A stretch of 64,000 bases of DNA from Planctomycetota bacterium (GTDB lineage Bacteria; Planctomycetota; UBA1135; UBA2386): the NCBI GenBank assembly GCA_965228735.1, contig OZ245838.1, positions 5,504,001 to 5,568,000 of the forward strand. The letters are read 5' to 3'. The notes under the pieces were generated by a model. The model saw only the letters and a list, made by a program, of their open reading frames with translations, made no database searches and had not been told where the DNA came from. This document shows positions 1-64,000 of the stretch, piece by piece (positions within the stretch are counted from its first letter, which is position 1; each line of letters opens with the position of its first letter). Made by a program: the position numbers and the translations under genes.

Positions 1-1
1 A

Positions 2-1171
2 GCGGAGGACTGGGCGCTGCAGCTGCTGCGCGACGTCGGTTGTGACAGGGTCTACGGCGAACTCTGCATGGTGCCCAACTGGCAGCGCGGCGTGGAGACC
101 GCGGCCGCGGGCGGCGCGACGCTGCCGCTCCGCGTGACCGCGCTCGGCGGCAGCGTCGGAACGCCGGCCGGCGGGCTCGAGGCCGAGGTCATCGAGGTGC
201 GCACGTTCGAAGAGCTGCACGAACTCGGTGACGCCGCCAAGGGCAAGATCGTGTTCTTCAACCGGCCGATGCCGCGCGCGTTCCGCCGCACGGGCCGGGC
301 CTACGGTGCGGCGGTTCCGCAGCGCAGCAACGGCGCGATCGAGGCGAGCAAGGCCGGCGGCATCGCCGCGATCGTGCGTTCGATGACGACCGCGATCGAC
401 GGCCACCCGCACACGGGCGCGATGCGCTACGACCACGCGGTCGAGCGCGTGCCCGCCGCGGCGGTCGCGACGGCCGATGCCGAGGCTTTGTCCAAGATGC
501 TCGCGGACGGTCCCGTGCGCGTGCGGCTCGAGCTCGGCTGCAAGACCCTGCCCGACGTCGAGGCGCGCAACGTGATCGGCGAGCTCCGCGGCAGCGAACG
601 TCCCGACGAGGTCGTCGTCATCGGCGGCCACCTCGACGCGTGGGACCTCGGCACCGGAGCGCACGACGACGGCGCGGGGGTCGTGCACTGCGTCGAAGCG
701 ATCCGGTTGCTCAAGGTGATCGGGTATCGGCCGAAGCGCACGATTCGGGTTGTGCTCTTCGCCAACGAGGAGAGCGGGCTGGCCGGCGCCAAGGCCTACG
801 CCGCGGCGCGCGACGCCGACGGCACGATCGGCAAGCACGTCGCCGCGATCGAGACCGACTCGGGCGGCTTCATGCCGATGGGGTTCTCGTGCTCACTGCG
901 CGGTGACGAGGCGGCTGCGATCGAACAGCTGTTCGCCCCGCTCGATCGCATCAACGTCGGCCTGTTCTTGCCGGGCGCAGGCGCGGGCGGTGCCGACATC
1001 AGCCAGCTGCACGCGCGCGGCGTCCCGTGCTTCGGCCTCTGGGTCAACGGCCAGCGCTATTTCGACTACCACCACACGGCGGTCGATGACCTGCCCGCGG
1101 TCAACGAGCGTGAACTGGCGATCGGTGCGGCGGTGATCGCGTATGCGGCGAGCGTGTTGGCGGATCGGTAG
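2..1171 (+). CDS. M28 family metallopeptidase (carboxypeptidase Q-like), 5' truncated by the window edge
   Basis: The frame is open from base 2. It has a PA-domain segment (KGKIVFFNRP) and the zinc-peptidase motifs GGHLDAWD, GAHDDGAG, FANEE, IETD and YFDYHH. Confidence 0.9.
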   Translation, partial: AEDWALQLLRDVGCDRVYGELCMVPNWQRGVETAAAGGATLPLRVTALGGSVGTPAGGLEAEVIEVRTFEELHELGDAAKGKIVFFNRPMPRAFRRTGRAYGAAVPQRSNGAIEASKAGGIAAIVRSMTTAIDGHPHTGAMRYDHAVERVPAAAVATADAEALSKMLADGPVRVRLELGCKTLPDVEARNVIGELRGSERPDEVVVIGGHLDAWDLGTGAHDDGAGVVHCVEAIRLLKVIGYRPKRTIRVVLFANEESGLAGAKAYAAARDADGTIGKHVAAIETDSGGFMPMGFSCSLRGDEAAAIEQLFAPLDRINVGLFLPGAGAGGADISQLHARGVPCFGLWVNGQRYFDYHHTAVDDLPAVNERELAIGAAVIAYAASVLADR

Positions 1172-1246
1172 CTGCCGCGGGCGGGGTCACGCCGCGAGAC
1201 GTGACGACCAATGTCGCGCTCGTGATCGAGGGCTGTCGAATTCGAG

Positions 1247-1789
1247 TTGGACGGATCCGTGGGAGACCTTGCCAAGAGTGTGACCCGTTCGCTGGCGAAC
1301 GTGATCGGCGTTCCACTCCGACGAGTCGTCATCCGCACCCTCGACGGCGAGATCAGCCACCGAGAGGAGCTTGCAGATCCGCGGCTCTACATCGGCGGCG
1401 AGGTGCGGCTCGACTTCGAGCCCCAGCCGGTGTTCGTGAGTTGGATCCAGAACGAGGGATGGCCGGTGTTCTGCTCCATCGGCGTGCGTTCGGACTCGCT
1501 ATTCATGCGGGAGTCGACGCTCGTTGATTGGGACGTCAGCAACTTGGTCCCTTGGAGCAAGTGCATCGATCAGCACCTACTCGCGGCCCGGGTCTTCGCC
1601 ATCGACGAGACACCACAGGTCGTGGAGTTCTCCTTCCACGATCAGGACTTCTGGATGGCGTGTGGTCGCGAGCAGGACGTCGGTGATGGTGACGACCTCC
1701 TGATTCGACCGGGCCCCTTCCCGGCGAATGAGCGCGCGACACTCGTTTGGCCGGTATCGCTCGACGGTCCAACAAGCCCCAGGAGCTGA
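1247..1789 (+). CDS. hypothetical protein
   Basis: 180-aa ORF with protein-like composition in a visibly less GC-rich patch. The start is uncertain. Confidence 0.6.
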   Translation: MDGSVGDLAKSVTRSLANVIGVPLRRVVIRTLDGEISHREELADPRLYIGGEVRLDFEPQPVFVSWIQNEGWPVFCSIGVRSDSLFMRESTLVDWDVSNLVPWSKCIDQHLLAARVFAIDETPQVVEFSFHDQDFWMACGREQDVGDGDDLLIRPGPFPANERATLVWPVSLDGPTSPRS

Positions 1790-1999
1790 CGAGTCGCGAG
1801 GAAACCCGTAGAAGAAGGAGCCCCGGCGATCTCGCGACGACCAGGGGCGGAAACGGCGGGCCGACCTTCCCGTCTGTCGAAGCATGGTGCAGCTGATGCT
1901 CGATCAAGAGGGCGAATCCTTCTGGGCCCGTACGGCCCAACACGGCGCAGCAGCCGATGATCGAAGACAACCGGATGATCCAAGCTCGCAGCACAGTCC

Positions 2000-2923
2000 A
2001 TGACGCACGAAAGAGAGAAGTTGAAGTGGGCAGTCCAGGTCTTGGCCATGCCGGGCGAGGTTCAGCGGCGGCTGTATCCAGACTTCGCGTGCAAGCCCGA
2101 CGAGTTGGCGCTCGAGTGGGACGAGGAGTTCCGCATGACGGCTGGATCTGAGCTGAGGCAAGTCCAACTGGAGGCCATGCAGCGTCTGGATCGCAAGCTC
2201 GAGTCGATGTCTCGGGATGGTCCGGACTTCAGTGAGGACCTCTGGGACGAATCAGCGTTGTGCACCTCTGCGCACGGGGCCTTGGTGCGAGAGCTCGGTG
2301 ACGCGGTGCTTCAACAGATGGCTTGGCCCAAGGAGTCTCCACCGGAAGTCCCGAGGCTCGTGGTGCCCATTACATTCCGGGGTAGTCTGGGCGTCCAGTC
2401 GAGTCAGGCAAACGAGATGGCGACCAACCGCAGTCTGGAGCAGCGATGGGAGACGCCTGTTTCGGATGCGCAGAGTCTCGCGATGGTCTCGTTGGTTGAT
2501 CAGGATGGGCTGCACATCACGGTGCAGGACAACCGTGACCGAGCCGGTCGGCGCTTTCGATTCTCCTTCGATCGCGTCGCGGCCTACCGGAGCATTCTGG
2601 AGGAGTATCGGACTAGCGATCCTCCGGCAGTCCAGCACGCCGGTTGGACCCGGGTCGCCCCAGGTTCGGCCTGGCTGTCCGACTTGCGTAGCCGTGAGCC
2701 GCTGCTCGATGTCCACAGCCCGGACTGCCGCCACTACATCATCGTGACCGAGGACGATGTCATCGATGTGCTCACACCGGAGGAGCCTCGAATCGTCGAG
2801 GTCGCGCCTGCGGGTGCCGGCGACCCCGCGCCAGGGAAGTCTGGCGTGCTCCACGACCCAGAAGATCGCGAGCAGATCGATGAGCTGCTTGATGATCTTC
2901 GCACTGATCGAGATGGTGCCTAA
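2000..2923 (+). CDS. hypothetical protein, possibly two immunity-protein-like units read in one frame
   Basis: The acidic N-terminal half (PDELALEWDEEF...EDLWDESAL) is followed by an internal ATG near 2417 (MATNRSLEQRWETP) that starts a distinct second half. Confidence 0.6.
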   Translation: MTHEREKLKWAVQVLAMPGEVQRRLYPDFACKPDELALEWDEEFRMTAGSELRQVQLEAMQRLDRKLESMSRDGPDFSEDLWDESALCTSAHGALVRELGDAVLQQMAWPKESPPEVPRLVVPITFRGSLGVQSSQANEMATNRSLEQRWETPVSDAQSLAMVSLVDQDGLHITVQDNRDRAGRRFRFSFDRVAAYRSILEEYRTSDPPAVQHAGWTRVAPGSAWLSDLRSREPLLDVHSPDCRHYIIVTEDDVIDVLTPEEPRIVEVAPAGAGDPAPGKSGVLHDPEDREQIDELLDDLRTDRDGA

Positions 2924-2950
2924 TCTGAGCTAGACGGATGAGTCAGGCGA

Positions 2951-3595
2951 ATGCCCGAGGTCATTCTCGAAGAGCAGCTCCTTGGCCTGCCTCCGCGGAT
3001 CAAGGTTGCGATCGGTGGCGTGTTGACCATCGGAGGCGGCGTCGCGTTCCGTGTTCTTTGGGACAAGGGTTGGCTGGCGGGCGCGGCCATCTTTGCTTTG
3101 GCGATGGGCGTCACGCTCGTGCTGTCCGGACGCAGCGAGCTTTCTCGAATCCGTGCGCACGATGCGGAGATGGAGAGGGCGCGACGGGAGTGGAACGAGC
3201 TCGAGCGCGGTGTTGACGGCGCCTTGCGAGACGGGCAGAGCGTCGTCCGCTTCTTACAAGCTCGTGGGTATCGTGATTACGCCGTCAGGCGATGGATCGC
3301 GGCAGAGCTGCGCGTCGATGCTCGTCGCGGTCAGCTCGAGTTCGAATCCGCGGGCGCGCCCTTCTCCGCCGATCAGTTCCGGCAGCTCTTCGAGCGGTTG
3401 GATGAGGTGAGTGGCACTGGCTACGAGTGCGATCATGAGTTCACTCTCACTCGTCGGTTCCTGGCGGAGCGGCAGCTGCCGACCGATGCCTCGCTCCGTT
3501 GGCTGGGGGAGCACGGAGCTGGCTGTGACTGCGAGGTCATCTTCAACGTCGCGCCGCAGTGGGGCTATCGAGTCGGTTTCGAGCCGCGGCCGTAG
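2951..3595 (+). CDS. two-TM membrane protein with a C-terminal DUF2695-like domain
   Basis: Two hydrophobic helices, then CDHEFTLTRRFL...WLGEHGAGCDCEVIFNV, which matches the DUF2695 pattern. Confidence 0.7.
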   Translation: MPEVILEEQLLGLPPRIKVAIGGVLTIGGGVAFRVLWDKGWLAGAAIFALAMGVTLVLSGRSELSRIRAHDAEMERARREWNELERGVDGALRDGQSVVRFLQARGYRDYAVRRWIAAELRVDARRGQLEFESAGAPFSADQFRQLFERLDEVSGTGYECDHEFTLTRRFLAERQLPTDASLRWLGEHGAGCDCEVIFNVAPQWGYRVGFEPRP

Positions 3596-3601
3596 AGTGG
3601 G

Positions 3602-4123
3602 CTACAACCCGACCGTCAGCGTCCCACCATTCGTCGCCAGCGGCGGGACGAACACCTGGCCCTGCTGCAGTCGCGACAGCAGGATCTGCTGATGCAGCTG
3701 CACGCCGACGAGATTCGACGTGTTCGGCACCGTGATGTCGAAGCTCGGCGAAGCATTGCTCGGCCAGCCCGGGGCGCAGCCGCTGTTGCTCATCACGTTC
3801 ATCGTCGTGACGGCATCGGGTGACACGAGCAGCGTGAAGCCCTGGGGCAGCTGCGCCGGCAGCGGGACGCCGCTCCAGGTCTGCTTCGAGAAGCCGGTGA
3901 GCAGCCACATCGCCCATGGCGTGATCGCGAGGGTGCAGCTGATCGGAGCGGGCGTGTAATCGACGGCGACGGAGAACGTCGTCCCGAGCTGCGGCAGGCC
4001 GGTCACGGTGAGGGCCTGGCCGTAGCTCGTCTCGCCGCTCGCCGAGCCGAAGAACGTGTAGCTCGCGGCCTGGGCCGAGAGGCCGACGGCGAGGGCGGCG
4101 GTGGTGACGCCGAAACGGATCAT
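3602..4123 (-). CDS. small secreted protein made almost entirely of the recurrent terminal domain
   Basis: Signal peptide MIRFGVTTAALAVGLSAQ. Domain motifs are GLPQLGTTF, GVPLP, VPNTSNLVGVQLHQQ and TNGGTLTVG. An alternative ATG lies at 4141. Confidence 0.7.
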   Translation of the reverse strand: MIRFGVTTAALAVGLSAQAASYTFFGSASGETSYGQALTVTGLPQLGTTFSVAVDYTPAPISCTLAITPWAMWLLTGFSKQTWSGVPLPAQLPQGFTLLVSPDAVTTMNVMSNSGCAPGWPSNASPSFDITVPNTSNLVGVQLHQQILLSRLQQGQVFVPPLATNGGTLTVGL

Positions 4124-4304
4124 GGAATGCAGGGGGGTCATCTCGACAAGGGTAGCCCGCTGCGGCCTCGGGGTAACGGGGGCCTGCGGTGGCAGCGGTG
4201 GCAGCAGTGGCGGGCCTCCTTCGAACAGAAAGCCTGGCACCGGTCGCGCCCGAACAGCGCCTGACCCGGCGTATCCACGAACCAACTTCAAAGAGACCCC
4301 TCTG

Positions 4305-5699
4305 ATGCGAAACTCTACTGCATTTCCTTCCCCGCTCGCCGGCGTCCTCGTTGCCGCCGCATTGAGTCTGACCGCCCTGCCCGCCCAGGAGTGGTATCGC
4401 GACGCGGCGAACTCGGCGCCGCCCGCGCGTCGCTTCCACGCCGTGGCGCACCTGAACGGCGAGACGTTGCTGTTCGGCGGCATCGACGAACGCTCCAACA
4501 CGGTCTACGGCGACCTCTGGTCGTACGACGGCCTCGAGTGGCAGCAGCGGACCGTCACCGGCCCGACACCGGGGCCGCGCCAACGCTTCGCGTACTGTGT
4601 CGACACCGCGCGTTCTGTTCTGGTGCTCTTCGGCGGCCTCGACGCGGCTGGCCAGGTCCTCGGTGACACCTGGGAGTTCGACGGCTCGGCATGGTCGGCA
4701 GTCGCCACGGCGACGGCGCCGTCGGCGCGGACCGGCGCCGCGATGGCGTTCGATTCGGGGCGCGGTGTCGCCGTGCTGTTCGGTGGCGGCGACGCCAACG
4801 CCGCGAGCGACGAGACCTGGGAGTTCGATGGTCTGACCTGGCAGCAGAGCGCCGCGGCGACGCCGCCCGGTGCCCGCCAGGGCCACGCGATGGTCTACGA
4901 CCCGACCCGTGGCGTCACCGTGTTGTTCGGTGGCTTCGACGCCGGGCAGTCGACGTTCGTCGAGGACACCTGGACGTTCGACGGCGCGAGCTGGTCGCAG
5001 ATCGTCACGCTGACCACACCGAGCACGGCCGTCTTTCCGGCGATGACCTTCTTCGCCGCGCACGACGTCGTCGTCATGACGGGCGCGCTCGGCGTGCCGA
5101 GCCAGCCCGTGCGCACGTGGGCTTTCGACGGCGTGGACTGGCACCCCGGCCCGACCGCACCGCCTGAGTTCGGCGGTCGCCAGGCCCACGGCATGGCCTA
5201 CGACGGTTCGCGCGACCTGATCGTCGTCTTCGGCGGCGCGCGCATCAGTTTCGGTGGCGCCCTGCCGCTCGACGAGACCTGGGAGCTGTCGACGCCGGCG
5301 GTCTTCGAACGCTTCGGCGCGGGTTGCCCGATCGGCCAGCGCATCCCCGACCTGGATCCCGTCGCGGGCGCGCGACCGCAGATCGGCAGTCGATTCGAGC
5401 TCGAGCTGCGCAGCCCCGGCGTCATGGCATCGTTCGCCTTCGGCTTCGACGACACCACGTTCGCCGGCGTGCCGCTGCCGGCCGACCTGTCGGTGGTCGG
5501 CCTGCCGGGGTGTCAGCTCCACACGAGCATCGACCACGCCCTGCTCGCGCCGATCTCCAACGGGACGGCAATCGCCGCGCTCGACCTGCCGCTCTACCCA
5601 GCGCTGCTCGGACTGCAGTTCTTCGCGCAGGCGTTCGTCCTCGATACCGCTGGTCCCGCCGCGATGTCGAACGCCGGGCGACTGACGGTCGGCAACTGA
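4305..5699 (+). CDS. secreted Kelch-like beta-propeller protein with the recurrent C-terminal domain
   Basis: Signal peptide, about six repeats of the form H-AM-YD...VLFGG...DTWEFDG..W, and a C-terminus FGAGC...QAFVLD...SNAGRLTVGN. Confidence 0.85.
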   Translation: MRNSTAFPSPLAGVLVAAALSLTALPAQEWYRDAANSAPPARRFHAVAHLNGETLLFGGIDERSNTVYGDLWSYDGLEWQQRTVTGPTPGPRQRFAYCVDTARSVLVLFGGLDAAGQVLGDTWEFDGSAWSAVATATAPSARTGAAMAFDSGRGVAVLFGGGDANAASDETWEFDGLTWQQSAAATPPGARQGHAMVYDPTRGVTVLFGGFDAGQSTFVEDTWTFDGASWSQIVTLTTPSTAVFPAMTFFAAHDVVVMTGALGVPSQPVRTWAFDGVDWHPGPTAPPEFGGRQAHGMAYDGSRDLIVVFGGARISFGGALPLDETWELSTPAVFERFGAGCPIGQRIPDLDPVAGARPQIGSRFELELRSPGVMASFAFGFDDTTFAGVPLPADLSVVGLPGCQLHTSIDHALLAPISNGTAIAALDLPLYPALLGLQFFAQAFVLDTAGPAAMSNAGRLTVGN

Positions 5700-5821
5700 A
5701 TCACGCGAGTCGTTCTCTTCGAAGCCGCCGGGTCAGCACTCGTTGTCGAGCGCTGGCCCGGCGGTTTCTTCGTAGCGGTCGAATCGTGGCACCGTGCCCG
5801 CGGCTCTGGCGCCATGCCGTC

Positions 5822-7465
5822 ATGCAACGATGCGCTCTGTGGCTCTCTTTCGCGCTCGCCGGCTGTGCGATCCGCGACGCCGGTACTCCCGCCGACCCGG
5901 CGATCTCGACCGAACTCCGCGCGCTTGGCGGGCACACGTTCCGCGTCACGACCGCGAACGCGGCCGCGCAGGACTGGTTCGATCGCGGGCTCGCGTGGTG
6001 CTACGGCTTCCATCACGAGGAGGCGAAGCGCTGCTTCCGCGCGGCCCTGGCGGCCGATCCCGATTGCGCGATGGCGCACTGGGGGCTGGCCTACGCGTCC
6101 GGCCCGCACATCAACAACATGGAGATGTCGCCCGAGGCCGCGCGGCTCGCACACGAGAATGCGCAGCGTGCCGTGGCGCGCAGGATGCTCGCCTCGCCGG
6201 TCGAGCGCGCGCTGATCGACGCGATCGCGGCGCGCTACACCTGGCCCGCGCCAGCGGAGCGGCGCGCGCTCGACGAGGCCTACGCCGCGGCGATGGCCAA
6301 GGCCTACGCGCTGTTCGGAGAACATCCCGACGTCGGCTCGCTCTACGCCGAATCGCTCATGGACCTGCGGCCCTGGGACCTGTGGCGGGAGGACGGCAGT
6401 CCGCAGCCCGAGACGCCGACGATCCTCGCGGCGCTCGAGCGGGTCATGGCGAGCTGCCCGCGCCACCCGCAGGCCAACCATCTCTACATCCACGCGGTCG
6501 AGGCGTCCCGCACGCCCGGTCGCGCGTTGCCGGCGGCGAATCGCCTGCGCGGCCTCGCGCCCGCGATCGGTCACCTGCAGCACATGCCGGCCCACATCGA
6601 CATCCGCCTCGGGCGTTACGAGGCCGCGGTCGAGGCCAACCGGCAGGGCATCGCGGCCGATCTGGCGGTCGTGGCCCGCACCGGACGCGAGGGCTTCTAC
6701 GAGATCTACCGCGCGCACAACTACCACTTCCTGGCCTATGCCGCGATGTTCGCCGGCAACGAAGCCGAGGCGATCGCCGCGGCGCGCGAGCTGACCCGCG
6801 AGCTGCCGGCCGACGTCGTGCGCGCGCTGCCGGAGTTCCTGGAGTTCTACGTGGCGGTGCCGCTGCACGTGCTCGTGCGCTTCGGCCGCTGGGACGCGAT
6901 CCTCGCCGAGCCGCGCCCGCCCGAGTGGCAGCACAGTCATCGCGCGATGTGGCACTACGCGCGCGGCGTCGCGCTCGCCGCGCTGGGCCGCGTCGACGAA
7001 GCCGTGCTCGAGCGGTCGGCGTTCGATGCAGCTGCCGAGGTCGTTCCCGCGGAGTGGATGGCCGGCAACAACCCCACGCGCACGGTCCTCGCGATCGGGG
7101 CGAAGTTCCTCGAGGGCGAGGTCGAGTTCCGGCGCGGCAATCACGACGTGGCGTTCGCCGCGCTGCGCCGGGCCGTCGCGCTCGACGAGGCGTTGCGCTA
7201 CGACGAACCCTGGGGCTGGATGATGCCGCCAGCGCACGCGCTCGGCGCGTTGCTCCTCGAGGCCGGCCGGGTGGCGGAGGCCAGGCCCGTCTACGAGGGG
7301 GATCTGCGGCGCCACCCCGAGAACGGCTGGGCGCTGCAGGGCCTCCGGGAGTGCCTGCAACGGACGGGCGCGAGCACCGCGGCTGCGGCGGTCGACGACC
7401 GGTTCCGGACCGCCTGGCGGCACGCGACGGTCGAGATCGCGGCCTCGTGCTTCTGCCGGCAGTAG
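5822..7465 (+). CDS. TPR-repeat lipoprotein
   Basis: Lipobox LAGC. Motifs AQDWFDRGL..YGFHHEEA, HLYIHAVE, HLQHMPAHI, YDEPWGW and PENGWAL are typical of this TPR family. Confidence 0.85.
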   Translation: MQRCALWLSFALAGCAIRDAGTPADPAISTELRALGGHTFRVTTANAAAQDWFDRGLAWCYGFHHEEAKRCFRAALAADPDCAMAHWGLAYASGPHINNMEMSPEAARLAHENAQRAVARRMLASPVERALIDAIAARYTWPAPAERRALDEAYAAAMAKAYALFGEHPDVGSLYAESLMDLRPWDLWREDGSPQPETPTILAALERVMASCPRHPQANHLYIHAVEASRTPGRALPAANRLRGLAPAIGHLQHMPAHIDIRLGRYEAAVEANRQGIAADLAVVARTGREGFYEIYRAHNYHFLAYAAMFAGNEAEAIAAARELTRELPADVVRALPEFLEFYVAVPLHVLVRFGRWDAILAEPRPPEWQHSHRAMWHYARGVALAALGRVDEAVLERSAFDAAAEVVPAEWMAGNNPTRTVLAIGAKFLEGEVEFRRGNHDVAFAALRRAVALDEALRYDEPWGWMMPPAHALGALLLEAGRVAEARPVYEGDLRRHPENGWALQGLRECLQRTGASTAAAAVDDRFRTAWRHATVEIAASCFCRQ

Positions 7466-7582
7466 GCGAGGCCCGGGGGGGAGCCGGGGAGCTGGCGATT
7501 CGAGAATTCCTGGCACCCCCGAAATGCTCCTGGCGCGAGGGCACCGACCCCCCTGATCCCTGACTCCCTCGGAGGCTTCGCA

Positions 7583-8704
7583 ATGCTCGCTCTCTCTGCT
7601 CCCCGCTCTGTCCTCTGCGCCGCGGTGCTGTTGCCGCTCGCGGCTGCTGGGCTCGACGCCCAGACCCTCGTGCCGGTGCCGGCCCACGCGCCCGTGGCTG
7701 ATGGCCACGAGTCCGTGGCGCTGCCGTTCGGCGTGCCGGGATTCCGATCGCAGATCCTCGTCGACGCCACGCGCCTCGGCCCCGCCGGCGCCGTCGTCAG
7801 CGCGCTCCGGTTCCGCGCGGATCGCGGTGCGGCGCCGCAGCCGGCGGTGACCGTGCCGAACGTGACCGTGCGGCTCTCGCACTCCTCGGTGCCGATCGGT
7901 GGGTTGTCCCCGATGTTCGCGAACAACGTCACCCAGGCGGCGACGACCGTCTTCCAGGGGACGGTCACGCTGCCGGCGCAGAGCGTCAGCTTCGGCGCGC
8001 CGCAGCCGTTCGATGTCGTCATCCCGCTGACCGCGCCGTTCACCGTCGTGGCAGCCAACGGCAACCTGCTGATCGACATCACCGGCCTCAACGCGGTAGG
8101 TGGCACGCCGGCGTTCTACCTCGACGCGATGCTGGGCGGCGGCTCGGCGACCGTCTACGGCCAGCCGGGCACGAATCCGACCGCGGACACGCTGCGGCTC
8201 AACGTCGCCACCGGCAACTCGCTGTCCGCGCGACGGCTCGTTCCCGGGCAGCTCGTCGACTTCAACTCGATGCTGTCGTTCACGTCGCCGCCGGGGTTCT
8301 TCGGCCTGGCGTTGAACGGGCGGACGACGCCCCTCGACCTCGGTCCGCTCGGCGCGCCGTCGCACGCCGCCTACATCGACCCGGTCGCGCTCGCCCCGCT
8401 CGTGTGGCAGCAGTCGTTCATCGGCTACTTCGCGACCGTTGGGGTCGCGGTGCCGCTGGATCCGAGCTACGTCGGGCTGCGGCTCTACGGTCAGTCGGTC
8501 CTGCTCGATCCGGCCGCGAACGCGCTCGGCGTCCTCACCGGTCCCGCAGCCGAAGTGCGGATCGGCGACGCGCAGCTCGCCTTCCCGATGCAGCAGGTGG
8601 ATGCCTTCGACCCGCTCTCGTCGAGCGGCACGGTCCTCGATTTCGGGTTCGGCAGCCCGGAGTTCGGCGCCACCCCGATCGCGTTCGACGCGGTCCCGTT
8701 CTAG
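7583..8704 (+). CDS. secreted protein with the recurrent terminal domain
   Basis: A GGAGG RBS and a signal peptide ending DAQ. C-terminal PLDLGPLGAP...VPLDPSYVGLRLYGQSVLLDPAANALG. Confidence 0.8.
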   Translation: MLALSAPRSVLCAAVLLPLAAAGLDAQTLVPVPAHAPVADGHESVALPFGVPGFRSQILVDATRLGPAGAVVSALRFRADRGAAPQPAVTVPNVTVRLSHSSVPIGGLSPMFANNVTQAATTVFQGTVTLPAQSVSFGAPQPFDVVIPLTAPFTVVAANGNLLIDITGLNAVGGTPAFYLDAMLGGGSATVYGQPGTNPTADTLRLNVATGNSLSARRLVPGQLVDFNSMLSFTSPPGFFGLALNGRTTPLDLGPLGAPSHAAYIDPVALAPLVWQQSFIGYFATVGVAVPLDPSYVGLRLYGQSVLLDPAANALGVLTGPAAEVRIGDAQLAFPMQQVDAFDPLSSSGTVLDFGFGSPEFGATPIAFDAVPF

Positions 8705-8856
8705 CCCGAGTGATGGCTGCGGCGGCATCGGTCGACACGGCGCTCGGCGGTCCGGCTCGGAACGTCGGAGCGCGGGACAGGATCGCGACGCCTCGGCGGT
8801 CGCACTCGGCCGTTCGGGGCTTGCCCTCGCCGGTTCGCGGTGGCCGAATTGCGGGC

Positions 8857-9462
8857 GTGGAGTCGCCGGAACACGAAGGCCAGGACGCGCGCGCCGAGCC
8901 GCCGCTCACCGAACTGCTGCAGCAGGCGGCCAACGGTGAGGCGGGCGCTGCCGACGCGGCGCTGCCGCTGGTCTACCGCGAGCTGCGTCAGCTGGCGCAG
9001 TCGCGGATGGCGGGCGAACGCCGGGACCACACCTTGCAGGCGACGGCACTGGTCCACGAGACCTGGCTCAAGCTCGTCGCCGCGGGCGACGGGCGATGGG
9101 CCGACCGCGGCGCGTTCTACCGCGCGGCGGCCGTCGCGATGCGCCGCATCCTCGTGGATCATGCGCGGCATCGGGCCCGGTCGAAGCGCGGTGGGGGTCG
9201 GCGGCGTGAGGCGATCCCCGTCGATCAGCTGACCGCGCGCCCGGACTCCGAGGATGCGGCGACGTTCCTGGCCATCGACGAACAGATCGAAGCGCTCGAG
9301 ACCGAGGATCCGCGGGCCGGTGAGATCGTGCGGCTGCGCTTCTTCGCCGGACTCAGCGTGGACGAGACGGCTGCGGCGATGGGGCTGTCGCGGCGGACGG
9401 TGCTGCGCGAGTGGTCCTACGCGCGGGCCCGGCTCTATGCCGCGTTGCGCGATGGGGAGTGA
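8857..9462 (+). CDS. ECF RNA polymerase sigma factor (TIGR02999-like, kinase-associated)
   Basis: LPLVYRELRQLA, HTLQATALVHETWLKL, AMRRILVDHAR, LRFFAGLS and REWSYARARL. Confidence 0.92.
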   Translation: MESPEHEGQDARAEPPLTELLQQAANGEAGAADAALPLVYRELRQLAQSRMAGERRDHTLQATALVHETWLKLVAAGDGRWADRGAFYRAAAVAMRRILVDHARHRARSKRGGGRRREAIPVDQLTARPDSEDAATFLAIDEQIEALETEDPRAGEIVRLRFFAGLSVDETAAAMGLSRRTVLREWSYARARLYAALRDGE

Positions 9463-9465
9463 CCC

Positions 9466-12045
9466 GTGGACCGCGTGAAGACCCTGTTCGAGAACGCCGT
9501 CGAGCTGCCGGCGTCCGAGCGAGCGCGGTTCGTCGCCGAATCGTGTGGCGATGACCTCGCGCTTCGACGGCGACTCGAAGGTCTGCTCGCCGCGCACGAC
9601 GAGGCCGGTGACTTCCTGGAGCACCCGACGGGTCTCGTCGACGCTGCCGTTCTGGCCGCGCGGGAGGGCGTCGGGACGCCGAACGAGGCTGCCGGTGACA
9701 GAGTCGATCGCTTCGTGCTCATGACGGAGCTCGGCAGCGGCGGTTTCGGCACGGTTTGGCACGCGCGGCAGGAGGAGCCGGTGACCCGTGAGGTCGCGCT
9801 CAAGGTCCTGCACGCGCGATTGGATCAGCCGAGCCTCGCGGAGGCGTTCTACGCCGAGCGGCAGAATCTCGCGCGCATGCGGCACCCGTCGATCGCCAAG
9901 GTGCTCGATGCGGGCGTCGCGGATGGTCGCCCGTGGATCGCGATGGAGCTCGTCGACGGCGCCCCGATCGTGCGGGCCTGCGAGGCCCGCGCGCTCGACC
10001 TGCGGGCGCGGCTCGGCCTCTTCGTCGAGGTCTGTCGTGCCCTCCAGCACGCGCACGGCAAGGGCATCGTGCACCGCGACCTCAAACCGTCCAACGTGCT
10101 GCTCACGGATGACGCCGGGCGCCTGCGGCCGGTCGTGATCGACTTCGGCATCTCGGGTTCGCTGGACGGTCGGATCGGCCGGCCGGGAGTGGCCGGAACA
10201 CCCGAGTACATGAGTCCGGAGCAGGCCGCCGAAGACGACGACGCCGTCGACGTGCGGACCGATGTCCACGCCCTCGGGGTGCTGCTCTACGAACTCGTCG
10301 CTCGAGCGCGCCCGTTCGTTCGCTCGTCCGCCGACGAGCCTGCCACCGAGATCTTGCGGCGGGTGCGCGAACACGAGCCGGCGCCGCCGAGTCGGGTGAG
10401 GACCGCCATGCCGGGCGTTACCGGCGAGCTCGACGAGATCGTCGGGCAGGCGCTGGAGAAGGACCCGGAGGCCCGCTACCCGACGGCCAACGCGCTCTGT
10501 GAGGACGTCCAGCGTTACCTGCAGCACCGCCCGATCCACGCGCGCGAGGGCCGTCCTGGCTACGTCCTGCGCAAGTTCGTCCAGCGGCACCGGGTCGCGG
10601 TGTTCGCGGTCACGGTGATCGTGCTGACCTCGTTGACGGCTGCCGTCGTCGCGACGCGAGGCTACCTCGCTGCGCGCACGGCGGAGCAGAGCGCACGCCG
10701 CGCTCTCGACGTGCTGGACGAGGTCTGGCTCGCGGCCGATCTCTCGCGGTTCGGCAGCGCGGACTACCCGGTGCGCGAGCTGTTCGCCGATTTCGAGCGC
10801 GCGTTGCCGGGTTTGCTGCCCGACGAGCCGGCGGTCGAGTTTCGCATCCGGCTGTCGATGGCGCGGCTGCAGCGCGCGGCCGGCGTCTTCGATCGGGGGC
10901 TCGCTCACGCCGAGCGCGCGACCGAGCTGGCGCGCGGTATCGAAGGTACGGACTCGCCGTTGCCGGCAGCGCTGCTCGAGCTCGGTCGCATCCAGTACGG
11001 CCGCAACGAGGCGGCGGCTGCCGTCGCGACCGCGGTGGCCGGACTGGCGGCACTCGGAAACCGTGCCGCGCCGGGGCCCCGGGCCGAGTTCGAAGCACTG
11101 CGGGCCGAAGCGTTGCTGCGCAGCGGTGACATCGAGGCGGCGATGGCGGCGGGCGAGCGGGCTGCGGCGCTCTTCGAGGTGACCGGGGATCCCGCTCAGC
11201 GGCCGAACGGCGAGCTGCTCCTCGCGAGCCTGTTCGGCGCCATCGGTCAAGTCGACGTCGCGCTCGAGCACTTGCGGGCGGCGCAGGCGCACTTCGCCGC
11301 GGCCGGGGGCAGCATCGGCGACGAGCTCGTCGCCCGACAGCACGAAGCGATGCTGCTGGCTCGCCGCGGTGACCACGTCGCCGCCGAGGTCGCGATGCGC
11401 GATTGCCATGAGCGGCGGCGCGAGCTCTTCGGTCCCGGTCATCCACTGGTCGCGTCGACCGCGAGCGACCTGGCCTGGCTCCTCCACGAACTGAAGCGCG
11501 ATGCCGAGGCCGCGGACCTGTTGGTTCCCGCGATCGACGACCTGCGCACGCGACTCGGAGAGCGGCACCTGTTCGTCACCGAGGCCATGCAGCGGCTCGG
11601 GGCCGTGCGGGTCGCGCTCGATGAACCGATCGCGGCCGAGGAGCTGCTGCGCGCGGCGATGGACCGCTATCGGACGCTGCCCGCGCATCCGCCGGACGGT
11701 CTGATCGGCTGCATGAACAACCTCGCGGGCCTGCTGTGGCAGCGCGGCGATCGCGAGCAGGCTGCGGATGTCACCGGGCGCGCGCTCGCACTCGCGCGGG
11801 CCGAACTGCCGCGCACGCACTTCGTGCTCTCCGTGACGCTCACCAACCTCGCGTACATGCAGCAGGGGCTGGGCCGCGACGAAGCGGCGGCGACGTTGCT
11901 CGGCGAAGCCCTGACGCTCTCCGAGGAGAACGGCCGTGCCGGGGAAGCGCGGATCCAACGTCGTCGCCTCGTCGCGATGCTGCGCCAGCTCGGTCGCGAT
12001 GCCGAAGCGGATCGGGTGGCGGGGAACGGCGCCGAGGGCCGCTGA
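9466..12045 (+). CDS. membrane-anchored Ser/Thr protein kinase with C-terminal TPR repeats
   Basis: GSGGFG, VALK, HRDLKPSN, DFG and GTPEYMSPEQ, then a TM helix and TPRs. It starts 3 bp after the ECF gene. Confidence 0.93.
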   Translation: MDRVKTLFENAVELPASERARFVAESCGDDLALRRRLEGLLAAHDEAGDFLEHPTGLVDAAVLAAREGVGTPNEAAGDRVDRFVLMTELGSGGFGTVWHARQEEPVTREVALKVLHARLDQPSLAEAFYAERQNLARMRHPSIAKVLDAGVADGRPWIAMELVDGAPIVRACEARALDLRARLGLFVEVCRALQHAHGKGIVHRDLKPSNVLLTDDAGRLRPVVIDFGISGSLDGRIGRPGVAGTPEYMSPEQAAEDDDAVDVRTDVHALGVLLYELVARARPFVRSSADEPATEILRRVREHEPAPPSRVRTAMPGVTGELDEIVGQALEKDPEARYPTANALCEDVQRYLQHRPIHAREGRPGYVLRKFVQRHRVAVFAVTVIVLTSLTAAVVATRGYLAARTAEQSARRALDVLDEVWLAADLSRFGSADYPVRELFADFERALPGLLPDEPAVEFRIRLSMARLQRAAGVFDRGLAHAERATELARGIEGTDSPLPAALLELGRIQYGRNEAAAAVATAVAGLAALGNRAAPGPRAEFEALRAEALLRSGDIEAAMAAGERAAALFEVTGDPAQRPNGELLLASLFGAIGQVDVALEHLRAAQAHFAAAGGSIGDELVARQHEAMLLARRGDHVAAEVAMRDCHERRRELFGPGHPLVASTASDLAWLLHELKRDAEAADLLVPAIDDLRTRLGERHLFVTEAMQRLGAVRVALDEPIAAEELLRAAMDRYRTLPAHPPDGLIGCMNNLAGLLWQRGDREQAADVTGRALALARAELPRTHFVLSVTLTNLAYMQQGLGRDEAAATLLGEALTLSEENGRAGEARIQRRRLVAMLRQLGRDAEADRVAGNGAEGR

Positions 12046-12080
12046 TCACCCCGTTCGGTGGCCCTCGCGGTTCGGGCCCG

Positions 12081-14024
12081 TCACCTGGTAGCGGTCGAGC
12101 CGCCGTACCGCAGTCGTTCGTGGTGCTCGACGGCGGTCGCGAGGGCGGCGAGCTGCGTCGGCTTCGCCGCCTCGCCGCGCGCCCGTGCCAGCAGTTCGCG
12201 CGGGGTCTCGCCGGGGCGCAGCGCGAGGCCGAGTGCGCGGGCGGCGCCGACGAGCGCGGCGACGGTGGCCGGCGGCCGGCGCCTTCGCCAGCGGGCGTAG
12301 AGCAGCGCGATGGGGAGGCCCAGCAGCCCGAGCGTCGCGAACGGGTGCCGCCCGGCGAGCCGCGCGATGGCGCCCGGCAGCGCGCCCAACGTCGTGAGCA
12401 GGCGCGCGCGCCCGTCGTCGTCGAAGCCGACGATCGCGGCCCACGCGCTTTCCATGAAGCGCTTCGTATCGTGCCACCAGCCCGACTGGGTGTCACCGCC
12501 GTCCGGACCGGCGCTCGCCGGCGTCGCGTCGAGCGTCAGCCACGAACCGTCGGGCAACAGCGCTTCGACCCACGCGTGGGCGTGGCGCGCACGAACGATG
12601 ACGGCGCCGTCGTCGGCCCGCTCCTGCGCGAGGAAACCGCCGACGAGCCGACACGGCACACCCGCGTGCCGCAGCATGAGCGCGAGCACGGTGGCGAAGT
12701 ACTCGCAGTGGCCCGCGCCGCTGCCGATGGCGAACGCGTCGATCGAGCCCGCGAACCCCGGTCCGCCCGGCAGCGCGTAGCGGCGTTGGGCGCGCAACCA
12801 CGATGCGCAGTGGGCGAGGCGACCGGCGGTCGGCATCTCCTCGGGCAGATCGGCCGTTGCTTGCTCGAGCAGGTGCTTCGCGGTCCGCGTGACCGGCCGG
12901 CGCGGCAGCTCGACGAACAGTCGCGAGATGCGTTCGGGCACCGTGAAGCTGCGCGCGTCGCCGCTGCCGCGAACGGTGTAGACGAGCGGCTCCGCGGGCG
13001 CGTCCGCGAGGCGGAAGAACGCGAAGCCGCCGTAGGACTTCGGATCGACGAGGATGCCGTGCGTGTCGATCGGCGTCATCTCGCACGCCGAGAGCGGCAG
13101 CGGCAGCTGCTCCATGCTCGCGTTCGGCAGCTCGACGCGCAGCGCGCGCTCGGTCGGTCGGACCCCGTTGTGCCACGTGCCGGCGGCGTCGCGGTCCCAC
13201 GTCGGGTCCGTCGCGAAGCGCGTGCCGAGCCGCGACGCCTCCTGCGGCAGCCAGTTCTGGCCGTCGAAGTAGGAGAACGCGATCGCCCGCCAGTGACTCG
13301 GGACGTCGGCGATCTCGCCGTCGAATGACTCGATGCGCATCACGATGCGGTCATCGAGTTCGACGGCGCGGTCGTCGTCGAGGTCGATGATGTCGGCGAT
13401 GCCGGTGTCGAGACCCGCGTGCCGCGCGAGCGCGTCGCCGAGCCACCCCTCGTGCTCGAAGTCGCGCGGGCAGAACACGAACACCACGACGGTGACCGCG
13501 CCGATGATCGCGGTTCGCGGCAGGCTGTCGCGGATGACGCGGCGCGTGAGCGGCCACGACAGCGCACCTTCGCGGCGTGCGAGCACGTTGAGCTGGAGTG
13601 CCGGCACGAACACGACCGCGTGCGCGACGAACAACACGGACCACGTGATCGTCGCGGCGAAGAAGCTCGTCACGAACGCGATGAGGAACGAGTTGAAGAA
13701 CACCAGGTCGGGGCGCTGCAGGCGGCCGACGTTGTTGAGCAGGTGCACCTGGCACAGCACCGCGAGCAGCATGCCGTCCTCGAGCATGTGCAGCAGACCC
13801 GTCGTCGAGGCGTGCTGCACGAGCATGGCGAAGACGACGAGCACGCCGACGTTCCAGCACGTGCGATAGGTGACGCGGCTCTGCAGCTGGCGCAGCCACG
13901 GTGACACGAGCGCCAGCACGAGCAGCGGCAGCAGCGCGAGCATCGATACCGTGTCCGTGACGGCGACGAACGCGAGGTCGAGCAGCGTCAGGGTGACGAG
14001 CGCTGGATGGAGGCGGTCAGACAC
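12081..14024 (-). CDS. DUF3488 / transglutaminase-like membrane protein (TgpA-like)
   Basis: Multi-TM N-terminus and the catalytic-triad motifs GHCEYFA, HAHAWVE and LDATP. Confidence 0.88.
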   Translation of the reverse strand: MSDRLHPALVTLTLLDLAFVAVTDTVSMLALLPLLVLALVSPWLRQLQSRVTYRTCWNVGVLVVFAMLVQHASTTGLLHMLEDGMLLAVLCQVHLLNNVGRLQRPDLVFFNSFLIAFVTSFFAATITWSVLFVAHAVVFVPALQLNVLARREGALSWPLTRRVIRDSLPRTAIIGAVTVVVFVFCPRDFEHEGWLGDALARHAGLDTGIADIIDLDDDRAVELDDRIVMRIESFDGEIADVPSHWRAIAFSYFDGQNWLPQEASRLGTRFATDPTWDRDAAGTWHNGVRPTERALRVELPNASMEQLPLPLSACEMTPIDTHGILVDPKSYGGFAFFRLADAPAEPLVYTVRGSGDARSFTVPERISRLFVELPRRPVTRTAKHLLEQATADLPEEMPTAGRLAHCASWLRAQRRYALPGGPGFAGSIDAFAIGSGAGHCEYFATVLALMLRHAGVPCRLVGGFLAQERADDGAVIVRARHAHAWVEALLPDGSWLTLDATPASAGPDGGDTQSGWWHDTKRFMESAWAAIVGFDDDGRARLLTTLGALPGAIARLAGRHPFATLGLLGLPIALLYARWRRRRPPATVAALVGAARALGLALRPGETPRELLARARGEAAKPTQLAALATAVEHHERLRYGGSTATR

Positions 14025-15042
14025 CGATCGGCTCCTCGCTCGCGTCCCGGTTGCGATGGCCCGCGCGCGGCGGGCCGGCGTCGGCCTGCGCGGGCGTCGC
14101 GCCGGCGAGCCAGCGCAGGACGGGTGTCAGGTCCCGGCCGCCCTCGACCGCGGCTTCGAAGCCCTGGCTCACGAGTCGCAGCGGCCGCTCGGACTCGTGC
14201 GCCCGGAACACGGCGGCCGTGGCGTCCGCGAGCCGGAGTTCGAACTCGGCAGGGTCGCTGCAGCGACGGTCGACGAGGATCTGCTCCTCGATGTCCTGGC
14301 CGCCGGGTTCGCGTTCCTTCACCACGGGTTCGCCGCGGCGGGCCGACGCCTTCCAGTGCATGTCGCCGAGGCCGTCACCCGGGCGGAACGGCCGCAGGCC
14401 GGCGATCGCGGCGCTGCGACCGCCGCGGTAGGTGCCGTCGTCGCCGGCCAGTGCGCCGCGCCCGAACCGCGGGCCCCGGGCGTCGCCGTTCGTGCTCGGG
14501 TAGGTGACGAGCTCCGTCTCGGTGTCCGGCGTGAATGAGCGCGTGACGCGGAACAGCCCGAACGGGTACCGCGAACTGCAGTGCACCAGTGCGATGCGGC
14601 GCAGTCCGCGCTCTTGCCGTGGCAGCACGCACTCGAGTGGGCGTTCGCCTTTGGCGAGCGCGATGTGTGTCAGTTCGATCGGCGGCGATCGCTTGTCCGA
14701 GTCGTCGAACTCGAGCGTCACCGTCAGGTCGAACGCCGCGCGCCGGCTCGTGATGGCGAGCACGACCGGGCGGTCTGCGCCGGCGGGGGCGGCGGGCACA
14801 TCGGTGAGCCGCAACGTGACACCGGTGGTGTTGCGGGCGGACCACACGAGGCCGGTGAGCCCGAGCACCGCGCAGAACGCGATGATCAGGAAGAAGAGGT
14901 TGCTGTACGACGCGGCTAGGAACGCGATGACGAGCGCACCGAGCAGGAGCAGGCCCTTGAGGCCGAGCTCGGTCGGTCGCACTCGCGGGCGCGATCGCGT
15001 GGACGCGGAGCTCGCGCCCGAGGCTGCTGCGGCGCTTCGCAT
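14017..15042 (-). CDS. DUF58 family protein
   Basis: SSRYPFGLF and GLRPFRPGD..MHWKASARRGEPVVKE. It lies between MoxR and the transglutaminase. The start is uncertain. Confidence 0.88.
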   Translation of the reverse strand: MRSAAAASGASSASTRSRPRVRPTELGLKGLLLLGALVIAFLAASYSNLFFLIIAFCAVLGLTGLVWSARNTTGVTLRLTDVPAAPAGADRPVVLAITSRRAAFDLTVTLEFDDSDKRSPPIELTHIALAKGERPLECVLPRQERGLRRIALVHCSSRYPFGLFRVTRSFTPDTETELVTYPSTNGDARGPRFGRGALAGDDGTYRGGRSAAIAGLRPFRPGDGLGDMHWKASARRGEPVVKEREPGGQDIEEQILVDRRCSDPAEFELRLADATAAVFRAHESERPLRLVSQGFEAAVEGGRDLTPVLRWLAGATPAQADAGPPRAGHRNRDASEEPIGV

Positions 15043-15046
15043 CCGC

Positions 15047-16015
15047 TCAGAGCGGCACGTGGACCGCGTCGAGGATCTCCTGCAGCGTGCCGTGCACGGC
15101 CTGCGCTCCGCCGCTGTCGTTGCCGCCACGCAAGAACACGCGGTGGGCTAGCGTTGCCAGCGCGAGCGCCTTGAGGTCGTCGGGCACGAGGTAGTCGCGG
15201 CCGTCGAGCAACGCACGGGCCTTGGCCGCGGCGAGCCACGACAGCGCCGCACGCGGACTCGCGCCGAGCGCGATGTCGCAGTGTTCTCGCGTCGCACATA
15301 CGACGTCGTAGACGTAGCCCGCGAGCTTCTCGTCGACCTTGACGGCTGCGGCAGCCGCACGCAACGCGATGAGGTCTTCGGCCTCGATCACGGGCTGGCA
15401 GTTCTGCAGCGCGGTCTCGGAGTCGCGGCCGCTGTAGAGCGCACGTTCGTCGGCGGGTGCCGGATAACCGAGCTCGACGCACACGAGGAAGCGGTCGAGC
15501 GCGGCCTCGGGCAGCGGGTAGGTGCCGTGGAACTCGATCGGATTGCGCGTCGCGATCACCGAGAACGGCTGACCGAGCTCGACGGTTCGGCCCTCGATCG
15601 AGACGCGGCCGTTCTCCATCGCCTCGAGCAGGCACGACAGCGTGCGCGGACTCGTGCGGTTGATCTCGTCGGCGAGCACGAGGTTGGCGAACAGCGGGCC
15701 CTTCACGAACGAGAATCGGCCTTGGTCCGGCCGCCAGACGGCGGTCCCGACGACGTCGCTCGGCATCAGATCGTTGGTGAACTGGATGCGGCGGAAGGTG
15801 CCGTGCACCGACTCCGCGAGCGCGCGGGCGAGCATCGTCTTGCCGGTGCCCGGAACGCCCTCGACGAGCGCATGCCCGCCGGCGACGAGCGCGCAGAGCA
15901 GCGGTTCGAGCGCCGAGTCGGGGACGGTCACGACGTCCGCGATGTTCTGTTGGATCGCGATGCGCGCTGCCGCGGCGTCGACGGAACGATGGACTGCGTT
16001 GGCTGCTGCTGGCAC
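15047..16015 (-). CDS. MoxR family AAA+ ATPase
   Basis: Walker A GVPGTGKT, RIQFTNDLMPSD, LADEINR, NPIEFHGTYPLPEAALDRF and GASPRA. The start is approximate. Confidence 0.92.
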   Translation of the reverse strand: MPAAANAVHRSVDAAAARIAIQQNIADVVTVPDSALEPLLCALVAGGHALVEGVPGTGKTMLARALAESVHGTFRRIQFTNDLMPSDVVGTAVWRPDQGRFSFVKGPLFANLVLADEINRTSPRTLSCLLEAMENGRVSIEGRTVELGQPFSVIATRNPIEFHGTYPLPEAALDRFLVCVELGYPAPADERALYSGRDSETALQNCQPVIEAEDLIALRAAAAAVKVDEKLAGYVYDVVCATREHCDIALGASPRAALSWLAAAKARALLDGRDYLVPDDLKALALATLAHRVFLRGGNDSGGAQAVHGTLQEILDAVHVPL

Positions 16016-16124
16016 GGCGTCGGAACCTCTACGGGATTCTCTTCGGCCAGACCGGACCGTTCCGTGAGCGCCGTTGTCTCGCCCGCGATGGCACGGGCGG
16101 TTCTGCGGCAGCTGTTGCGACGCG

Positions 16125-16649
16125 CTACAGGCCGCCGGGGTCCTTGCGCATGAGGTCGCGGAAGCGCGGGTCGTTGCGCAGCGTGTCGAGGTCGGGTTCT
16201 TCGCGGGCGTGATCGCGCAGGTCCTCGGAGATGCCGCACGCGATCGTGACCTCGTCGATGGCGCGGTCGCGCTGGCCCGCGAGCGCGAGGTAGCAGCCCA
16301 GGTTGTAGTGCCCGATGTCCGAACGCGGATTCCGTTCGACGAGTCGCTCCATGCAGCGGATCGCGCCGGGCAGGTCGGTGGTGCGCTTCTTGCACCACGC
16401 TTCGCAGAGGTCGAGCCAGTCGTCGAGCTCGGGTTCACCACGCAGCGCTGCGATGTCGTTCAGCGCATCCGTATGGCGACCGAGCGCGGTATTGGCGCGG
16501 ATGCGCATCGCGAGCCCGGCCGGCCGGGCGGCGTCGACCCGCAGCAGCGGATCGATGCGCTCGAGCGCCCGTTCGGGGCACTTGAGTTCGAGCCAGCCGT
16601 CGACCTCGTCGGCGACGCGGCGCAGCGCTGGGGGAACCGGCAGCATCAT
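16125..16649 (-). CDS. TPR-containing protein
   Basis: Helical repeats, HYNLGCYLAL and a C-terminal EPDLDTLRNDPRF. Confidence 0.8.
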   Translation of the reverse strand: MMLPVPPALRRVADEVDGWLELKCPERALERIDPLLRVDAARPAGLAMRIRANTALGRHTDALNDIAALRGEPELDDWLDLCEAWCKKRTTDLPGAIRCMERLVERNPRSDIGHYNLGCYLALAGQRDRAIDEVTIACGISEDLRDHAREEPDLDTLRNDPRFRDLMRKDPGGL

Positions 16650-16658
16650 GCGAGTTTC

Positions 16659-17807
16659 CTAGTCGGCGCTGCCGGGCGCAATCGGGGTGGGACTCGCGGG
16701 CGTGTTGGTCTCGTGGCCGCGCGCTGCAACGGGCACGATGTCGACGATCCGACCGTTGTCGACGAGCACCGCCTCGTCGGCCAGGTTGACGGTCGGGCAG
16801 ACGTGGCGCGGCACGAGCCGAACGAGCGTGCCGACGGGCGGCGCGTCGCCGCGGTCCATGACGAACGGCAGGTGCTCCTCGCTCGGCGTCTGCGCGGTTG
16901 CCTCGATGGCCGGCGTCACGAGCACGGCGCAGGGCGAGCCGGCGGCCGCGTCGAGCGCCTTGCTGCCGGCGTCGACGGTGAAGCGGTCGTTCGTCGGGCG
17001 TGACACGACCCGGCCGAGCACCTCCACGGCGAACGCGAAGCCCTCGATGCCGAGTTCGTCGCTGCGCGCGTCCCAGTAGACGACCGTGCCCGGGCTGACG
17101 GTGTGATGCAGGCCCGCGAAGCCGTCGTAGAACAACGCATCGGGGAACGTCGGCGTCCCGCTCGTGATGAGCTCGCCGGTGATGCCGAGCTGCGACGCGA
17201 GCGCGGTGAAGTTCGCATACACGGCGTGGGCCGCAGCGCGGCGGTCGGCCGGATCGTCGACGTGCAGGTGGCCGTCGTAGCAGTGCAATCCGCGCAACGC
17301 GTCGCCGGCTGCCGTCGCGACGGCACGAACGCGATCCGTCTCGGGCAGCGGGATGCCGGTGCGGTGATAGCCCGGGTCGAGATCGAGGAACACGCCGAGG
17401 CCGAGTTCGGCGCAGGCGTTGGCGTGTTCGGGGTCCTCGCTGAGCATCGACAGGCGGTGCTGCGGCCAGCGGTCGGCGAGCGCGGCGACGCGCGCGCGGC
17501 TCGGGCCGTGCTGCGCCATGGCGAACAGCAGGTCGATGCCATCCCGCGCCGCGCCCTCGTGCGCGTTCGCCACCTGCAGCAGCACTTCGGCCTCACGCGT
17601 CGTCGCGCACTTGAAGCGCCGCACGCCGACCTCCACCAGCTGTGCGAGGACCGCCGGCACCTTGCTCGTCTTGACGTGCGGCCGCCAGCGGTCGATGTCG
17701 CCCTTGAGCCACGAGTGCATCGTCGCGAGGTTGTGCCGGACGCGGTCGAGGTGGATCAGCAGCGCGGGCGTCTGCAGGTCGGCGAGTTCGTTCGGGGTGG
17801 TCGTCAC
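16659..17807 (-). CDS. PLP-dependent fold-III enzyme (DSD1 / D-threonine aldolase-like)
   Basis: TPALLI, RPHVKTSK (PLP lysine), YHRTG, YDGH, DAGSKA, SEEH and PRHVCPTVNL. A GGAGG RBS precedes the GTG. Confidence 0.88.
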   Translation of the reverse strand: MTTTPNELADLQTPALLIHLDRVRHNLATMHSWLKGDIDRWRPHVKTSKVPAVLAQLVEVGVRRFKCATTREAEVLLQVANAHEGAARDGIDLLFAMAQHGPSRARVAALADRWPQHRLSMLSEDPEHANACAELGLGVFLDLDPGYHRTGIPLPETDRVRAVATAAGDALRGLHCYDGHLHVDDPADRRAAAHAVYANFTALASQLGITGELITSGTPTFPDALFYDGFAGLHHTVSPGTVVYWDARSDELGIEGFAFAVEVLGRVVSRPTNDRFTVDAGSKALDAAAGSPCAVLVTPAIEATAQTPSEEHLPFVMDRGDAPPVGTLVRLVPRHVCPTVNLADEAVLVDNGRIVDIVPVAARGHETNTPASPTPIAPGSAD

Positions 17808-18529
17808 GGTCGGGCCTCCAGCAGTTGGTCGAGCCGGGTCCAGATCTCGTTGGTGTGATCGGTGAGCGCATGATCGCCGCCGTCGACGATCCACAACGCC
17901 TTGCGTTCGTTCTCGATCGCGGCAAAGAACCGGCGGCTGCGGCTCACCGGCACGATGTCGTCGTTCGTGCCGTGGGCGATGAGGACCGGGACGGTGATGC
18001 GATGCGGGAGCGCGCGTTCGTCGAGCGTTCGCGCGTCGTCGAGCACGCGTCGTGCCAGCGGAAAACTGCGGCCGTCACCGGTCCGCATCATACCGTCGTG
18101 GTCGACGCTGCGTTCGAGCCGGTGCACGAACCCGAGCGCGGGCGCGATCAGGGCGAGCCCGCGCACGAGATCCGGCCGTCGTGCAGTGACGAACGCGCTC
18201 ACCATGCCGCCGAGGCTCGAGCCGACGACGATCGCGGGGCCGAACCGTTCGAGCACCGCGATCGTGTCCGCGATGAGTTCGCCGATCGTGACCACGCCGA
18301 TCGTGCCGCTCGAACCGCCGTGACCGCGCAGGTCGAAGCGCGTGAACGCGCGGCCGCGGGCACGGGCGTGGGCCCACAGCGAATCGCTCTTCTGGCCCGC
18401 GCGGTCGGAGCCGAGCCCGTGCAGGAACAGGTAGCCGGGCGCGGTCGGTGCGTTCTCGGACGCCGGCTCATGGTCGCCCACGACGTGGTGGCCGGCGTCG
18501 ATCTCGAGGCGAAACTCGCGGCGGTCCAT
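17804..18529 (-). CDS. alpha/beta hydrolase
   Basis: FLHGLGS, FDLRGHG, nucleophile elbow GSSLGG, HGTNDDIVP and GGDH. Confidence 0.9.
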   Translation of the reverse strand: MDRREFRLEIDAGHHVVGDHEPASENAPTAPGYLFLHGLGSDRAGQKSDSLWAHARARGRAFTRFDLRGHGGSSGTIGVVTIGELIADTIAVLERFGPAIVVGSSLGGMVSAFVTARRPDLVRGLALIAPALGFVHRLERSVDHDGMMRTGDGRSFPLARRVLDDARTLDERALPHRITVPVLIAHGTNDDIVPVSRSRRFFAAIENERKALWIVDGGDHALTDHTNEIWTRLDQLLEARP

Positions 18530-18567
18530 CGGCAGATCGAACCGGGTACCGTACGCCGGGCCCGGGC

Positions 18568-20745
18568 TCAGATGATCTTCTCGATGCTCTGGATGGTGAC
18601 CTGCATCGGGCCGGCCGGCGTTGGGACGTTGGCGGTCTCGCCGACGGCCTTGCCGAGCAGTTCCTGCGCGGCCGGCGCCTTGTAGTTGATCGTGCTGTCG
18701 TCCGAGCCGTCCCACGGCCCGAGGATGCGGTAGGTGTTCTGCTCGCCTTCGCCGTTGACGATCGTGACCTTCGTGCCCGGCGCGGCGATGTCGTCCGGCA
18801 CTTCCTGGTCCTCGATGAGCTTGGCGCCGCGGATCATCTGATCCATCTCCTGCGCCCGCGACGTGAGATTGCGCTGCTCCTCCATCGCGGCTTCCCACTC
18901 GCTGTTCTCGCTGAGATCGCCGAGCGACGCCGCCGCGCCGATCGCCTTGCTGTTCGCCGGGATCTTCTCGTCGACGAGCACGCTGTACTCCGCCTTGATC
19001 CGGGTGAGTCCTTCCTGCGTGGTGAGGACCTCGTACTTCTCCCAGTACGGGATCTCTGGCTCGGCCAGGATATCCGGGTAGGTCTTGAGGATCTCGCGGT
19101 CCACGAGGTCCGACAGCTCCTGCGGGAAGTCCTCGCCCGCGCGGCGGATGATGCCGTGGTACTGCAGGACGTCCTCGCGGCTGATGCCCTCGAGCGCGGT
19201 GTAGATCAGCCCGCGCTTGCCGGCGAGCAAGCTCGTCAGGCGGTTGAGCAGGCGGCCGTGGAGCGCGTTCTTCTTGCGGTCCTCGTTGAGGATGCGGCCG
19301 AGGTGCAGCAGCACGCGGCCCATCGCGACCGGGTGCGGCTTGCGCTCGTGGCCGTCGAACAGCCCCTCGGCGTAGAGCTTGCCGAGCAGGTAGATCGCGA
19401 CGGGATGGCGCCGCGGGTAGGGCGCGATCTTGTCCCAGGTCGGCAGCAGCAGATCGGCCTTCTTGGCCGCGGCGATCTGGTCGACGACGCACTCCATCAC
19501 GGAGTTGGGCCAACGCGTCCACTTGACGGCGCACTGCTCGGCCCAGTTCTCGCCGAGCGCGGTCGGCAGCAGCGCGACCGCGTGCTCGCGCGACTCCTGC
19601 GTCGCGAGGCGGTCGAGCGCCGGGTGATCGAGCGTCCCGTCCTCCTTCACGAGGAGCTCCTTCACTTCCTGCGCCGCCGGAACGGACGCCGAGCGCTCGT
19701 GTTCTTCGAGGAACAGGATGCCGTCGAGGATGTGCGCGTGTGATGCCTGCTTCTCCGCGATCGCCTGCTCGACGACCGTCGTCGTGAGGTCGAGGATCTG
19801 CGTGCGCACCTCGTCGTCCTGGCCGCGCGCGAGGTAGTCGCGCAGGACGCCGATGCGCTGGCCGAGGTCGTTCTCGTGGTGCAGCGCGGCGGTCGCTTCC
19901 TCGAGCAGGCCGACGGGCTTCTTGCGCAGGATGAACGTCGGCCGCGTGCGCGAGCCCTCGACCTTGAGCCACGGGTCCTTGGTCGCCGCGGCGCGGGCGC
20001 GCTTCCAGTAGCTCGCCCACGACTTCTCCGGGATGACCGAGCCCGCGAGCTCCTTCTTGACCTGTGTGCTCGTGATCTCGCCGCGGTAGAGCGACGCGGC
20101 GCGCCGCACGAGCATGCTCGGGTCGTTCTTCGCCTCGTCCTGCAGCTGCTCCATCTGCAGCAGCTTCATCGCGCGCAGGTCGGTCGCCTCGAGCGGCTTG
20201 AAGCTCGAGAGCAGCGTGTCGAGCGGGAACGGCGAGCGCCGGCCGGTCGCGAACTTGACCGTGGCCTCCTCCGTCGCCACGTCGAAGTCGTCGATCACGC
20301 CTTCGCCCCAACCGGCGCCGTGGTAGACGACGTAGCCCTTCGTGTAGCGCCGCAGCCGATCGAACTCACAGATCGCTGCCGCGTCCGAACCATTCGTCAG
20401 TCCGGCGCGCTTCTTCAGCGTCTCGTAGTAGTCCTCGCTGCCGTAGATCTTCTCGACGAACTCGGCGATCTGCGTCGTCAGCGCGTCGTAGTGCGCGTTG
20501 CGCCGCACCATGCAGAAGCCCAGTTCCATCGCCGCCCGCTCGTGACCGCTCGCACTCAGCGCCTCGATCATCGTGCTGCCGAGGTTCAGCGCCTTGCTCG
20601 TTTGGTCGCGATCACACAGCAGGTCGATCACCGCCGCGTAGGCATCCACCTGCTCGGCTTGCGGCGATTCCGCCGCGGCTGCCCACTCGGTCTCCAGGGC
20701 GTCGATTTGGGAGGAACGCGCGAGGTGGACGAGATCTTGCGTCAA
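18568..20745 (-). CDS. greA: GreA/GreB family transcription elongation factor with a long N-terminal extension
   Basis: C-terminal LTTQEG...AASLGDLSENSEW..AMEEQ...YRILGPWD...INYKAP..LLGK, preceded by about 560 aa of mostly helical sequence. Confidence 0.88.
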   Translation of the reverse strand: MTQDLVHLARSSQIDALETEWAAAAESPQAEQVDAYAAVIDLLCDRDQTSKALNLGSTMIEALSASGHERAAMELGFCMVRRNAHYDALTTQIAEFVEKIYGSEDYYETLKKRAGLTNGSDAAAICEFDRLRRYTKGYVVYHGAGWGEGVIDDFDVATEEATVKFATGRRSPFPLDTLLSSFKPLEATDLRAMKLLQMEQLQDEAKNDPSMLVRRAASLYRGEITSTQVKKELAGSVIPEKSWASYWKRARAAATKDPWLKVEGSRTRPTFILRKKPVGLLEEATAALHHENDLGQRIGVLRDYLARGQDDEVRTQILDLTTTVVEQAIAEKQASHAHILDGILFLEEHERSASVPAAQEVKELLVKEDGTLDHPALDRLATQESREHAVALLPTALGENWAEQCAVKWTRWPNSVMECVVDQIAAAKKADLLLPTWDKIAPYPRRHPVAIYLLGKLYAEGLFDGHERKPHPVAMGRVLLHLGRILNEDRKKNALHGRLLNRLTSLLAGKRGLIYTALEGISREDVLQYHGIIRRAGEDFPQELSDLVDREILKTYPDILAEPEIPYWEKYEVLTTQEGLTRIKAEYSVLVDEKIPANSKAIGAAASLGDLSENSEWEAAMEEQRNLTSRAQEMDQMIRGAKLIEDQEVPDDIAAPGTKVTIVNGEGEQNTYRILGPWDGSDDSTINYKAPAAQELLGKAVGETANVPTPAGPMQVTIQSIEKII

Positions 20746-20855
20746 CTTCTAAGGCCTGGTTGCGGTCTATCAGCGAAAATGGGGGCAGGCACGATACCGA
20801 CTCCGAGACCCCGAGACCAGGACCCAAAGCGCAGAAGACCGGACCGCGGAATCTC

Positions 20856-21247
20856 CCGGCCCCGCGCCTAGCGGAAAATGCTGCTCGCAGAGCCCGTACG
20901 CCAAGCCGGGTACGACCGTCCGGCCCCTCTCCCTCGCCCGACCCCCCGAACCCTGCCCATGACAGTCTCCGTACGCCGTCGGCGAGCCTCGCCGTCCGGT
21001 GTTCCAGCCGGCTCCGCGCCTAGCGGAAAATGCTGCTCGCAGAGCCCGTACGCCAAGCCGGGTACGACCGTCCGGCCCCTCTCCCTCGCCCCACCCCCCG
21101 AACCCTGCCCATGACAGTCTCCGCACGCCGTCGGCGAGCCTCGCCGTCCGGTGTTCCAGCCGGCTCCGCGCCTAGCGGAAAATGCTGCTCGCAGAGCCCG
21201 TACGCCAAGCCGGGTACGACCGTCCGGCCCCTCTCCCTCGCCCCACC
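20856..21247. repeat. 152-bp tandem repeat, about 2.5 copies
   Basis: CCGCGCCTAGCGGAAAATGCTGCTCGCAGAGCCCGTACG... recurs at 20862, 21014 and 21166 with only a few substitutions and no unique spacers. Confidence 0.95.
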
Positions 21248-21264
21248 TCCAAATCCACCAAGCC

Positions 21265-21930
21265 CTACTCTGCGAGCCTGGAGATCAGCGTGTTCACATT
21301 CGTCGTCGAACAGCTCTCGTCGAAGCACGAGAGCGGCACCTCATCGAGCACGTCGTCACTCGCGACCACGATCACATAGAACTCCTGACCGTATTGCCCG
21401 CGGAACGCGGTGATCTTCTTCAGGATCGGCGACTTCGGATCCTCGACGCCCTCGATCACGACGCTCTTGCCCTCGCGGCCGCGACCGCGCAGGACGATCT
21501 GCGGAGCGTAGGCCGCGACCCGGCCGCCTTCCTCGAACCTGACCTCGTAGTGGCGCGGTGAATGGCTGTGGACGATTCCGGCCATGCCCAGACGATGGCA
21601 GATGTTCTGCTCGATCGCGCTCGACAGCAGTCGCCCACCGCAGCGGCCGAAACCGCCGCCGCCGCCGCCGTGTGCCATCAATTCGTCGTCATCGTCGACG
21701 TTGACGAGGGCGCGGGGGATGACCAGCGGCGGGGCCTTCTTGGTCGACTTCGCGGCTGCCGGCCGGCTGGCCTTGCCAGAACGGCTGCCGGCCTTCTTCG
21801 CAGGCGGACCCTTGCGAGTCGTCGAGCTGCTCGCGGCGCGCTTCGTCGTCTTCTTCTTGGCCTTCTTGGTGGCCTTGGAGGCCGCGGCCTTGGTCTTCTT
21901 CTTGGGTTTGGTCGGGGCTTTGGATGCCAT
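21265..21930 (-). CDS. protein with a Lys/Ala-rich histone-H1-like N-terminus and a possible degenerate PD-(D/E)XK fold
   Basis: Starts MASKAPTKPKKKTKAAASKATKKAKKK. The C-terminal domain reads SAIEQNICHRL..AGI...YAPQIVL...VVIEGVE...KKITAFRGQY. Confidence 0.7.
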   Translation of the reverse strand: MASKAPTKPKKKTKAAASKATKKAKKKTTKRAASSSTTRKGPPAKKAGSRSGKASRPAAAKSTKKAPPLVIPRALVNVDDDDELMAHGGGGGGFGRCGGRLLSSAIEQNICHRLGMAGIVHSHSPRHYEVRFEEGGRVAAYAPQIVLRGRGREGKSVVIEGVEDPKSPILKKITAFRGQYGQEFYVIVVASDDVLDEVPLSCFDESCSTTNVNTLISRLAE

Positions 21931-22477
21931 CGGGTCAGCGCCTCGGAATCAGGGGTCTCATTGGGCCGGGCGGGCCCGGATCCGGTCTGGCCGCTGCGCT
22001 GCACTGGCTTCCGTCAGACACCGCCGCGCCGTCCTGCCGCGGTCGGGTCCGGAACCCGCGTGTACCGAGGTGCTTCCCGAACCCGCTGCCCGGAATGAGC
22101 TTGTGTGGGTCCGGCAAGAGCTTGAGAGGCAAGCGTCGGCTGGCAGTCGGAGCTTGGGCGGGTCGGTGGAGGCCCGATCGCGTTCAGCTGGCCGAAACGG
22201 CCATTGTAACACGGATCTGCGCTTCGGGAAGTCCTATGACGGCCGTCTCGGACATCTGCCCGTCCCCCTCGAGCCTACTGATGGCTTGCGTGTGGCCCGA
22301 CGTGCGTAACCCGTTGCCCAGGAAGCGATCCCGCGCGGTCGTTCGTCCGGGCGGACCCCAGCACGCGGAAGCTGGCGGCTGGCCGTGGGTGGGGCGCTGT
22401 GGCAGCCGGGAAATCCACACGCATGACATCAGTACCGTTGCTCCGGCGGGCTCGGTGGTCGACAGTCCGGCTCCGCG

Positions 22478-23065
22478 ATGTCCGAACCGTCGACCGACCC
22501 CGTAGCTACGCCCGACGCGAGTTCGAACGAACGGTGGCTGAGCCGGCCGCTGCTCGCGTTCTTGCTGCTGGTCGGCGGCGTTCTCGTCTACTCGGCGGTG
22601 TTGCGTTTCGCCGCAGTGGACCTCGAGACCGCGATCCGCGAGCTCGCGGACGGCGATCTCGAGGGGCCGTATCCGTCGCGGCCGGACGAGCCGAAGGGCT
22701 CCCGCGTGCGGATGCTCGAGGTCGCCCGGGACCTGGGCGCCATGGCCCCGGCCGCGGACGCTCGGGCGCAGTGGGCCGGGCTGCTCGCGGCGGTCGCGCT
22801 CGCGGATCGGCCGGCGTTCGAGGCGGCGGTCGCGCGGCTCGGCGGGGGGGCTGTTCCGAGCATCGTGCCGGTGGGCGAGGCGCGGCGTTTCCTCGATCTC
22901 GGGGACCCGATGCTGGGCAACCTCGCGGCCGCCTTTTGGTCCGAGGCGGCCGGCGATCGCGACCGGGCGCGGCTGCGCTGGCAGCAGGTTGCGGCGCAGT
23001 GTCGATATGCCCCGCGCCCATTGGCGGCGGCCTTGGCCGGCGAGGCGCTCGAACGTCTGCGGTGA
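22478..23065 (+). CDS. hypothetical single-pass membrane protein
   Basis: N-terminal TM (LLAFLLLVGGVLVYSAVL) followed by an Ala-rich helical region. Confidence 0.65.
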   Translation: MSEPSTDPVATPDASSNERWLSRPLLAFLLLVGGVLVYSAVLRFAAVDLETAIRELADGDLEGPYPSRPDEPKGSRVRMLEVARDLGAMAPAADARAQWAGLLAAVALADRPAFEAAVARLGGGAVPSIVPVGEARRFLDLGDPMLGNLAAAFWSEAAGDRDRARLRWQQVAAQCRYAPRPLAAALAGEALERLR

Positions 23066-23186
23066 CAGCGGGTTCTGCACGGTTGCCTGCGAACACCGGG
23101 CGCCGGAACGGGCGATTCCCATCAAGCTGATGGTCGGGTTCATCCGATGCTGAGGGGAAGGGGGCGACCCCGCGCGAGGAACGGCA

Positions 23187-24476
23187 ATGGAAGATACCCG
23201 GCTCGGAGCACTCCTGCTCGAGAGTGGATTGATCACGGAGGAGGACCTCGAACGGTGCCTCTCGATCCAGGCCCTGACCGGCTCGGTCCGGCCCATCGGC
23301 CAGGTGCTGGTGGAGCAGGGCTTCGTCGACCAGGCAACGGTCGGTCGTCTGCTCGCCCTGCAGAAGGAGCGGGCGGTGGCCGCCGCCGCCAAGGTCGCGG
23401 CAAGCGACACGATGAGTTCGTCCCTGCTCGGGGCCGCGGGCGCGAGCCGGGCTTCGGAGATGGTCGTCAGCGAGGGCCGGCGCGTGCGCGTGCGGGTCGG
23501 CGGTGACTGGCGCGATCTGACGAACGATGCGGTCGCGGGTCCGGAGGTCTGGGACTTCGCACGCGAGGTGGTCGGTCCCGAGGTGCTCGAGGAGGTCGCC
23601 GCTGGCAACTCCGTCCTGCGCCCGTTCGAGTCGGCCGACGGCGGCCGTGGCACCGCGCGGGTGTTTCGTCACTTCGACGGAGTCGGCGTTCGGCTGCAGT
23701 TCGAGGTCGCGCCGGACGCGGGTGAGTCGATCGGCGTGCCGGCGTCCGTCAGCGACCTCGTCGCCGAAGGGCGTGGCCTCGTGCTCGTCGCGAGCGAACG
23801 CGGCGAACTGCGCAGTGAAGCGATCGTCCACCTCACGGAACGCGCAGCGCACGATGCGAGCAAGCACGTTATCGTGATCGGTGACGATCCGCTCGCGTTT
23901 GCCGATGCGCCGGCGCTCTGCACGCAGCACCGCCTCGGCGACACGCCGCCGGAGCGGGCCGCCGCGTTGCGGCACGCGTTGCGCCACGATCCGGACGCGA
24001 TCGTCATCGCCGACCTCGGTGACGCCGCGGCGTTCGAGGTGGCCCTGCGAGCTGCCGAAGGCGGACGGCTCGTCATCGCGTGCCTCAGCGCCAGCAGCGT
24101 CGGGGCGGCGTTGCACCGCATCCTCGACTTCTATCCGGAGCACGACCTGCCGCGCGTGCGTTCTGCGCTCGCCGCCGTGTTGCGCGCGGTCGTCGTGCGC
24201 CAACGCCTGCCGCACAGCAGCGGCGAGGACAGCGTGATCGCGAACGAACTCCTGCTCGTCAACGACGCGGTGCGCAATGCGCTGCGGCGCGGCGGGCTGT
24301 CCGATGTCACGGCGTTGCTGCGGCTGCAGAGCGGCGAGTGCGGCCACGCGCTCGACAAGAACATGCTCGAACTGCTGGCGAAGGGCGACGTGCGAATCGA
24401 GGACGTGTTTGCCCGGGCCGAGGAGAAGGCCTGGGTGCTCGAACGAACGCGCGACGTGCAGAACGTCACGGAGTGA
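23187..24476 (+). CDS. MshEN-domain PilT-like protein with a degenerate ATPase site
   Basis: MshEN motifs RLGALLLESGLITEEDLERCLSIQ and IGQVLVEQGFV. PilT-like ALRHDPDAIVIAD, RILDFYP, QRL and AVRNALRRG. Walker A is replaced by ASERGELRS. Confidence 0.8.
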   Translation: MEDTRLGALLLESGLITEEDLERCLSIQALTGSVRPIGQVLVEQGFVDQATVGRLLALQKERAVAAAAKVAASDTMSSSLLGAAGASRASEMVVSEGRRVRVRVGGDWRDLTNDAVAGPEVWDFAREVVGPEVLEEVAAGNSVLRPFESADGGRGTARVFRHFDGVGVRLQFEVAPDAGESIGVPASVSDLVAEGRGLVLVASERGELRSEAIVHLTERAAHDASKHVIVIGDDPLAFADAPALCTQHRLGDTPPERAAALRHALRHDPDAIVIADLGDAAAFEVALRAAEGGRLVIACLSASSVGAALHRILDFYPEHDLPRVRSALAAVLRAVVVRQRLPHSSGEDSVIANELLLVNDAVRNALRRGGLSDVTALLRLQSGECGHALDKNMLELLAKGDVRIEDVFARAEEKAWVLERTRDVQNVTE

Positions 24477-24483
24477 AGCAAGC

Positions 24484-25551
24484 GTGGACAACTCACGACT
24501 CGAAACCCTGTTGACGGCGCTGATCGAGGCCGATGCGGCTGCCGTTCATCTCGTACCCGGACGACCGGCCTGCCTGCGCGCGGCGCGGCGGGTCGTGCCG
24601 TTGTCGGGTGATCCGGTGACGGGCGAGCTCGTCAACGAGTTCGTCCGGGACCTGCTGTTCTCGGACCATCGCGCGACGCTGGCCGCGACGGGCCGCGTCG
24701 AGGTGCTCTACATGGGCCGCGACGGGCGCCGTTACCGCGCCGGCTTCACCGAGTGCGCCGGCGGTCGGGCCATGACGCTGCGGCCGTTGCCGACGGCAGT
24801 GCCGCGGCTCGAGGACCTCGACCTGCCCGCCGAGGTCAAGAGCCTCGTACGCCATCGGTCGGGGCTTGCGCTCGTCGCGGGTCAGTTCGGCGCCGGGCGC
24901 TGGACCACGATGACCGCGCTCGTCGACGCGCTCAACCGCGACCCGAGTCGGCACATCGTCACGATCGAAGATCAGATCGAACTCGTCCACGCGGCCGGCA
25001 ACGCGCTGTTGCACCAGCAGGAGCTCGGGCCACACGTCGAGACCGTGGCGCGCGGCATCCGCCAGGCGGTCGCCCTCGGGGCCGACACGATCGTCGTCGC
25101 CGAGCTGAGCGACCGCGATGCGACCGAAGCGGCACTGGCGGCGGCGGAATCGGGCTGTCTCGTGCTCTGCGGGATCGAGGCCGGGACCGTCGTCGGCGCG
25201 CTCGCCGCGCTCGAACTGCAGGCCGAGACGAACGAACGCTCCCGACTCATGCGGCGGCTCTCCAGGGTGCTGCGCGGCGTGACCTCGCAGTTCCTCCTGC
25301 CGCGCGCGGACTCGGAGGGGCAGGTGCCCGTCGTCGAGATTCTCGCGGGCACGCCGGCGGTCGCCGCTGCGCTGCGAACCGGTGAACTCACGCTGCTCGC
25401 GCCGATCATGGAGCGCTGCCGCGGCATCGGGATGCGGACGGCGGAAGCCGCGCTCGCGGAGCTGCAGTCCAACGGCCTCGTCAGCGCCGCGGATGCCCGC
25501 CTCTACGCGGGCGTCGACATCGGCCTCGGCCGCGCGCCAGCACGCGCCTGA
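24484..25551 (+). CDS. PilT/PilU-like protein with a degenerate Walker A
   Basis: GLALVAGQFGAGRWTT, HIVTIEDQIE, QQELG, IVVAELSD, AAESGCLV and SQFLLPR. Confidence 0.8.
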   Translation: MDNSRLETLLTALIEADAAAVHLVPGRPACLRAARRVVPLSGDPVTGELVNEFVRDLLFSDHRATLAATGRVEVLYMGRDGRRYRAGFTECAGGRAMTLRPLPTAVPRLEDLDLPAEVKSLVRHRSGLALVAGQFGAGRWTTMTALVDALNRDPSRHIVTIEDQIELVHAAGNALLHQQELGPHVETVARGIRQAVALGADTIVVAELSDRDATEAALAAAESGCLVLCGIEAGTVVGALAALELQAETNERSRLMRRLSRVLRGVTSQFLLPRADSEGQVPVVEILAGTPAVAAALRTGELTLLAPIMERCRGIGMRTAEAALAELQSNGLVSAADARLYAGVDIGLGRAPARA

Positions 25552-25752
25552 TCTGCGCGCCTGGTTCGCGCGTCTTGATTCGCGCGACCGACGCCACACC
25601 CGGAGCGCGACGCGGTCGCCGCGCCCGCGGTGACAGGGTCACCACGCAGCGGAACTCCGCCGCTGCTTCGTCGTTTCGGGAGAACCCGCGGAACGGCCCG
25701 TCGCGTCCGCACCTGCGGTTGCCGAACGCCTCAAAAAAGCGCGGCCCCGCGC

Positions 25753-25779
25753 TCAAGCCCAATGCCATGGGGCCGAGCA
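25753..25779 (+). promoter_or_regulatory. putative sigma-28 (FliA) promoter of flagellin
   Basis: TCAAG-N14-GCCGAGCA compared with the consensus TCAAG-N14-GCCGATAA, ending 74 bp before the flagellin ATG. Confidence 0.65.
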
Positions 25780-25782
25780 TTC

Positions 25783-25817
25783 GAGTGACGGTCGGAGATC
25801 GAAGCCGGTCGTCACTC
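25783..25817 (+). promoter_or_regulatory. 13-bp stem-loop in the flagellin 5' UTR
   Basis: GAGTGACGGTCGG pairs with CCGGTCGTCACTC (two G-U pairs) around a 9-nt loop. Confidence 0.5.
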
Positions 25818-25852
25818 TTCGGCGAAACCAAGAAGGCAAAGGGAAACGACCA

Positions 25853-26680
25853 ATGGGACTTCGTGTCAACACGAACATCGCGTCGATCAACGCGCAGCGC
25901 AACACAGCGCTCGTGACGCAGCGGCTGGCCCGCAACTACAACCGGCTCTCTACCGGTCTCCGAATCTCGACCGCCGCGGATGACGCGGCCGGTCTGGCGA
26001 TCTCCGAACGGCTGCGTTCGCAGGTTCGCTCGCTGGCGCAGGCTTCGCGCAACGCCAACGACGGCATCTCGCTCGTGCAGGTCGGTGAGGGCGCGCTCAA
26101 CGAGGTGAGCAACATCCTCGTGCGGCTCCGCGAGCTCACGATCCAATCCGCGAACGGTTCGTCCTCGCCGCAGGACAAGAACACGATCAAGGAAGAGTTC
26201 GACAGCCTCGTCAACGAGGTGAACCGCATCGCGCAGTCGACCGAGTTCAACGGCATCAGGCTGCTGGATGGCTCGGCGTCGACGGTGACGTTCCAGGTCG
26301 GCATCAACACGACGGCGGGCATCGACTCGCTCGACGTGACGCTGACCCCGGCGCTCACGACGTCGCTCGGCCTGAGCACGGTGGACGTCGGTTCGGGCGG
26401 CAACACCAGCTTCGCGATCGGCGCGATCGACGACGCGATCAACCAGGTGTCGGCGTTGCGCGGCAAGTTCGGCTCGCTGCAGAACCGACTGCAGTCGACG
26501 ATCGCCAACCTCGGCGTGACGTCGGAGTCGCTGTCCGCTGCCGAGAGCCGGATCCGCGACGTCGATGTCGCCTACGAGACGGCGCAGCTGACCCGCAACA
26601 ACATCCTGCAGCAGGCCTCGATCTCGATCTTGTCGCAGGCCAACCAGCAGCCCCAGTCGGCGCTGCAGCTGCTGCAGTAA
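25853..26680 (+). CDS. fliC: flagellin (minimal, essentially D0/D1 only)
   Basis: MGLRVNTNIAS, RLSTGLRISTAADDAAGLAISE, NANDGIS, AAESRIRDVDVA and QANQQPQSALQLL; 275 aa. Confidence 0.97.
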   Translation: MGLRVNTNIASINAQRNTALVTQRLARNYNRLSTGLRISTAADDAAGLAISERLRSQVRSLAQASRNANDGISLVQVGEGALNEVSNILVRLRELTIQSANGSSSPQDKNTIKEEFDSLVNEVNRIAQSTEFNGIRLLDGSASTVTFQVGINTTAGIDSLDVTLTPALTTSLGLSTVDVGSGGNTSFAIGAIDDAINQVSALRGKFGSLQNRLQSTIANLGVTSESLSAAESRIRDVDVAYETAQLTRNNILQQASISILSQANQQPQSALQLLQ

Positions 26681-26820
26681 CGCGGCGCCGGCGGCGCGGT
26701 CTCCGAACGGAGTCGCCGAGTCGCTCGGGGCGCGCCGCGCGTCGCAGAACAGCATTCCAATGCCGGCGCAGCGGCTGCCGGCCGATCGGATTTCCTTTGC
26801 CGCAGCGGGCGACGCCCGCG

Positions 26821-26853
26821 GGATCGAGCCGGGCACGCCCGGCTCGATCCTTG
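26821..26853 (+). terminator. GC-rich hairpin downstream of flagellin, possible terminator
   Basis: Perfect stem GGATCGAGCCGGG-CACG-CCCGGCTCGATCC with only a weak T tail. Confidence 0.45.
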
Positions 26854-27039
26854 TACCGGTAGTGCCGCGTACCGGGAGTCACCTTGCCGTTCGCGGGCCC
26901 TTCGCGCCCCTGGCTGCGTCGCGCGTCCTCGGCGTACCCGCCGATACTCCTGCGGATCGCTCCTTGCCAGGAACGCGACTGACCTCGCGAACGGCCAGGT
27001 GACTTCCGATCCACGGCACTCGCTGGCACGATCGTGGGG

Positions 27040-27648
27040 ATGGACTGGCCGCGCATCATCGGCATCGCCGCGACGACGATCATCAGTGGCGCCCTGTGTC
27101 TCGCGATGATTCGCGGCGGACTGCAGCCGCCCGTTCTCGTCGGCGAGTCCTACGAGATCGGACCATCGCCGATCGTGCGGTGGTTCGCGATCGGTGCCGG
27201 CGTGCTGCTGCTCGGGTTCGTTGCGTTGTGCCTCGGGCTGATCATCGCGGGCGAAGCGGACGAGGAGCTGCAGCGGATCGCCTGGATCGCCGTGCCGATG
27301 CTCGCCGCGCTCGGCATCGCGGCGCTCTGCGAGTCGCGCGTTCGCTTGTGGATGGACCGCGACGGCATCCGTGGCCGCACGGCGTTCCGCGGCCGGCGCG
27401 GGGTGCGCTGGGACGAGCTCGAGAAGGTCTCCTATTCCAACACCTCGTCCTGTCTCGTCCTGCGCGATCGACACGGCGAGAAGCTGCGCGTCTCCACGCT
27501 GCACCGCGGCCACAACTATCTGTTCGACGTGCTGATCGCGAAGGTGCCGGAGGAGGTGTGGGCCGAGGGCCTGCGGCGCTATGTCGCGCACCGCGGCGGT
27601 CGGATCAACGCGGGGCCGGGGCGTGACGATGCCTCCGGGCCGCCATAG
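27040..27648 (+). CDS. three-TM membrane protein with a C-terminal bacterial PH-like domain
   Basis: Three hydrophobic helices, then DGIRGRTAFRGRRGVRWDELEKV. Confidence 0.7.
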   Translation: MDWPRIIGIAATTIISGALCLAMIRGGLQPPVLVGESYEIGPSPIVRWFAIGAGVLLLGFVALCLGLIIAGEADEELQRIAWIAVPMLAALGIAALCESRVRLWMDRDGIRGRTAFRGRRGVRWDELEKVSYSNTSSCLVLRDRHGEKLRVSTLHRGHNYLFDVLIAKVPEEVWAEGLRRYVAHRGGRINAGPGRDDASGPP

Positions 27649-27657
27649 GTCCGCCCG

Positions 27658-28527
27658 TCAATCGAGCTCGAGACCGCGCTCTTCCTCTTCGGTGATGCCT
27701 TCGCCGAACGAGTTGCCGAGGTAGACCCGGCGGACCTGTTCGTCCGCGACGACGGTCGCCGAGTCGCCCTCGGCGATCACCGTGCCCTGGTTGATGATGT
27801 AGGCGCGGTGGGTGATGCGCAGCGTCGCGATCACGTTGTGCTCCGTGATCAGGATCGCGATGCCCGAGCGGGCGAGCGCCGCGAGGATCTGCTGGATCTC
27901 CTCGACGGTGATCGGGTCGACGCCGGCGAACGGCTCGTCCAGCAGCAGCAGCGACGGGTCCGTCGCCAGCGCGCGCGCGATCTCGAGCCGGCGCTTCTCG
28001 CCGCCCGACATCGTCTCCGCGATGGAGTCGGCGACGTGCATCAGCTGCAGCTCGTGCAGCAGTTCACGGGAACGTTCTTCGCGATCGCGTCGCCGCATTC
28101 CGCGGGCCTCGAGCACTGCCCGCACGTTGTCGAGTGCCGACATCCGCCGGAACACCGACTCCTGCTGCGCGAGGTAGCCGAGCCCCGAGCGGGCGCGGCG
28201 ATACATCGGCTGGCTCGTGACGTCGGAGTCGTTGAGCCAGACGCGCCCGTCATCGGGCGTGACCATGCCGACGACCATGCGGAACGTGGTCGTCTTGCCC
28301 GCGCCGTTCGGCCCGAGCAGGCCCACGATCTCGCCGGCGTGCACCGTGATGCTCACGTGGTCGACGACCCGCCGACCGCGATACGCCTTCACGAGGCCGT
28401 CGGTCCGCAGGATCTGTTCGCCGTCGGGCGCCGCGGTCTGCGCGAGCGCGCGTTCGTCGCCGGTCGTCGCGAGCGCGAGTTCGTCCGCGTCGTCAACAGC
28501 GTCCCGGTTCTTGCGTTTGCCGCTCAC
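27658..28527 (-). CDS. lptB: LPS export ABC transporter ATP-binding protein
   Basis: GLLGPNGAGKTT, PMYRRAR.GLGYL, SGGEKRRLEIARAL and LLDEPFAGVDP. A GTGA overlap couples it to lepB. Confidence 0.92.
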   Translation of the reverse strand: MSGKRKNRDAVDDADELALATTGDERALAQTAAPDGEQILRTDGLVKAYRGRRVVDHVSITVHAGEIVGLLGPNGAGKTTTFRMVVGMVTPDDGRVWLNDSDVTSQPMYRRARSGLGYLAQQESVFRRMSALDNVRAVLEARGMRRRDREERSRELLHELQLMHVADSIAETMSGGEKRRLEIARALATDPSLLLLDEPFAGVDPITVEEIQQILAALARSGIAILITEHNVIATLRITHRAYIINQGTVIAEGDSATVVADEQVRRVYLGNSFGEGITEEEERGLELD

Positions 28528-30164
28528 CGCACCGTACCGAAGCGATCGGGCCAGTTCTCGCCGAGCAGCCAGGAGAACGGGCGGACGGGGTAGAACACCA
28601 TGAGCGCGCGGCCCTGGATGTCGGCGCGCGGCACGAACGACACGCCGCGCGTGTTGGTCGTGTCCTCGGCCTGCCATTCCGTGCCGTCGTCGCTCCGGAA
28701 GATGACCTGGCCGCCGTCGGCCCAGCCGTCCGCGGCCTGCCCCTCGAGGCGCAGGATCTCGCCGTACTCGTCGATCATGACGATCGCGTTCTCGGACGGG
28801 ATCGGGATCGGCGTCTCGTCGCGGTCGGGCGGGTTCTGCAGGTTCATCGCGCGCTTGTTGCCGCGCACGCGGCGCGCGCCCGGGGTGTCCGGCGGCACGA
28901 TGCGGCCGTCGTCGGTGACGCCGACCGTGATCGCCGTCCAGCCACGCGAGTCGATCGACTGCAGCGTGTTGTCGCCCATCATGTAGTAGTGGCCCTCGGG
29001 CACCTTGATGAGCTCGGGCGCCTGATAGCGCGTGTAGTGCAGGTCGCGTTCGAGCACGAGGTCACGGATCGTGAGCATGCCCTCGCCGCTGCACGAGATC
29101 TCCGGCACGACCTTCTGGTCGGACGTGAAGCGCCAGTCGTTGAACGAACCCTGCGCGGCGCAGCCCTCGCGGCAGTCGAACTGCTCGCAGTCGATGCGCT
29201 GCACTTCGCTGCCGTCGACCCACGCGATCATCCGGTCGTCGACGTGGGCGAACGCGAGCCGCACGGGGTCGCCGCCGAGCGCGACGTCGAACGCCTCGGA
29301 CTCGAGCAGCACCTTGTCGCTCTTGTCCTGCACGACGAGCCTGCCCTGCTTGCCGGTGACGATCAGCGCGAACGTGAGCTGCTCATGCCCCTTGCGACTG
29401 ACGTGGAACGCGAGCGCCAGCTCGTCGACGTTGCCGCCCGCGAACGTCGCCGCCAATCGCCCGTCGGGCACGATCTCCGGCGGCTGCATCGCGACGGTCT
29501 TCTCGCGGATCGCCTGGGCGACCGCGGTCGGGTAGCCGTCCCAGTCGTGATCGATGAAGCCGGTGAGCTGGCCCTGCTGGGCCTGCTCCACGAAGCGCAG
29601 CAGGTTGGGGCGGTTGCCTCGCAGTTCGGTCGTGAACTCCTCGCCCTGCTCCTCGAAAGCCTTGCTGGGTGAACTGCGCCAGGTCTTGCCGAGCGCTTCG
29701 CTCTCGTTCCGCACGAGTCGCCGCGCCGGGTAGACCTCCTTCCAGAGATCCTCCTGCAGATCGTCGGGCTTGCGCAGCGGAGTGTAGGTGCGCTGGCCGT
29801 CCGCCTCGGAGACCTGGTAGACATTGCCGCCCGCGATGTGCAGCCAGTCGCCCGGCATGCCGACGATGCGCTTGACGTAGTTCTGGTTCTTCTGCAGCGG
29901 GTACTTGAAGACGGTGATGTCCCAGCGCTGCGGCTCGCGGAACGTCTGCAGCAGCTTGTTCACGAGGATGCGGTCGAACACCTTCGACGCCTGATCGCCC
30001 ATGAGCGTCGGCTGCATCGACGACGTCGGGATCTGGTACGCCTCGATGCAGAACCACTTGAGCAGCACGGCCGCGAGGATCGCGACGCCGAACGCTTCGA
30101 GGTTGGTGCGGATCGGCCCCATGGTCGGGACCTTCTTCTTCTTGTCGCCGGAGTTCGCAGCCAT
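28524..30164 (-). CDS. lepB: signal peptidase I with a large internal insertion
   Basis: EAYQIPTSSMQPTL (catalytic Ser), NYVKRIVGMPGD (catalytic Lys) and YYMMGDNTLQSIDSR. Confidence 0.92.
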   Translation of the reverse strand: MAANSGDKKKKVPTMGPIRTNLEAFGVAILAAVLLKWFCIEAYQIPTSSMQPTLMGDQASKVFDRILVNKLLQTFREPQRWDITVFKYPLQKNQNYVKRIVGMPGDWLHIAGGNVYQVSEADGQRTYTPLRKPDDLQEDLWKEVYPARRLVRNESEALGKTWRSSPSKAFEEQGEEFTTELRGNRPNLLRFVEQAQQGQLTGFIDHDWDGYPTAVAQAIREKTVAMQPPEIVPDGRLAATFAGGNVDELALAFHVSRKGHEQLTFALIVTGKQGRLVVQDKSDKVLLESEAFDVALGGDPVRLAFAHVDDRMIAWVDGSEVQRIDCEQFDCREGCAAQGSFNDWRFTSDQKVVPEISCSGEGMLTIRDLVLERDLHYTRYQAPELIKVPEGHYYMMGDNTLQSIDSRGWTAITVGVTDDGRIVPPDTPGARRVRGNKRAMNLQNPPDRDETPIPIPSENAIVMIDEYGEILRLEGQAADGWADGGQVIFRSDDGTEWQAEDTTNTRGVSFVPRADIQGRALMVFYPVRPFSWLLGENWPDRFGTVR

Positions 30165-30253
30165 GTCGGTGCGCGCAGGTTAGCGGCTCGCCACGGCCGG
30201 AAGGAAGGGGCGGCCGGGGCGGGGAGGCGGACTGGTCGAGACTCCAGCCGACA

Positions 30254-31198
30254 TCAGCCCCCGATCACCGCCCGGCCGGCGTTGCTCGCCGTGAGGCCGA
30301 GCGTGTTCGCAGCCGGATCGAGGCAGTAGTACTGATTCACGAGCTGCAGGCCGACGAGGCCGGGGTTGGCGGGGAACGTGGCCGGCACGACCGCCGTGCC
30401 GCTCGGGCCGACGGTCGTGAACGTGTTGACGAGTTGTTCGGCGAGGACCTGGCAGCCCGGTGCACCGAAGCCGCCGAGGTCGAACGGCAGGGTTTGTTGC
30501 CCGGACATCGAATCCGAGAAGCCGAACGTCAGGATCGCGAGCGCGCCGCTCGGCACGTCGCTGAGGTGCAGGTCGAACGAGCTGCCCGTGAGCGGCATGC
30601 CCGACCAGCACAGCCGCGGGATGCCGGCCGAGCCGACGCAGCCCTGGCCGTAGATCTCGTAGTGGCCGGCCGCGCCGGTCCAGATGCGGAACTTCCATTG
30701 CCGCGACGAGAACGGTCCGTTCCAGCTCGCGCCGCCGTTGAAGCTGCCGCGATACTCCTGCGCGCCCGGGCCGATGTTCGCGGCCGAAGCCTGCGCGCCG
30801 TTCTGCGGTCCCCACACGACCCAGAACGTCTGCCCCTGCAGGAGAACGACGGGCGTCGTCAGCAGCGCGCCCTGCCAGCCGTTGCGCGTGCACATCTGCC
30901 AGCTGCCGTCGCCGAGCGACGTGCTGGGCGCGTTCGCCGCGGCGTCGTGGTCCCAGAGCGCGATCGTGTTGAGGCCGGTCCGTTCGCCCGTGAAGATCTC
31001 GACGCGCGTCGCGACACCCGTGACCGGCATCTGCGTCTTGATCGCGAACAGCAGGTTGGGGCCGCCCATGCTCACGTTGTCGGCGTAGGTCGGGTTGTCG
31101 AACGCCGAGTGGATCGTGACCACCTGGGCCGTTGCGAGTTCGATCGGCGCGAGGGCGGCGCTGGCGAAGATGGAGAACGTGGCGATCGTGCGGAGCAT
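30254..31198 (-). CDS. secreted protein with the recurrent C-terminal domain
   Basis: Signal peptide ending TAQ. C-terminal YGQGC...LPFDLGGFGAPGC...PANPGLVGLQLVNQYYCLDPAANTLG...SNAGRAVIGG. Confidence 0.85.
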   Translation of the reverse strand: MLRTIATFSIFASAALAPIELATAQVVTIHSAFDNPTYADNVSMGGPNLLFAIKTQMPVTGVATRVEIFTGERTGLNTIALWDHDAAANAPSTSLGDGSWQMCTRNGWQGALLTTPVVLLQGQTFWVVWGPQNGAQASAANIGPGAQEYRGSFNGGASWNGPFSSRQWKFRIWTGAAGHYEIYGQGCVGSAGIPRLCWSGMPLTGSSFDLHLSDVPSGALAILTFGFSDSMSGQQTLPFDLGGFGAPGCQVLAEQLVNTFTTVGPSGTAVVPATFPANPGLVGLQLVNQYYCLDPAANTLGLTASNAGRAVIGG

Positions 31199-31360
31199 GG
31201 CTGATGACTGGCGGCGGGTGGCTGGTGGCTGGCGGTCGATGGCAGGTCGCTGGGGGCCGCCGAGTGTATCCGCGGCCCGAGACGGTGATGTCGCGACCGT
31301 GTCCCGGGGCCGATCCGGGAGCGGATGGGGCCGTCCACCGTTATCCTCGTCATGATGAGG

Positions 31361-33190
31361 ATGACGGTGTCGAAGGAGTGGCTCGTCGCGCTGGTCGCCC
31401 TGGTTGCGGTGCTCTGGACCGGCGGGTCGGTCGTCGCGCAGGCCGAGCCCGCCGCGCCGGCCGAATCCGCCGGGAGCGCGACCGTTGTCGTCTACGGCCC
31501 GCTGATGGAGCCCGTTCCGAACGCGCGAGTCGTCGTGAAGACCGACTTCGACGAGGTCGTGCGCGAAGGCAAGACGGACGCGAACGGAGTCTTCGCGGTC
31601 GAGAAGCTGCCCGCGGGGTCGCTCTACGTGCACGCGAGCGCGCCGGACATGACGACGAGCGCCGCGGCCCTCGTGCCGTCGGTCGACCCGAGTTACCCCT
31701 CGCACGTCGACATCCGGCTGTATCCGGGCGCGGTCGTTCGTGGCCGCGTCGTCGACGCGGCCGGCGACGGGATCGGCGGCGCCGAGGTGATCGCCGGCGC
31801 CGACTATCTCGCCTACCAGATCTCACGGCGGCGGCCGCCCACGGTCGTCGCCGACAAGGACGGCTACTTCGAGCTCACGGGTGTGCCGCTCGGTGAGGTC
31901 GTCGTGCGGGCTTCCGCTGCCGGGTACTCGTTCGGCGAGTCCGCGCTCTACGTGCGCGAGGATGCCGAGGCCACGGTGATGTTGCGCGCCGGGCCGGGGC
32001 GCAAGGTCGTCGTCGAGGTCAAGGGCGTGCCAGCCGAACGGCTGGCGCAGCTGCATTGCACGTGGACGGTTCGCGGCGAGGGTTATCAGGGGTTGCTCGT
32101 GCCCGAGCGGTTGCGCGGCGGCTCGTTCGACAAGGACGGGCGCTGCGTCATCGAGGGGCTGCCGCCGGCCGCCAAGCTGTCGATGATCCAGGTCCCGGCG
32201 CGCGGCATCACGTTCGAACCCGGATACCACGAAGTGCCCGCTGGCGTGGCCGGCACCGTGGCCTTCGAGGTGAAGTCCATTGCCGCTCCCCCGCAGGATG
32301 GCGGCGCTGCCGCCGACGCTCCGGCGCCCGACGCGCCGCCCGCGCCGGTCGGGAAGACGACGTTGCGTGGCACCGTCGTCGACCCCGACGGCCGGCCGGC
32401 CCCGGGCGTGCGCATCCGGATCCACTGTTTCCGGACCGGCGCGCACGAATGCATCACGAGGGCGGACGGCACGTTCTCGACGACGGCCGCGTTCAAGACC
32501 GACGACTACATCTCGTTCAGCGTGAGCGGCGGCGCGTGGGTGCTCGATCACAACGAGCGCTACGACGGCTCGACGTCGGACTCCGTGTCGTTGGATTACG
32601 TCGAGGGCAAGGAGTATCGCTTCTCGCTGCAGCGGACGGCGCGCGTCGCCGGCCGGGTCGAGGCGTCGAAGGGCACCGACGTCGGCGGGCTGAAGGTGAC
32701 GCTGAGTCGGGCCGATGGCTACGGCACCGTCGGCAGCGCGTTCACCGACAAGGACGGCGCGTTCGTGATCGTCGGGTTCCGTCCGACGCGCGATGCGCTC
32801 CGCGTCAGCGTGAGCGACCTGCGCGGCACGGCGACGATCGAGCGCCTCAAGACCAAGGGCAAGCTCGAGGTCGACGGCGTGCGGCTGCGGCTGCAGGAGC
32901 CGTTCGAGGTCCGCGGCACGATTCGCGACCGGCGCAAGAAGCCGGTGGTCGGCGCGCGCGTGGAGCTCTTCGAGTGGGACGACACGGTGAAGGAGAAGGA
33001 GCCGGACGGCACGTTCACGATCACCGACAAGGAGGGGCGCTTCGTCTACCGCGGCGTGGAGCCGGGCGAGTACGCGCTGCGCGCGCGCGTCGAAGGCCTG
33101 GAATACGTGGTCGTTTCCAAGCCGTTCGAAGTCGGGAAGCGCCGGGTCGTGGAGCAGAAGCTGCGGATCCGCGCCGGGCGCAAGCGCTGA
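31361..33190 (+). CDS. secreted protein with carboxypeptidase-regulatory-like (transthyretin-like) repeats
   Basis: Signal peptide and repeated RGRVVD..G..I.GA.V....TD..G.F units. Confidence 0.82.
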   Translation: MTVSKEWLVALVALVAVLWTGGSVVAQAEPAAPAESAGSATVVVYGPLMEPVPNARVVVKTDFDEVVREGKTDANGVFAVEKLPAGSLYVHASAPDMTTSAAALVPSVDPSYPSHVDIRLYPGAVVRGRVVDAAGDGIGGAEVIAGADYLAYQISRRRPPTVVADKDGYFELTGVPLGEVVVRASAAGYSFGESALYVREDAEATVMLRAGPGRKVVVEVKGVPAERLAQLHCTWTVRGEGYQGLLVPERLRGGSFDKDGRCVIEGLPPAAKLSMIQVPARGITFEPGYHEVPAGVAGTVAFEVKSIAAPPQDGGAAADAPAPDAPPAPVGKTTLRGTVVDPDGRPAPGVRIRIHCFRTGAHECITRADGTFSTTAAFKTDDYISFSVSGGAWVLDHNERYDGSTSDSVSLDYVEGKEYRFSLQRTARVAGRVEASKGTDVGGLKVTLSRADGYGTVGSAFTDKDGAFVIVGFRPTRDALRVSVSDLRGTATIERLKTKGKLEVDGVRLRLQEPFEVRGTIRDRRKKPVVGARVELFEWDDTVKEKEPDGTFTITDKEGRFVYRGVEPGEYALRARVEGLEYVVVSKPFEVGKRRVVEQKLRIRAGRKR

Positions 33191-33254
33191 GGTCGTTCGA
33201 GACTCCGGCGGGACGCTCTTGCCAGGCACGCGTCGGACCGGTAGCTACGGCGCG

Positions 33255-33836
33255 ATGAAGAGTCTTCGGTGGGTGATGTTCCTCTCTCTGGTCGGGCTGT
33301 CGGTCGCGCTGGCCGGTTGCCGTTCGGCGCGCGGTCCCGTCGAGGGTGTGCCCGCGGTCGGGACGGTGCTCTACAGCAACGTCGGCATGCACTTCGACGC
33401 GCACCGCGGCAGCAACCGCGCGTATTCGACGAACCACATCGAGCTCGCGACGTTCAAGCCGGCCGGGACCCGGTTCGAGCTCGTCGAGCAGAACCGGAAG
33501 TACCTCACGCTGCGCGACGAGGACGGCACCGACTTTCATCTGTATTGGGTGCAGAAGCACTCGCGCATGCCGATGGGCGAGTGGGTCGACCGGCAGTTCT
33601 CGACCGCGCCGATGGAGCTGCCCGCGGAGCTGTCGGAGATGGAGCGCGCAGCGATCGCGGCCGGCAAGGTCGAGCCGGGGATGTCGCGCACGGCCGTGAC
33701 GCTCGCGGTCGGCTACCCGCCAGCGAGCCTCACGCCGAACCTCGACGCTGACACGTGGGTGTACGAGGCGCGGAGGTTCGTCAGTCGGCGCGTGACGTTC
33801 GACGCGGAAGACCGGGTTTCGTCCTACGGGCGCTGA
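33255..33836 (+). CDS. lipoprotein with a C-terminal SmpA/OmlA (BamE)-like domain
   Basis: Lipobox LAGC and GMSRTAVTLAVGYP...DTWVY...VTFD..RV. Confidence 0.7.
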   Translation: MKSLRWVMFLSLVGLSVALAGCRSARGPVEGVPAVGTVLYSNVGMHFDAHRGSNRAYSTNHIELATFKPAGTRFELVEQNRKYLTLRDEDGTDFHLYWVQKHSRMPMGEWVDRQFSTAPMELPAELSEMERAAIAAGKVEPGMSRTAVTLAVGYPPASLTPNLDADTWVYEARRFVSRRVTFDAEDRVSSYGR

Positions 33837-33851
33837 TCGGCGCCCGCGCCA

Positions 33852-34862
33852 TCACGCAGCGTCGCTGCCCGGGTCGCCGAGCCGGCCGAGGTTGCCGAAA
33901 TAGCTGCGCGCGAGATCGCCGAGCGGGCCGCGCAGGTCGAACAGGAGGCGCTTGTTGATCTCGAACAGCGGGTTGCCGTTCACCGACTCCTCGCGTTCTT
34001 CGAACAGCGACCAGCGGCGCATCAGCGCGCGGCCGGCGTCCGTCGTGCCCTCGGCGTAGATCGTCGGCATGTCCGCGGCCGTGCGGATCGGGACGCCGTC
34101 GAGGTGGTGCAGCAGGTGCAACAGGGCCTGCGCGCAGATGCCGAGCGTCGCCTGCTTGTTGCGGCGGAGGTTCTCGACGATGCCGACGGCCTGGACGTAG
34201 AGGCCGAACTTCGCGAGTTCGCCGTTGCGGCCAGCCTCGATCAGCTGGTCGTGGCTGGCGAGCTCGGCGCTGTTCCACTGGAACTGGCTCTCGGTGCGCT
34301 CCTCGGCGTAGCGGTGGAACGAGTTGGGCATCAGGGGCACCACCACCGTGCTGCCGCACGGGACGGTGTCGCCGGCGGCGGCGAACGGGGTCCACAACGC
34401 GAACACGTCGGGGTTGCCGGCGAAGAGGTCGCCGTAGTACTCGCGTCGGGTGCGCGCGAACTCGGCCGGGCCGTCGTCGCCGAAGAAGTAGGTGCCGAGG
34501 ACGCGCGTGAGGTCGAGCTCATCGCTCGTCGCGAAGTGGGCGACCGCGCTCGGGGCCGTCGCGAGCTGGCGGATCGCGGTGAGGAGCTGACCGAACTCGG
34601 CGTCGTGCGCGAGCGGCAGGTCACGGCGCGACAGGCGGCGTGCGATCACCATGCAGACCTTGGTGATCGTCGCGCCGCCGGGCACGAGGTCCTTGAGGAT
34701 CGCGCCGGGCACGCTGCGCTCGAGGGAGCGGGCGAGTTCCCGAAGGCCAACGACGCGCGCGGTGCGCGCGATGATGCGGCGGGCTTTCCGCGCCGCGCGG
34801 CGCGCGCGGCGGCGGGACAGCCCGAGCACGGAGGGAGAGAGTTCGGAGGGGGTCAGACGCAT
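33852..34862 (-). CDS. hypothetical protein with a possible GNAT-like fold
   Basis: NPDVF...GSTVVVPL...LYVQAVGI...IYAEGTTDAGRALMRR. The start is uncertain. Confidence 0.6.
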   Translation of the reverse strand: MRLTPSELSPSVLGLSRRRARRAARKARRIIARTARVVGLRELARSLERSVPGAILKDLVPGGATITKVCMVIARRLSRRDLPLAHDAEFGQLLTAIRQLATAPSAVAHFATSDELDLTRVLGTYFFGDDGPAEFARTRREYYGDLFAGNPDVFALWTPFAAAGDTVPCGSTVVVPLMPNSFHRYAEERTESQFQWNSAELASHDQLIEAGRNGELAKFGLYVQAVGIVENLRRNKQATLGICAQALLHLLHHLDGVPIRTAADMPTIYAEGTTDAGRALMRRWSLFEEREESVNGNPLFEINKRLLFDLRGPLGDLARSYFGNLGRLGDPGSDAA

Positions 34863-34935
34863 GACGTTGTCGCGGGGCAGTGATCGCGGGGTCATCCTGG
34901 ACGCGCGCGTTCGTCATGCGGTTCCGCAGTCTCGA

Positions 34936-34976
34936 TTGTACAAGGGCGCGACTCGTTGCGTTGCCGTTGTACAACG
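34936..34976. promoter_or_regulatory. two TTGTACAA palindromes (putative operators) between divergent genes
   Basis: TTGTACAA at 34936-34943 and CGTTGTACAACG at 34965-34976. The cores are 31 bp apart and AT-rich for this genome. Confidence 0.55.
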
Positions 34977-35000
34977 CGTGGTGCATTCGCGTGACGCAGA

Positions 35001-36164
35001 GTGGCGACTGGCCGGCACGGCGGTTGCGTTACCATCCCGCCATGCCCGACGTGCCCCCTGCCGGTCAGCCGCTGCCGCCCGATTTCGTCGATCGCGATCG
35101 TCACCCGGTCGGAAGACTCCTACGAAGACGATCAACTCGGAAAGCTGCAGGATCTCATCGATCGGATCCGGCAGCAGCGGTCGTCGTTCTTCAACCTCGC
35201 GGAGCTCTATCCGACGGTCAACGCGCCGTCGTACCGCACCGTCATCTCCGGGCTCAACGGCCTGTTGAAGCGCACGCGGTGGTCCGACCCGAAAGGCGAG
35301 CTGTACCTGCGCCTGTACGAACTCACCGAGCGCGATGCCAAGGGCAACACCTACGTCGTGCTCGTGATGCGTCAGGGCGAGCACTACAAGGCGCGGCAGT
35401 TCGACCGGGAGGCCGGGCGGCTCGTGCGGACGCGCCAGCCTCACCGCGGCGCGCTGCCAGGGCCGGCGGCGGAGACGCCGGCACTGATCCTTCGCCTGAA
35501 GCGCGACTACGACGCGGGCGCGGCCTTCCTGCTCGCCGCGAAGTGCTATATCGACGGTTGGACCAACACGTTCGAGCAGCCGCAGTTCGTCGAGCCCTAC
35601 CTGCCCCCGAGCGAGCCGGCGGCGGACCAGGCGGTCCGGAAGCTCAAGGGCGACGGGCTCGGCGACTGCTTCGTCCTGAAGGAGGGGCAGCATGTCGTGG
35701 GGTATTCGTCCCTGTGGTGCCTCGACCCGAACGCGCCGTTGATCTTCGACCGTGACGGCAACGTGCCCAAGTCCGTGCTCACGGATCCCGACCCAGGGGT
35801 CTTCGACGGCTACGTGAGCGGGCTGCGCCTGATGCCGCCGTATCAGCAGCAGACGGATCTTCTGTTCGCGGCGCTCGAGAAGTCGGTCGTGGCCTACGAG
35901 TCGAAAGGGGTCGTCTTCCGAAGGATCCTCGTCCGCGCGCACCACGAGTCGGTCGAGATCATGACGCGCCGGGTTCGCAACGCGGACCACGAGGATGACC
36001 TCGAACGGCAGATCGACAGCGATTCGCCGGTGCATCAGGTGACGCTGCTGCCGTGGGGGATTCGCGACGACGCCCGTCACTTCGGAACCCTGCGCGAGGT
36101 CTACCGCAAGCACCAGCGGCGCGGCGGTGACGCGGGCCCGCAGGAACGCGCGACCGAGGCGTAG
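35001..36164 (+). CDS. hypothetical protein with a possible C-terminal GNAT-like fold
   Basis: CFVLKEGQHVVGYSSLW...GYVSGLRLMPPYQQ...RRILVRA. The true start is uncertain. Confidence 0.6.
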   Translation: MATGRHGGCVTIPPCPTCPLPVSRCRPISSIAIVTRSEDSYEDDQLGKLQDLIDRIRQQRSSFFNLAELYPTVNAPSYRTVISGLNGLLKRTRWSDPKGELYLRLYELTERDAKGNTYVVLVMRQGEHYKARQFDREAGRLVRTRQPHRGALPGPAAETPALILRLKRDYDAGAAFLLAAKCYIDGWTNTFEQPQFVEPYLPPSEPAADQAVRKLKGDGLGDCFVLKEGQHVVGYSSLWCLDPNAPLIFDRDGNVPKSVLTDPDPGVFDGYVSGLRLMPPYQQQTDLLFAALEKSVVAYESKGVVFRRILVRAHHESVEIMTRRVRNADHEDDLERQIDSDSPVHQVTLLPWGIRDDARHFGTLREVYRKHQRRGGDAGPQERATEA

Positions 36165-36244
36165 TCAGGCTCTGGCCGGGTAGTGCTGGCGCCGGACGCG
36201 GACTTCTGATCCGAACTTCAGACCCACAGCACTGGCAGCCGCGG

Positions 36245-37789
36245 TCACTCGCAGAAGGGGACCCGGAACGCGCGGCTCATCGCGACTCCGCCCGGTGCCG
36301 CCGGGTCGAGGACGAATGCCTGGGAGACCAGCGTGAGGCCGGCGTAGGCGGTCGACGCGGGAATCGGCAGCGCGACGTCGACGCTGCCGTCGCCGTTCAC
36401 GCCGGCCGTGCCGCCGAGCGGGACGAACGGGGTCGCGACGACGAGCGCGGGGTCGACCCACACCAGACCGCCCGCGATCGGGAGGCCGGTCGCGCTCGCG
36501 CCGAAACCGATCGCGAGGCCCGCGGGTGCGGCGCCGAGCCCGGCCGTGATCGCGAAGCGCCAGTTGGCGTTGCCGAGCGTCGGGAACGTGCGCATGCCGA
36601 GCTCGGGCGCGATGCCGCCGCTCCCGGGGGTCGCGGTGCCGATCGCGGTCGCGGGTGGACAGTTGCGGACCGCGACGTAGAGGCTGCTGTGGTTCTGGGT
36701 CGTGCGGCCGACGGCGATCCGGCCGTGGTCGGCGAACGCGAGCTCGATCGGCCCGGTCGTGCCGCCCGTGAGCGTGAGCACGCCGCCGGCTGCCAGCGCC
36801 CCGGTGCCCGTCCACGTCGCCGGTGTCGAGTTCGTGCTCTGCACCGTCGTCTCCACCCGTTGGCCGGTGACTGCGAACAGCGCGGCCGCCTGTGACGCCA
36901 CGTTGACGTCGAGCTGACCGACCTCCGTGCGGCTGCGCGGTCCGGCCGGGCTCAGCACGTGGGCGTGCGAGGTCATGCGGTAGGACCCGTCGACATCGTT
37001 CAGTCCGTAGGACGCGCCGACCCGCACGCCGATCGTGAGCCCGACCTCGTTCTGCGCTCCAGGCGTGAACGCGACGCAGAACAGATCGCCGGCAGCCGAC
37101 ATCGCGCCGGGCTGACCCATGATCGTGATCGCGCCGTCGGGGGCGACGGTGTACGGATGCGTCGCGGTCGCGGGCAGCGACGACACGAGCCCGGTGCTCT
37201 GCCAGTAGTTGAACGTCGCGGTCGCGATGACCGTGCCCTGGCCGTCGAAGGTCCAGATGCCGTAGTCGGTGGCCGTGTCGTAGCCCGCCGCACCGTTCTG
37301 CAGCGTGAACTGACTGTAGACGTGATACGCCCCCGTGAGCGTTGCCGCGCTCTGCCCCGACGAGGCTTCGATCGCGATCATGCTGAACGCCTCGGAGTCG
37401 ACCTCGTACCGCGCCGCGTGCAGGACGCTGGCGGTCGGATCGATCTGCAGCTCGATGAGGTCGACCGCCGGCGTCGGATCCCAGTCGAGCTCGAGGACGC
37501 CGCGCGGTGAGACGTAGTAGTCGGCGCCGACGGGCAGGCTCGGCAGGAACGTCGTACCGTTGCCGTCGACCTGCCACACGTCGAGCGCGCCCGTCATCGT
37601 CCCGGTGGGGGCGAACGTGAACGTGCCCTGCCGCACCTCGGATCGGACGAGGCCAGTGCCCTGCTCGATGCGCAGCCCGTGACCCATCACGTGGTGGGAC
37701 GTCTGCAGCGTGAGCACGCTCGGACCCTGAGCCGCGGTAGTCGCGGCCAGCAGGGTCAGGGAGAACGGGTTCACTCGGGCGCTGCGCAT
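36245..37789 (-). CDS. secreted beta-rich protein with the recurrent C-terminal domain
   Basis: Signal peptide and about three internal beta repeats (G.Y...). C-terminal FPTLGNA...IPASTAYAGLTLVSQAFVLDP...MSRAFRV. Confidence 0.8.
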   Translation of the reverse strand: MRSARVNPFSLTLLAATTAAQGPSVLTLQTSHHVMGHGLRIEQGTGLVRSEVRQGTFTFAPTGTMTGALDVWQVDGNGTTFLPSLPVGADYYVSPRGVLELDWDPTPAVDLIELQIDPTASVLHAARYEVDSEAFSMIAIEASSGQSAATLTGAYHVYSQFTLQNGAAGYDTATDYGIWTFDGQGTVIATATFNYWQSTGLVSSLPATATHPYTVAPDGAITIMGQPGAMSAAGDLFCVAFTPGAQNEVGLTIGVRVGASYGLNDVDGSYRMTSHAHVLSPAGPRSRTEVGQLDVNVASQAAALFAVTGQRVETTVQSTNSTPATWTGTGALAAGGVLTLTGGTTGPIELAFADHGRIAVGRTTQNHSSLYVAVRNCPPATAIGTATPGSGGIAPELGMRTFPTLGNANWRFAITAGLGAAPAGLAIGFGASATGLPIAGGLVWVDPALVVATPFVPLGGTAGVNGDGSVDVALPIPASTAYAGLTLVSQAFVLDPAAPGGVAMSRAFRVPFCE

Positions 37790-37934
37790 GGCGGCGCAGC
37801 ATAGCGCCACCGATCACGCGACGGTCGGTGGCCGGCGGGCGATCCGTTTGCGGGCTTCGTCGAACCGGCGATTCTCCCGGGTGAATCGCCGCCTTGCGGA
37901 AGAGTACGAGCGCGCGGGACGGGGTTCGCGGCGC

Positions 37935-38996
37935 TCACGCCAACTCGAGAGCCACGGCGTCGGCGAATTCGCGGGTGCCGATCGGCGCGCGGTCGGCGGT
38001 CGTGAGGTCGGCGGTGCGGAGGCCTTTGGCGAGCGCGGCGTCCACTGCGGCTTCGATCGCGGCGGCGACCGCCGGCAGGCCGAGAGAATGGCGCGCCAGC
38101 ATCGCGGCGCTTTCGATCGCCCCGATCGGGTTGGCGAAGTTCTGCCCCGCAATGTCGGGGGCCGAACCGTGGACGGGCTCGAAGAGCCCCCAGGTGCCGT
38201 CGCCCAGGGAAGCCGACGGCAGGATACCGAGCGAGCCGGCGAGCACGCTGGCCTCGTCCGTCAACACGTCGCCGAACAGGTTCTCGGTCACGACGACATC
38301 GAAGTCGCGCGGCCGCTGCAAGAGGTGCATCGCCATCGCGTCGACGAGCAGGTGCTCGAGCTGGATGCCGTCGAACTCGCCTGCGACGTCGGTAGCGGTG
38401 TGGCGCCACAGTCGTGAGGTCGCCATGACGTTCGCCTTGTCGACCGACGTCACGCGGTTTCGCCGGCTGCCGGCGAGTTCGAACGCTCGCCGCACGACTC
38501 GGGTCACTTCACCGCGGGTGTAGCTGCACGTGTCGCTCGCGCGGTCGTCGCCCTCGACCTTGTCGCCGAAGTAGATCCCCGAAGTCAGCTCACGCACGAA
38601 CAAGATATCCGTGCCGCGCAGGCGTTCGGCGCGAATCGGCGAGCTGTCGAACAGGCACTCGCGCGGCCGAACCGGGCGGAGGTTGGCCCAGAGACCAAGC
38701 TCGCTGCGGATCCGGAGCAGGCCGGCCTCCGGGCGGTCGCCGCCATCGAGATGGTCCCAGGCGGGGCCGCCGACGGCCCCCATCAGCGCGGCGTCGGCGT
38801 TGCGGCAAGCGGCCAGCGTGGATTCTGGCAGCGGTTCGCCGTGTGCGTCAATCGCCGCGCCGCCGATCGTCGCCGACTCGGTTTGCAGCTCCAGGCCGTG
38901 CTGCGCCAGCGCCGCGCGGAGCACCTGAACGGCGGCCGACGTGACCTCGGGGCCGACGCCGTCTCCCGCCAGCACCGCGATGCGTACGCAGTTCAT
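37935..38996 (-). CDS. leuB: 3-isopropylmalate dehydrogenase
   Basis: [45 protein letters not shown] and [12 protein letters not shown]. Confidence 0.96.
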
Positions 38997-39097
38997 CGGC
39001 TGGCCTCCTCGCAGTTCGAGATCGCGGTCTCGCGTTCCAGCAGCTGGTCGAGGATGGTCGAGCGAACGACGTTCAGGGGGCGTCGCGATGGTTGCAT
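38993..39097 (-). pseudogene. leuD: probable leuD remnant with a large internal deletion
   Basis: A 34-aa frame, [34 protein letters not shown], in the leuD position. It starts 2 bp after the leuC-like stop and has an ATGA overlap with leuB. Confidence 0.5.
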
Positions 39098-39099
39098 GG

Positions 39100-39330
39100 T
39101 CAGTCGATGAGGTCTCTTCGATCGGTGATGCGGCCGGTCAACGCGGCGGCTGCGGTGAGCGGACTGGCCGAGAACGTGCGAGAGCCTCGCCCTCCGCTCC
39201 CGGAAGTTCCTGTTGGACGTGGACACTGCATAGCCGCCAGGTGGCACCTTATCGCCGTTCATCGCGAGGCACAGCGAGCAGCCGGGTTCGGCCCATTCGG
39301 CGTCGGCGTCGCGGAACACGCGCGCCGCCG
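39100..39330 (-). pseudogene. leuC: 3' fragment of leuC (frameshifted, 5' part missing)
   Basis: [39 protein letters not shown], then in another frame [30 protein letters not shown]. Confidence 0.85.
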
Positions 39331-39455
39331 CCCGCGGGTCCTCGAGGCGCTGGCGGGTCGTTCCTCGGCCGTCGAGCGTCGGTCGCGAGGCGGCGCGCTT
39401 CACCCGGGCCATGAGCCTGGCACGAAGCCGAGTGCGGTCTGGCTACGATGACGAC

Positions 39456-41267
39456 ATGCTGACCGTGTTCGTTGCCGCGTTCGTCATGACAGGCGTCTCT
39501 GTGACCGGGTTGCCGGTACCGCAGGCCGAACCCGCGCGGGCGCCGCTGTTCGGCGTCGTGAAGAACGCGCAGCGGCGGGCCTGGGAGGGCGCGACCGTGC
39601 ATCTGCTCGCGCGACCGGTCGGGGAGTTCGACGACCTCGGGATCGAGGATCGGCTCGTGGTCACGACCGATGCGCGCGGGCAGTTCCGGGCGGCCGGGCG
39701 CGAGGGGTGGATCTACACCGTGTGGGCCGTCGCGAGTGCCGCGGACGGCGCGAGCTATCGCGTGACGGGCACCGTCGGGCAGGCGGTGTGCGGGCGGCCG
39801 GTCGAGCTCAACGAGGTCGCGGAGCCGCGACCGAGCGGCGCGTTCGCGATCACGGGGCTGGACGCGTGGCGGGATCGGGCGCCGTTCCGTTGCCGGTTCG
39901 TGACGACGACGACGAACGTCTGGGTCGAGGAGGCTGCGATCGATGCCGATGGCGGGACCATCCGGCCGCCGCTGCCGGTCGGGCGCCAGACGATCGAGAT
40001 CCTCGACAAGGACGGGGTGCCGCTCTACACGGCGCGGCTCACGGCGGCGGCGATGACAGTCGAGGTGCCGCCGCCCGAGACCGTCACACTGACGGTGCGC
40101 AGCGGTTTCGAGGGCGCGCCGATCGCGGGTGCGGAAGTTCTACGTCGCGTGCGGCATCGCGACCATCCGATCGGTCGCACGGATGCGAACGGACGCTTCG
40201 AGGTCCGGCATCCGGCAGGCGAGAGCCCGTATCGCTTCCGCGTCGAGGCGCCGGGGCACGCGCGGGGCTACCCGGGCAAGGTCGAAGAGCGTTGGGATTG
40301 CGACCTCGAGCCACTGCGTGGTCCGGGCAGCGCGGTGCTCACGTTCGCGGACGGCAAGCCCGCGGCGGGCCTCACGCTGCGCGTGTTCGCCGACAGCAAG
40401 CGGCAAACGGGCAAGACGTCCGGTGCGACGTTCCAGGATCTCATGTTGCTGCGCACCGACGCCGAGGGGCGCGTCCCGCTGCGCACGGACACCGAGGTCA
40501 TGCTGCACGCGGTGCTGACGCCCGAGCTGGCGGCGCGCATCGCTGGCGATGTCACGGTGCATCCGCTCGTGTTCGTCGCGGACGGTCGTGCGCGCCAGGA
40601 GTACACGTTCGGTGACCGCGTGCCCGTGCGACTGCACGTGCGGCGCGTCGACGGCACGCCCGCATTCGGAGCGGAGATCCTCGCGGGCAGGAAGCCCGAG
40701 ACCAACCCGAGCTGGCACCAGCCGTCGTGGGTGACGGACCGGCGCGGCGAAGTCGTGATCCTCGCGCCCGCGGTGACCGGCCTCGGGCTGCTCGTCCGCG
40801 GTGGGGACGAGTTCGCCGTGCGCTGGCTCGACGTCGGGCCGCGGCCGGCGGATCGCGCGGCCGCGCCGATCCGCGTCGAGGTGCCGCTCACGGCGCCGTT
40901 CCGGATCCGTGGTCGCGTCGCCGCTGCGGACGGCGCGGAACTCGAGCGCACCGGCGTGTTCTGTTCGGCGACGCAGAGCGGCTACCTCGGACCGGCGCTC
41001 GCAACGAAGGCGCAGCGGCCGCTCGCGGCCGGCGAAGCGCGGCTGTCCGACGTCGCCGACGAGGACGTCTTGTGGCGTTTCGTCGGCCTGGCGCAGAGCC
41101 ACCGCGATCGGTTCCGCGCGCGCGGACCCGAGTTCGAGTACGCGGTGCCCGCGATCCCCTGGCGCTACTTCTTCAATGCGTTCGAGATCCGCGGGAAGCG
41201 CGGCCTGCAGACCGAGGTCGAGGTGCGCGAGGCCGCCGCGCCAGAGCTGCTGTTCGAGCTGAAGTAG
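39456..41267 (+). CDS. secreted protein with carboxypeptidase-regulatory-like repeats
   Basis: Hydrophobic N-terminus and repeated TTDARGQF / RTDANGRF / RTDAEGRV / VTDRRGEV units. Confidence 0.72.
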   Translation: MLTVFVAAFVMTGVSVTGLPVPQAEPARAPLFGVVKNAQRRAWEGATVHLLARPVGEFDDLGIEDRLVVTTDARGQFRAAGREGWIYTVWAVASAADGASYRVTGTVGQAVCGRPVELNEVAEPRPSGAFAITGLDAWRDRAPFRCRFVTTTTNVWVEEAAIDADGGTIRPPLPVGRQTIEILDKDGVPLYTARLTAAAMTVEVPPPETVTLTVRSGFEGAPIAGAEVLRRVRHRDHPIGRTDANGRFEVRHPAGESPYRFRVEAPGHARGYPGKVEERWDCDLEPLRGPGSAVLTFADGKPAAGLTLRVFADSKRQTGKTSGATFQDLMLLRTDAEGRVPLRTDTEVMLHAVLTPELAARIAGDVTVHPLVFVADGRARQEYTFGDRVPVRLHVRRVDGTPAFGAEILAGRKPETNPSWHQPSWVTDRRGEVVILAPAVTGLGLLVRGGDEFAVRWLDVGPRPADRAAAPIRVEVPLTAPFRIRGRVAAADGAELERTGVFCSATQSGYLGPALATKAQRPLAAGEARLSDVADEDVLWRFVGLAQSHRDRFRARGPEFEYAVPAIPWRYFFNAFEIRGKRGLQTEVEVREAAAPELLFELK

Positions 41268-42971
41268 CTACCGCACGCTGACCGACAGCGCGTTGGTCGT
41301 CACCGCGCCGCCGGCGTTGGCCGTCGGCGCGAGCACGAGCGCGCCGAGCTGCATCTCGAAGCCGCCGCTCAGCGTGCCGGGGATCGGCAGCGACAGCGCG
41401 GCCGTGCCGGTCGGATCGGCGACCACGAAGAGGTTGGCCGCCGGCGTGAATCCGACTTCGCAGCCTGGGAAGCCGAACGGGTCGAGGGCCTGCGGCGTCG
41501 GCAGGCAGCCCACGCCGAAGTACACGATCGCGGGGGCGTTCGCCGGCGCATCAATGAGCTCGTAGGCGAACGTCGAGCCGATCGCCGGGAACGACGTGGC
41601 GCGGACGCGCGGCAGCGCCGCGAGGTTGCCCTGACACCCGCGGCCCCAGCTCAGCGAGTGCGCGCCGTTGCCGCTGCGCAGCACCGCCACGTAGCCGTCG
41701 GACTGGCTGCTCGGTCGGCCGCCGTACGCCGTCATGAGATCGCCGTGGTAGGCCTGACTCCGCAGCCCGTCGACGCGTTCGAACGTGTTGGGCTCGGTGG
41801 TCACCGCGAGCGGCACGGCGGGTGCGGCGACGGGATCCGGCGTCACGGTCGCGCCGCCCGTCGTCGGGTCGGGTGTCAGCACGCGGAAGTAGAGGCTCTC
41901 GAGGTTCTCGCTCGCGCGCGAGAACACGGCGAACACCGTGTTGCCGGTCACGGCGAGCGAGTAGTGCCGATACGTGACGTTGCCCGCGGTGAGCGCCGCG
42001 TCGGATTCGACGAGGCTGCGCACCCAGGTCGTGTAGCCCGTGCTCGCGGCCGCGAACGCGACCTCGAGCGCACCGCCCGCGGGATTCGGGGAGCCGACGG
42101 AGTAGAGCACGTAGAGGTTGCCCGCGGCATCGCGGGTGATGCAGCTGCTGTTGGTCGCACGCATCGTGCTCTGGCTGCCGCCATAGATCGACACGTCGGC
42201 CGGCTGCACCCAACTGTCCGCGATCGTGTCGAACGCGCGATACTTGATCCCGTAGAGCCCGGTGTTGGTGCGGAACGTCGTGTGGAAGGTCTCGCCGACC
42301 GCGGTCACGCTGCCGAGCATCCCGTAGGAGTCGGTGTTGCACCGGTAGGGCCCCTGGAACGTCGGGTCCGTCGTTCGCTTCACGAGCAGCCCACCCGACC
42401 AGCCGCTGAACCCCGACAGCTGCGGCGTGCGATGCGTGTTGAACACGATGCCGATCGTGCCCTGATCGGTGATCGCGAGGTCGTTGCAGTAGTACTGGTC
42501 GTCGGGCGTCGTGCCGGTCAGCAGGATGTCGGGTGTGCCGATCCACTGCCCGGCCGCGGTGTCGAACGCCTGGTAGTAGAGGTTTTGATAGGACCCGCCG
42601 TCGGTCGCGTTCCACGCCACGTGCAGGCGGTCGCACGACCGTCCGGCGACGACCGCGCCGCGGTTGTCGCCGACGGTCGGCACGTCGGTGACGGGGGCCC
42701 ACGTCGCGCCGTCATCGGTCGAGCTGTGCAACTGCAGCGTGCGGCCGGCCTGCGTACCCGAGCCGTCGTTCTCGTAGACGAGACACCAGAGCGTGCCGTT
42801 CGGCTCGTAGGCGAGTCCGCGAGTCCAGCCGCTCGGCACGTGCACGCTGCTCGGTGCGGTGCCCGCGTGAACGGTGCTCTGGGCCTGGAGGGTCGGCGCG
42901 AGCGCGCCGGTGAAGAGCACGGTCGCCGTCGTGGCGACCCGGATTCGGGGAAAGCGGGATGCGGTGGCCAT
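41268..42971 (-). CDS. secreted BNR/Asp-box beta-propeller-like protein with the recurrent C-terminal domain
   Basis: An AGGAG RBS, a signal peptide and the Asp-box SSTDDGATW. C-terminal WGRGCQG...PFGFPGC...ANAGGAVTTNALSVSVR. Confidence 0.8.
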   Translation of the reverse strand: MATASRFPRIRVATTATVLFTGALAPTLQAQSTVHAGTAPSSVHVPSGWTRGLAYEPNGTLWCLVYENDGSGTQAGRTLQLHSSTDDGATWAPVTDVPTVGDNRGAVVAGRSCDRLHVAWNATDGGSYQNLYYQAFDTAAGQWIGTPDILLTGTTPDDQYYCNDLAITDQGTIGIVFNTHRTPQLSGFSGWSGGLLVKRTTDPTFQGPYRCNTDSYGMLGSVTAVGETFHTTFRTNTGLYGIKYRAFDTIADSWVQPADVSIYGGSQSTMRATNSSCITRDAAGNLYVLYSVGSPNPAGGALEVAFAAASTGYTTWVRSLVESDAALTAGNVTYRHYSLAVTGNTVFAVFSRASENLESLYFRVLTPDPTTGGATVTPDPVAAPAVPLAVTTEPNTFERVDGLRSQAYHGDLMTAYGGRPSSQSDGYVAVLRSGNGAHSLSWGRGCQGNLAALPRVRATSFPAIGSTFAYELIDAPANAPAIVYFGVGCLPTPQALDPFGFPGCEVGFTPAANLFVVADPTGTAALSLPIPGTLSGGFEMQLGALVLAPTANAGGAVTTNALSVSVR

Positions 42972-43284
42972 GACGAGATCTCCTGGACGTTCCAGGCCCC
43001 CAGTGTAGTCGAGCCGGGGACGGTCGGGGGCATGAGCTGGCACCGAGAGTGTCGCGATCCTGTCAGCCGCCGGTGACGCGGCTCCGGGGTCACGAGATCC
43101 GCGGCGCGGCGCGCCGCCGGGGTGCGTCGTGGTCCCAGGTCCGGAGAACTTGCGGTCGACCTACGCCGATCGGCCCACTTCCGCTGCGCTCTCGGGCAAG
43201 GAAACGTAATCCCCATGACGTGCCGCTGACGTTGGCGGTGCCGGTCCCCTCTCTCGTCTGGTCGTCGAGGAACGAACGTCGATC

Positions 43285-44751
43285 GTGGCTGCTCAACCGT
43301 CAGCTGTCGGATTGCCGAGAATCGTCGGATTCGCGGGTCTCGCCATCGCCTCGAGCGTCGCGTTCGGCACCTCACTGCCAGGGCAGGCTGCCGCGCCTTC
43401 GAACCAACGGCCCAAGTTCCAGTTCGTTCGTCAGAACGAGGATTGGTCCGAGTTCCGCCCGGGGGCCGAGGCGTCGATCCTCGATCGCGTGAAGCACCTT
43501 GCGCTCAACGAGTCCGGTGACGTCTGGATGTCGTTCGGTGGCCGCTTCGATGCACGCTTCGAGGCCTGGGACGGCTTCGGCTTCGGTGCGACGACGCCCG
43601 GCAACGCGGACGAGTTCCTGTTGTCGCGCGTGATCGCCCACGGCGATCTGCACGTCGGTGATCGCGTGCGGTTCTGGGTCGAGGGCAAGACCGCGCAGGT
43701 CCTCGGGCGCGACGACCTGCCCGGACGGCGTCGGGGCCTCGACCTCGACACGGCGGCGCTCTATCAGGCCTTCGCCGACGTCGAGTTGGCCGGTCGCGAC
43801 TCCGGCAGCGACGGGTCGCTGCGGCTGCGGGTCGGTCGGCAGACGTTCTTGTTCGGAGCACAGCGCTTCATCAGTCCGTTGCCCTGGGCCAACACGCTGC
43901 GGACCTGGGACGGAGTCTCGGCGCTCTACCGCACCGGGCCGTGGTCCGTGACCGGCTTCGCGAGCTACTTCGTGCCGGTGCAGAAGCGCAGCTTCAACGA
44001 CTCCGACGACGACCAGGAGTTCTACGGCATCTACGCGAGCCGCAAGCCCGCCGATGACGGCCGCGGCTATGACGCCTTCCTCGTCGGCAACACCCGGAGC
44101 AACGTCACGGTGAACGGCACGACGGGCAACGAACGTCGCCATACCCTCGGTCTGCGCACCTGGGGCGGCCTCGCCGAGGCTGCCGGCGGCATGTTCGACG
44201 CGGAGTTCGAGGGCGCGTACCAGTTCGGCGAGGTCGGCAGCAACGGCGTCAGCGCGTACTCGGTGACCGGCGTGCTCGGCTATCGCCCGGACGATTGGGC
44301 CGCAGACCCGCGGTTCTTCATCGGCGTCGACGCCGCCAGCGGCGACTCGCGCCCCGGTGGGCACGTGCAGACGTTCCATCAGCTGTTTCCGCTGGGACAC
44401 GCGTACCTCGGTCTGGCCGATGCGTTCGGTCGCCAGAACATCTTCGCGGTGCAGGTCGGCGCGCAGCTGCAGCTGGCGAAGCAGACCAGGCTCCAGCTCG
44501 TGGCGCACACGTTCCGGGCCATGGAGTCGGCGGATGGCTTCTACACGGTCGGGGGCGGCCGGGCGCGGCCGGGGCAGGTCGGCGATCGCGAACTCGGTCA
44601 CGAGATCGACCTCTTGCTCGATCATCGCTTCAACCGGCACCTGTCGGCCTACGGCGGCTACAGCCACCTGTTCGCCGGCGACGGGATCAGCGCCACCGGG
44701 CCGAGCGAGGACCAGATGTTCTTCTACCTCGGGGTGTCTGCCCTGTTTTGA
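43285..44751 (+). CDS. alginate export (AlgE-like) outer-membrane beta-barrel
   Basis: Signal peptide, R.NEDWS, LRVGRQ...GAQRFI, EFEGAYQFG, SGD, TFHQLFP, LGHEIDL and a terminal Phe. Confidence 0.85.
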   Translation: MAAQPSAVGLPRIVGFAGLAIASSVAFGTSLPGQAAAPSNQRPKFQFVRQNEDWSEFRPGAEASILDRVKHLALNESGDVWMSFGGRFDARFEAWDGFGFGATTPGNADEFLLSRVIAHGDLHVGDRVRFWVEGKTAQVLGRDDLPGRRRGLDLDTAALYQAFADVELAGRDSGSDGSLRLRVGRQTFLFGAQRFISPLPWANTLRTWDGVSALYRTGPWSVTGFASYFVPVQKRSFNDSDDDQEFYGIYASRKPADDGRGYDAFLVGNTRSNVTVNGTTGNERRHTLGLRTWGGLAEAAGGMFDAEFEGAYQFGEVGSNGVSAYSVTGVLGYRPDDWAADPRFFIGVDAASGDSRPGGHVQTFHQLFPLGHAYLGLADAFGRQNIFAVQVGAQLQLAKQTRLQLVAHTFRAMESADGFYTVGGGRARPGQVGDRELGHEIDLLLDHRFNRHLSAYGGYSHLFAGDGISATGPSEDQMFFYLGVSALF

Positions 44752-44794
44752 GAGCCCTGTTCTGAGAGGCCTGTTTCGAGGGTCGGAGCGGATC

Positions 44795-45451
44795 ATGACG
44801 GACGATGCACACGCGCCGGTTGGCGGCGACACAGCGGACTCGGGAGCGACGACGGATCGCCTGTCGTTCTCCTTCGCGTCCATCGGGATGCTCGCTGGCC
44901 TCGGCGCGGGCTACGGCACGCTCGGCTACTTCGGGTTCGAGTTCCTGAAACCGCAAGCCGGTTCGCGACGTGGCTGGATGCTCGTCCGGCCGGTCAAGGA
45001 GTTCACCGTCGGCGAGACGCTGCGGTATCGCACCCCTGGGGGCGCGACCGTCAACGTGACGCGGCGCAGCCCCGAGGCGTCGGCCGATGCGTTCAAGGCG
45101 CTGAGCAGCGTCTGCCCGCATCTCGGCTGTCAGGTCCACTGGGAGCCGCAGAACAACCGCTACTTCTGTCCGTGCCACAACGGCGCGTTCGACGCGGACG
45201 GCAAGGGCACCGGCGGTCCGCCTGCAGACGCCGGGCAGAGCCTCGGCGAGTACTCGCTGCGCGTCGAGCAGGGCCTGCTGTTCATCGAGGTCCCGCTCGA
45301 GACCCTCGCCGCGGTCGAGACCGTCGAGGAGCTCGATCGTGACCTGCGGGTCGCCGTGATCGAGGAGCTGCCGCCGGCCGACCGTTGCCCGCGTGGCGCC
45401 GGCCATGACCCGTGTCTCGCGCCGCGCGACCGGACGGGGCGTCCGGCATGA
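44795..45451 (+). CDS. Rieske 2Fe-2S subunit of a Rieske/cytochrome b complex
   Basis: CPHLGC and CPCHNG boxes, GPP and an N-terminal TM. It has an ATGA overlap with the cytochrome b gene. Confidence 0.93.
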   Translation: MTDDAHAPVGGDTADSGATTDRLSFSFASIGMLAGLGAGYGTLGYFGFEFLKPQAGSRRGWMLVRPVKEFTVGETLRYRTPGGATVNVTRRSPEASADAFKALSSVCPHLGCQVHWEPQNNRYFCPCHNGAFDADGKGTGGPPADAGQSLGEYSLRVEQGLLFIEVPLETLAAVETVEELDRDLRVAVIEELPPADRCPRGAGHDPCLAPRDRTGRPA

Positions 45452-46497
45452 CGGCGGTCGGCGATTGGTTTCGCGAGCGTCTGCCGCTGCAGGGCGATCA
45501 GCTCAAGGAACTCACCAACGAGCCGGTCCCGAACCATCTCAAACACTGGTGGTTCTGCCTCGGCGGCACGCCCGCGTACCTGTTCCTCGTGCAGATCGTG
45601 ACCGGCATCCTGCTCGCGTTCTACTACGAGGCGACGCCGAGCCGGGCCTACGAGTCGGTGCGCTTCATCTCCGAGGATGTGACCTTCGGGTGGTACCTGC
45701 GCGGCCTGCACCGGTGGGGAGCGACGCTCATGGTCGCGAGCGTGATCCTGCACCAGATGCGGGTCTTCTTCACGGGCGCGTACCGCAAGCCGCGCGAGAT
45801 GAACTGGATGATCGGCATGTGCCTGCTGATGTGCACGCTGGTCGTCGGGTTCACGGGTTACTGCCTCGTGTTCGAGCAACTGAGTTTCTGGGGCGCGCAG
45901 GTCGGGGCCGAGATCACCGACGAGGTGCCGCTCATCGGCGGGTTCATGAAGGAGATGCTGCTCGGCGGCGACGGCTACAACAAGAACACGCTGTCGCGCT
46001 TCTTCGTGCTGCACGCGGCCGTGCTGCCCGTCGTGATGATCCTGCTGATCTTCGTGCACATCACGTTCATCCGTCTGCAGGGCATCGCGGAGATGAGGTT
46101 CGGGGACGAGAAGCCCGACACGCCGCGGTTCTTCAACTTCTTCCCGGACCACGTCGCGACGGAAGTGATCATGGGACTGGTCCTCATGATCCTGCTCAGC
46201 GTGCTGGCGACCGTGTTGCCGGCGACGATGGGCGAGGTCGCGAACCCCAACGTCACGCCCGAGGTCATCAAGCCCGAGTGGTTCTTCTACGTGACGTTCC
46301 GCTGGCTCAAGTTGTTCTCGATCACCGCTGCGGTGCTCAGCATGGGCCTCATCGTCTTCCTCATGTTCGTCTGGCCGTTCATCGACGGCTGGGTGCGCCG
46401 CCGCTGGCCAGGATCCGAGTTCAGCGTCTGGGTCGGGATCCTCGCCGTGCTGGCGATCCTCGGCCTGACCATCTGGGAGGGCGCCGTCGCCCACTGA
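45448..46497 (+). CDS. cytochrome b (fused b6 plus subunit IV type)
   Basis: WFCLGG, heme-ligand His in LHRWGA...ILHQ and VLH-x14-H, GAYRKPRE and IKPEWFF. Confidence 0.95.
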   Translation: MTAVGDWFRERLPLQGDQLKELTNEPVPNHLKHWWFCLGGTPAYLFLVQIVTGILLAFYYEATPSRAYESVRFISEDVTFGWYLRGLHRWGATLMVASVILHQMRVFFTGAYRKPREMNWMIGMCLLMCTLVVGFTGYCLVFEQLSFWGAQVGAEITDEVPLIGGFMKEMLLGGDGYNKNTLSRFFVLHAAVLPVVMILLIFVHITFIRLQGIAEMRFGDEKPDTPRFFNFFPDHVATEVIMGLVLMILLSVLATVLPATMGEVANPNVTPEVIKPEWFFYVTFRWLKLFSITAAVLSMGLIVFLMFVWPFIDGWVRRRWPGSEFSVWVGILAVLAILGLTIWEGAVAH

Positions 46498-46546
46498 GCC
46501 GACGTTGCGCTCTGTCGCACCCGCTACCGCCTCCCTCAAATACGCC

Positions 46547-48166
46547 ATGTCCCTCCGCTTCAAGCAGTTCGTCATCGCCGTGCTCGGGCTGATGTTCCTC
46601 GGCTCGTTGATCTATGTGCAGCGCATGGAGGTGCTGCGCAAGGAGCACGAGACGGCCGGGCGCGATGCGCCGGTTGCCGTGCCCGCTTCGAGTCAGCGCT
46701 GCGTCGATTGTCACAGCCAGGGCAACCCCGGCATCGTCGATCAGTGGATGTACAGCACGCATGCCCACAAGGGCGTCGGCTGCGTCGAGTGCCACCAGGC
46801 CAACGAGGGCGATGCCGATGCGTTCTTGCACGAGGGCGCGCTGATCGCCGCGATCGTCACGCCCAAGGACTGTGGGCGCTGCCACGAACAGGTGTTCGAT
46901 GAGTTCACCCGCAGCCACCACGCGCGGGGCGGCAACATCCTGGCGTCGCTCGACAACTTCCTCGCGGAGAAGGTGGAGGGCAAACGTGACGACACGAAGG
47001 AGGGCGCGGCGCGGTTCGCCTTCAACCCGCATGGACCGACGCCTGGCCGTTCGGGCATGGGCGAGGTCAACGGCCAGGCGAGTGCGGTGCTCGGCTGCAT
47101 GCAGTGTCACGGCAGCAAGATCGCGCTGCTTGCAACCGACGGCTCGACGTTGACCCTCGACGAGCTGCGACCCGACGAGGCCGGGCAACCCACCAACCTC
47201 GCCGCGGTCGCGAAGATCAAGAAGGACGAGAGCGGCAAGCCGATGCTCGATCCGAGCACCTGGCCCAACACCGGCATCGGCCGCATCAACCTCGATGGTT
47301 CGCGCGGCAGCTGCACTGCGTGTCACAGTCGTCACGACTTCTCGCCGCGGCGCGCGCGCCAGCCCGAGAACTGCGGCAAGTGCCATCTGGGGCCGGATCA
47401 CCCGCAGAAGGAGATCTACGAGGAGTCCAAGCACGGAGTCGCTTATCGGGACCTCAAGGACCGCATGAACCTCGACGGTGCCGAGTGGGTTCTGGGGCAG
47501 GACTACACCGCGGCCCCGACGTGCGCGACCTGTCACATGTCCGGCCACAGCAAGAACGGCGGCGTGATCACGCACGACGTCGGTGAGCGGATCAGCTGGA
47601 CGAACCGGCCGCCGGTGAGCCTCGTGCTCGATACCGACGCCAACCACAAGGTCGTCAAGGAGACCGATCCGGCGAAGCGCCAGGCGCTGATCGCCGACTC
47701 GTGGCAGGACAAGCGCACGCGCATGCAGCAGGTCTGCATGAACTGCCACACCGGCGACTACGTCGGCAGCTTCTACAAGCAGTACGACGACCTGATCCAC
47801 CTCTACAACGAGAAGTTCGCCAAGCCAGGCAAGGCGATCGTCGACGCGCTGAAGAGCAACGAGCTGCTCACCGAGCGGCAGTTCGACGAGAAGATCGAGT
47901 GGACGTGGTTCTATCTGTGGCACCACGAGGGGCGCCGCGCGCGCCACGGCGCCTCGATGATGGCGCCCGATTACACGCACTGGCACGGCATGTACGAGGT
48001 CGCCGAGCGGTTCTACATGGAGTTGATTCCCGAGGCGCGGGAGTTGACCCACGCGGCCAAGGCTGCCGGCAAGAGTGGCGAGGCCGAGGCCGTCGACGCG
48101 GTCATCGACGAGATCCTGGCGCGGCCGGAGCACGCGGGCAACGTCGTCGAGCAACGCGACCACTGA
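46547..48166 (+). CDS. octaheme cytochrome c of the hydroxylamine oxidoreductase (HAO) family, probably the reductive type
   Basis: Eight CxxCH motifs (CVDCH, CVECH, CGRCH, CMQCH, CTACH, CGKCH, CATCH, CMNCH), CHSRHDFS, CHLGPDHPQ.EIY.ESKHG and an N-terminal TM anchor. Confidence 0.9.
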   Translation: MSLRFKQFVIAVLGLMFLGSLIYVQRMEVLRKEHETAGRDAPVAVPASSQRCVDCHSQGNPGIVDQWMYSTHAHKGVGCVECHQANEGDADAFLHEGALIAAIVTPKDCGRCHEQVFDEFTRSHHARGGNILASLDNFLAEKVEGKRDDTKEGAARFAFNPHGPTPGRSGMGEVNGQASAVLGCMQCHGSKIALLATDGSTLTLDELRPDEAGQPTNLAAVAKIKKDESGKPMLDPSTWPNTGIGRINLDGSRGSCTACHSRHDFSPRRARQPENCGKCHLGPDHPQKEIYEESKHGVAYRDLKDRMNLDGAEWVLGQDYTAAPTCATCHMSGHSKNGGVITHDVGERISWTNRPPVSLVLDTDANHKVVKETDPAKRQALIADSWQDKRTRMQQVCMNCHTGDYVGSFYKQYDDLIHLYNEKFAKPGKAIVDALKSNELLTERQFDEKIEWTWFYLWHHEGRRARHGASMMAPDYTHWHGMYEVAERFYMELIPEARELTHAAKAAGKSGEAEAVDAVIDEILARPEHAGNVVEQRDH

Positions 48167-48190
48167 GTGATCGACCCGAGGAACGACGAG

Positions 48191-50560
48191 ATGAGCGACC
48201 AACGACATCCGGATCGGCGCGGTTTCCTGCGCGCGCTGGCGTGCACGCCCGCCGTCGCCGCGTTCTCCGAGCGCGACCGCCGCGAAGCCGAGCAGCTGCG
48301 CACGGCCCACGGCGAGGCCCCGGCCGACCGCCTTCGTGACCTCGATTGGGCGAAGGCGCCGTGTCGCTACTGTGGGACCGGCTGCGGGGTCGAGGTCGGG
48401 GTGCGTGACGGCAAGGTCCAGGCCGTTCGAGGTGACGAGAACAGCCCCGTCAACAAAGGCCTGCTCTGCGTCAAGGGCTACCACCTGCCCGCGATGCTCT
48501 ACGGCAAGGACCGCCTCACGCGACCCATGCTGCGTCGCAACGGCGTCCTCGAGCCGATCTCCTGGGACGAGGCCCTCGACCTGATCGCGGAGAAGTTCGG
48601 GGCGGCGCTCGAGGAGAAGGGGCCGGACGGCGTGGCGATGTACGGCAGCGGCCAGTGGACGGTGTTCGACGGCTACGCGGCGCTGAAGTGGGTCAAGGGC
48701 GGGATGAAGTCGAACAACATCGACCCCAACGCCCGCCTGTGCATGGCCAGCGCCGTGATGGGATTCGTGACGCAGTTCCAGAGTGACGAGCCGATGGGGT
48801 GCTACGAGGACCTCGATGTCGGCCAGGACTTCTACCTCTGGGGCAACAACATGGCCGAGATGCATCCGGTGCTGTTCAGCCGGATGCTCGAGAACAAGCG
48901 CCAGAACCCGGACGTGCGCATCATCGACATCGCGACGCGCCGCACTCCGACGAGTGACTACGCGGATGTCTACGTCGAGTTCCGACCCGGCAGCGATCTC
49001 GCGCTCGCGAACGGCATCCTGCATCTGCTCGTGCAGAACGGCGGTGTCGACCGGGCGTTCGTCGACGAGAACTGCGTCTTCAAGCGCGGCATCGAGGATC
49101 TCGAGGAGATCGGCTACGGCTGCTTCGGCGAGCAGGCCGAGAGCTACGAGTTCAAGGATCAGGCGAGGGACTCGAGCTACGACGAACTCGTCGAGTTCTT
49201 GAACGACTACACCCCGGACAAGGTGGCCGAGACGACCGGGGTGTCCGTGGCGCAGATCGAGCTGCTCGCCGAGATGTACGGCGACCGGGCCAGACGCAGC
49301 GTCTCCCTCTGGTGCATGGGCGTGAATCAACACACCCGCGGCACCTGGATGAACAACCTGCTCAACGACATTCATCTGTTGACGGGCAAGATCAGCCGGC
49401 CGGGGAACAACCCCTTCAGTCTCACGGGGCAGCCGTCCGCGTGCGGCACGGTGCGTGAGGTCGGTACCCTGGCGAACCGGCTCCCGGCCGACATGGTCGT
49501 GATGAAGGAGGCGCATCGGCAGAAGGCCGAGGAGATCTGGAAGCTGCCGGCGGGCACGATCAATCCGCAACCCGGGCATCACGCCGTCGACATGTTCCGC
49601 GCGTTCGCGCGTGGCGACACGAAGGCGATGTGGGTGCAGGTGACCAACCCCTGGGTCACGATCCCGAACCTGCGCCGGATCGAGCGCCAGCCCGGCGACG
49701 GCAAGTTCCTCGTCGTCAGCGACATCTACCCGACGCCGACGACGGACGTGGCCGACCTCGTGCTGCCGTCGGCGGCCTGGGTCGAGCGCGAGGGTGTGTT
49801 CGGCAACACCGAGCGCCGCACGCAGCAGTGGAACAAGATGGTCGAGCCGCCCGGGGAGGCCAAGGAAGACGCCTGGCAGATCATCCAGGTCGCGCGGCGC
49901 ATGGGCATGGGGCACCTGTTTCCGTGGCCCGATGAGTCGTTCCACGAGGCGATGTTCGAGGAATACCGCAGCTTCGGACTCGGCACTGGCAAGGACCTCG
50001 CGAGCTACGAGCAGCTCAAGAAGGCGCCGGGTCTCATGTGGCCCGTCGTCGACGGCAAGGAGACGCGCTACCGCTACGCGGCGGGGTTCGATCCCTACGT
50101 CGAGAAGGCCAAGGGCGTGCACTTCTACAAGGCGAAGGGCTACGGCGAACGGGCCGCGATCTGGCTGCGGCCGTACCACCCGCCTGCGGAGGAGCCCGAC
50201 GAGGACTACCCGCTGTGGCTCTGCACCGGTCGCGTGCTCGAGCATTGGCACACGGGGTCGATGACGCGCCGTGTGGCGCAGCTGCATCAGGCCGTGCCCA
50301 GTGCCTACGTCGAGCTCAATCGCGCCGATGCGCTGCAGCTCGGGATCAACAACGGCGACAGCGTCCGGCTCGTGTCCAGGCGCGGTGAGCTCGAGATCGA
50401 GGCGCGGATCGACGGCCGCGGCAAGACGCCTGCGGGCTCCGTGTTCGTGCCGTTCTTCGACGAGAAGCTGCTCGTCAACGACCTCACGCTCGATGCGCTC
50501 GACTGCATCAGCAAGGAACCGGACTACAAGAAGTGTGCGGTCCGGGTAGAGCGGGCATGA
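48191..50560 (+). CDS. napA: periplasmic nitrate reductase catalytic subunit
   Basis: Tat motif DRRGFL, 4Fe-4S motif CRYCGTGC..CVKG, GSGQWT, NARLCMASA, SLTGQPSACGT, GRVLEHWHTGSMT and DYKKCAV. Confidence 0.95.
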   Translation: MSDQRHPDRRGFLRALACTPAVAAFSERDRREAEQLRTAHGEAPADRLRDLDWAKAPCRYCGTGCGVEVGVRDGKVQAVRGDENSPVNKGLLCVKGYHLPAMLYGKDRLTRPMLRRNGVLEPISWDEALDLIAEKFGAALEEKGPDGVAMYGSGQWTVFDGYAALKWVKGGMKSNNIDPNARLCMASAVMGFVTQFQSDEPMGCYEDLDVGQDFYLWGNNMAEMHPVLFSRMLENKRQNPDVRIIDIATRRTPTSDYADVYVEFRPGSDLALANGILHLLVQNGGVDRAFVDENCVFKRGIEDLEEIGYGCFGEQAESYEFKDQARDSSYDELVEFLNDYTPDKVAETTGVSVAQIELLAEMYGDRARRSVSLWCMGVNQHTRGTWMNNLLNDIHLLTGKISRPGNNPFSLTGQPSACGTVREVGTLANRLPADMVVMKEAHRQKAEEIWKLPAGTINPQPGHHAVDMFRAFARGDTKAMWVQVTNPWVTIPNLRRIERQPGDGKFLVVSDIYPTPTTDVADLVLPSAAWVEREGVFGNTERRTQQWNKMVEPPGEAKEDAWQIIQVARRMGMGHLFPWPDESFHEAMFEEYRSFGLGTGKDLASYEQLKKAPGLMWPVVDGKETRYRYAAGFDPYVEKAKGVHFYKAKGYGERAAIWLRPYHPPAEEPDEDYPLWLCTGRVLEHWHTGSMTRRVAQLHQAVPSAYVELNRADALQLGINNGDSVRLVSRRGELEIEARIDGRGKTPAGSVFVPFFDEKLLVNDLTLDALDCISKEPDYKKCAVRVERA

Positions 50561-51132
50561 ATCGGCGCTCGCGGGTCGTGGCCGTTGTCAGCGCAATGGC
50601 TTGGGTGGTTCTCGCGGCGCTCGCTGCGTGCGGCGACGACGAAGCCGGCAAGGTTCCGGTGCCCGGTCAGCCAGGCGCCCACAAGACGTCGGCGAAGGTG
50701 CGGGCCGAGCGCCGGCTGTTCGACGGCGCGCCGCCCGTGATCCCGCACCAGGACTTCGGGGCCGCGTGCCTGTCGTGCCACGAGCGCGGCATGATGGTGC
50801 CGGAGGTCGGCTACGCGCCGCCCGTTCCGCATGACGGCGTGCAGAAGCCGGGGGCGATGAGCCGGTGTCGCATGTGCCACGTCTTCGTCCGAACGGACAC
50901 GACATTCGCCGCGAGCACGTTCGTCGGTTTCGCACAGGACCTGCGCAAGGGCGCCCGGCTCAACGACCACGCGCCGCCCGTCATCCCGCACCAGATCCTG
51001 CTGCGCGAGAACTGCGGGGCCTGTCACGACGGCCCGGCTGCCCGTGAGGAGGTGCGCTGCAGTCATCCCGAGCGCGTGCGTTGTCGGCAGTGTCACGTGC
51101 CGCAGGTGAGCACGGACGTGTTCGGGCGCTGA
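50557..51132 (+). CDS. napB: NapB-like cytochrome c lipoprotein, tandem-duplicated (four hemes)
   Basis: Lipobox LAAC and two APPVIPH...CxxCH...CxxCH units (CLSCH, CRMCH, CGACH, CRQCH). It has an ATGA overlap with napA. Confidence 0.85.
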   Translation: MNRRSRVVAVVSAMAWVVLAALAACGDDEAGKVPVPGQPGAHKTSAKVRAERRLFDGAPPVIPHQDFGAACLSCHERGMMVPEVGYAPPVPHDGVQKPGAMSRCRMCHVFVRTDTTFAASTFVGFAQDLRKGARLNDHAPPVIPHQILLRENCGACHDGPAAREEVRCSHPERVRCRQCHVPQVSTDVFGR

Positions 51133-51140
51133 GCTGTGGC

Positions 51141-52049
51141 TCAACGGACGCGATACACGTGGTAGCCGACGTGGTTGTCGGGCGCTTTCGGGTCGATCGT
51201 GATCGGTAGTTCCAGCGCGGTGCGGAGGCGCGCACCGTCCGCGGACTTCAGGCCGGCGGCGATCTGCAGCTGGTAATGCGGGCGTTTCGTCGTGCCGACC
51301 TCGGTGAGCGCCCGCTTGCGCATCGCGGGCGTGAAGGTGAGGCCGAGCGGCGGCTCGAAGCGGAACGTCGTCATGGTGCCGTCGACGTCGAGAGTCCGCA
51401 TCGGCACGAGGTGGGTCGTGTCGCCCTTCGCTTGCGGAACGATCAGCTGCACCTGGTCGAGTGTCGCGCCGTCGACCGGTCGGTCGAAGCGGATTCGAAA
51501 CCCGACGTGAGGAGCGATCAGTCCATCCGCCATCACGCCGCCGTCCTTGCCGTCGCGGCCCTTCTCGACGACCCGGACGAAGTTGCGCGGATCGTCGCCG
51601 TTCTCCGGTTCGAAGGGCAGGGCGAGCGTGACGGGAGCGCCGTGTTCGTGGACGAACGCGACGCGCGTCTCGCCGCGCGCCGGAAAAGCCTGGTGCGCCG
51701 CGGCGGCGATCTCGCGCAAACGGGCAGCGGCGGTGGGGCGATCGAGCCGGACGCGCACGTGCGCGCGCACCGCCACGGATTCCGTGCGCGTATCCCGCGT
51801 GACGGTCGCGGTCGTGAGGAGCGCGCCCGTCGCGGGATCGGCAATCCGCAGCACGTCCCCGCGATCGATGGCCTGCTGCACGCCGCGGAGGAGAACGGTG
51901 AGAACGACCTCGCCGCCCTCGGCATCCGCGACGCGTTCGAGGTGAGCCGGGATCTCACCGAGGATCCGCAGCGGAGCCTCCTGCCCGTTCGCCAGCGCGG
52001 CCAGCAGGGCGACGGCGGTGACGACCGAGTGACGAGTCGTGAGTCGCAT
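51141..52049 (-). CDS. secreted protein with a C-terminal Ig-like (Big_5/SbsA-like) domain
   Basis: Signal peptide and RIRFDRPVD...FRFEP...YQLQIAAGLKSADG. Confidence 0.6.
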   Translation of the reverse strand: MRLTTRHSVVTAVALLAALANGQEAPLRILGEIPAHLERVADAEGGEVVLTVLLRGVQQAIDRGDVLRIADPATGALLTTATVTRDTRTESVAVRAHVRVRLDRPTAAARLREIAAAAHQAFPARGETRVAFVHEHGAPVTLALPFEPENGDDPRNFVRVVEKGRDGKDGGVMADGLIAPHVGFRIRFDRPVDGATLDQVQLIVPQAKGDTTHLVPMRTLDVDGTMTTFRFEPPLGLTFTPAMRKRALTEVGTTKRPHYQLQIAAGLKSADGARLRTALELPITIDPKAPDNHVGYHVYRVR

Positions 52050-52147
52050 GCCGGACCAATAGCACTCGATCGACGACCCGTAACGGATGGCGGTACCGAA
52101 CCCGCTTCAAATCCGCCACGGGCGAATCGGCGGCGAGGTCGGTGTGG

Positions 52148-52242
52148 CCCGTACGGAACCTGGTTCATGCTGCCGGCCGCCGCAGCGCTACCTGCGAGAC
52201 GACGGCTTCGCGGCCGGCAGCATGAACCAGGTTCCGTACGGG
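52148..52242. repeat. 33-bp perfect inverted repeat with a 29-bp spacer (REP/MITE-like)
   Basis: CCCGTACGGAACCTGGTTCATGCTGCCGGCCGC at 52148-52180 and its exact reverse complement at 52210-52242. Confidence 0.92.
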
Positions 52243-52248
52243 GCACAT

Positions 52249-53916
52249 TCACTCTGCGGCGATCTCGGTCACCGTGCCGTCCTCGACGTGCCAGCGGCGC
52301 GTCAGCGCGACCGTGTCGAGCATTCGCCGGTCGTGGGTCACGAGCAGCACCGTGCCCTCGAACGACTCCATCGCCTGTTCGAGCTGTTCGATCGCTTCGA
52401 GGTCGAGGTGGTTGGTCGGCTCATCAAGGACGAGCAGGTTGACGCCGCGGGCTTGCAGCAGCGCGAGGGCTGTGCGGGTGCGTTCGCCGGGCGACAGTGA
52501 GCTCGCGGGGCGGTCGATCTGTGCGGTGCCGATGCCGAACTTCGCGAGCAGCGTGCGCACTTCGGACGTCGGCCAGTCCGGCAGGTGCTGCGCGAACACC
52601 TCGAGCATCGGTGCATCGGCCTCGAACAGCGCGCGGGCCTGGTCGACCTCGCCGACCGCGAGGCCGGCGCCGAGATCCACGGTGCCGGTCACGGGCTGCA
52701 GTCGACCGAGCAGCAGCGCGAGCAGCGTGCTCTTGCCGGCCCCGTTCGGCCCGGTGATCGCGACGCGGTCGCGGAAGTTCAGTTGCAGGTCGAGCGGGCC
52801 GAGCGTGAACGCGGCGCTGCCCGCATCCTCGCCGCCGCGCGTTGCGACCGCGCCACGGAGCCGCGACACGACCTCGCCCGAACGATCCGCGCTCGCGATC
52901 GTGAGTTGCAGCCGCCACTCCTTGCGCGGCGCCTCGACCTGGCCGAGCCGTTCGATCATGCGTTCGGTCTGCTTGATCTTGGCGGCCTGCTTCTCCGTCG
53001 ATTCCACGCGGAACGCGCGACCGATCTTGTCGCCGTCGGGCGCGCGCCGCCGCGCGTTCTTCACACCCTTCTGCATCCACGCGCGCTGCCGCCGGGCGCG
53101 CGCTTCGAGCGCCGACTTCTTCTCCGCAAACTCCTCGTAGGCGTCCGACGCGTGCCGCCGCGTCGTCCGACGCTCCTCGAGATACGCATCGTAGCTGCCG
53201 CCGTAGACGACGACGCGCTGCAGGCTGCGGTCGATCTCGACGACCTGGTTCACGGTGCGCGCGAGGAACTCGCGGTCGTGGCTGATCACCAGCGTCGGCG
53301 CGTCGAGCTCACGAACGAAGCGCTCCAGGCGATCGAGTCCGTCGATGTCGAGGTCGTTGGTCGGCTCGTCCAGCAGGTAGGCGTCGTAGCGTGACAGCAG
53401 CAGTGCGGCGAGTCCGGCGCGGGCCGCCTGGCCGCCCGACAACGACGTCATCGCGCGGTCGAGGTCGACCGTGAGACCGAGGTCCGCCGCGACGCTCGCG
53501 GAGCGTTCCGTGAAGTCGGCGCCGCCGAGGTGCAGCCAGTGTTCGAGCGCCTCGGAGTAGCGGTCGTCGGCGCCGGTCTCGCCATCGGCCATCGCGTCGG
53601 CGGCCGCGTTCATCGCTGCTTCGGCCGCGACCGTGCCCGTCCGTCGGCCGAGCAACGCGCGGATCGTCTCGCCCTCGCGCCGTTCCGGCTCCTGCGCGAG
53701 GAAGCCGATCGACGCGTGCTTGGGCGCGACGGTGACGGTGCCCAGATCGGGCGCACGCAGCCCCGCGAGGATCCGGAGCAACGTCGACTTGCCCGTGCCG
53801 TTGGGACCGACGAGGCCGATCACGTCGCCCGGTGTCACGTCGAGGTCGAGGCCGGAGAACAGCTCGCGCGCGCCGTAGCTCGCGGCGAGTCCCCGGCCGT
53901 GGATGGAAGCGGTCAC
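52249..53916 (-). CDS. ABC-F family ATP-binding protein
   Basis: Two nucleotide-binding domains (GPNGTGKST/LSGGQ/LDEPTN and GPNGAGKST/LSPGE/LDEPTNHLD) and no TM segments. Confidence 0.93.
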   Translation of the reverse strand: MTASIHGRGLAASYGARELFSGLDLDVTPGDVIGLVGPNGTGKSTLLRILAGLRAPDLGTVTVAPKHASIGFLAQEPERREGETIRALLGRRTGTVAAEAAMNAAADAMADGETGADDRYSEALEHWLHLGGADFTERSASVAADLGLTVDLDRAMTSLSGGQAARAGLAALLLSRYDAYLLDEPTNDLDIDGLDRLERFVRELDAPTLVISHDREFLARTVNQVVEIDRSLQRVVVYGGSYDAYLEERRTTRRHASDAYEEFAEKKSALEARARRQRAWMQKGVKNARRRAPDGDKIGRAFRVESTEKQAAKIKQTERMIERLGQVEAPRKEWRLQLTIASADRSGEVVSRLRGAVATRGGEDAGSAAFTLGPLDLQLNFRDRVAITGPNGAGKSTLLALLLGRLQPVTGTVDLGAGLAVGEVDQARALFEADAPMLEVFAQHLPDWPTSEVRTLLAKFGIGTAQIDRPASSLSPGERTRTALALLQARGVNLLVLDEPTNHLDLEAIEQLEQAMESFEGTVLLVTHDRRMLDTVALTRRWHVEDGTVTEIAAE

Positions 53917-53955
53917 GTGATCTCTGTAGCGGACCGCAGGCCCGCCGTCGAACGT

Positions 53956-55623
53956 TCAGCGGCGGTAGACGACGCGGCCGCCGACCATCGTGAGCTGCAC
54001 CTTCGTCTCGGACAGTTCTGCCGGCGGCACGTCGAACAGGTCGCCCGCGACGAGCACGAGGTCCGCGAGGTAGCCGGCGCGCAGCATCCCGAGGCGGTCT
54101 TCAGAATGACCGGCGAACGCGCCGCCGCGCGTGTACCCGGTCAAAGCCTCGGTCAGCGTGATCTTCTGCTCGGGGACCCAGCCCGCCGGGTTCTTGCCGT
54201 CGATCGTCACGCGCGTGACCGCCGCTTCGAGGCCGAGCCACGGCGACAGCGGCGCGACGGGCCAGTCACTGCCGAACGCGAGCACGGCGCCGGCGTCGAG
54301 CAGGCTGCGGAACGCGTACGTCGTGCGCGCGCGGTCCTCGCCGATCCGCTTCTTCGCCCAGCGGCCGTCGTCCGCGGCGTGATACGGCTGCATCGACGCG
54401 ATGACGCCGAGCTCGGCGAAGCGCGGGATGTCGGCGGGCAGCAGGTGCTGCGCGTGCTCGATCCGCGGCCGTTGCGCGCGCAGGCCCTCGGTCGCGGCCA
54501 TGAGATCGAGGACCGCGTGGTTCGCGCGGTCACCGATGGCGTGCACGGCGGGCTGCAGGTGCAGGTGCGCGCACTGCGCGAGCCACTCCGCGAGGTCGCC
54601 GTTCTCGACCTCCGGCATCGCGAGCCCTGCGGTGTCCGGCGCGTCGGCGTAGGGCGCCTCGAACCACGCGGTCGTCGAGCCGAGCGAACCGTCGGCGAAC
54701 GCCTTGCCGCCGTTCACGCGCAGGTAGCCGTCACCGAAGCCGCGCTGCACGCGGACCGCGCCCCAGCGAGCGATGTCCCGCAGCGGTGTGTAGAGCGTGA
54801 TTCGACACGTCAGTCGATCTTCGCGACGCAGCTCCTGATACGTCGGCAGCTCCGAGTACCCGTAGAGCATGTCGCATACCGAGGTGACGCCGAGTTCGCG
54901 GGCGTGGCGCAGCGCCGCCTCGGCGCGCAGTCGCCGTTGCTCCGCGTTCCACGCCGGCACGTGCGCCTGCACGAGCGCCATCGCGGCGTCCTTGAACACG
55001 CCCGCGGGCGCGCCGCCCGACGTCCGCACGATCGTCCCGCCCGGCGGATCCGGCGTCGCCTTCGTGACCCGCGCGATCCGGATCGCGAAGCTGTTGGCGA
55101 CCGCCATGTGACCGTCGAGCCGCTGCACGAACACCGGATGATCCGGCACGTAGCGATCGAGCACCGCGGCCGTCGGCAGCTGGGCGTCGGGCCAGCGCTC
55201 GTGATCCCAGAGCCCCGACGTGAGCCAGCTCCCGGCCGGCAACTCTGCCGCCGCTGCGCGCAACCGTTCGCCGAGCTGTTCGACGCTCGTCGCGCTGCGC
55301 AGGTCCGGCGCGAGGAGCTCGTCGCCGCCGCCGAGGAAGTGCACGTGCGAGTCGATGAAGCCGGGGAGCAGGGTGCCGCCGTCGCAGTCGATGGTCGTCG
55401 CTCGCGGTCCTGCGCGCTCGGCCGCCGTCTTGGCGTCGCCGACGAATGCGATGCGGTCAGAGGTGACGACGACGGCTTCGGCCAGCGGGCGGGCCGGGTC
55501 CGCGGTCCAGACCCTGGCGCCCGTGAACAGCGTCGTCGCGGGCGGCGCCGGGGCCTGCGCAACCACCGATTGCATGGCGAGCGCGAACAGCGCAACGAGC
55601 GAGCGGGCCGTCATGCCGGGCAT
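53956..55623 (-). CDS. secreted amidohydrolase (YtcJ-like, Amidohydro_3)
   Basis: PGFIDSHVH, ADGSLGS, VHAIGDRA, RIEHAQ, FGSDWPV and ADLV. Confidence 0.92.
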   Translation of the reverse strand: MPGMTARSLVALFALAMQSVVAQAPAPPATTLFTGARVWTADPARPLAEAVVVTSDRIAFVGDAKTAAERAGPRATTIDCDGGTLLPGFIDSHVHFLGGGDELLAPDLRSATSVEQLGERLRAAAAELPAGSWLTSGLWDHERWPDAQLPTAAVLDRYVPDHPVFVQRLDGHMAVANSFAIRIARVTKATPDPPGGTIVRTSGGAPAGVFKDAAMALVQAHVPAWNAEQRRLRAEAALRHARELGVTSVCDMLYGYSELPTYQELRREDRLTCRITLYTPLRDIARWGAVRVQRGFGDGYLRVNGGKAFADGSLGSTTAWFEAPYADAPDTAGLAMPEVENGDLAEWLAQCAHLHLQPAVHAIGDRANHAVLDLMAATEGLRAQRPRIEHAQHLLPADIPRFAELGVIASMQPYHAADDGRWAKKRIGEDRARTTYAFRSLLDAGAVLAFGSDWPVAPLSPWLGLEAAVTRVTIDGKNPAGWVPEQKITLTEALTGYTRGGAFAGHSEDRLGMLRAGYLADLVLVAGDLFDVPPAELSETKVQLTMVGGRVVYRR

Positions 55624-55707
55624 GGTAGGGCGTCCGCGCGGCGCGCCGGGAGTCGGAAATATTTGCCGACCACCTGCCGCTGCCGCGATCCCTGGCATCT
55701 TCCTCAC

Positions 55708-58287
55708 GTGACCGACACGGCTCTGACCCGAACGCTGACCGAGCAGCTCGACGCGCTGCGCGCGCTCGCGCACCAGCTCGTGCGCGATCCCGAGTACGCG
55801 GACGACGCCGTGCAGGATGCGTGCGTCGCGGTGCTGCGTCGGCAGGGTCGGGCGCCGCGAACCGTTCGCAGCTGGTTCGGCAACGTCGTGCAGAACGCGG
55901 CGCGCCAGCGGGTGCGCGGCGAGCAGCGGCGGCGCGAACGCGAACGCACGGCGCACGAACTGCGCGATGGCGAGCGCGACGACGGGGCGGATCCCGCGGC
56001 GGCGTTCGCGGATCTCGCGCTGCATCGTCGGCTGCTCGCGCACGTCAGCGAGCTGCCCGCGCGGCAGCGCGCGGTCGTCACCCTGCGATTCTGGCGCGGC
56101 GCGTCGACGCGCGAGGTCGCGGTGACCCTCGGCATCACGGCGCGCGCGGTGCGCGACCGGCAGCAGGAAGCGCTGCGCGAGCTGCGCCGTCGCCTCGACG
56201 CCGAGTCCGGCAGTCGCCGGGCGTGGGCCCTGCCGCTCGCGGGCTGGGTCGGCAGCGGACCGGCCGGCGCGGAGCCGGCGGCGACCGCCTCCACCTTCAC
56301 CCTCTTCACCAGTTGGTTCGTCATGCCTGCCAAGCTCCTCGTCGTGAGCGGCCTCGTGCTCGCCGTTGCCGCCGTCGCGTTCGTCTTCGGGAGCGATCCC
56401 GCCGATCCCGCGCTCGATCCCGACGCCGACCGCACGGCCGTGGTGGACGAGTCGACGACCGGCGCGGCTCGCCTCCCGGAACAGCGCGAGGTCGAGCGCG
56501 CGGCGGTCGAGACCCCGGTCGCGGTCGAAGAGCCGAAGGCTCCCGCGGAGGTTCGCATGCTGCGCGGCGTCGTCGCGGACCTCGCGGGCAAGCGGCTCGC
56601 CGGCGTGCCCGTCGTCTTCGATCCGGACGGCGACGATCAGGCGCGTTCGGAGCCGGTCATCACCGCGTCCGACGGTGCGTTCGTGCTGCCGTTCCCCGAG
56701 GAGAGGGGCAACGTCACGACGGTCGAAGGCGGCGACTGGGCGACGGTGCGGCGCTATCGCCACGACGACCGCGGCAACCCCGAGAGCGTCGTCGTGCTCG
56801 TCGCGCCGGCGCGCGATTACGCGGGGACCGTGATCGACCCCGACGGCGCGCCGGTGAGCCACGCGCAGGTCGTGATCGACGTGCCGGAGGTCGGGCGCAC
56901 GCGGCTCCTCGACGGCGTGGCGCTGCACCTGCCGCACGACCTCGGCATGACCGAGACGGATGGCAGCGGGCGCTTCGCGTTCGCGGACATCGGCTGGCTG
57001 CCGGGGTGCAAGGTCGTCGCGCGGCGCTCGCCGTTCGGCGGGGCCGAGGTCGAACTGCCGGCCGTCTCGACGGGCAACCTGCTGCTGCAGCTGAGTGCGC
57101 CGACGCCGCAGGACGCGATCTACGGCATCGTGCTCGATGCGAGCGGCACCCCGGTGCCGGATGCTTCCGTCGCCGCGGGCGCGCTCGCAGGCAAGACGGC
57201 GCGCGACGGCACGTTCCGCGCGCTGTGGCGGACCGAGACGCCGCCGGCGTTCGTGAGCGTCGTCGTGCCGCGGCTCGGCGCCGCGACGGCGACGTTGCGG
57301 CGCGGTCCTGGCGAGCCCGGCTGGAGCGCGGACAACCCGGTCGTGCTGCAGCTACCGCGGGCACCGCTGCGGCTCACCGGCCGCGTCGTCGACAGCGACG
57401 GCAACCCCGTCGCGGGCGCGCGCGTGTGGACGCCCGACCTCACGTTCTTCGGTCAGGTCGTGCGCGATGCGCAGGGTCACGAGGTCTACTCCGAGTGCTC
57501 GGTGGAAGAGCAGTTCGGTGACCACAACATGCTGGAGGTGCGCACCGTCACGGATCAGGACGGCAACTTCGAGCTCGCAGGGGTGTTGCCGCGCGACTAC
57601 GCGCTGTTCGCGCTCGACCCGCGCACGGCCGCTGCCGTCGGGCCGGTCGTCGCCAACGCCAACGGACCGGTCGAGCTGCGGCTCGGCGGCGAACCGCGCC
57701 GGCGCGTCGCCGGCCGCATCCGCACGGCAAAGGGCGAGCCGCTCGCCGGCGTGCATGTTCGCCTCGCGCGCGAGATGCCGTGGCAACGTCCCGAACGATC
57801 GCCCGACCCGTGGACGGGTTCGCCGATGGCCCCGCCGCGCGCGACGAGCGGTCGCTTCGGCGAGGGCGCAGTGACCGACAGCGACGGCCGCTTCGAGCTC
57901 GCGCCCGTCGCGGTGACCGGCGTGTCGCTGCGCTTCAGTGGTGACAACCTGATGATGCCGCGGCCGTTCGCGCTCGCGTCCGCCAGTGATCTCGAGAACC
58001 TCGACATCGAGCTGCCGGCGCGGTCCTCGATCCGGGTCGTGCTCGAGTCGGTCGAGGTCGCGGACTCGTTCTCGCTCGTCGGACCGAACGACGGCCACGT
58101 GACGATCCTGCTGCGCGCCGAAGGGTTGCTCCTGTCCGTGGGCAAGGTCGAGTTCGCGGCCGGGGTCGCGCCCGTCGTGATGACCGACGCGCGGCCCGTG
58201 ACGCTGATCCTGTGGCGGGGCGACGAGGAGATCCGGCGGCAGCCGCTCGAGCTGCGCCCCGGCGGGCCGCACGAGATTCGATTGTGA
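55708..58287 (+). CDS. ECF sigma factor fused to a TM helix and extracytoplasmic carboxypeptidase-regulatory-like repeats
   Basis: Sigma regions ADDAVQDA...SWFGNVVQN and LPARQRAVVTLRFW..STREVA, a TM (LLVVSGLVLAVAAVAFVF), then G.VVD..G.PV.GA.V repeats. Confidence 0.85.
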   Translation: MTDTALTRTLTEQLDALRALAHQLVRDPEYADDAVQDACVAVLRRQGRAPRTVRSWFGNVVQNAARQRVRGEQRRRERERTAHELRDGERDDGADPAAAFADLALHRRLLAHVSELPARQRAVVTLRFWRGASTREVAVTLGITARAVRDRQQEALRELRRRLDAESGSRRAWALPLAGWVGSGPAGAEPAATASTFTLFTSWFVMPAKLLVVSGLVLAVAAVAFVFGSDPADPALDPDADRTAVVDESTTGAARLPEQREVERAAVETPVAVEEPKAPAEVRMLRGVVADLAGKRLAGVPVVFDPDGDDQARSEPVITASDGAFVLPFPEERGNVTTVEGGDWATVRRYRHDDRGNPESVVVLVAPARDYAGTVIDPDGAPVSHAQVVIDVPEVGRTRLLDGVALHLPHDLGMTETDGSGRFAFADIGWLPGCKVVARRSPFGGAEVELPAVSTGNLLLQLSAPTPQDAIYGIVLDASGTPVPDASVAAGALAGKTARDGTFRALWRTETPPAFVSVVVPRLGAATATLRRGPGEPGWSADNPVVLQLPRAPLRLTGRVVDSDGNPVAGARVWTPDLTFFGQVVRDAQGHEVYSECSVEEQFGDHNMLEVRTVTDQDGNFELAGVLPRDYALFALDPRTAAAVGPVVANANGPVELRLGGEPRRRVAGRIRTAKGEPLAGVHVRLAREMPWQRPERSPDPWTGSPMAPPRATSGRFGEGAVTDSDGRFELAPVAVTGVSLRFSGDNLMMPRPFALASASDLENLDIELPARSSIRVVLESVEVADSFSLVGPNDGHVTILLRAEGLLLSVGKVEFAAGVAPVVMTDARPVTLILWRGDEEIRRQPLELRPGGPHEIRL

Positions 58288-58333
58288 CCGGTGTCGGGAA
58301 CCATCCGGCGCGCGCGCCCGATATGTTGACGGC

Positions 58334-59893
58334 ATGCGACCCGCCCGCTCGTGCGTTCTCTTCCCTGCGCTCGCGTTCGCGCTGCCGCTGACGGCGCAGC
58401 AACCCTACGGTCACCCGACCGGTGGCGCGGGCGGCTTCGAACCGGCGCTCTCCGCGCCCGGCCCGTGGTTGGGCAATTCGTCGTTCGGCGTCACGATTCG
58501 CGGAGGTGCGGGCGGGGCGCCCGGCCTCGTCGTGCTCGGCTCGGCACCTTCTAGCCTGCCGGTAGCAGGCTTCGAGTACCTCATCGATCCCGCGGCGGTC
58601 ATCGGCTCGATCCTGACGGTGCTCGGTGGTTCGCAGCCGGGTGAAGGCACGGGGACCGTAGCCTTGCCGTTGCCGCCGTCGCCGGTGTTCGCGGGAGTGC
58701 GCCTGTACTCGCAGGCGGTGATCGCGGACGCGGGCGCTCCTGCGGGAGTCGCGGCGACGCATGGTCTGCGGGTCGACCTGACCGACGCGCCGTTGGTCTT
58801 CGTCGGTTGCTCGATCGCGAACGCGGATCCGTTCCAGCTGATCGATCCCTTCGCCGGGGTGGTCGTGGATTCGGGCGCGCCGGCGCAGGTCAACAACGTC
58901 ACCGCAGCTGCCTTCGGCGATGGCGGCCGTCGTCTGTGGGTCGCGTCGAGCATCGCGGGAACGGTCGGGGAGGCCGACGCAACGAGCTTGCCGGCAACCT
59001 GGACGACGATCTTCTCCGGGGGCGGGACGTGCTATGGCCTGGCGTACGATCGGCGGCGCGACTGGCTTTGGACACTGACCAATCCCGGTATCGGCAGCCG
59101 TGAACTGACGGCGCTCGATGTGGCACCGGGCAGCCCGAGCTACGGCCAGGTCGCAACCAATACGGTCGGGGTCGCGAGCGGGATCTACGAGCGCTGGACC
59201 CTGTCGCCGTCGGGGCGACGCGCCGCCGTGCTCGGACTCACCGGCCTGATGGGCACACTCACGATCGTCGACACCGACGATACGTCGCCGACGTTCTTGC
59301 AGAACCTGGTGAACGCCGTCTCCGTGCCCGTCAGCCAGGCGACGACGATCGCGCTCCCGAATCAGGTCCGCATCACACCCGACGACCGCTACGCGCTCGT
59401 GCTCCTGCAGCTGCCCGGGGCGACGCCTGGCGAGATCGCGCGCTACGACATCGAGAACGGCGCGTTCATCGATCACGACCCGGCGACGCCGGCGATCGAC
59501 AACCTCGGCCCGACGAGCTCGCCCCCGATCGCGCTCGGCGGCGCGCCGCACGGCTTCTCGGTCGCGCAGAGCGGCACGTTCGCGATCGTGTCCGGCTTCA
59601 ACGCCTGCGGCTGGATCGGGCGGCTCGAGCTCGACCCGTACGACCCGTTGTCCTTCCAATGGACGACTTGGTCGCCTTCGACCGTCTTGTCGAACGCCTG
59701 GGCCGCGACCCTGTCGCCGGACGAGACGGAGGTCGGGGTGGCGCGGTGGGCGAGCAATCAGTGCACCTCGACGGTCACGCCTGCGTTCGTCAGGCTCGAC
59801 AGCGCGACGGGTACCGTCCTCGGAACCACGGCGATCGCGGCCAACAGCAACTCGTCGACCTTGCAGAACCTCTACACCGTCGTGTATCGCTGA
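58334..59893 (+). CDS. secreted protein with the recurrent domain at the N-terminus followed by a beta-propeller
   Basis: Signal peptide, YGHPTGG...PWLGNSSF...LPPSPVFAGVRLYSQAVIAD...ATHGLRV, then YVTN-like blades. Confidence 0.78.
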   Translation: MRPARSCVLFPALAFALPLTAQQPYGHPTGGAGGFEPALSAPGPWLGNSSFGVTIRGGAGGAPGLVVLGSAPSSLPVAGFEYLIDPAAVIGSILTVLGGSQPGEGTGTVALPLPPSPVFAGVRLYSQAVIADAGAPAGVAATHGLRVDLTDAPLVFVGCSIANADPFQLIDPFAGVVVDSGAPAQVNNVTAAAFGDGGRRLWVASSIAGTVGEADATSLPATWTTIFSGGGTCYGLAYDRRRDWLWTLTNPGIGSRELTALDVAPGSPSYGQVATNTVGVASGIYERWTLSPSGRRAAVLGLTGLMGTLTIVDTDDTSPTFLQNLVNAVSVPVSQATTIALPNQVRITPDDRYALVLLQLPGATPGEIARYDIENGAFIDHDPATPAIDNLGPTSSPPIALGGAPHGFSVAQSGTFAIVSGFNACGWIGRLELDPYDPLSFQWTTWSPSTVLSNAWAATLSPDETEVGVARWASNQCTSTVTPAFVRLDSATGTVLGTTAIAANSNSSTLQNLYTVVYR

Positions 59894-59962
59894 CTCGCTG
59901 CGACGGTCGAGTGCGCGTGCCGGGGAGCCTCGACGCTGCCGGGTGTGCCACGGGCTGCAGTG

Positions 59963-61777
<1,815 letters not shown>

Positions 61778-61927
61778 GGAGGGGAAGCCGTCGGGATCGT
61801 GCGGTTCGGCAGGGCCTGAGTGGCCCCGCGGCCGCGGTTCGGGGCGAAGAGTGTAGCGACCGAGGGGGCCGGCGTCGATCCGTGCCTCGGCCAGGTCGGG
61901 CCGAAGCTCGAAGATCCGCCGGCGGCC

Positions 61928-62617
61928 TCAGACGAACTGCAGCCAGACGAACCCGAGCACTCCGACGTTGGTGACCGAATGCGCGAGGAACGGCGCACCG
62001 ATGCCGCCCGATCGCTGCCTCAACACGCCCAGTGCCAGGCCATAGGCTGCCAGGAACGGAAAGCTACCGACCATTTCCGGGCCGTGACCGAGGGCGAACG
62101 TCAGGGCGGTGAACAGAATCGTCAGCGCCGGGGGAGCCACGCGGCGAGCGGCCTCCCATAGCAGGCCGCGGAAGACGTATTCCTCCATCAGCGGGCCGAG
62201 GAGCGTCATGCTGAGCCATGCCGGGAGCCAGTAGAAGACCTGTCCGGGCGCGCGCATCTGCGGTGGTGCGACGGCATGCGCGAGGAGCCCGTAGCCGAGG
62301 GAACCCAGGGCCCCGAGCAGTCCGGTTGCGACCGCGATGGCTGCCCAGCCGGGCGTGATCCTGCGACCGACCACGCCGGGCCACGATCGTGGTCCGAGAA
62401 GCAGTAGGGCGCCGGACATCAGGGCGATGTGGATCAGGTTGCTCACTGGGTCCCACCACGGCCCCACGTATCCGGTCAGGATGGTCCAGCCGCCGACGGC
62501 AGGATCCATGTATGCGTCGGTCCCGATCGCCAGGAACAGGATGGCCGCGAGAGCGCCGCGGCGACGCGTTGCGGTCGGCCAGGCCTGCGACCGAGTGATC
62601 ATCGTGCCTTGAGCCAT
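61928..62617 (-). CDS. CPBP (Abi/CAAX) family intramembrane metalloprotease
   Basis: PLMEEYVFRG, FALGH and AHSVTN in a multi-TM protein. Confidence 0.88.
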   Translation of the reverse strand: MAQGTMITRSQAWPTATRRRGALAAILFLAIGTDAYMDPAVGGWTILTGYVGPWWDPVSNLIHIALMSGALLLLGPRSWPGVVGRRITPGWAAIAVATGLLGALGSLGYGLLAHAVAPPQMRAPGQVFYWLPAWLSMTLLGPLMEEYVFRGLLWEAARRVAPPALTILFTALTFALGHGPEMVGSFPFLAAYGLALGVLRQRSGGIGAPFLAHSVTNVGVLGFVWLQFV

Positions 62618-63135
62618 ACCTGAACCGGCGGTCGAGCCGAAGTCGCAGAGTCGAGCTCTCGGATCGACAACGACTCGATGAGTTTGAACGTGGCCGCGTT
62701 CGCGGGCTCGCAGGACAGGCCGCGGAAGTCGGGCAGCCGGAACCGGTCGCCCACCTGCTCGAATCGCGGTCCGGCGATCGCGAGCAGCTCCGCGAACTCC
62801 GACTGCAGTGCGGTCCTGCCATCACACAGCAACCAGCCCTCCGGGGCTGACTCGGCCGTGCCGCGGATCATGACGACACTGCCGATCGGCCAGTCATCGC
62901 GGAACAGGGCGGCGCTCGAATCGCGTTCGTGCAGTCGCACGCCGTAGTGATCCCATTCGGCGCCCGCCGTGGCCCTCCCGGTTTCGCTCCACTTGTGCCA
63001 TGGGCGTAGCCAGGCCAAGAACAGGAGAACCAGGCCGACGTAGACCGGCCAGAACGACCAATGCCCGACCCAGCGGCCGATCGGGCCCGGTTCCGGTGAA
63101 GTTGGTCGACGCACGTTGCTCGTTGCCTCGGTCAT
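62599..63135 (-). CDS. membrane-anchored protein with a phage tail-collar-like domain
   Basis: An N-terminal TM, then PIGSVVM....PEGWLLCDG....EFAELLAI.G......FRLPDFRG. Confidence 0.75.
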   Translation of the reverse strand: MTEATSNVRRPTSPEPGPIGRWVGHWSFWPVYVGLVLLFLAWLRPWHKWSETGRATAGAEWDHYGVRLHERDSSAALFRDDWPIGSVVMIRGTAESAPEGWLLCDGRTALQSEFAELLAIAGPRFEQVGDRFRLPDFRGLSCEPANAATFKLIESLSIRELDSATSARPPVQVWLKAR

Positions 63136-63280
63136 CCTTCGGTTGTTGCCCCTGCATCTTCGGATCCAGCCTCGCCCTCGTCCACGTTCGCCCGTCGTCG
63201 GGAGCGCTGCTCAGCGCCCGACGTCGGCTGCGACCGCCACGGTCGTCGGTCGTTCTGCGCCGCAGGCAGTTGCCCGCGGC

Positions 63281-64000
63281 TCAGGGGTTGGTGACCAGGC
63301 TCGGCGTGCCGAGCGCGACGCCGGCAGGCGTCACGAAGGCCGTCTGCATCGCAACGATCGTCCCTGCCGGCAGCGGGGGGTGGGGCAGCGAGGCGGTGTG
63401 CAGTCGGGTGCCGGGAAACGCGGAGCCCGCCACGATCCAGAACGCCGCGGGCTCGATCCAGGCCAGCCCGAACTGCGTTCCGGACTCGGTTGCCGGCAGG
63501 CTCAGGAGGGTCAGGAACGGGGCGCCGGCAGGGCCGTGGGCCTGCATCGTGAGTTGCTGCCCGTTGGTCGATGCGACGAGGCTGCCGAACTCGAACGTCG
63601 CCACCGCGGCCGGCCCCGCGACGGCCGGTTGACCCGAGCCGGGAACGAGGCGGGAGCTCGGATCGAGCAGGATCGCTCCGCCGCTCGTGACGATCGCCGG
63701 ACTGCTCAGGCTGGCGACCAGGTCACTGCGCGTGATCGCCACTTCGCCGTCGACCAGGCGGGCCGCCGGGCTCGGGAACAAGCCGCCGTTCAACGTGCAG
63801 CTGACGAGCGCGGTGCGACCGCCGTCGATCGACAGTCCGGTCGAGAGGACCGGGTCGAAGCCGCATCCCGAGAACACGACGTTCGAGTCGACGACGTTGC
63901 TGCCGCGAAGCGCGACGCCCCCGAGGTGCAGCTGCGCGCAGTCGTTGGCGTCGACCTGCCAACGATTCAGTGCCGCTTGGCCCAGGTTCTCGAGCGTGAC
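63281..64000 (-). CDS. protein ending in the recurrent domain (5' part outside the window)
   Basis: The frame is open to the window end. C-terminal HGPAGAPFL...FGLAWIEP...LPHPPLPAGTIVAMQTAFVTP. Confidence 0.65.
   Translation of the reverse strand, partial: VTLENLGQAALNRWQVDANDCAQLHLGGVALRGSNVVDSNVVFSGCGFDPVLSTGLSIDGGRTALVSCTLNGGLFPSPAARLVDGEVAITRSDLVASLSSPAIVTSGGAILLDPSSRLVPGSGQPAVAGPAAVATFEFGSLVASTNGQQLTMQAHGPAGAPFLTLLSLPATESGTQFGLAWIEPAAFWIVAGSAFPGTRLHTASLPHPPLPAGTIVAMQTAFVTPAGVALGTPSLVTNP

Follow-up and report, generated by a model that had tools for sequence, protein, structure and literature searches.

A predicted Ig-like terminal domain on exported proteins of Planctomycetota: a candidate docking handle

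Seven of the eight proteins singled out in a preliminary description of a 64,000-nucleotide stretch of planctomycete DNA (the window, meaning the whole stretch that was analysed) carry the same domain of ~130 residues, which occurs once per protein and never in tandem. An iterated HMM finds this domain in 254 of the 53,303 six-frame ORFs of the 7.19-Mb genome (domain E ≤ 1e-5). Shuffled or reversed versions of the same 53,303 ORFs give 0 matches, which excludes chance as the source of the similarity. Carriers make up ~6% of the ORFs kept as likely genes in the genome (251/4,065). The reading that we favour, tentatively and with a little less than even confidence, is that the domain is a non-covalent docking handle that holds its carriers at a common site in the envelope.

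Membership and Range of the Family

That one domain unites all eight proteins, as had been proposed, holds for seven of them. These are significant, with E-values from 2e-31 to 7e-11, against an HMM that was built from 230 genomic copies with every window copy omitted and scored at Z = 53,303; for the eighth, at 63281–64000, E is 12. Pairwise BLASTP of the cut segments links 4305–5699 with 30254–31198 (1.5e-17), 30254–31198 with 41268–42971 (7e-14), 36245–37789 with 58334–59893 (2e-19), and 7583–8704 with 30254–31198 (2e-9). The translations of all eight coding sequences agree with the preliminary description, and the iterated HMM adds no window copies beyond those already flagged.

The domain is also the lineage-specific, unnamed family that it was first taken for, as far as sampling goes. 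All 81 genomes sampled from the class have it, some at only 1–10 copies, as do 23 of 121 genomes sampled from the phylum, and every organism name among the matches is from Planctomycetota. Profile searching of 1.84 billion public proteins yields 13,222 cluster representatives (E ≤ 1e-3); a word-based search using the domain of 4305–5699 returns four proteins only. Pfam, NCBIfam and PDB sequences hold no match, the best hit among sequences of solved structures having an E-value of 0.086. Specifically, PF18962 is unmatched in 8 + 103 + 83 proteins (Pfam; cut-offs 0.1, 1e-5 and 1e-6) and TIGR04183 in 8 + 46 sequences (NCBIfam), and dockerin PF00404 and GC-type NF041540 are absent from the Pfam and NCBIfam scans. 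No paper on such a domain in Planctomycetes was found in the literature outside subscription journals. Related loci, sought with a single protein, were four uncultured Planctomycetota records, and in two of these the ORFs listed downstream did not follow the gene order of the window.

Proteins of the Window

Each of the seven complete proteins starts with a hydrophobic stretch that ends in A-Q, in keeping with the signal peptides ascribed to them. The smallest (3602..4123, minus strand; 173 aa) consists of a signal peptide and one domain copy (nt 3605–4063; E 7e-11) with an insertion of ~20 residues; this copy was overlooked by default HMMER filters and was scored by the leave-window-out HMM. 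Next to it lies a Kelch beta-propeller protein of 464 aa (4305..5699, plus strand; Pfam Kelch 2.2e-35), the last 131 residues of which are a domain of the two-cysteine subtype (nt 5304–5696; E 3e-25). The exported protein at 7583..8704 (plus strand; 373 aa) has a domain with neither cysteine (nt 8150–8569; E 4e-13) and a tail of ~41–44 residues beyond it, and belongs to a set of ten genomic copies having a 29–41-aa tail. At 30254..31198 (minus strand; 314 aa), an exported protein (79 homologues of the whole protein) combines a DUF4082-like body, sub-threshold in Pfam, with a terminal two-cysteine domain (nt 30257–30661; E 2e-31).

Two further minus-strand genes encode exported proteins with C-terminal domains: 36245..37789 (514 aa), which matches no Pfam family and has a cysteine-less domain (nt 36248–36652; E 6e-20), and 41268..42971 (567 aa), which has a weak, sub-threshold BNR_2 match in Pfam and a two-cysteine domain (nt 41271–41657; E 8e-17). 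In the exported protein at 58334..59893 (plus strand; 519 aa), a cysteine-less domain follows the signal peptide at once (nt 58397–58780; E 4e-20), making it one of eight N-terminal copies in the genome. The domain thus stands where it had been placed: flush with the C-terminus in 4305, 30254, 36245 and 41268, after the signal peptide in 58334, and alone in 3602. The carriers had been called otherwise unrelated, which is mostly right given a Kelch propeller in one, sub-threshold DUF4082 and BNR_2 matches in two, and no Pfam family in the others.

The remaining candidate (63281..64000, minus strand) belongs to an ORF of 397 codons that extends beyond the window, which holds its 3′ part. Its C-terminal 106 residues (nt 63284–63601) had been suspected of being a weaker match, and with E = 12 against the leave-window-out HMM they fall below significance. 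As a single sequence compared with a domain alignment (A3) by hhalign, it reaches a probability of 0.13%; a profile of its six paralogues reaches 70% (E 3.9e-5) against the domain profile, over 52 columns that correspond to the C-terminal half. By these sequence comparisons it would be at most a remote relative, and its membership is doubtful.

Position and Export Signals

Of the 254 copies, 231 are flush with the C-terminus, ending 0–2 residues past the end of the profile, and 137 of these 231 finish in a terminal strand followed by G-x(1–2). Altogether 236 copies lie within ten residues of the stop, eight directly follow a signal peptide, and ten have the 29–41-aa tail. At least four other proteins consist of a signal peptide and the domain only, which with 3602–4123 makes at least five. 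Signal-peptide-like N-termini, recognised heuristically, are found in 239 of the 254 carriers, which supports the placement of the domain on proteins with signal peptides.

These signal peptides would expose glutamine after cleavage, resembling the Q-rule described for Bacteroidetes in PMC5837995. Outside Bacteroidota, such signal peptides would point to a convergent protection of exported proteins. The glutaminyl cyclase family PF05096 has no match in the genome, and control genomes did match it; an M28 protein in the window was considered for this role and resembles aminopeptidases instead. No hydrophobic helix or basic tail is seen at the printed C-termini, and NCBIfam scans give no tripartite sorting signal (PEP-CTERM, LPXTG and similar). 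Because these C-termini end instead in a strand and G-x(1–2), covalent anchoring of the sortase or exosortase type is unlikely.

Predicted Fold and Conserved Residues

AlphaFold models the copy in 30254–31198 as an all-beta, Ig/macroglobulin-like sandwich (pLDDT 98, pTM 0.90) and the cysteine-less subtype, represented by 58334–59893 (alignment A4), with a pLDDT of 91. The two models span 128–135 residues and have 8 and 10 strands, and neither contains a helix as long as four residues. An Ig-like module had been suggested, and prediction agrees in giving a discrete all-beta domain that would be an independent folding unit. The best structural match of the first model has Z 9.2 (rmsd 3.2 Å, 108 residues aligned) and that of the second subtype Z 9.1 (rmsd 2.4 Å, 90 residues aligned), values that by the tool's own note fall in the range of generic sandwich matches. 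Entries 2pn5, 3kls, 6grq, 9jtz, 8wm1, 4u48 and 6xi3 are among the top matches of both. The best are macroglobulin-, Ig- or FN3-like domains (TEP1r 2pn5, CD109 8s3o, complement C5 3kls, adhesin repeat 6xi3), but sequence identity to them is only 11–17%, and the likeness is one of structure, with no functional link. Foldseek with the domain model gave no match at E ≤ 1e-3.

Both cysteines are present in 167 copies, neither in 52, and 35 are mixed, a co-variation with a Fisher value of 6.5e-25 among paralogues that are not independent of each other. Together with the signal peptides, this pairing speaks for a location outside the cytoplasm. The most conserved residues (Q in 97%, P in 94%, and glycines) look structural. 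Charged residues account for 8.3% of the domain versus 15.3% of the passengers.

Diversity of the Carriers

Pfam scanning of 83 carriers from the same genome identifies a passenger family in 38 and none in 45. Among the 38 are 13 Kelch, five Rax2/DUF5122, two FG-GAP and one sortilin-type protein; peptidases comprise two S8, one M14, one M43 and one trypsin-like. There are also one sulfatase, two beta-lactamase-like proteins and two dihaem cytochrome c peroxidases, the remainder being two LamG, two DUF7452, and one each of DUF5711, DUF5060 and choice-of-anchor I. A Porphyromonas-type arginine deiminase (PAD_porph) occurs among carriers as well. Choice-of-anchor families are defined by their association with different sorting tags in different lineages. 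Kelch propellers are the most prominent, in 40 of 103 representatives as in 13 of the 83 own-genome carriers. Passengers fall into at least 81 clusters, of which 61 are singletons. A substrate-binding module would not be expected on so wide a range of carriers.

Dihaem cytochrome c peroxidases, which are periplasmic enzymes, account for 14 of the 49 hits of a profile search, and in a genome with few copies one of them carries the domain. Since these normally periplasmic enzymes bear it, retention in the envelope is favoured over release. The domain had also been described as mobile, which is true in part: of 239 nearest domain neighbours, 90 sit on another passenger cluster, and the remaining 149 seem to have arisen by duplication of whole genes.

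Possible Functions of the Domain

If the domain is a docking handle, its carriers would be exported by Sec and cleaved at A|Q, after which it would fold in the periplasm, the two-cysteine subtype being locked by a predicted disulfide, and bind a shared envelope component, protein receptor or glycan, from either end of the carrier. Stand-alone copies might occupy or regulate the same site. Such tolerance of position would be akin to that of dockerins and SLH modules. Dockerins, too, occur as single terminal modules in a wide range of unrelated exported proteins, usually at the C-terminus but in some cases at the N-terminus, and their non-covalent docking to a common receptor is the behaviour proposed here. 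They are, however, small calcium-binding helical modules, whereas our domain is predicted to be all-beta and matches none of them in Pfam or NCBIfam, and the self-repeat search revealed no cohesin-like scaffold among the large proteins. PPC (PF04151) and PKD (PF18911) are also beta-sandwiches at the C-termini of exported hydrolases; the present domain differs in having no Pfam match, mostly non-enzyme carriers, and far more copies per genome.

Against the docking reading stand the structural look of the most conserved residues, partner searches that yielded no candidate, and the presence of the conserved 30254–31198 body in only 5 of 121 genomes of the phylum. It also has to contend with the 231 of 254 flush C-termini and the recurrent C-terminal motif, which would be expected equally of a signal like the T9SS CTD. 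It ranks next, as possible but somewhat doubtful, that the domain is such a C-terminal secretion signal, an independent analogue of the T9SS CTD that addresses proteins to a dedicated outer-membrane translocon and is perhaps cleaved. The likeness to Por_Secre_tail is considerable, taking in a predicted Ig-like sandwich, the extreme C-terminus with its motif (137/231), Sec export, and tens to hundreds of unrelated carriers, here hundreds per genome. Typical T9SS cargo also recurs in the S8, M14 and M43 peptidases, the PAD_porph deiminase and choice-of-anchor I, as do Gln-exposing signal peptides of the kind that PMC5837995 reports for Bacteroidetes. Yet the T9SS CTD is a compact seven-strand 3+4 sandwich whose function needs a conserved C-terminus, as PMC11285876 describes it, while our domain has ~130 residues and 8–10 predicted strands, no sequence match to the CTD, and a co-varying cysteine pair. 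It also belongs to another phylum. The chains listed by the fold searches are other Ig-like ones, a result with which membership of the CTD family would still be compatible. Eight N-terminal copies, ten subterminal ones and at least five that stand alone with no cargo argue against a secretion signal; a dockerin-like handle would explain the N-terminal and the stand-alone copies better than would a T9SS-type signal confined to the C-terminus. Also against a secretion signal are the normally periplasmic peroxidases, and the genomes of the class that keep the domain at 1–10 copies, in which no large secretome can depend on it. PF18962 and TIGR04183 are unmatched in every scan. Neither PF14349 (SprA_N) nor PF18962 (Por_Secre_tail) has a match in the genome, but PF14349 was silent in all 14 control genomes as well, and the controls were silent for PF18962 too.

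It is unlikely that the domain has no sorting role and is a generic Ig-like stalk, spacer, stabiliser or CBM-like module spread by gene duplication. That the structural matches are all to generic macroglobulin, Ig and FN3 domains (highest Z 9.2 and 9.1) would suit such a module, as would the dominance of Kelch propellers and the 149 of 239 nearest neighbours sharing a passenger cluster, which make much of the expansion plain gene duplication. Spacers and CBMs, however, are commonly internal or tandem, and this domain is found as a single copy in each protein, nearly always at one extreme end. Its carriers span enzyme classes that are unrelated to each other and no fewer than 81 passenger clusters (61 singletons), some proteins consist of a signal peptide and the domain alone, and none of the 81 genomes sampled from the class lacks the domain. 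Very improbable, finally, is a surface lattice or coat assembled by domains that bind one another. The low charge of the domain, its very many carriers and the stand-alone copies would agree with a lattice, but there are no tandem copies, and 1–10 copies per genome are too few for a coat.

Implications

Whatever the mechanism, uncultured Planctomycetota have thousands of proteins whose terminal domain is absent from the catalogues searched, and annotation misses the one feature they have in common. Its presence could predict an envelope proteome from sequence alone. If the docking reading is right, a common handle offers a direct route to how planctomycetes sort proteins between their enlarged periplasm and the surface, and the domain could serve as bait for the receptor or translocon. 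We regard as doubtful the larger proposition that it is the cargo tag of a planctomycete outer-membrane secretion-and-attachment system, independent of T9SS but convergent with it in logic, both relying on a terminal tag with an Ig-like fold, on hundreds of cargoes and on glutamine-exposing signal peptides. Were the partner indeed a machine, export directed by a tag would have been invented a second time, independently.

Candidate Partners

The search identified no partner: it turned up no conserved gene neighbour of the domain genes, and self-BLAST of 53 ORFs of at least 1,300 aa revealed no internal repeats of the kind sought in a scaffoldin. The body of the 30254–31198 protein, though well conserved, was considered as a core component and rejected, being found in 5 of 121 genomes of the phylum versus 23 with the domain. 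Receptor kinases were likewise set aside as candidates for a shared receptor: the 37 ectodomains fall into 26 unrelated clusters, none of which matches the domain. Ser/Thr kinase genes adjoin domain genes in the genome. In a second genome (G016) the association is weak: among the best 150 of 379 candidates a distance of 3 kb takes in 13 kinase hits where 11.7 would be expected, and for 8 kb the figures are 38 observed and 26 expected.

Definition and Extent of the Domain Family

The preliminary description attributed a shared domain of ~130 residues to eight window genes (3602–4123, 4305–5699, 7583–8704, 30254–31198, 36245–37789, 41268–42971, 58334–59893, and 63281–64000), all of which translate as it described. 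Pairwise comparison of the segments cut from them (P1–P8, in that order) was clearest for P5–P7 (2e-19), P2–P4 (1.5e-17), P4–P6 (7e-14), and P3–P4 (2e-9), and weak for the 3602 and 63281 segments. An HMM built from the eight segments and iterated twice over 53,303 six-frame ORFs of the source genome (at least 70 codons) matched 254 ORFs at a domain E-value <=1e-5 and 275 at <=1e-3; the same 53,303 ORFs gave no matches when shuffled and none when reversed. Because circularity was to be avoided, the HMM was rebuilt from 230 aligned copies outside the window, with the window copies excluded. By this model seven of the eight proteins have the domain in common (E 2e-31 to 7e-11), while the copy proposed for 63281–64000 did not hold up (E 12). 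We conclude that the family is real, large, lineage-restricted, and well defined.

The eighth protein is encoded on the reverse strand and extends past the window to G000:C1:5568474 (G000 being the source genome). Compared with the domain by hhalign, 63281–64000 alone has a probability of 0.13%, and a profile of the protein's six paralogues reaches 70% (E 3.9e-5) across 52 C-terminal columns. It is possibly a remote cousin rather than a member. The protein's own family is small (six paralogues, 397–485 aa), and the four members detected at 1e-8 are each no more than two genes away from a domain carrier.

Across the 254 copies the consensus is ..G.GC.G..G.P.L....P.lG...f.....(loop)..Gf....plPl..G.PGC.l.v.p........G.a...lpiPn.P.l.Gl.l..Q..vlDpga.n..G...Sngl..tiG., in which a Q (97%), a P (94%), and two glycines (89% and 83%) are the most conserved. 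The cysteine pair co-varies: 167 copies have both residues, 52 lack the pair, and 35 have just one (Fisher 6.5e-25, the paralogues not being independent). A cysteine-less subtype, represented in the window by 36245 and 58334, does not have the "LP.DL..G.PGC" loop and has an extra hairpin later (domain alignments A3 and A4, the latter of the subtype). Charged residues make up 8.3% of the domain versus 15.3% of the remaining parts of the carrier proteins (the passengers), and the median net charge of the domain is −4.

Carriers are Sec-type exported proteins with the domain at a terminus. Between its end and the stop lie no residues in 172 ORFs, one in 46, and two in 13 (231/254), and 137 of these 231 flush copies close with a hydrophobic strand and then G-x or G-x-x. 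Ten copies, including that of 7583–8704, are followed by a further 29–41 residues, and eight, including that of 58334–59893, lie directly behind the signal peptide. Of eight domain-containing ORFs of at most 200 codons, four clearly consist of just a signal peptide and the domain; the rest resemble fragments. A fifth stand-alone copy is window gene 3602–4123.

Predicted Fold and Database Searches

The fold is predicted with confidence: AlphaFold2 with 46 aligned copies gave a model of eight strands and no helix (pLDDT 98.0, pTM 0.90), and with nine sequences of the cysteine-less subtype a model of ten strands (pLDDT 91.1). Foldseek found nothing in the PDB at E <=1e-3 (best row E 1.9e-3, TM 0.42). 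By exhaustive structure alignment the best match of the first model was a macroglobulin domain of TEP1r (Z 9.2; rmsd 3.2 Å over 108 aligned residues), followed by CD109, alpha-2-macroglobulin, complement C5, and Ig receptors; the cysteine-less model matched an adhesin repeat (Z 9.1), and its match list overlaps that of the first. By the aligner's own guidance a Z of ~9 is the level of a common sandwich arrangement, and these matches support the term "Ig-like" and nothing more.

None of the catalogues searched lists the domain. Pfam (2025) places no family on it in the eight window proteins, 103 public representatives, or 83 carriers from the source genome; NCBIfam release 20 has no match in the eight proteins and 46 isolated domains; and precomputed matches from a newer Pfam release cover passenger families only. 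Neighbors in the ESM Atlas are clusters of "hypothetical protein", most often from Planctomycetota, with no common Pfam 38.1 family. The best E-value among PDB sequences was 0.086, and the literature searched contains no description of the domain.

A profile of six window copies matched 13,222 cluster representatives at E <=1e-3 (3,845 at <=1e-10) among 1.84 billion proteins, and in nearly all of the 150 matches listed from that search the match reaches the protein end. All homologues named by organism come from metagenome bins called "Planctomycetes" or "Planctomycetota bacterium". The domain was found in 20 of 21 close relatives with a single-copy query, in 81/81 sampled genomes of the class with a 46-sequence profile (E <=1e-8), and in 23 of 121 genomes of an even phylum sample (E <=1e-5; no more than 34 candidates per genome were scored). 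Several of these 23 are near-complete assemblies of 6–20 contigs. Copy number varies by lineage: the source family and three others have dozens (counted up to 51, so lower bounds), and two families have mostly 1–10.

Diversity of Carriers

Outside the window there are 248 carriers, and we scanned 83 of them, those in the 20 densest stretches, against Pfam; 38 have a passenger family and 45 have none. The families comprise 13 Kelch, five Rax2/DUF5122 propellers, two FG-GAP, and one sortilin-type; two S8 peptidases and one each of M14, M43, and trypsin-like peptidases; one sulfatase, two beta-lactamase-like proteins, and two dihaem cytochrome c peroxidases; and two LamG, two DUF7452, and one each of DUF5711, DUF5060, and choice-of-anchor I. 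The 103 public representatives include 40 with Kelch, 53 without a family, and ten with others (reprolysin, S8, FG-GAP, RCC1, CARDB, F5/8-C, beta-helix, and AAA_5).

One family within the class has small genomes of ~50% G+C, and the carriers in a genome of it with eight domain matches at E <=1e-3 include the three kinds listed next. Carriers in few-copy relatives (L066:3135–4964 (−), L068:1304–2938 (+), L065:3453–5180 (+), and L069:2663–4456 (+)) are a Porphyromonas-type peptidyl-arginine deiminase, a dihaem cytochrome c peroxidase, and an unknown ~580-aa protein, the last flanked in two genomes by TPMT-type methyltransferase and metallo-beta-lactamase-fold genes. Peroxidase-plus-domain proteins of ~551 residues account for 14 of 49 profile matches.

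The passengers form 81 BLAST clusters (the largest of 95, 23, and ten members; 61 singletons). For 149 of 239 domains the nearest domain neighbor sits on the same passenger cluster, versus 41 expected at random; gene duplication therefore dominates. One third of the domains have their nearest counterpart on another body.

Export Signals

A simple heuristic finds a signal-peptide-like N-terminus in 239 of the 254 carriers. Of 158 domain carriers, 76% have Gln as the first polar residue past the hydrophobic stretch (61% as A-Q), compared with 38% of 1,321 other signal-peptide-like N-termini, Gln being only 3.3% of the proteome. Such Q-rule-like signal peptides stand at the N-termini of 3602–4123, 4305–5699, 7583–8704, 30254–31198, 36245–37789, 41268–42971, and 58334–59893. 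The Q-rule is described as Bacteroidetes-specific in PMC5837995. PF05096 glutaminyl cyclase was not found in the source genome.

Possible Roles

Carriers as diverse as these speak against the binding of a specific substrate, and the restriction to a single copy per protein at the extreme terminus argues against a spacer, which leaves a shared address or handle. A generic structural role for this Ig-like module seems unlikely, and self-assembly very improbable. Peroxidases of the carrier type are normally periplasmic. Their presence among the carriers, together with the eight N-terminal and the stand-alone copies, inclines us toward docking rather than a secretion signal; the latter, to which the flush C-terminus with its terminal motif and the T9SS-like cargo classes among the carriers point, is somewhat less likely. 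We tentatively infer that the domain may serve as a docking handle.

A docking domain would resemble dockerin in its working, being position-tolerant, non-covalent, and present once per protein; it is comparable to the T9SS CTD in being Ig-like, C-terminal, and shared by hundreds of cargoes. It appears to belong to neither family, since neither set of sequence models matches it, its predicted fold is unlike that of dockerin, and it departs in size, predicted strand count, and cysteine pair from the T9SS CTD of PMC11285876. Searches of the source genome and the phylum sample found no partner for the domain.

Kinase Neighbors and Genomic Setting

The source genome has 71 Ser/Thr kinase paralogues, 39 of which combine a membrane helix with a large part facing outward. 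Of the 71 kinase genes, 25 stand immediately next to the gene of a domain carrier (local gene-order null: mean 8.9, maximum 21 in 3,000 draws). The pairs have no fixed orientation and involve carriers of many kinds, and the adjacency is weak in a second genome (G016). In the window, the kinase at 9466–12045 (+) adjoins carrier 7583–8704.

The genome is a single contig of 7.19 Mb with ~70% G+C, of which the window covers G000:C1:5504001–5568000, and the flagged genes of the window are separated by ordinary chromosomal genes, among them an M28 peptidase, a Ser/Thr kinase with TPR repeats, a MoxR/DUF58/transglutaminase set, GreA, flagellin, signal peptidase I, isopropylmalate/isocitrate dehydrogenase, and LepA. 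A TPR-repeat protein (5702–7465, +) lies between carriers 4305–5699 and 7583–8704; ORF 5794–7563 is an off-frame artefact of high G+C. CarboxypepD_reg is a second recurrent module, found on further proteins adjoining domain carriers (31325–33190, with five copies; 39411–41267; and about 57370–57680; all +). The signal peptidase I gene (28524–30164, −), 90 nt downstream of carrier 30254–31198 on the same strand, encodes an unusually long protein of 546 aa, of which S26/TIGR02227 match only residues 21–119; this arrangement was not seen in the ORF listings of two related loci. Genes for a cytochrome b, a multihaem cytochrome c, and a molybdopterin oxidoreductase stand in a row at 45412–50560 (+), a respiratory module with no relation to the domain.

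Follow-up and report, generated by a model that had tools for sequence, protein, structure and literature searches.

A Rieske/cytochrome b and octaheme cytochrome operon with periplasmic nitrate reductase genes in a Planctomycetota bacterium, a widespread arrangement and a candidate menaquinol-fed route for nitrate and nitrite reduction

The 64,000-nucleotide stretch of a Planctomycetota genome analysed here (the window) carries an operon in which genes for a Rieske protein, a cytochrome b and an octaheme cytochrome c are followed by napA and a gene for a tetraheme cytochrome. The combination of Rieske/cytochrome b, octaheme and nap genes is widespread, and the idea of how it works is already in print. 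We describe its gene content, its cofactor motifs, the membrane anchors recognised by sequence and its synteny, in a genome where no rival NapC, NapD or NrfA was found. On balance we consider it probable that these genes encode a membrane-anchored periplasmic chain fed by menaquinol, in which Rieske/cytochrome b supplies the tetraheme cytochrome with NapA as well as the octaheme, replacing NapC, NapGH and NrfH.

Six open reading frames on the + strand span positions 43285-51132, and both flanking genes lie on the - strand. The genes are co-oriented and as tightly packed as the preliminary description had stated, with successive intergenic gaps of 43, -4, 49, 24 and -4 bases; the two negative values are the ATGA overlaps that it had placed at the Rieske/cytochrome b and napA/napB junctions. 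CxxCH motifs occur, within the set of genes called in the window, only in the octaheme and the last gene, and the window is therefore without a cytochrome c1 or NapC, again as first described. No monoheme gene adjoins cytochrome b, the octaheme coming directly after it, which sets the operon apart from the bc1/b6f type. Contigs of three runs hold the stretch in one piece, and two of them may be the source DNA. A promoter scan of the locus gave no sigma-70 sites, and terminator-like matches numbered 5 against 4.1 expected. Consensus patterns for FNR, NarP/L, NtrC and NsrR-like sites showed no enrichment upstream of 64 Rieske genes, and our locus had none. A sigma-54-like pattern was found in 15 of the 64, against 2.5 in shuffled sequences and 11 in a control taken within the gene; with its matches coming partly from one clade, it was rejected as a general feature.

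The Rieske protein (44795..45451, + strand; PF00355) carries the cluster motifs CPHLGC and CPCHNGAF, the first of them kept in all 66 homologues. Its G130 and F132, invariant across 65 rows, occupy the sites that are Ser and Tyr in high-potential Rieske proteins. The Tat motif of this strain reads R22-L23, one arginine having been lost (R23L); RR is present in 62 of the 66 homologues, and in a near-identical strain of run X9 base 44862 is G (Arg), giving R-R. With its Rieske Tat motif degraded in this way, the module may be less effective in this strain than in its relatives. Cytochrome b (45448..46497, +; PF00033) is a 349-residue fusion of a b6-like N-terminal part with a subunit-IV-like C-terminal part. 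It holds all four heme-b histidines (H88/H102/H189/H204) and a PEW-containing Qo motif, PEWF, and with the Rieske ligands these are the marks of a Rieske/cytochrome b complex. Cys37 falls at the heme c(i) site, a position that is Cys in 40 of 65 homologues and Ala in 24. The closest solved structures are those of cytochrome b6 (E 3.7e-57), and this gene is the sole PF00033 match of the genome.

Eight CxxCH motifs, an HAO fold and a distal Asp/His pair place the octaheme (46547..48166, +; PF13447) in the HAO family, whose proteins are trimers. The predicted model (pLDDT 76.6) has an N-terminal membrane helix at residues 3-35, and a fold search with it returned HAO family members as all of the top seven matches (Z 7.4-10.2). 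The closest solved sequence relative (E 4e-41 in a single-sequence and 1e-53 in a profile search) is PDB 4qo5, which we take to be IhOCC of Ignicoccus hospitalis; this archaeal protein can be aligned with the octaheme up to the C-terminal helices, with 27% identity in the structural alignment. D284/H285 are invariant over 78 rows and align with HDH D255/H256, and the whole heme-4 region is invariant among homologues. Once bridging homologues were included, both MAFFT modes put His478 in the column of the cross-linking Tyr462 of HDH; the placement came from this bridged alignment only, and aligning the C-terminal segment straight to HDH gave nothing significant. Of 80 octaheme sequences, 77 have His at this column and 3 have Gln. 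Excerpts of two papers indicate that His at the cross-link column marks reductive HAO forms (PMC12758564) and that HAOs without the Tyr reduce nitrite in vitro (PMC8042395). The octaheme is thus predicted, from its sequence, to be of the reductive HAO type with nitrite reductase activity, and the Asp/His pair together with His at the Tyr site supports the reductive, NrfA-independent role first proposed for it. An oxidative HAO/HDH (P460) was rejected, the cross-linking tyrosine being replaced by His478, and the automatic label of the octaheme, 'hydroxylamine dehydrogenase', suggests the wrong direction of reaction. The CxxCK active-site motif of NrfA and ONR was not found, all eight octaheme motifs being CxxCH.

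NapA, the nitrate reductase catalytic subunit (48191..50560, or from a GTG at 48167; +), scores above both NCBIfam cut-offs (TIGR01706, 933.6 against 930.55; PRK13532, 966.2 against 904) and matches C. necator NapA with E 5e-242. Its Tat signal (RRGFL), [4Fe-4S] motif (CxxCxxxC...C) and Mo-ligand region with Cys-Met at the Mo site (ARLCMASA) complete the identification and are conserved in 32 homologues; a lipobox-like Cys is present in 21 of the 32 and not in this NapA. The last gene (50557..51132, +; PF03892, 26.8 bits) had been called napB, which did not hold as it stands, since it carries four CxxCH motifs, as do 30 of 30 homologues, and canonical NapB has two. The first and second halves can be aligned to one another as an internal tandem repeat, and the best solved match of its profile is NapB (1ogy_B, E 1.5e-5). 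The lipoprotein signal LAAC includes C25, a residue kept by at least 90% of 30 rows. We read it from these features as a tandem-duplicated lipoprotein, a tetraheme of two NapB-like diheme repeats standing where canonical Nap has a diheme NapB, and it is likely the direct electron donor of NapA. It agrees in heme number and position with NapM of Desulfovibrio and Caldithrix, as compared by description. The first gene (43285..44751, +; start codon uncertain) encodes an outer-membrane beta-barrel of the Alginate_exp family (PF13372, 230 bits, E 5e-68), an accessory protein that is likely an anion channel for nitrate or nitrite. It had been counted with the operon but is not a fixed member; a homologue lies on the same strand in just 7 of 80 loci, and 8 of 17 close-clade loci have one within about 10 kb. 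A porin-cytochrome conduit was set aside, the octaheme being predicted to be anchored in the inner membrane and most loci having no porin.

To count gene order around the octaheme we used only loci with enough sequence present upstream or downstream. Of the 78 loci that reach 300 bases or more upstream, 74 have cytochrome b directly upstream of the octaheme, and of the 65 that reach 2.5 kb or more, 60 have both Rieske and cytochrome b there. Going by record labels, the three-gene core occurs in at least seven phyla. napA follows the core in 35 of 74 informative loci and is absent from 39. The conserved synteny that had been expected therefore stands for the trio but not for nap, which is found in about half of the loci: the core is a stable unit, and napA with the tetraheme is an add-on drawing on it. 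Along the octaheme tree napA presence changes 13 times, at least 6 of these on well-supported branches. Of 36 core-only genomes, which are incomplete, about two thirds gave neither napA nor narG, which together with the 39 loci without napA indicates that nitrate reduction is not the primary role of the core. In the reverse search from the tetraheme, metagenome loci that were long enough had napA upstream in 78/78, the octaheme in 30/30, cytochrome b in 27/27 and Rieske in 23/23. The core accompanies this nap clade in 14 of 16 untruncated genome loci; two genomes have such napA and tetraheme genes without the core, napA being 5'-truncated in both. Recurrent neighbours of the core include Rrf2 regulators (8 loci), Crp/Fnr and Hcp (3 loci). 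The octaheme family is large, taking up at least 596 of the best 600 matched stretches in species-representative genomes and at least 7,999 of the best 8,000 scored proteins, and of 301 genomes sampled from the phylum 20 had the close tetraheme clade.

Which other proteins could feed NapA or reduce nitrite was examined in the rest of the genome, whose 93% completeness bounds every absence given here. It yielded no match to NapC, NapD, NrfA, NirS or HDH, only short partial matches to Cytochrom_D1, and NirK models all far below cut-off; the best NapH match reached 70 bits against a cut-off of 213 and is unlinked to the operon. The genome-wide check that the preliminary description had called for turned up no napC, napD, nrfA, nirS or nirK, with napH seen only far below cut-off. 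NapD was also above cut-off in 0 of 41 related genomes, a count in which a divergent chaperone could be missed. The 36 genomes with core and napA include 3 with a full-length match of the NapC/NrfH type and 3 with NrfA; NrfA was not found in the other 33, and surveys based on nrfA would therefore overlook them. Two genes of the futalosine pathway for menaquinone are present in our genome. In sister nap operons the place of Rieske/cytochrome b is taken by a cytochrome/FeS/NrfD quinol dehydrogenase: the 37 nap loci that have a tetraheme of this type comprise 16 with Rieske/cytochrome b and the octaheme, 18 with NrfD (17 of them also with a tetraheme c and an FeS partner), none with both donors and 3 with neither. 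This swap amounts to only one or two evolutionary switches and the locus counts are therefore not independent. On a Desulfobaculum plasmid a 37% homologue of the octaheme stands behind napC, and Nitrospira genomes show the same alternation of petBC or NapC (PMC12342949, in excerpt).

In the chain that we favour, menaquinol would be oxidised at the Qo site of a Rieske/cytochrome b complex with a low-potential Rieske cluster, predicted to lie far under +300 mV. Electrons would likely pass through the tetraheme to NapA, where nitrate would be reduced to nitrite, and to the octaheme for the reduction of nitrite, probably to ammonium. In the linear path first put forward, the octaheme would take the c1 position and hand electrons on to NapAB. 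For each electron delivered, a Q-cycle would translocate about one charge; no NapC-type system is known to move charge in this way. An otherwise aerobic cell would use the module when oxygen is low. Nap and octaheme reductases, taken by themselves, are regarded as non-electrogenic (excerpts of PMC5317091), and a Q-cycle donor, if real, would let periplasmic nitrate reduction and ammonification yield more energy. We only tentatively go further and speculate that the proteins form a self-contained, membrane-tethered and proton-motive supercomplex, in which a Q-cycle complex III drives NapA and an HAO-type nitrite reductase without NapC, NapGH, NapD or NrfA. If this were true, such a supercomplex would be present in hundreds of uncultured species of Planctomycetota, Acidobacteriota and Gemmatimonadota and would be invisible to nrfA-based surveys of DNRA.

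It is unlikely, though it is the strongest of the alternatives, that the same wiring serves nitrogen supply, or the detoxification of nitrite and NO with redox balancing, the octaheme making ammonium for uptake, a role already proposed for Nitrospira OCC. Nitrogen supply would suit a genome in which we found no NIR_SIR-family siroheme (assimilatory nitrite) reductase and, among five molybdoenzymes checked, no NasC above cut-off, and Nitrospira onr is expressed without ammonium (PMC12342949, in part). The core-only genomes that gave no nitrate reductase count in favour of this reading, and the Rrf2 and Hcp neighbours suit NO stress. Yet no ammonium transporter, PII or glutamine synthetase is among the annotated recurring neighbour families, the Tat signal makes NapA a periplasmic enzyme, and the sigma-54-like motif shows no excess over the within-gene control. 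We give a lower probability to a chain that ends at NO (or hydroxylamine) released by the octaheme, as in Kuenenia HAOr, and that would amount to partial denitrification rather than ammonification. HAOr, lacking the Tyr, has been proposed to go no further than NO in vivo (excerpts of PMC8042395), and Phycisphaerae octahemes have been suggested as replacements of NirK/NirS (PMC11266412). To the same side we assign the difference between His478 of the octaheme and the Trp of HAOr-like paralogues. The genome, however, offers no clear NO sink, as PF00115 matches only the aa3 and cbb3 oxidases and one weak candidate (49 bits), no NosZ was found and tblastn gave no Hcp; moreover the nap-pMHC locus of a cable bacterium is tied to 15N-ammonium formation (bioRxiv 2020.02.22.960823, in part).

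It is quite improbable that the octaheme is no catalyst and instead substitutes for c1/f, or buffers electrons, in a general complex III whose acceptors vary with the downstream genes. The membrane anchor, the constant position behind cytochrome b, the optional nap and the operon cytochrome b being the only one of the genome would agree with such a role. Against it, the catalytic Asp/His pair and the heme-4 region are invariant, octaheme homologues also stand behind napC or NrfD where bc genes are lacking, and aerobic respiration is already served by an ACIII fused to the aa3 operon, a cbb3 oxidase being encoded as well. Least probable of all, by a little, is that the two halves are merely co-regulated, with ACIII or another NrfD-type complex feeding NapA and Rieske/cytochrome b serving the octaheme alone: the genome does encode ACIII and a second NrfD-domain protein as quinol-oxidising candidates, and napA is patchy on the octaheme tree, but this nap clade comes with the core in 23/23 long metagenome loci and 14/16 untruncated genome loci, and sister nap operons bring their own donor within the operon.

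A full-text search of mostly open-access papers, without supplements, found no paper on a Rieske, cytochrome b, napAB and HAO operon or on napA with NrfD and a tetraheme in Planctomycetota. The module is nevertheless not unreported as first framed, its mechanism having been proposed for Caldithrix abyssi and the trio described in Nitrospira (excerpts of PMC5317091 and PMC12342949). The anammox-type framing found no support either. The Rieske/cytochrome b complex of Kuenenia (kuste4569-4574) shares a b6-like make-up with multiheme partners and an HAO-like protein, and the Tyr-less HAOr of Kuenenia (Kustc0458) reduces nitrite, our octaheme being likewise Tyr-less (PMC12954380, PMC8042395, both in excerpt). 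It differs in a split cytochrome b and subunit IV and an extra NAD(P) oxidoreductase, our cytochrome b being fused and the operon without a flavoprotein, and in a high-potential Rieske protein (+303/+335 mV, with Ser), ours having neither the Ser nor the Tyr (PMC12954380, as excerpted). We rejected identity with the anammox R/b complex given the fused 349-residue cytochrome b, an operon without that complex's NAD(P) oxidoreductase and separate multiheme c genes, and a genome in which no HDH was found; the Kuenenia-type homologue closest to the octaheme (44-48%) has no Rieske/cytochrome b nearby. DNRA loci of the nap-pMHC or nap-epsilon-Hao kind in cable bacteria, Beggiatoaceae and Campylobacterota likewise pair NapA with an HAO-family octaheme as an NrfA-independent route to ammonium; in the portions cited, these use NapGH, NapD, NapF and a diheme NapB, no Rieske/cytochrome b is mentioned and the authors argue for no energy conservation (bioRxiv 10.1101/2020.02.22.960823). 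In Nitrospira an OCC/ONR has adjacent petBC as its proposed electron donor, with NapC in place of petBC in a quarter of genomes (PMC6311188, PMC12342949, in part). The likeness, drawn by description, is that Rieske/cytochrome b adjoins an octaheme; the excerpts describe no napA or tetraheme with it and a nitrogen-assimilation cluster that is read as assimilatory.

The closest parallel is the nap cluster Cabys_2564-2556 of Caldithrix abyssi, which comprises napM, napA, napG/H, napF, Rieske, cytochrome b and epsilon-Hao in an organism that grows by nitrate reduction (PMC5317091, in excerpt). One locus there unites napA, a tetraheme, Rieske/cytochrome b without c1 and a Tyr-less octaheme, also without NapC and NrfA as far as the excerpts go, and NapM and epsilon-Hao are likened to our tetraheme and octaheme by description. 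Kublanov et al. (2017) proposed that quinol feeds Rieske/cytochrome b and this in turn NapM and epsilon-Hao with generation of pmf, naming ACIII and NapGH as alternative donors (PMC5317091, in part), which also speaks for the co-regulation of separate halves considered above. Gene order differs between the two operons and Caldithrix keeps NapGH and NapF. Its electron donor is therefore ambiguous, whereas our genome has no NapGH or NapF that we could find, and the stripped Planctomycetota operon is for this reason the cleaner test system for a Rieske/cytochrome b-fed chain.

The six genes of the operon (43285..51132, + strand) were called again in the window at the positions of the preliminary description, and the two ATGA overlaps it had noted, between the Rieske and cytochrome b (cyt b) genes and between napA and the last gene, were confirmed (gaps in gene order 43, -4, 49, 24 and -4 bases). 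Their products belong to the alginate-export barrel family, the Rieske family, the cytochrome b family, the multiheme family PF13447 with eight CxxCH (the octaheme) and NapA, which exceeds both curated cut-offs; the last shows a weak NapB match and four CxxCH. The operon stretch is unbroken in contigs of three runs. Elsewhere in the window, leuB (37935-38996) matches Iso_dh and adjoins a short leuC-like fragment (38993-39412) that appears broken, as judged by eye from its translation, and 2.4 kb without a called gene (1169-3604) falls within the lowest-GC bin of the whole window (0.64).

Synteny was followed in the best 80 of at least 596 confirmed octaheme relatives, and across these loci the core of Rieske, cyt b and octaheme proved conserved: where 300 bases or more of upstream sequence were available, cyt b lies directly upstream of the octaheme (74 of 78 loci), and where 2.5 kb or more were available, Rieske plus cyt b do so (60 of 65). 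In the same set napA is downstream in 35 of 74 loci with at least 1 kb (one at 2.7 kb), 25 of 26 have the tetraheme behind napA, and a porin stands on the same strand in 7 of 80. A reverse search of metagenomes from the tetraheme (best 80 of 399) found napA (78/78), octaheme (30/30), cyt b (27/27) and Rieske (23/23) at every long-enough locus. The operon is conserved and real. On a quick octaheme tree of 76 rows napA is patchy, with 13 changes, at least six of them on starred branches, versus 25.6 when shuffled. Among 36 core-only genomes narG passed the cut-off in five and was partial in two more, and napA was present elsewhere in eight; among 36 genomes with core and napA, three had a full-length NapC/NrfH-type match and three NrfA. 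Screening of 40 close relatives gave six genomes with a verified five-gene block, in which neither a full-length strong NapC nor NapD was found and one carried NrfA. A sigma-54-like site (TGGCAC-N5-CTGC) stands about 60 bases 5' of Rieske at five loci of one Planctomycetaceae clade (L018, L025, L030, L035, L046); it is missing from the window and was rejected as a general feature.

The last gene had been called napB; its NapB likeness stood but a diheme did not. Four CxxCH were present in 30 of 30 sequences examined, the two halves align to each other with PPVIPH...CxxCH...CxxCH in each, a lipoprotein-type Cys is present, and NapB is the best solved match of the profile; by these features it is a tandem NapB-like tetraheme. 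Tetraheme matches occurred in 53 of 301 genomes of the phylum (20 close, 33 distant), and we compared electron donors at 17 close and 20 distant loci. Rieske/cyt b with octaheme accompanied 16 of the 37 and an NrfD-type dehydrogenase 18 (three of these also with octaheme), none had both donors, and three had neither, one at a contig end and two with 5'-truncated napA. Since one or two switches on the NapA tree suffice for this distribution, it is a module swap observed once or twice and no statistical test. The loci L308 and L309 (genus g56, genomes of 2.6-2.7 Mb), with 5'-truncated napA and tetraheme and the core missing, are apparent operon remnants. At 18 of the 20 distant-clade loci we observed a sister Planctomycetota nap operon (L311-L329; e.g. 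L312:5420-11576, L119:1-9671) of napA, the same tandem-NapB tetraheme, a tetraheme c, a 4Fe-4S protein and NrfD, sometimes with napD, napGH or octaheme; the literature search gave no match to it. On a Desulfobaculum plasmid a 37% octaheme homologue is preceded by napC.

The best solved relatives of cyt b are cytochromes b6, and its heme histidines (H88/H102 and H189/H204) have b6-type spacing. It carries PEWF (PEW in 65/65 homologues), and Cys37, at the position of heme c(i) binding in b6, is Cys in 40/65. A longer cyt b of about 480-490 residues marks an operon variant at L006, L020 and L022; at L006 and L020 the porin is 3' of the tetraheme. The Rieske protein keeps both ligand boxes and has Gly and Phe where Ser and Tyr would raise the potential, although predictions of this kind can fail (PMC12954380), so we infer a low potential that would suit menaquinol. 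The Tat motif of this protein is R22-L23 here, against RR in 62/66 homologues; runs X1-X3 agree with the window, while a near-identical strain (run X9; 26 differences over 8,401 bases) has G at 44862, making codon 23 (44861-44863) Arg instead of Leu. Among the operon differences listed, no other one changes an amino acid of Rieske, octaheme or NapA. The broken twin-arginine motif represents a naturally occurring allele, and export may be weaker with it. In NapA the Tat, cluster and ARLCM Mo-region motifs are present; a lipobox-like Cys (AFSC/AYSC/ALSC) behind a short Tat signal in 21 of 32 homologues (L006-L079), suggesting a Tat-exported lipoprotein, is missing from the window NapA. No NapD was found with this clade in the related genomes searched.

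The octaheme starts with a single membrane helix. Among solved sequences 4qo5 is closest, then Kustc0458 and HAO, and all top seven fold matches were of the HAO family (Z 7.4-10.2); the five compact alignments among them cover 184-194 residues at an rmsd of 3.5-4.4. The invariant D284/H285 align to catalytic D255/H256 of hydrazine dehydrogenase (HDH). With 56 bridging homologues added, His478 shares a column with HDH Tyr462 in both MAFFT modes, and direct comparison of this segment alone was not significant; the site is His in 77 of 80 family sequences and Gln in three. His at the cross-link Tyr site has been described as the reductive ancestral state (PMC12758564). The octahemes of L121 and L122 (G038:C12, G031:C22), where the core is set among 13-, 11- and 8-heme cytochromes, have Gln at the His478 position.

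The window's own genome is one 7.19 Mb contig (93.4% complete), and the nearest relatives are labelled Planctomycetota. It gave no NapD, NapC/NrfH, NrfA, NosZ or siroheme nitrite/sulfite reductase in family searches; NapH reached 70 against a cut-off of 213, unlinked to the operon, NirK models gave eight matches of at most 47 bits against 296, and neither of two Cytochrom_D1 matches extended beyond about 100 positions. Menaquinone is indicated as the quinone by two futalosine-pathway genes. The operon's cyt b is the genome's sole PF00033 cytochrome b; alternative complex III directly precedes an aa3-type oxidase, and a cbb3 oxidase is also encoded, so that a separate quinol oxidase is available for aerobic respiration and the Rieske/cyt b pair is left spare for other use. 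The genome also holds a flavin/4Fe-4S oxidoreductase clustered with 23-, 7- and 11-heme cytochromes (L084:1704-11350; G000:C1 about 1,449,700-1,459,350), two Psr/Phs-like molybdoenzymes that have FeS partners, one of them carrying a fused NrfD domain (L104:6918-10549; L105:5320-8094 and 14248-15762), and a CBASS-type phospholipase (L105:3210-4244; 211 versus an NCBIfam cut-off of 200).

We propose that menaquinol is most likely oxidised at the Qo site, one electron then travelling by way of the Rieske cluster to hemes of the c type and the other returning via the b hemes. NapA would be fed via the tetraheme, reached through the octaheme or straight from the Rieske head, and the octaheme's own active site would also be supplied. 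The nitrate/nitrite couple lies near +420 mV and nitrite/ammonium near +340 mV. With menaquinone at about -70 mV (PMC12954380), the span would cover one charge per electron. The proposal is mechanistically coherent. bc complexes are dimers. HAO proteins are trimers (PMC8042395), so a literal cytochrome c1 seat for the octaheme, as earlier envisaged, is doubtful. The octaheme might halt at NO, as proposed for HAOr, the Kuenenia Tyr-less HAO Kustc0458 (PMC8042395); however, as no clear NO sink was found in the genome and related nap-pMHC loci have been linked to ammonium formation (bioRxiv 10.1101/2020.02.22.960823), ammonium is favoured over NO as the predicted product. An assimilatory role is possible because the genome lacks siroheme nitrite reductase. 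An anammox organism is rejected, as no HDH was found in the genome.

Our searches of open papers turned up neither a biochemical study nor any account of the stripped form with five genes, the tetraheme of tandem NapB type or the swap between NrfD and bc. The operon is of value as a clean system for testing proton-motive nitrate ammonification that does not depend on NrfA. Reviews of Nitrospira place OCC/ONR next to petBC, with NapC as an alternative (PMC6311188, PMC12342949), and Phycisphaerae octahemes have been described without bc genes (PMC11266412). In Caldithrix abyssi, Rieske, cyt b and epsilon-Hao accompany napM-napA-napGH, and the same electron path and pmf were proposed for it (Kublanov et al. 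2017, PMC5317091); its locus is like the operon in napA, Rieske, cyt b and octaheme but differs in also having napGH.

What the first reader, a model, noticed from the sequence alone, without database searches (positions are those of the whole stretch)
46547..48166. Octaheme HAO-family protein apparently lacks the P460 cross-link tyrosine
Seen: eight CxxCH motifs and a C-terminal ARHGASMMAPDYTHWHGMYE segment. Known: oxidative HAO has a Tyr cross-linked to heme 4 in this region, whereas reductive epsilon-HAO-type enzymes have Trp there. Inferred from a by-eye alignment: this enzyme reduces nitrite or hydroxylamine rather than oxidising hydroxylamine. It also carries a ~55-aa stretch between hemes 4 and 5.
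Basis: partly seen in the sequence, partly recalled or inferred. Interest (0 to 1): 0.7.

Follow-up and report, generated by a model that had tools for sequence, protein, structure and literature searches.

The report
Membrane-anchored reductive HAO-type octaheme cytochrome
This bacterial gene encodes an eight-heme protein of the hydroxylamine-oxidoreductase family that lacks the tyrosine the oxidising members need and lies between genes for a predicted quinol-oxidising membrane complex and a nitrate reductase, so it likely reduces nitrite; the arrangement is common and already noted in genome papers, but I found no biochemical test of it.

Summary
Confirmed. Window 46547-48166 encodes a 539-aa HAO-family octaheme with eight CxxCH motifs. 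No tyrosine lies where N. europaea Tyr467 lies: that column is Trp479 or His478, depending on the aligner (one of seven MAFFT settings gave Tyr476). The heme ligand His459 is replaced by Met471. Met eight residues before Trp is the published epsilon-Hao signature. The heme 4-5 spacer is 67 aa, not about 55, and is normal for this clade. Cytochrome b lies directly upstream in 76 of 80 related loci, exactly those with the anchor. No NrfA, NirK, NirS, NirA/B or Hcp was found in the genome (93% complete). Best reading: a periplasmic nitrite reductase fed from menaquinol by its own Rieske/cytochrome b complex; the product is likely ammonium, possibly NO. The family is very large (7999 homologues scored). 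Similar clusters are in print for Caldithrix, Nitrospira and Kuenenia, and this scan reported the same cassette in several other genomes. New member of a known kind, biochemically untested as far as I found.

The parts
43285..44751 (+). Alginate-export-family outer-membrane porin; possible nitrate/nitrite channel (untested); start codon uncertain
   Evidence: PF13372 E 5e-68; a homologue lies near the octaheme gene in 8 of 80 loci and at the same place in the same-genus genome G001
44795..45451 (+). Rieske [2Fe-2S] protein; motifs CPHLGC and CPCHNGAF, with Gly and Phe where high-potential Rieske proteins have Ser and Tyr, so predicted low potential
   Evidence: PF00355; motif columns conserved in 53 aligned sequences; overlaps the cytochrome b start by 4 nt
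45448..46497 (+). Unsplit cytochrome b (b6-like N-terminal part plus subunit-IV-like part) with four heme-b His motifs, the FCLGG motif and an intact PEWFF Qo motif
   Evidence: PF00033, PF13631, PF00032; motifs located; H88, H102, H189, H204 and P276-E277-W278 invariant in 53 sequences
46547..48166 (+). HAO-family octaheme cytochrome c, 539 aa (the finding)
   Evidence: best PDB match 4QO5 (IhOCC) E 4e-41, then 6H5L, then N. europaea HAO
46565..46621 (+). N-terminal hydrophobic helix (residues 7-25), predicted uncleaved membrane anchor with a conserved face (K6, F17, L18, S20, L21, V24, Q25, E28, R31)
   Evidence: only strongly hydrophobic window in the protein; predicted helix 3-36; invariant columns in 53 sequences
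47096..47110 (+). Heme 4 motif CMQCH, predicted five-coordinate catalytic heme; CxxCH, not CxxCK
   Evidence: aligned with heme 4 of HAO/HDH
47111..47311 (+). 67-residue spacer between hemes 4 and 5; its last ~20 residues are shared with IhOCC, the rest is clade-specific
   Evidence: block pLDDT 86-97 over residues 191-260
47396..47401 (+). Asp284-His285, equivalent to Asp267-His268 of N. europaea HAO (their active-site role is recalled, not tested)
   Evidence: alignment to 4FAS/1FGJ; invariant in 103 sequences
47957..47959 (+). Met471, in place of the axial heme ligand His459 of N. europaea HAO; predicted His/Met-ligated heme
   Evidence: Met in 121 of 121 proteins and 80 of 80 loci; H459 named as axial ligand in PMC2628731 (Fig. 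S1 legend)
47972..47983 (+). Tyr476-Thr477-His478-Trp479; His478 or Trp479 occupies the Tyr467 cross-link position
48167..50560 (+). NapA periplasmic nitrate reductase with a twin-arginine signal, [4Fe-4S] motif and catalytic-Cys motif
   Evidence: above the cut-offs of TIGR01706 (933.6 vs 930.55) and PRK13532 (966 vs 904); abuts the octaheme stop codon
50557..51132 (+). Tetraheme lipoprotein-like cytochrome c made of two NapB-like halves (PPVIPHQ followed by two CxxCH, twice); predicted electron donor to NapA
   Evidence: PF03892 26.8 bits vs cut-off 25.1; internal repeat and lipobox-like LAAC

Best explanation
The gene encodes an HAO-family octaheme cytochrome c without the cross-linking tyrosine, predicted to be membrane-anchored and periplasmic, that likely reduces nitrite, more likely to ammonium than to NO, with electrons likely taken from menaquinol through the Rieske/cytochrome b pair encoded directly upstream. 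Shown: eight heme motifs; no Tyr at the cross-link column in 9 of 10 alignments; Met in place of His459; the N-terminal hydrophobic helix; the gene order and its conservation; no other nitrite reductase found in the genome. Inferred mechanism: menaquinol is oxidised at the PEWY-type Qo site. One electron passes through the low-potential Rieske cluster to the N-terminal hemes of the octaheme, which takes the place of cytochrome c1/f. Electrons run along the heme chain (one heme predicted His/Met-ligated) to five-coordinate heme 4, where Asp284/His285 assist nitrite reduction. A branch passes through the tetraheme to NapA, which makes the nitrite from nitrate. The net result would be a self-contained nitrate-to-ammonium module for respiration, nitrogen supply or both, in an organism that also respires oxygen.
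For: Signature: Met471 and Trp479 in 121 of 121 close homologues, and 80 and 79 of 80 GTDB loci; no Tyr at 478 or 479 in any. All 13 Tyr-type references keep Tyr exactly 8 residues after the His ligand. The segment aligns without gaps to the cross-link-free HAOr 6H5L, Trp on Trp. The best solved relative is IhOCC by sequence and by fold. In a quick tree the protein lies in a 27-row clade of Met-type sequences (SH-aLRT 100), apart from all Tyr-type enzymes. Context: cytochrome b in 76 of 80 loci, Rieske in 66, napA in 38. All 76 loci whose match begins at residue 1 have cytochrome b directly upstream; the 4 others have none. In 151 genomes of the order, 21 of 23 napA genes lie directly behind this gene, and 14 of those 21 genomes have neither NrfA nor NirK. 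Own genome: NrfA, Hcp, NosZ, NirA/Sir and NirB not found; NirK only below the cut-off; the NirS family only as short partial hits. Menaquinone (futalosine) and cytochrome c assembly families are present. Complex prediction of octaheme 1-270 with cytochrome b and Rieske gave weak support: 0.41 against best control 0.01, runs agree in at least 17% of contacts, partner pLDDT at least 73. The mark was reached by 116 of 157 solved complexes and 2 of 215 mismatches, but at 0.60 or under by only 18 of 157 and by both mismatches. Literature: enzymes lacking the Tyr reduce nitrite and barely oxidise hydroxylamine (PMC8042395); a Nitrospira Rieske/cytochrome b-octaheme cluster is highly expressed with nitrite as sole nitrogen source (PMC6606698).
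Against: No activity, spectrum or expression data. The register is unresolved, and Tyr476 (120 of 121) fell on the Tyr467 column in 1 of 7 MAFFT settings. The heme-free monomer model superposes on solved HAOs only over residues ~285-510 (rmsd 3.2-4.2 A); whole-chain rmsd is about 19-21 A, so it does not settle the geometry. Half of the well-covered loci lack napA (19 of 40 have it). NirK co-occurs in 6 of 21 operon genomes and NrfA in 2 of 21, at its background rate (13 of 130), so there is no exclusion of NrfA to point to ammonium as the product. The characterised HAOr releases NO with a mild electron donor (PMC8042395). No napD was found, and the Rieske signal has lost one Arg. The genome is 93% complete, so the absences are provisional. 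How a presumed trimer with three anchors would fit a presumed dimeric Rieske/cytochrome b complex is unexplained.
Confidence: 0.62

Rival explanations
1. Same wiring, but the enzyme is an NO-forming nitrite reductase (one electron) that stands in for NirK/NirS, as proposed for Kuenenia HAOr.
For: HAOr shares the Trp column and the CxxCH active site and gives NO with phenazine ethosulfate/ascorbate (PMC8042395). A Phycisphaerae genome survey suggests hao-like octahemes replace missing NirK/NirS (PMC11266412). The genome has a NorB/NorC-like gene pair.
Against: HAOr is in the His-ligand clade, far from this protein. NirK is present in 6 of 21 operon genomes. The NorB-like protein scores weakly (PF00115 E 8e-13, no NCBIfam hit at 1e-15) and lacks recalled catalytic motifs. 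NosZ was not found.
Confidence: 0.17
2. The octaheme is mainly the c-type electron-exit subunit of the Rieske/cytochrome b complex. It relays electrons to NapA or other acceptors, and its nitrogen-oxide chemistry is secondary.
For: Tight link between anchor and cytochrome b (76 of 76). No cytochrome c1/f gene in the operon. About half the loci lack napA. Weak support for binding.
Against: Only seven distal ligands are identifiable for eight hemes (H72, H95, H125, H263, H296, H343, M471), and Asp284/His285 are invariant in 103 sequences, which fits a retained open catalytic heme. Soluble relatives with no Rieske/cytochrome b neighbours keep the same site.
Confidence: 0.1
3. It is a detoxifying reductase for hydroxylamine or NO (or reduces sulfite) rather than an enzyme of nitrite respiration or assimilation.
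For: Reductive HAOs also reduce hydroxylamine and NO in vitro (PMC8042395). No Hcp and no siroheme sulfite/nitrite reductase were found in the genome. Rrf2-family and Usp-family genes recur near some loci (6 and 7 of 80; one representative of each scanned).
Against: Direct coupling to napA in 21 of 23 napA-bearing genomes of the order points to nitrite as the substrate.
Confidence: 0.08
4. It is an oxidative enzyme after all, cross-linked through Tyr476 (or uncross-linked), that feeds electrons from hydroxylamine into the Rieske/cytochrome b complex.
For: Tyr476 is present in 120 of 121 homologues and falls on the Tyr467 column with BLOSUM30.
Against: Tyr476 is only 5 residues after the ligand, against 8 in 13 of 13 Tyr-type references. 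IhOCC has Trp and HAOr has Val at that position, and one homologue has Phe. There is no haoB or cytochrome c554 neighbour. No ammonia monooxygenase was found, though that control was blank, and the score is far below the HDH cut-off.
Confidence: 0.03

Closest known systems
Caldithrix abyssi Nap cluster + Rieske/cytochrome b (Cabys_2558/2557) + epsilon-Hao (Cabys_2556); PMC5317091, passages read
   Same: [quoted passage not shown]
   Different: Caldithrix also has NapGH and NapF; this operon has neither, and napD was not found. Gene order differs. Whether its octaheme is in the same anchored clade was not tested.
Nitrospira moscoviensis / N. japonica 'ONR' with two upstream Rieske/cytochrome b genes; PMC6606698, passages read
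   Same: Same three-gene order; highly expressed with nitrite as sole nitrogen source in an organism lacking NirA; read as quinol-coupled nitrite reduction to ammonium.
   Different: No napA mentioned in the passages read; assimilatory role in a nitrite oxidiser. Sequence relationship to this protein not tested.
Campylobacterota epsilon-Hao (Haase et al. 2017, not held; seen only through passages of PMC8042395, PMC8940962 and PMC2628731)
   Same: No Tyr cross-link; Trp at the position and Met eight residues before it; often near nap genes; reduces nitrite and hydroxylamine in vitro.
   Different: In Nautilia the proposed partners are cytochrome cM552 and the hydroxylamine reductase Har; here the partner is Rieske/cytochrome b and no Hcp was found. 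No Campylobacterota sequence was obtained, so clade membership is untested.
IhOCC of Ignicoccus hospitalis (PDB 4QO5)
   Same: Best PDB match by sequence (E 4e-41; profile 2e-78) and fold (Z 13.1, rmsd 18.9 A, 359 aligned). Met at the His459 position and a long heme 4-5 spacer ending in the same motif. P460 absent per PMC9250108.
   Different: Archaeal; Phe rather than Trp at +8 from the Met; spacer about 43 aa; structurally aligned identity 23-32%.
Kuenenia HAOr Kustc0458 (PDB 6H5L) and the Rieske/cytochrome b complex Kuste4569-4574 (PMC8042395 Discussion and passages; PMC12954380 passages)
   Same: No cross-link; Trp at +8 in an ungapped alignment. Kuste4574 is an HAO-like octaheme that co-migrates with a Rieske/cytochrome b complex and is proposed to reduce nitrite.
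   Different: HAOr keeps His as the ligand and has a diheme partner. The Kuste complex has extra multiheme and NAD(P) oxidoreductase subunits and a high-potential Rieske (+303 mV), whereas this Rieske lacks the Ser and Tyr.
Oxidative HAO of Nitrosomonas europaea (1FGJ/4FAS), anammox HOX and HDH
   Same: Eight hemes with the same heme 5-6 spacing, Asp/His pair and C-terminal helices (Z 12.5, rmsd 3.5 A, 198 residues).
   Different: No Tyr467, His459 replaced by Met, heme 4-5 spacer 67 aa against 5-6, N-terminal anchor, and a different gene context.

Membership tests
HAO-family octaheme cytochrome c | Eight CxxCH motifs with HAO-like spacing (15 aa between hemes 5 and 6) | tested here: met
   PF13447 81 bits vs cut-off 21.9
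HAO-family octaheme cytochrome c | Seven distal ligands leaving heme 4 open, plus an Asp/His pair | tested here: met
   By alignment only: H72, H95, H125, H263, H296, H343, M471 and D284/H285; ligand roles other than H459 are recalled
HAO-family octaheme cytochrome c | C-terminal oligomerisation helices / HAO fold | tested here: met
   Predicted helices 403-437, 449-470 and 474-506; top structural matches are all HAO-family, Z 10.2-13.1
HAO-family octaheme cytochrome c | Homotrimer | not tested
   Three copies exceed the size limit of the complex tool
Oxidative HAO / HOX / HDH | Tyr eight residues after the His459 ligand (P460 cross-link) | tested here: not met
   Trp479 or His478 in 9 of 10 alignments; Tyr476 only with BLOSUM30
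Oxidative HAO / HOX / HDH | His at the 459 ligand position; HDH model cut-off | tested here: not met
   Met471; NF052343 70.9 bits vs cut-off 900
Oxidative HAO / HOX / HDH | 460-475 nm band and hydroxylamine or hydrazine oxidation | not testable with these tools
   Needs purified protein
epsilon-Hao subfamily (reductive) | Trp at the cross-link position and Met eight residues before it (as stated in PMC8940962) | tested here: met
   Met471 and Trp479 in 121 of 121 homologues; the alternative register puts His478 on the Tyr column
epsilon-Hao subfamily (reductive) | Groups with Campylobacterota epsilon-Hao in a tree | not tested
   No Campylobacterota sequence was retrieved
epsilon-Hao subfamily (reductive) | Nitrite and hydroxylamine reductase activity without oxidation | not testable with these tools
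   Needs an assay
Anammox HAOr (Kustc0458 type) | His ligand at -8 and membership of the HAOr clade | tested here: not met
   Met471; separate clade from L051/L052, which match 6H5L at E 2e-174 for L051
ONR / NrfA nitrite reductases | CxxCK motif at the catalytic heme | tested here: not met
   All eight motifs are CxxCH; only weak PDB matches
Rieske/cytochrome b-coupled octaheme module (Caldithrix/Nitrospira type) | Rieske and cytochrome b genes adjacent to a Tyr-less octaheme gene | tested here: met
Rieske/cytochrome b-coupled octaheme module (Caldithrix/Nitrospira type) | Physical complex of the octaheme with Rieske/cytochrome b | tested here: inconclusive
   Weak support, 0.41 vs best control 0.01; no interface given

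The most novel reading that the evidence does not exclude
The anchored octaheme is the true third subunit of a menaquinol-oxidising Rieske/cytochrome b complex, replacing cytochrome c1/f. With NapA and the tetraheme it forms a nitrate-to-ammonium supercomplex driven by a Q-cycle. Nap-type nitrate reduction and nitrite ammonification, normally not proton-translocating at the quinol-oxidation step (NapC/NapGH, NrfH; recalled), would then pump protons. This would be a widespread ammonification route, invisible to nrfA surveys, in Planctomycetota, Gemmatimonadota, Acidobacteriota, Myxococcota and others, whose genes are routinely mislabelled 'hao' and read as nitrification.
Probability: 0.3. Interest if true: 0.62.

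Novelty: new member of a known kind. Interest (0 to 1): 0.3.

Why it matters
Genes of this clade are deposited as 'hydroxylamine oxidoreductase' or 'hydroxylamine dehydrogenase' and can be counted as evidence of nitrification or anammox, when they likely run the other way. If the product is ammonium, many genomes without nrfA could retain nitrogen by ammonification, which affects nitrogen budgets drawn from metagenomes. If the octaheme docks on the Rieske/cytochrome b complex, it is a testable case of a terminal reductase wired directly to a Q-cycle enzyme. This copy adds little beyond the many others.

Tried and rejected
(1) Residue-level structural alignment with 1FGJ: the fold tools return ranges, not residue pairs, and the heme-free monomer model differs from solved chains by about 19-21 A overall, so the His478/Trp479 register stays open. 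Pairwise phmmer, the 26-sequence HMM and hhalign against one sequence did not reach the N. europaea or Ruegeria C-terminus. (2) No Campylobacterota, Caldithrix or Nitrospira sequence was retrieved: the plasmid search gave 3 records, the genome scan returned only close relatives, a search with the Desulfobaculum protein listed none so named among its best 120, and the supplement of PMC9250108 had no hit. Haase 2017 and Parey 2016 are not held. The alignment figures S6 of PMC8940962 and S1 of PMC2628731 were not seen and bear on the register. (3) Cytochrome b-octaheme fusions: six long open frames in relatives were ordinary genes inside stop-poor GC-rich DNA. (4) Exclusion of NrfA or NirK as a clue to the product: NrfA 2 of 21 operon genomes vs 13 of 130 others, NirK 6 of 21 vs 9 of 130; not decisive, and the genomes are related. 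(5) Expression: no RNA holder listed. (6) No sigma-70-like promoter in 42900-52300; terminator-like hits at chance level (5 vs 3.7). (7) The AMO search was blank, but so was its control. (8) The search of 50%-identity representatives was still queued at the end. (9) Sequencing error at the motif or in the Rieske signal rejected. (10) The tree is the quick one; the full search did not finish, and it has no outgroup.
Full report
OBSERVATION. Window 46547-48166 (+) is an intact 539-aa ORF with eight CxxCH motifs at residues 52, 79, 109, 184, 256, 276, 326 and 397; shuffles give at most two (20,000 trials). The quoted C-terminal segment starts at residue 465. Contigs from 3 of 4 public runs cover 44600-48300 in one piece without a difference, and the fourth covers it in two pieces; they may include the source sample. 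The protein is the only match of its kind in its 7.19-Mb genome, which is 93% complete. The same phylum holds genomes above the hydrazine dehydrogenase cut-off (11 of 301), and most named close relatives are Planctomycetota, so I infer a non-anammox planctomycete.

FAMILY. The best solved relatives are IhOCC (4QO5, E 4e-41), Kuenenia HAOr (6H5L, 4e-24) and N. europaea HAO (4e-17). IhOCC and HAOr also lead with a 103-sequence profile and by Foldseek; by VIA-align IhOCC, N. europaea HAO and HAOr are near-tied at Z 13.1-11.8. The AlphaFold2 model (mean pLDDT 89.7) superposes on HAOs over residues ~285-510 at 3.2-4.2 A but differs by about 19-21 A over the whole chain, so I did not use it for geometry.

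THE CROSS-LINK POSITION. I fixed the numbering from the printed 4FAS alignment of Ruegeria pomeroyi HaoA, which lies next to haoB: His459 and Tyr467 are eight residues apart. All 13 Tyr-type references I assembled (Ruegeria HaoA and 12 anammox paralogues, whose cross-link is presumed from sequence) keep that spacing. Met471 sits on His459 in each alignment I viewed over that stretch. The Tyr467 column is Trp479 in 4 of 7 MAFFT settings, His478 in 2 of 7 and in both hhalign modes and the HMM alignment to 4FAS, and Tyr476 in 1 of 7 (BLOSUM30). Both main registers are in print: Trp with Met eight residues earlier for epsilon-Hao (PMC8940962, passages) and His at the key site of ancestral reductive enzymes (PMC12758564, passages). 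Among 121 close proteins (the query and 120 hits) Met471, His478 and Trp479 are invariant and position 476 is Tyr in 120 and Phe in 1. Among 80 GTDB loci Met is in 80, Trp in 79, and His in 77 with Gln in 3. No sequence has Tyr at 478 or 479. Tyr476 is the only way to rescue a cross-link. It lies 5 rather than 8 residues after the ligand, and IhOCC and HAOr have Trp and Val there, so I rate it unlikely but not excluded. His459 is named as an axial heme ligand in the legend of Fig. S1 of PMC2628731, so one heme is predicted to be His/Met-ligated. In a quick, midpoint-rooted tree of 47 sequences the 27 Met-type rows form one clade (SH-aLRT 100), apart from the His-type rows that include all Tyr-type enzymes and the HAOr orthologues.

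SPACER. Hemes 4 and 5 are 67 residues apart, not about 55; 66-68 in 121 of 121 close proteins, 5-6 in Tyr-type enzymes, 32-33 in two Desulfobacterota plasmid homologues and about 43 in IhOCC. It is a clade trait of unknown role.

CONTEXT. The gene is the fourth of six co-oriented, tightly packed genes: porin (PF13372), Rieske, unsplit cytochrome b with PEWFF, the octaheme, NapA above its NCBIfam cut-offs, and a tetraheme with two NapB-like halves. The gaps are 43, -4, 49, 0 and -4 nt. In 80 GTDB loci from several phyla, cytochrome b is present in 76, Rieske in 66, napA in 38, the tetraheme in 30 and the porin in 8. In the 40 loci with at least 7 kb on both sides the counts are 39, 38, 19, 18 and 6. 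The octaheme begins with a single hydrophobic helix whose face is invariant in 53 sequences. All 76 loci whose match starts at residue 1 have cytochrome b directly upstream. The other 4 have none: three have signal-peptide-like N-termini by eye and one looks broken. These loci were chosen by similarity and are related, so this is a pattern, not a statistic. In the order sample 23 of 151 genomes have napA, and 21 of these lie directly behind this gene (coordinates compared by eye). The Rieske has Gly and Phe where Ser and Tyr raise the potential by about 130 and 65 mV (PMC12954380, passages; the motif register is recalled), which suits menaquinol. The genome has the futalosine menaquinone family and a cytochrome c assembly protein. 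A complex prediction of octaheme residues 1-270 with cytochrome b and Rieske gave weak support: 0.41 against best control 0.01, at least 17% contact agreement, partner pLDDT at least 73. The mark was reached by 116 of 157 solved complexes and 2 of 215 mismatches, but at 0.60 or under by only 18 of 157 and by both mismatches.

GENOME. Not found: NrfA, Hcp (41), NosZ (46), any NirA/Sir-type siroheme enzyme (76), NirB (112; also 0 of 151 in the order) and NapD (77). The controls rang in each of these searches, below the cut-off for NosZ. NirK appears only as hits below the cut-off (44), and the NirS family only as short partial hits, the better one a beta-propeller (45, 79). The AMO search was blank with a blank control (47). 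Present: a cbb3 oxidase above its cut-off, an aa3-type oxidase just below its cut-off beside Qrc/alternative-complex-III-like genes, and a divergent NorB/NorC-like pair. So the organism likely respires oxygen, makes nitrite with NapA, and has no other recognisable enzyme to remove it.

MECHANISM. Most likely menaquinol is oxidised at the Qo site; electrons pass through the Rieske cluster to the anchored octaheme and on to open heme 4 (Asp284/His285), where nitrite is reduced; a branch through the tetraheme feeds NapA. Every step here is inferred. I favour ammonium as the product, because no assimilatory nitrite reductase, Hcp or clear NO/N2O sink was found and because the Nitrospira cluster of the same gene order is tied to nitrite assimilation (PMC6606698, passages). 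Against this, HAOr releases NO with a mild donor (PMC8042395, Discussion and passages), a Phycisphaerae survey reads such genes as NirK/NirS substitutes (PMC11266412, passages), and NrfA is not depleted among operon genomes (2 of 21 vs 13 of 130; NirK 6 of 21 vs 9 of 130; 14 of 21 have neither).

KNOWN OR NEW. Caldithrix abyssi has a Tyr-less epsilon-Hao beside Rieske/cytochrome b and nap genes, with the same wiring proposed (PMC5317091, passages). Nitrospira has the three-gene core. Kuenenia Kuste4569-4574 includes an HAO-like octaheme that co-migrates with its Rieske/cytochrome b complex (PMC12954380, passages). Other papers: PMC9250108, PMC10732223 and PMC8840924 were read as passages; Haase 2017 and Parey 2016 were not held and are known only second-hand. 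Eight literature searches showed no biochemical study of the anchored, cytochrome-b-linked clade; most subscription papers and all figure supplements are outside what I could see. Earlier notes of this scan list look-alike stretches in 48 other genomes, and the 8 shown describe the same protein family, most with this cassette. The protein works like epsilon-Hao/IhOCC, belongs to the HAO family, and is not an oxidative HAO, HDH, HAOr orthologue or ONR. Strict membership of the Campylobacterota epsilon-Hao clade is untested.

VERDICT. Observation confirmed with two corrections (spacer length; Trp or His register). Interpretation supported. New member of a known kind; interest 0.3. The open point of value is whether the cassette is a Q-cycle-coupled ammonification complex (probability about 0.3).

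Noticed in passing
window 44855-44869 (Rieske residues 21-25): The Rieske signal reads DRLSF, with a single Arg, where most aligned relatives have RRxFL and the same-genus genome has RRGF. Public contigs agree with the window, so it is not an assembly error. Tat export could be weakened.
   Followed up: partly
L159:2147-4302 (G000:C1:3348147-3350302): A diheme cytochrome c followed by a 472-aa heme-copper-oxidase-family protein (PF00115 E 8e-13, no NCBIfam hit at 1e-15). It resembles NorC/NorB but lacks the recalled HxWxE metal-ligand motif and has His-x-Met where His-x-His is expected. Function unclear. A Psr/Phs-like molybdoenzyme pair lies next to it on the other strand.
   Followed up: partly
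G000 whole genome: No siroheme nitrite/sulfite reductase (PF01077) was found in this 93%-complete genome, and no NirB in 151 genomes of the order. How the organism assimilates oxidised sulfur and nitrogen is unclear.
   Followed up: partly
window 48167-51132; G000 whole genome: napA is present without a detectable napD chaperone, and napC, napG, napH and napF are absent from the operon.
   Followed up: partly
L161:3108-10349 (G000:C1 about 1452100-1459350): A cluster of three large multiheme cytochromes (22, 7 and 11 CxxCH motifs) with no NCBIfam name at 1e-15; possible extracellular electron transfer module. The genome has 16 open frames with three or more CxxCH motifs.
   Followed up: no
L166-L169, L171, L069, L112, L116: Soluble, signal-peptide forms of the same octaheme occur without Rieske/cytochrome b neighbours. 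In the quick tree the two included from the GTDB loci (L069, L112) fall inside the anchored clade, which suggests repeated loss of the anchor.
   Followed up: partly
L029-L032 (G211, G118, G304, G087): Short (about 385 aa) His-ligand, Trp-type octahemes in other planctomycetes lie directly behind a 6-7-heme cytochrome with a repeat-like helical C-terminus; a different partner module.
   Followed up: no
L056:7398-9395 and L057:7257-9275 (Desulfobaculum and Desulfosarcina plasmids): Met/Trp-type octahemes on plasmids are paired with a NapC/NirT quinol dehydrogenase instead of Rieske/cytochrome b; the Desulfosarcina copy is next to norR and an NO reductase gene.
   Followed up: no
L114, octaheme gene 8001-9545: One of 80 loci has a degenerate C-terminal motif, with Asp at the Tyr476 position and Gly at the Trp479 position; possible assembly error or decay.
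   Followed up: no
window 37935-38996 and 38993-39412 (- strand): A 3-isopropylmalate dehydrogenase-like gene (PF00180) is preceded by a short ORF whose middle resembles, by eye, the C-terminal part of the LeuC large subunit; possibly a fragment or frameshifted gene.
   Followed up: no
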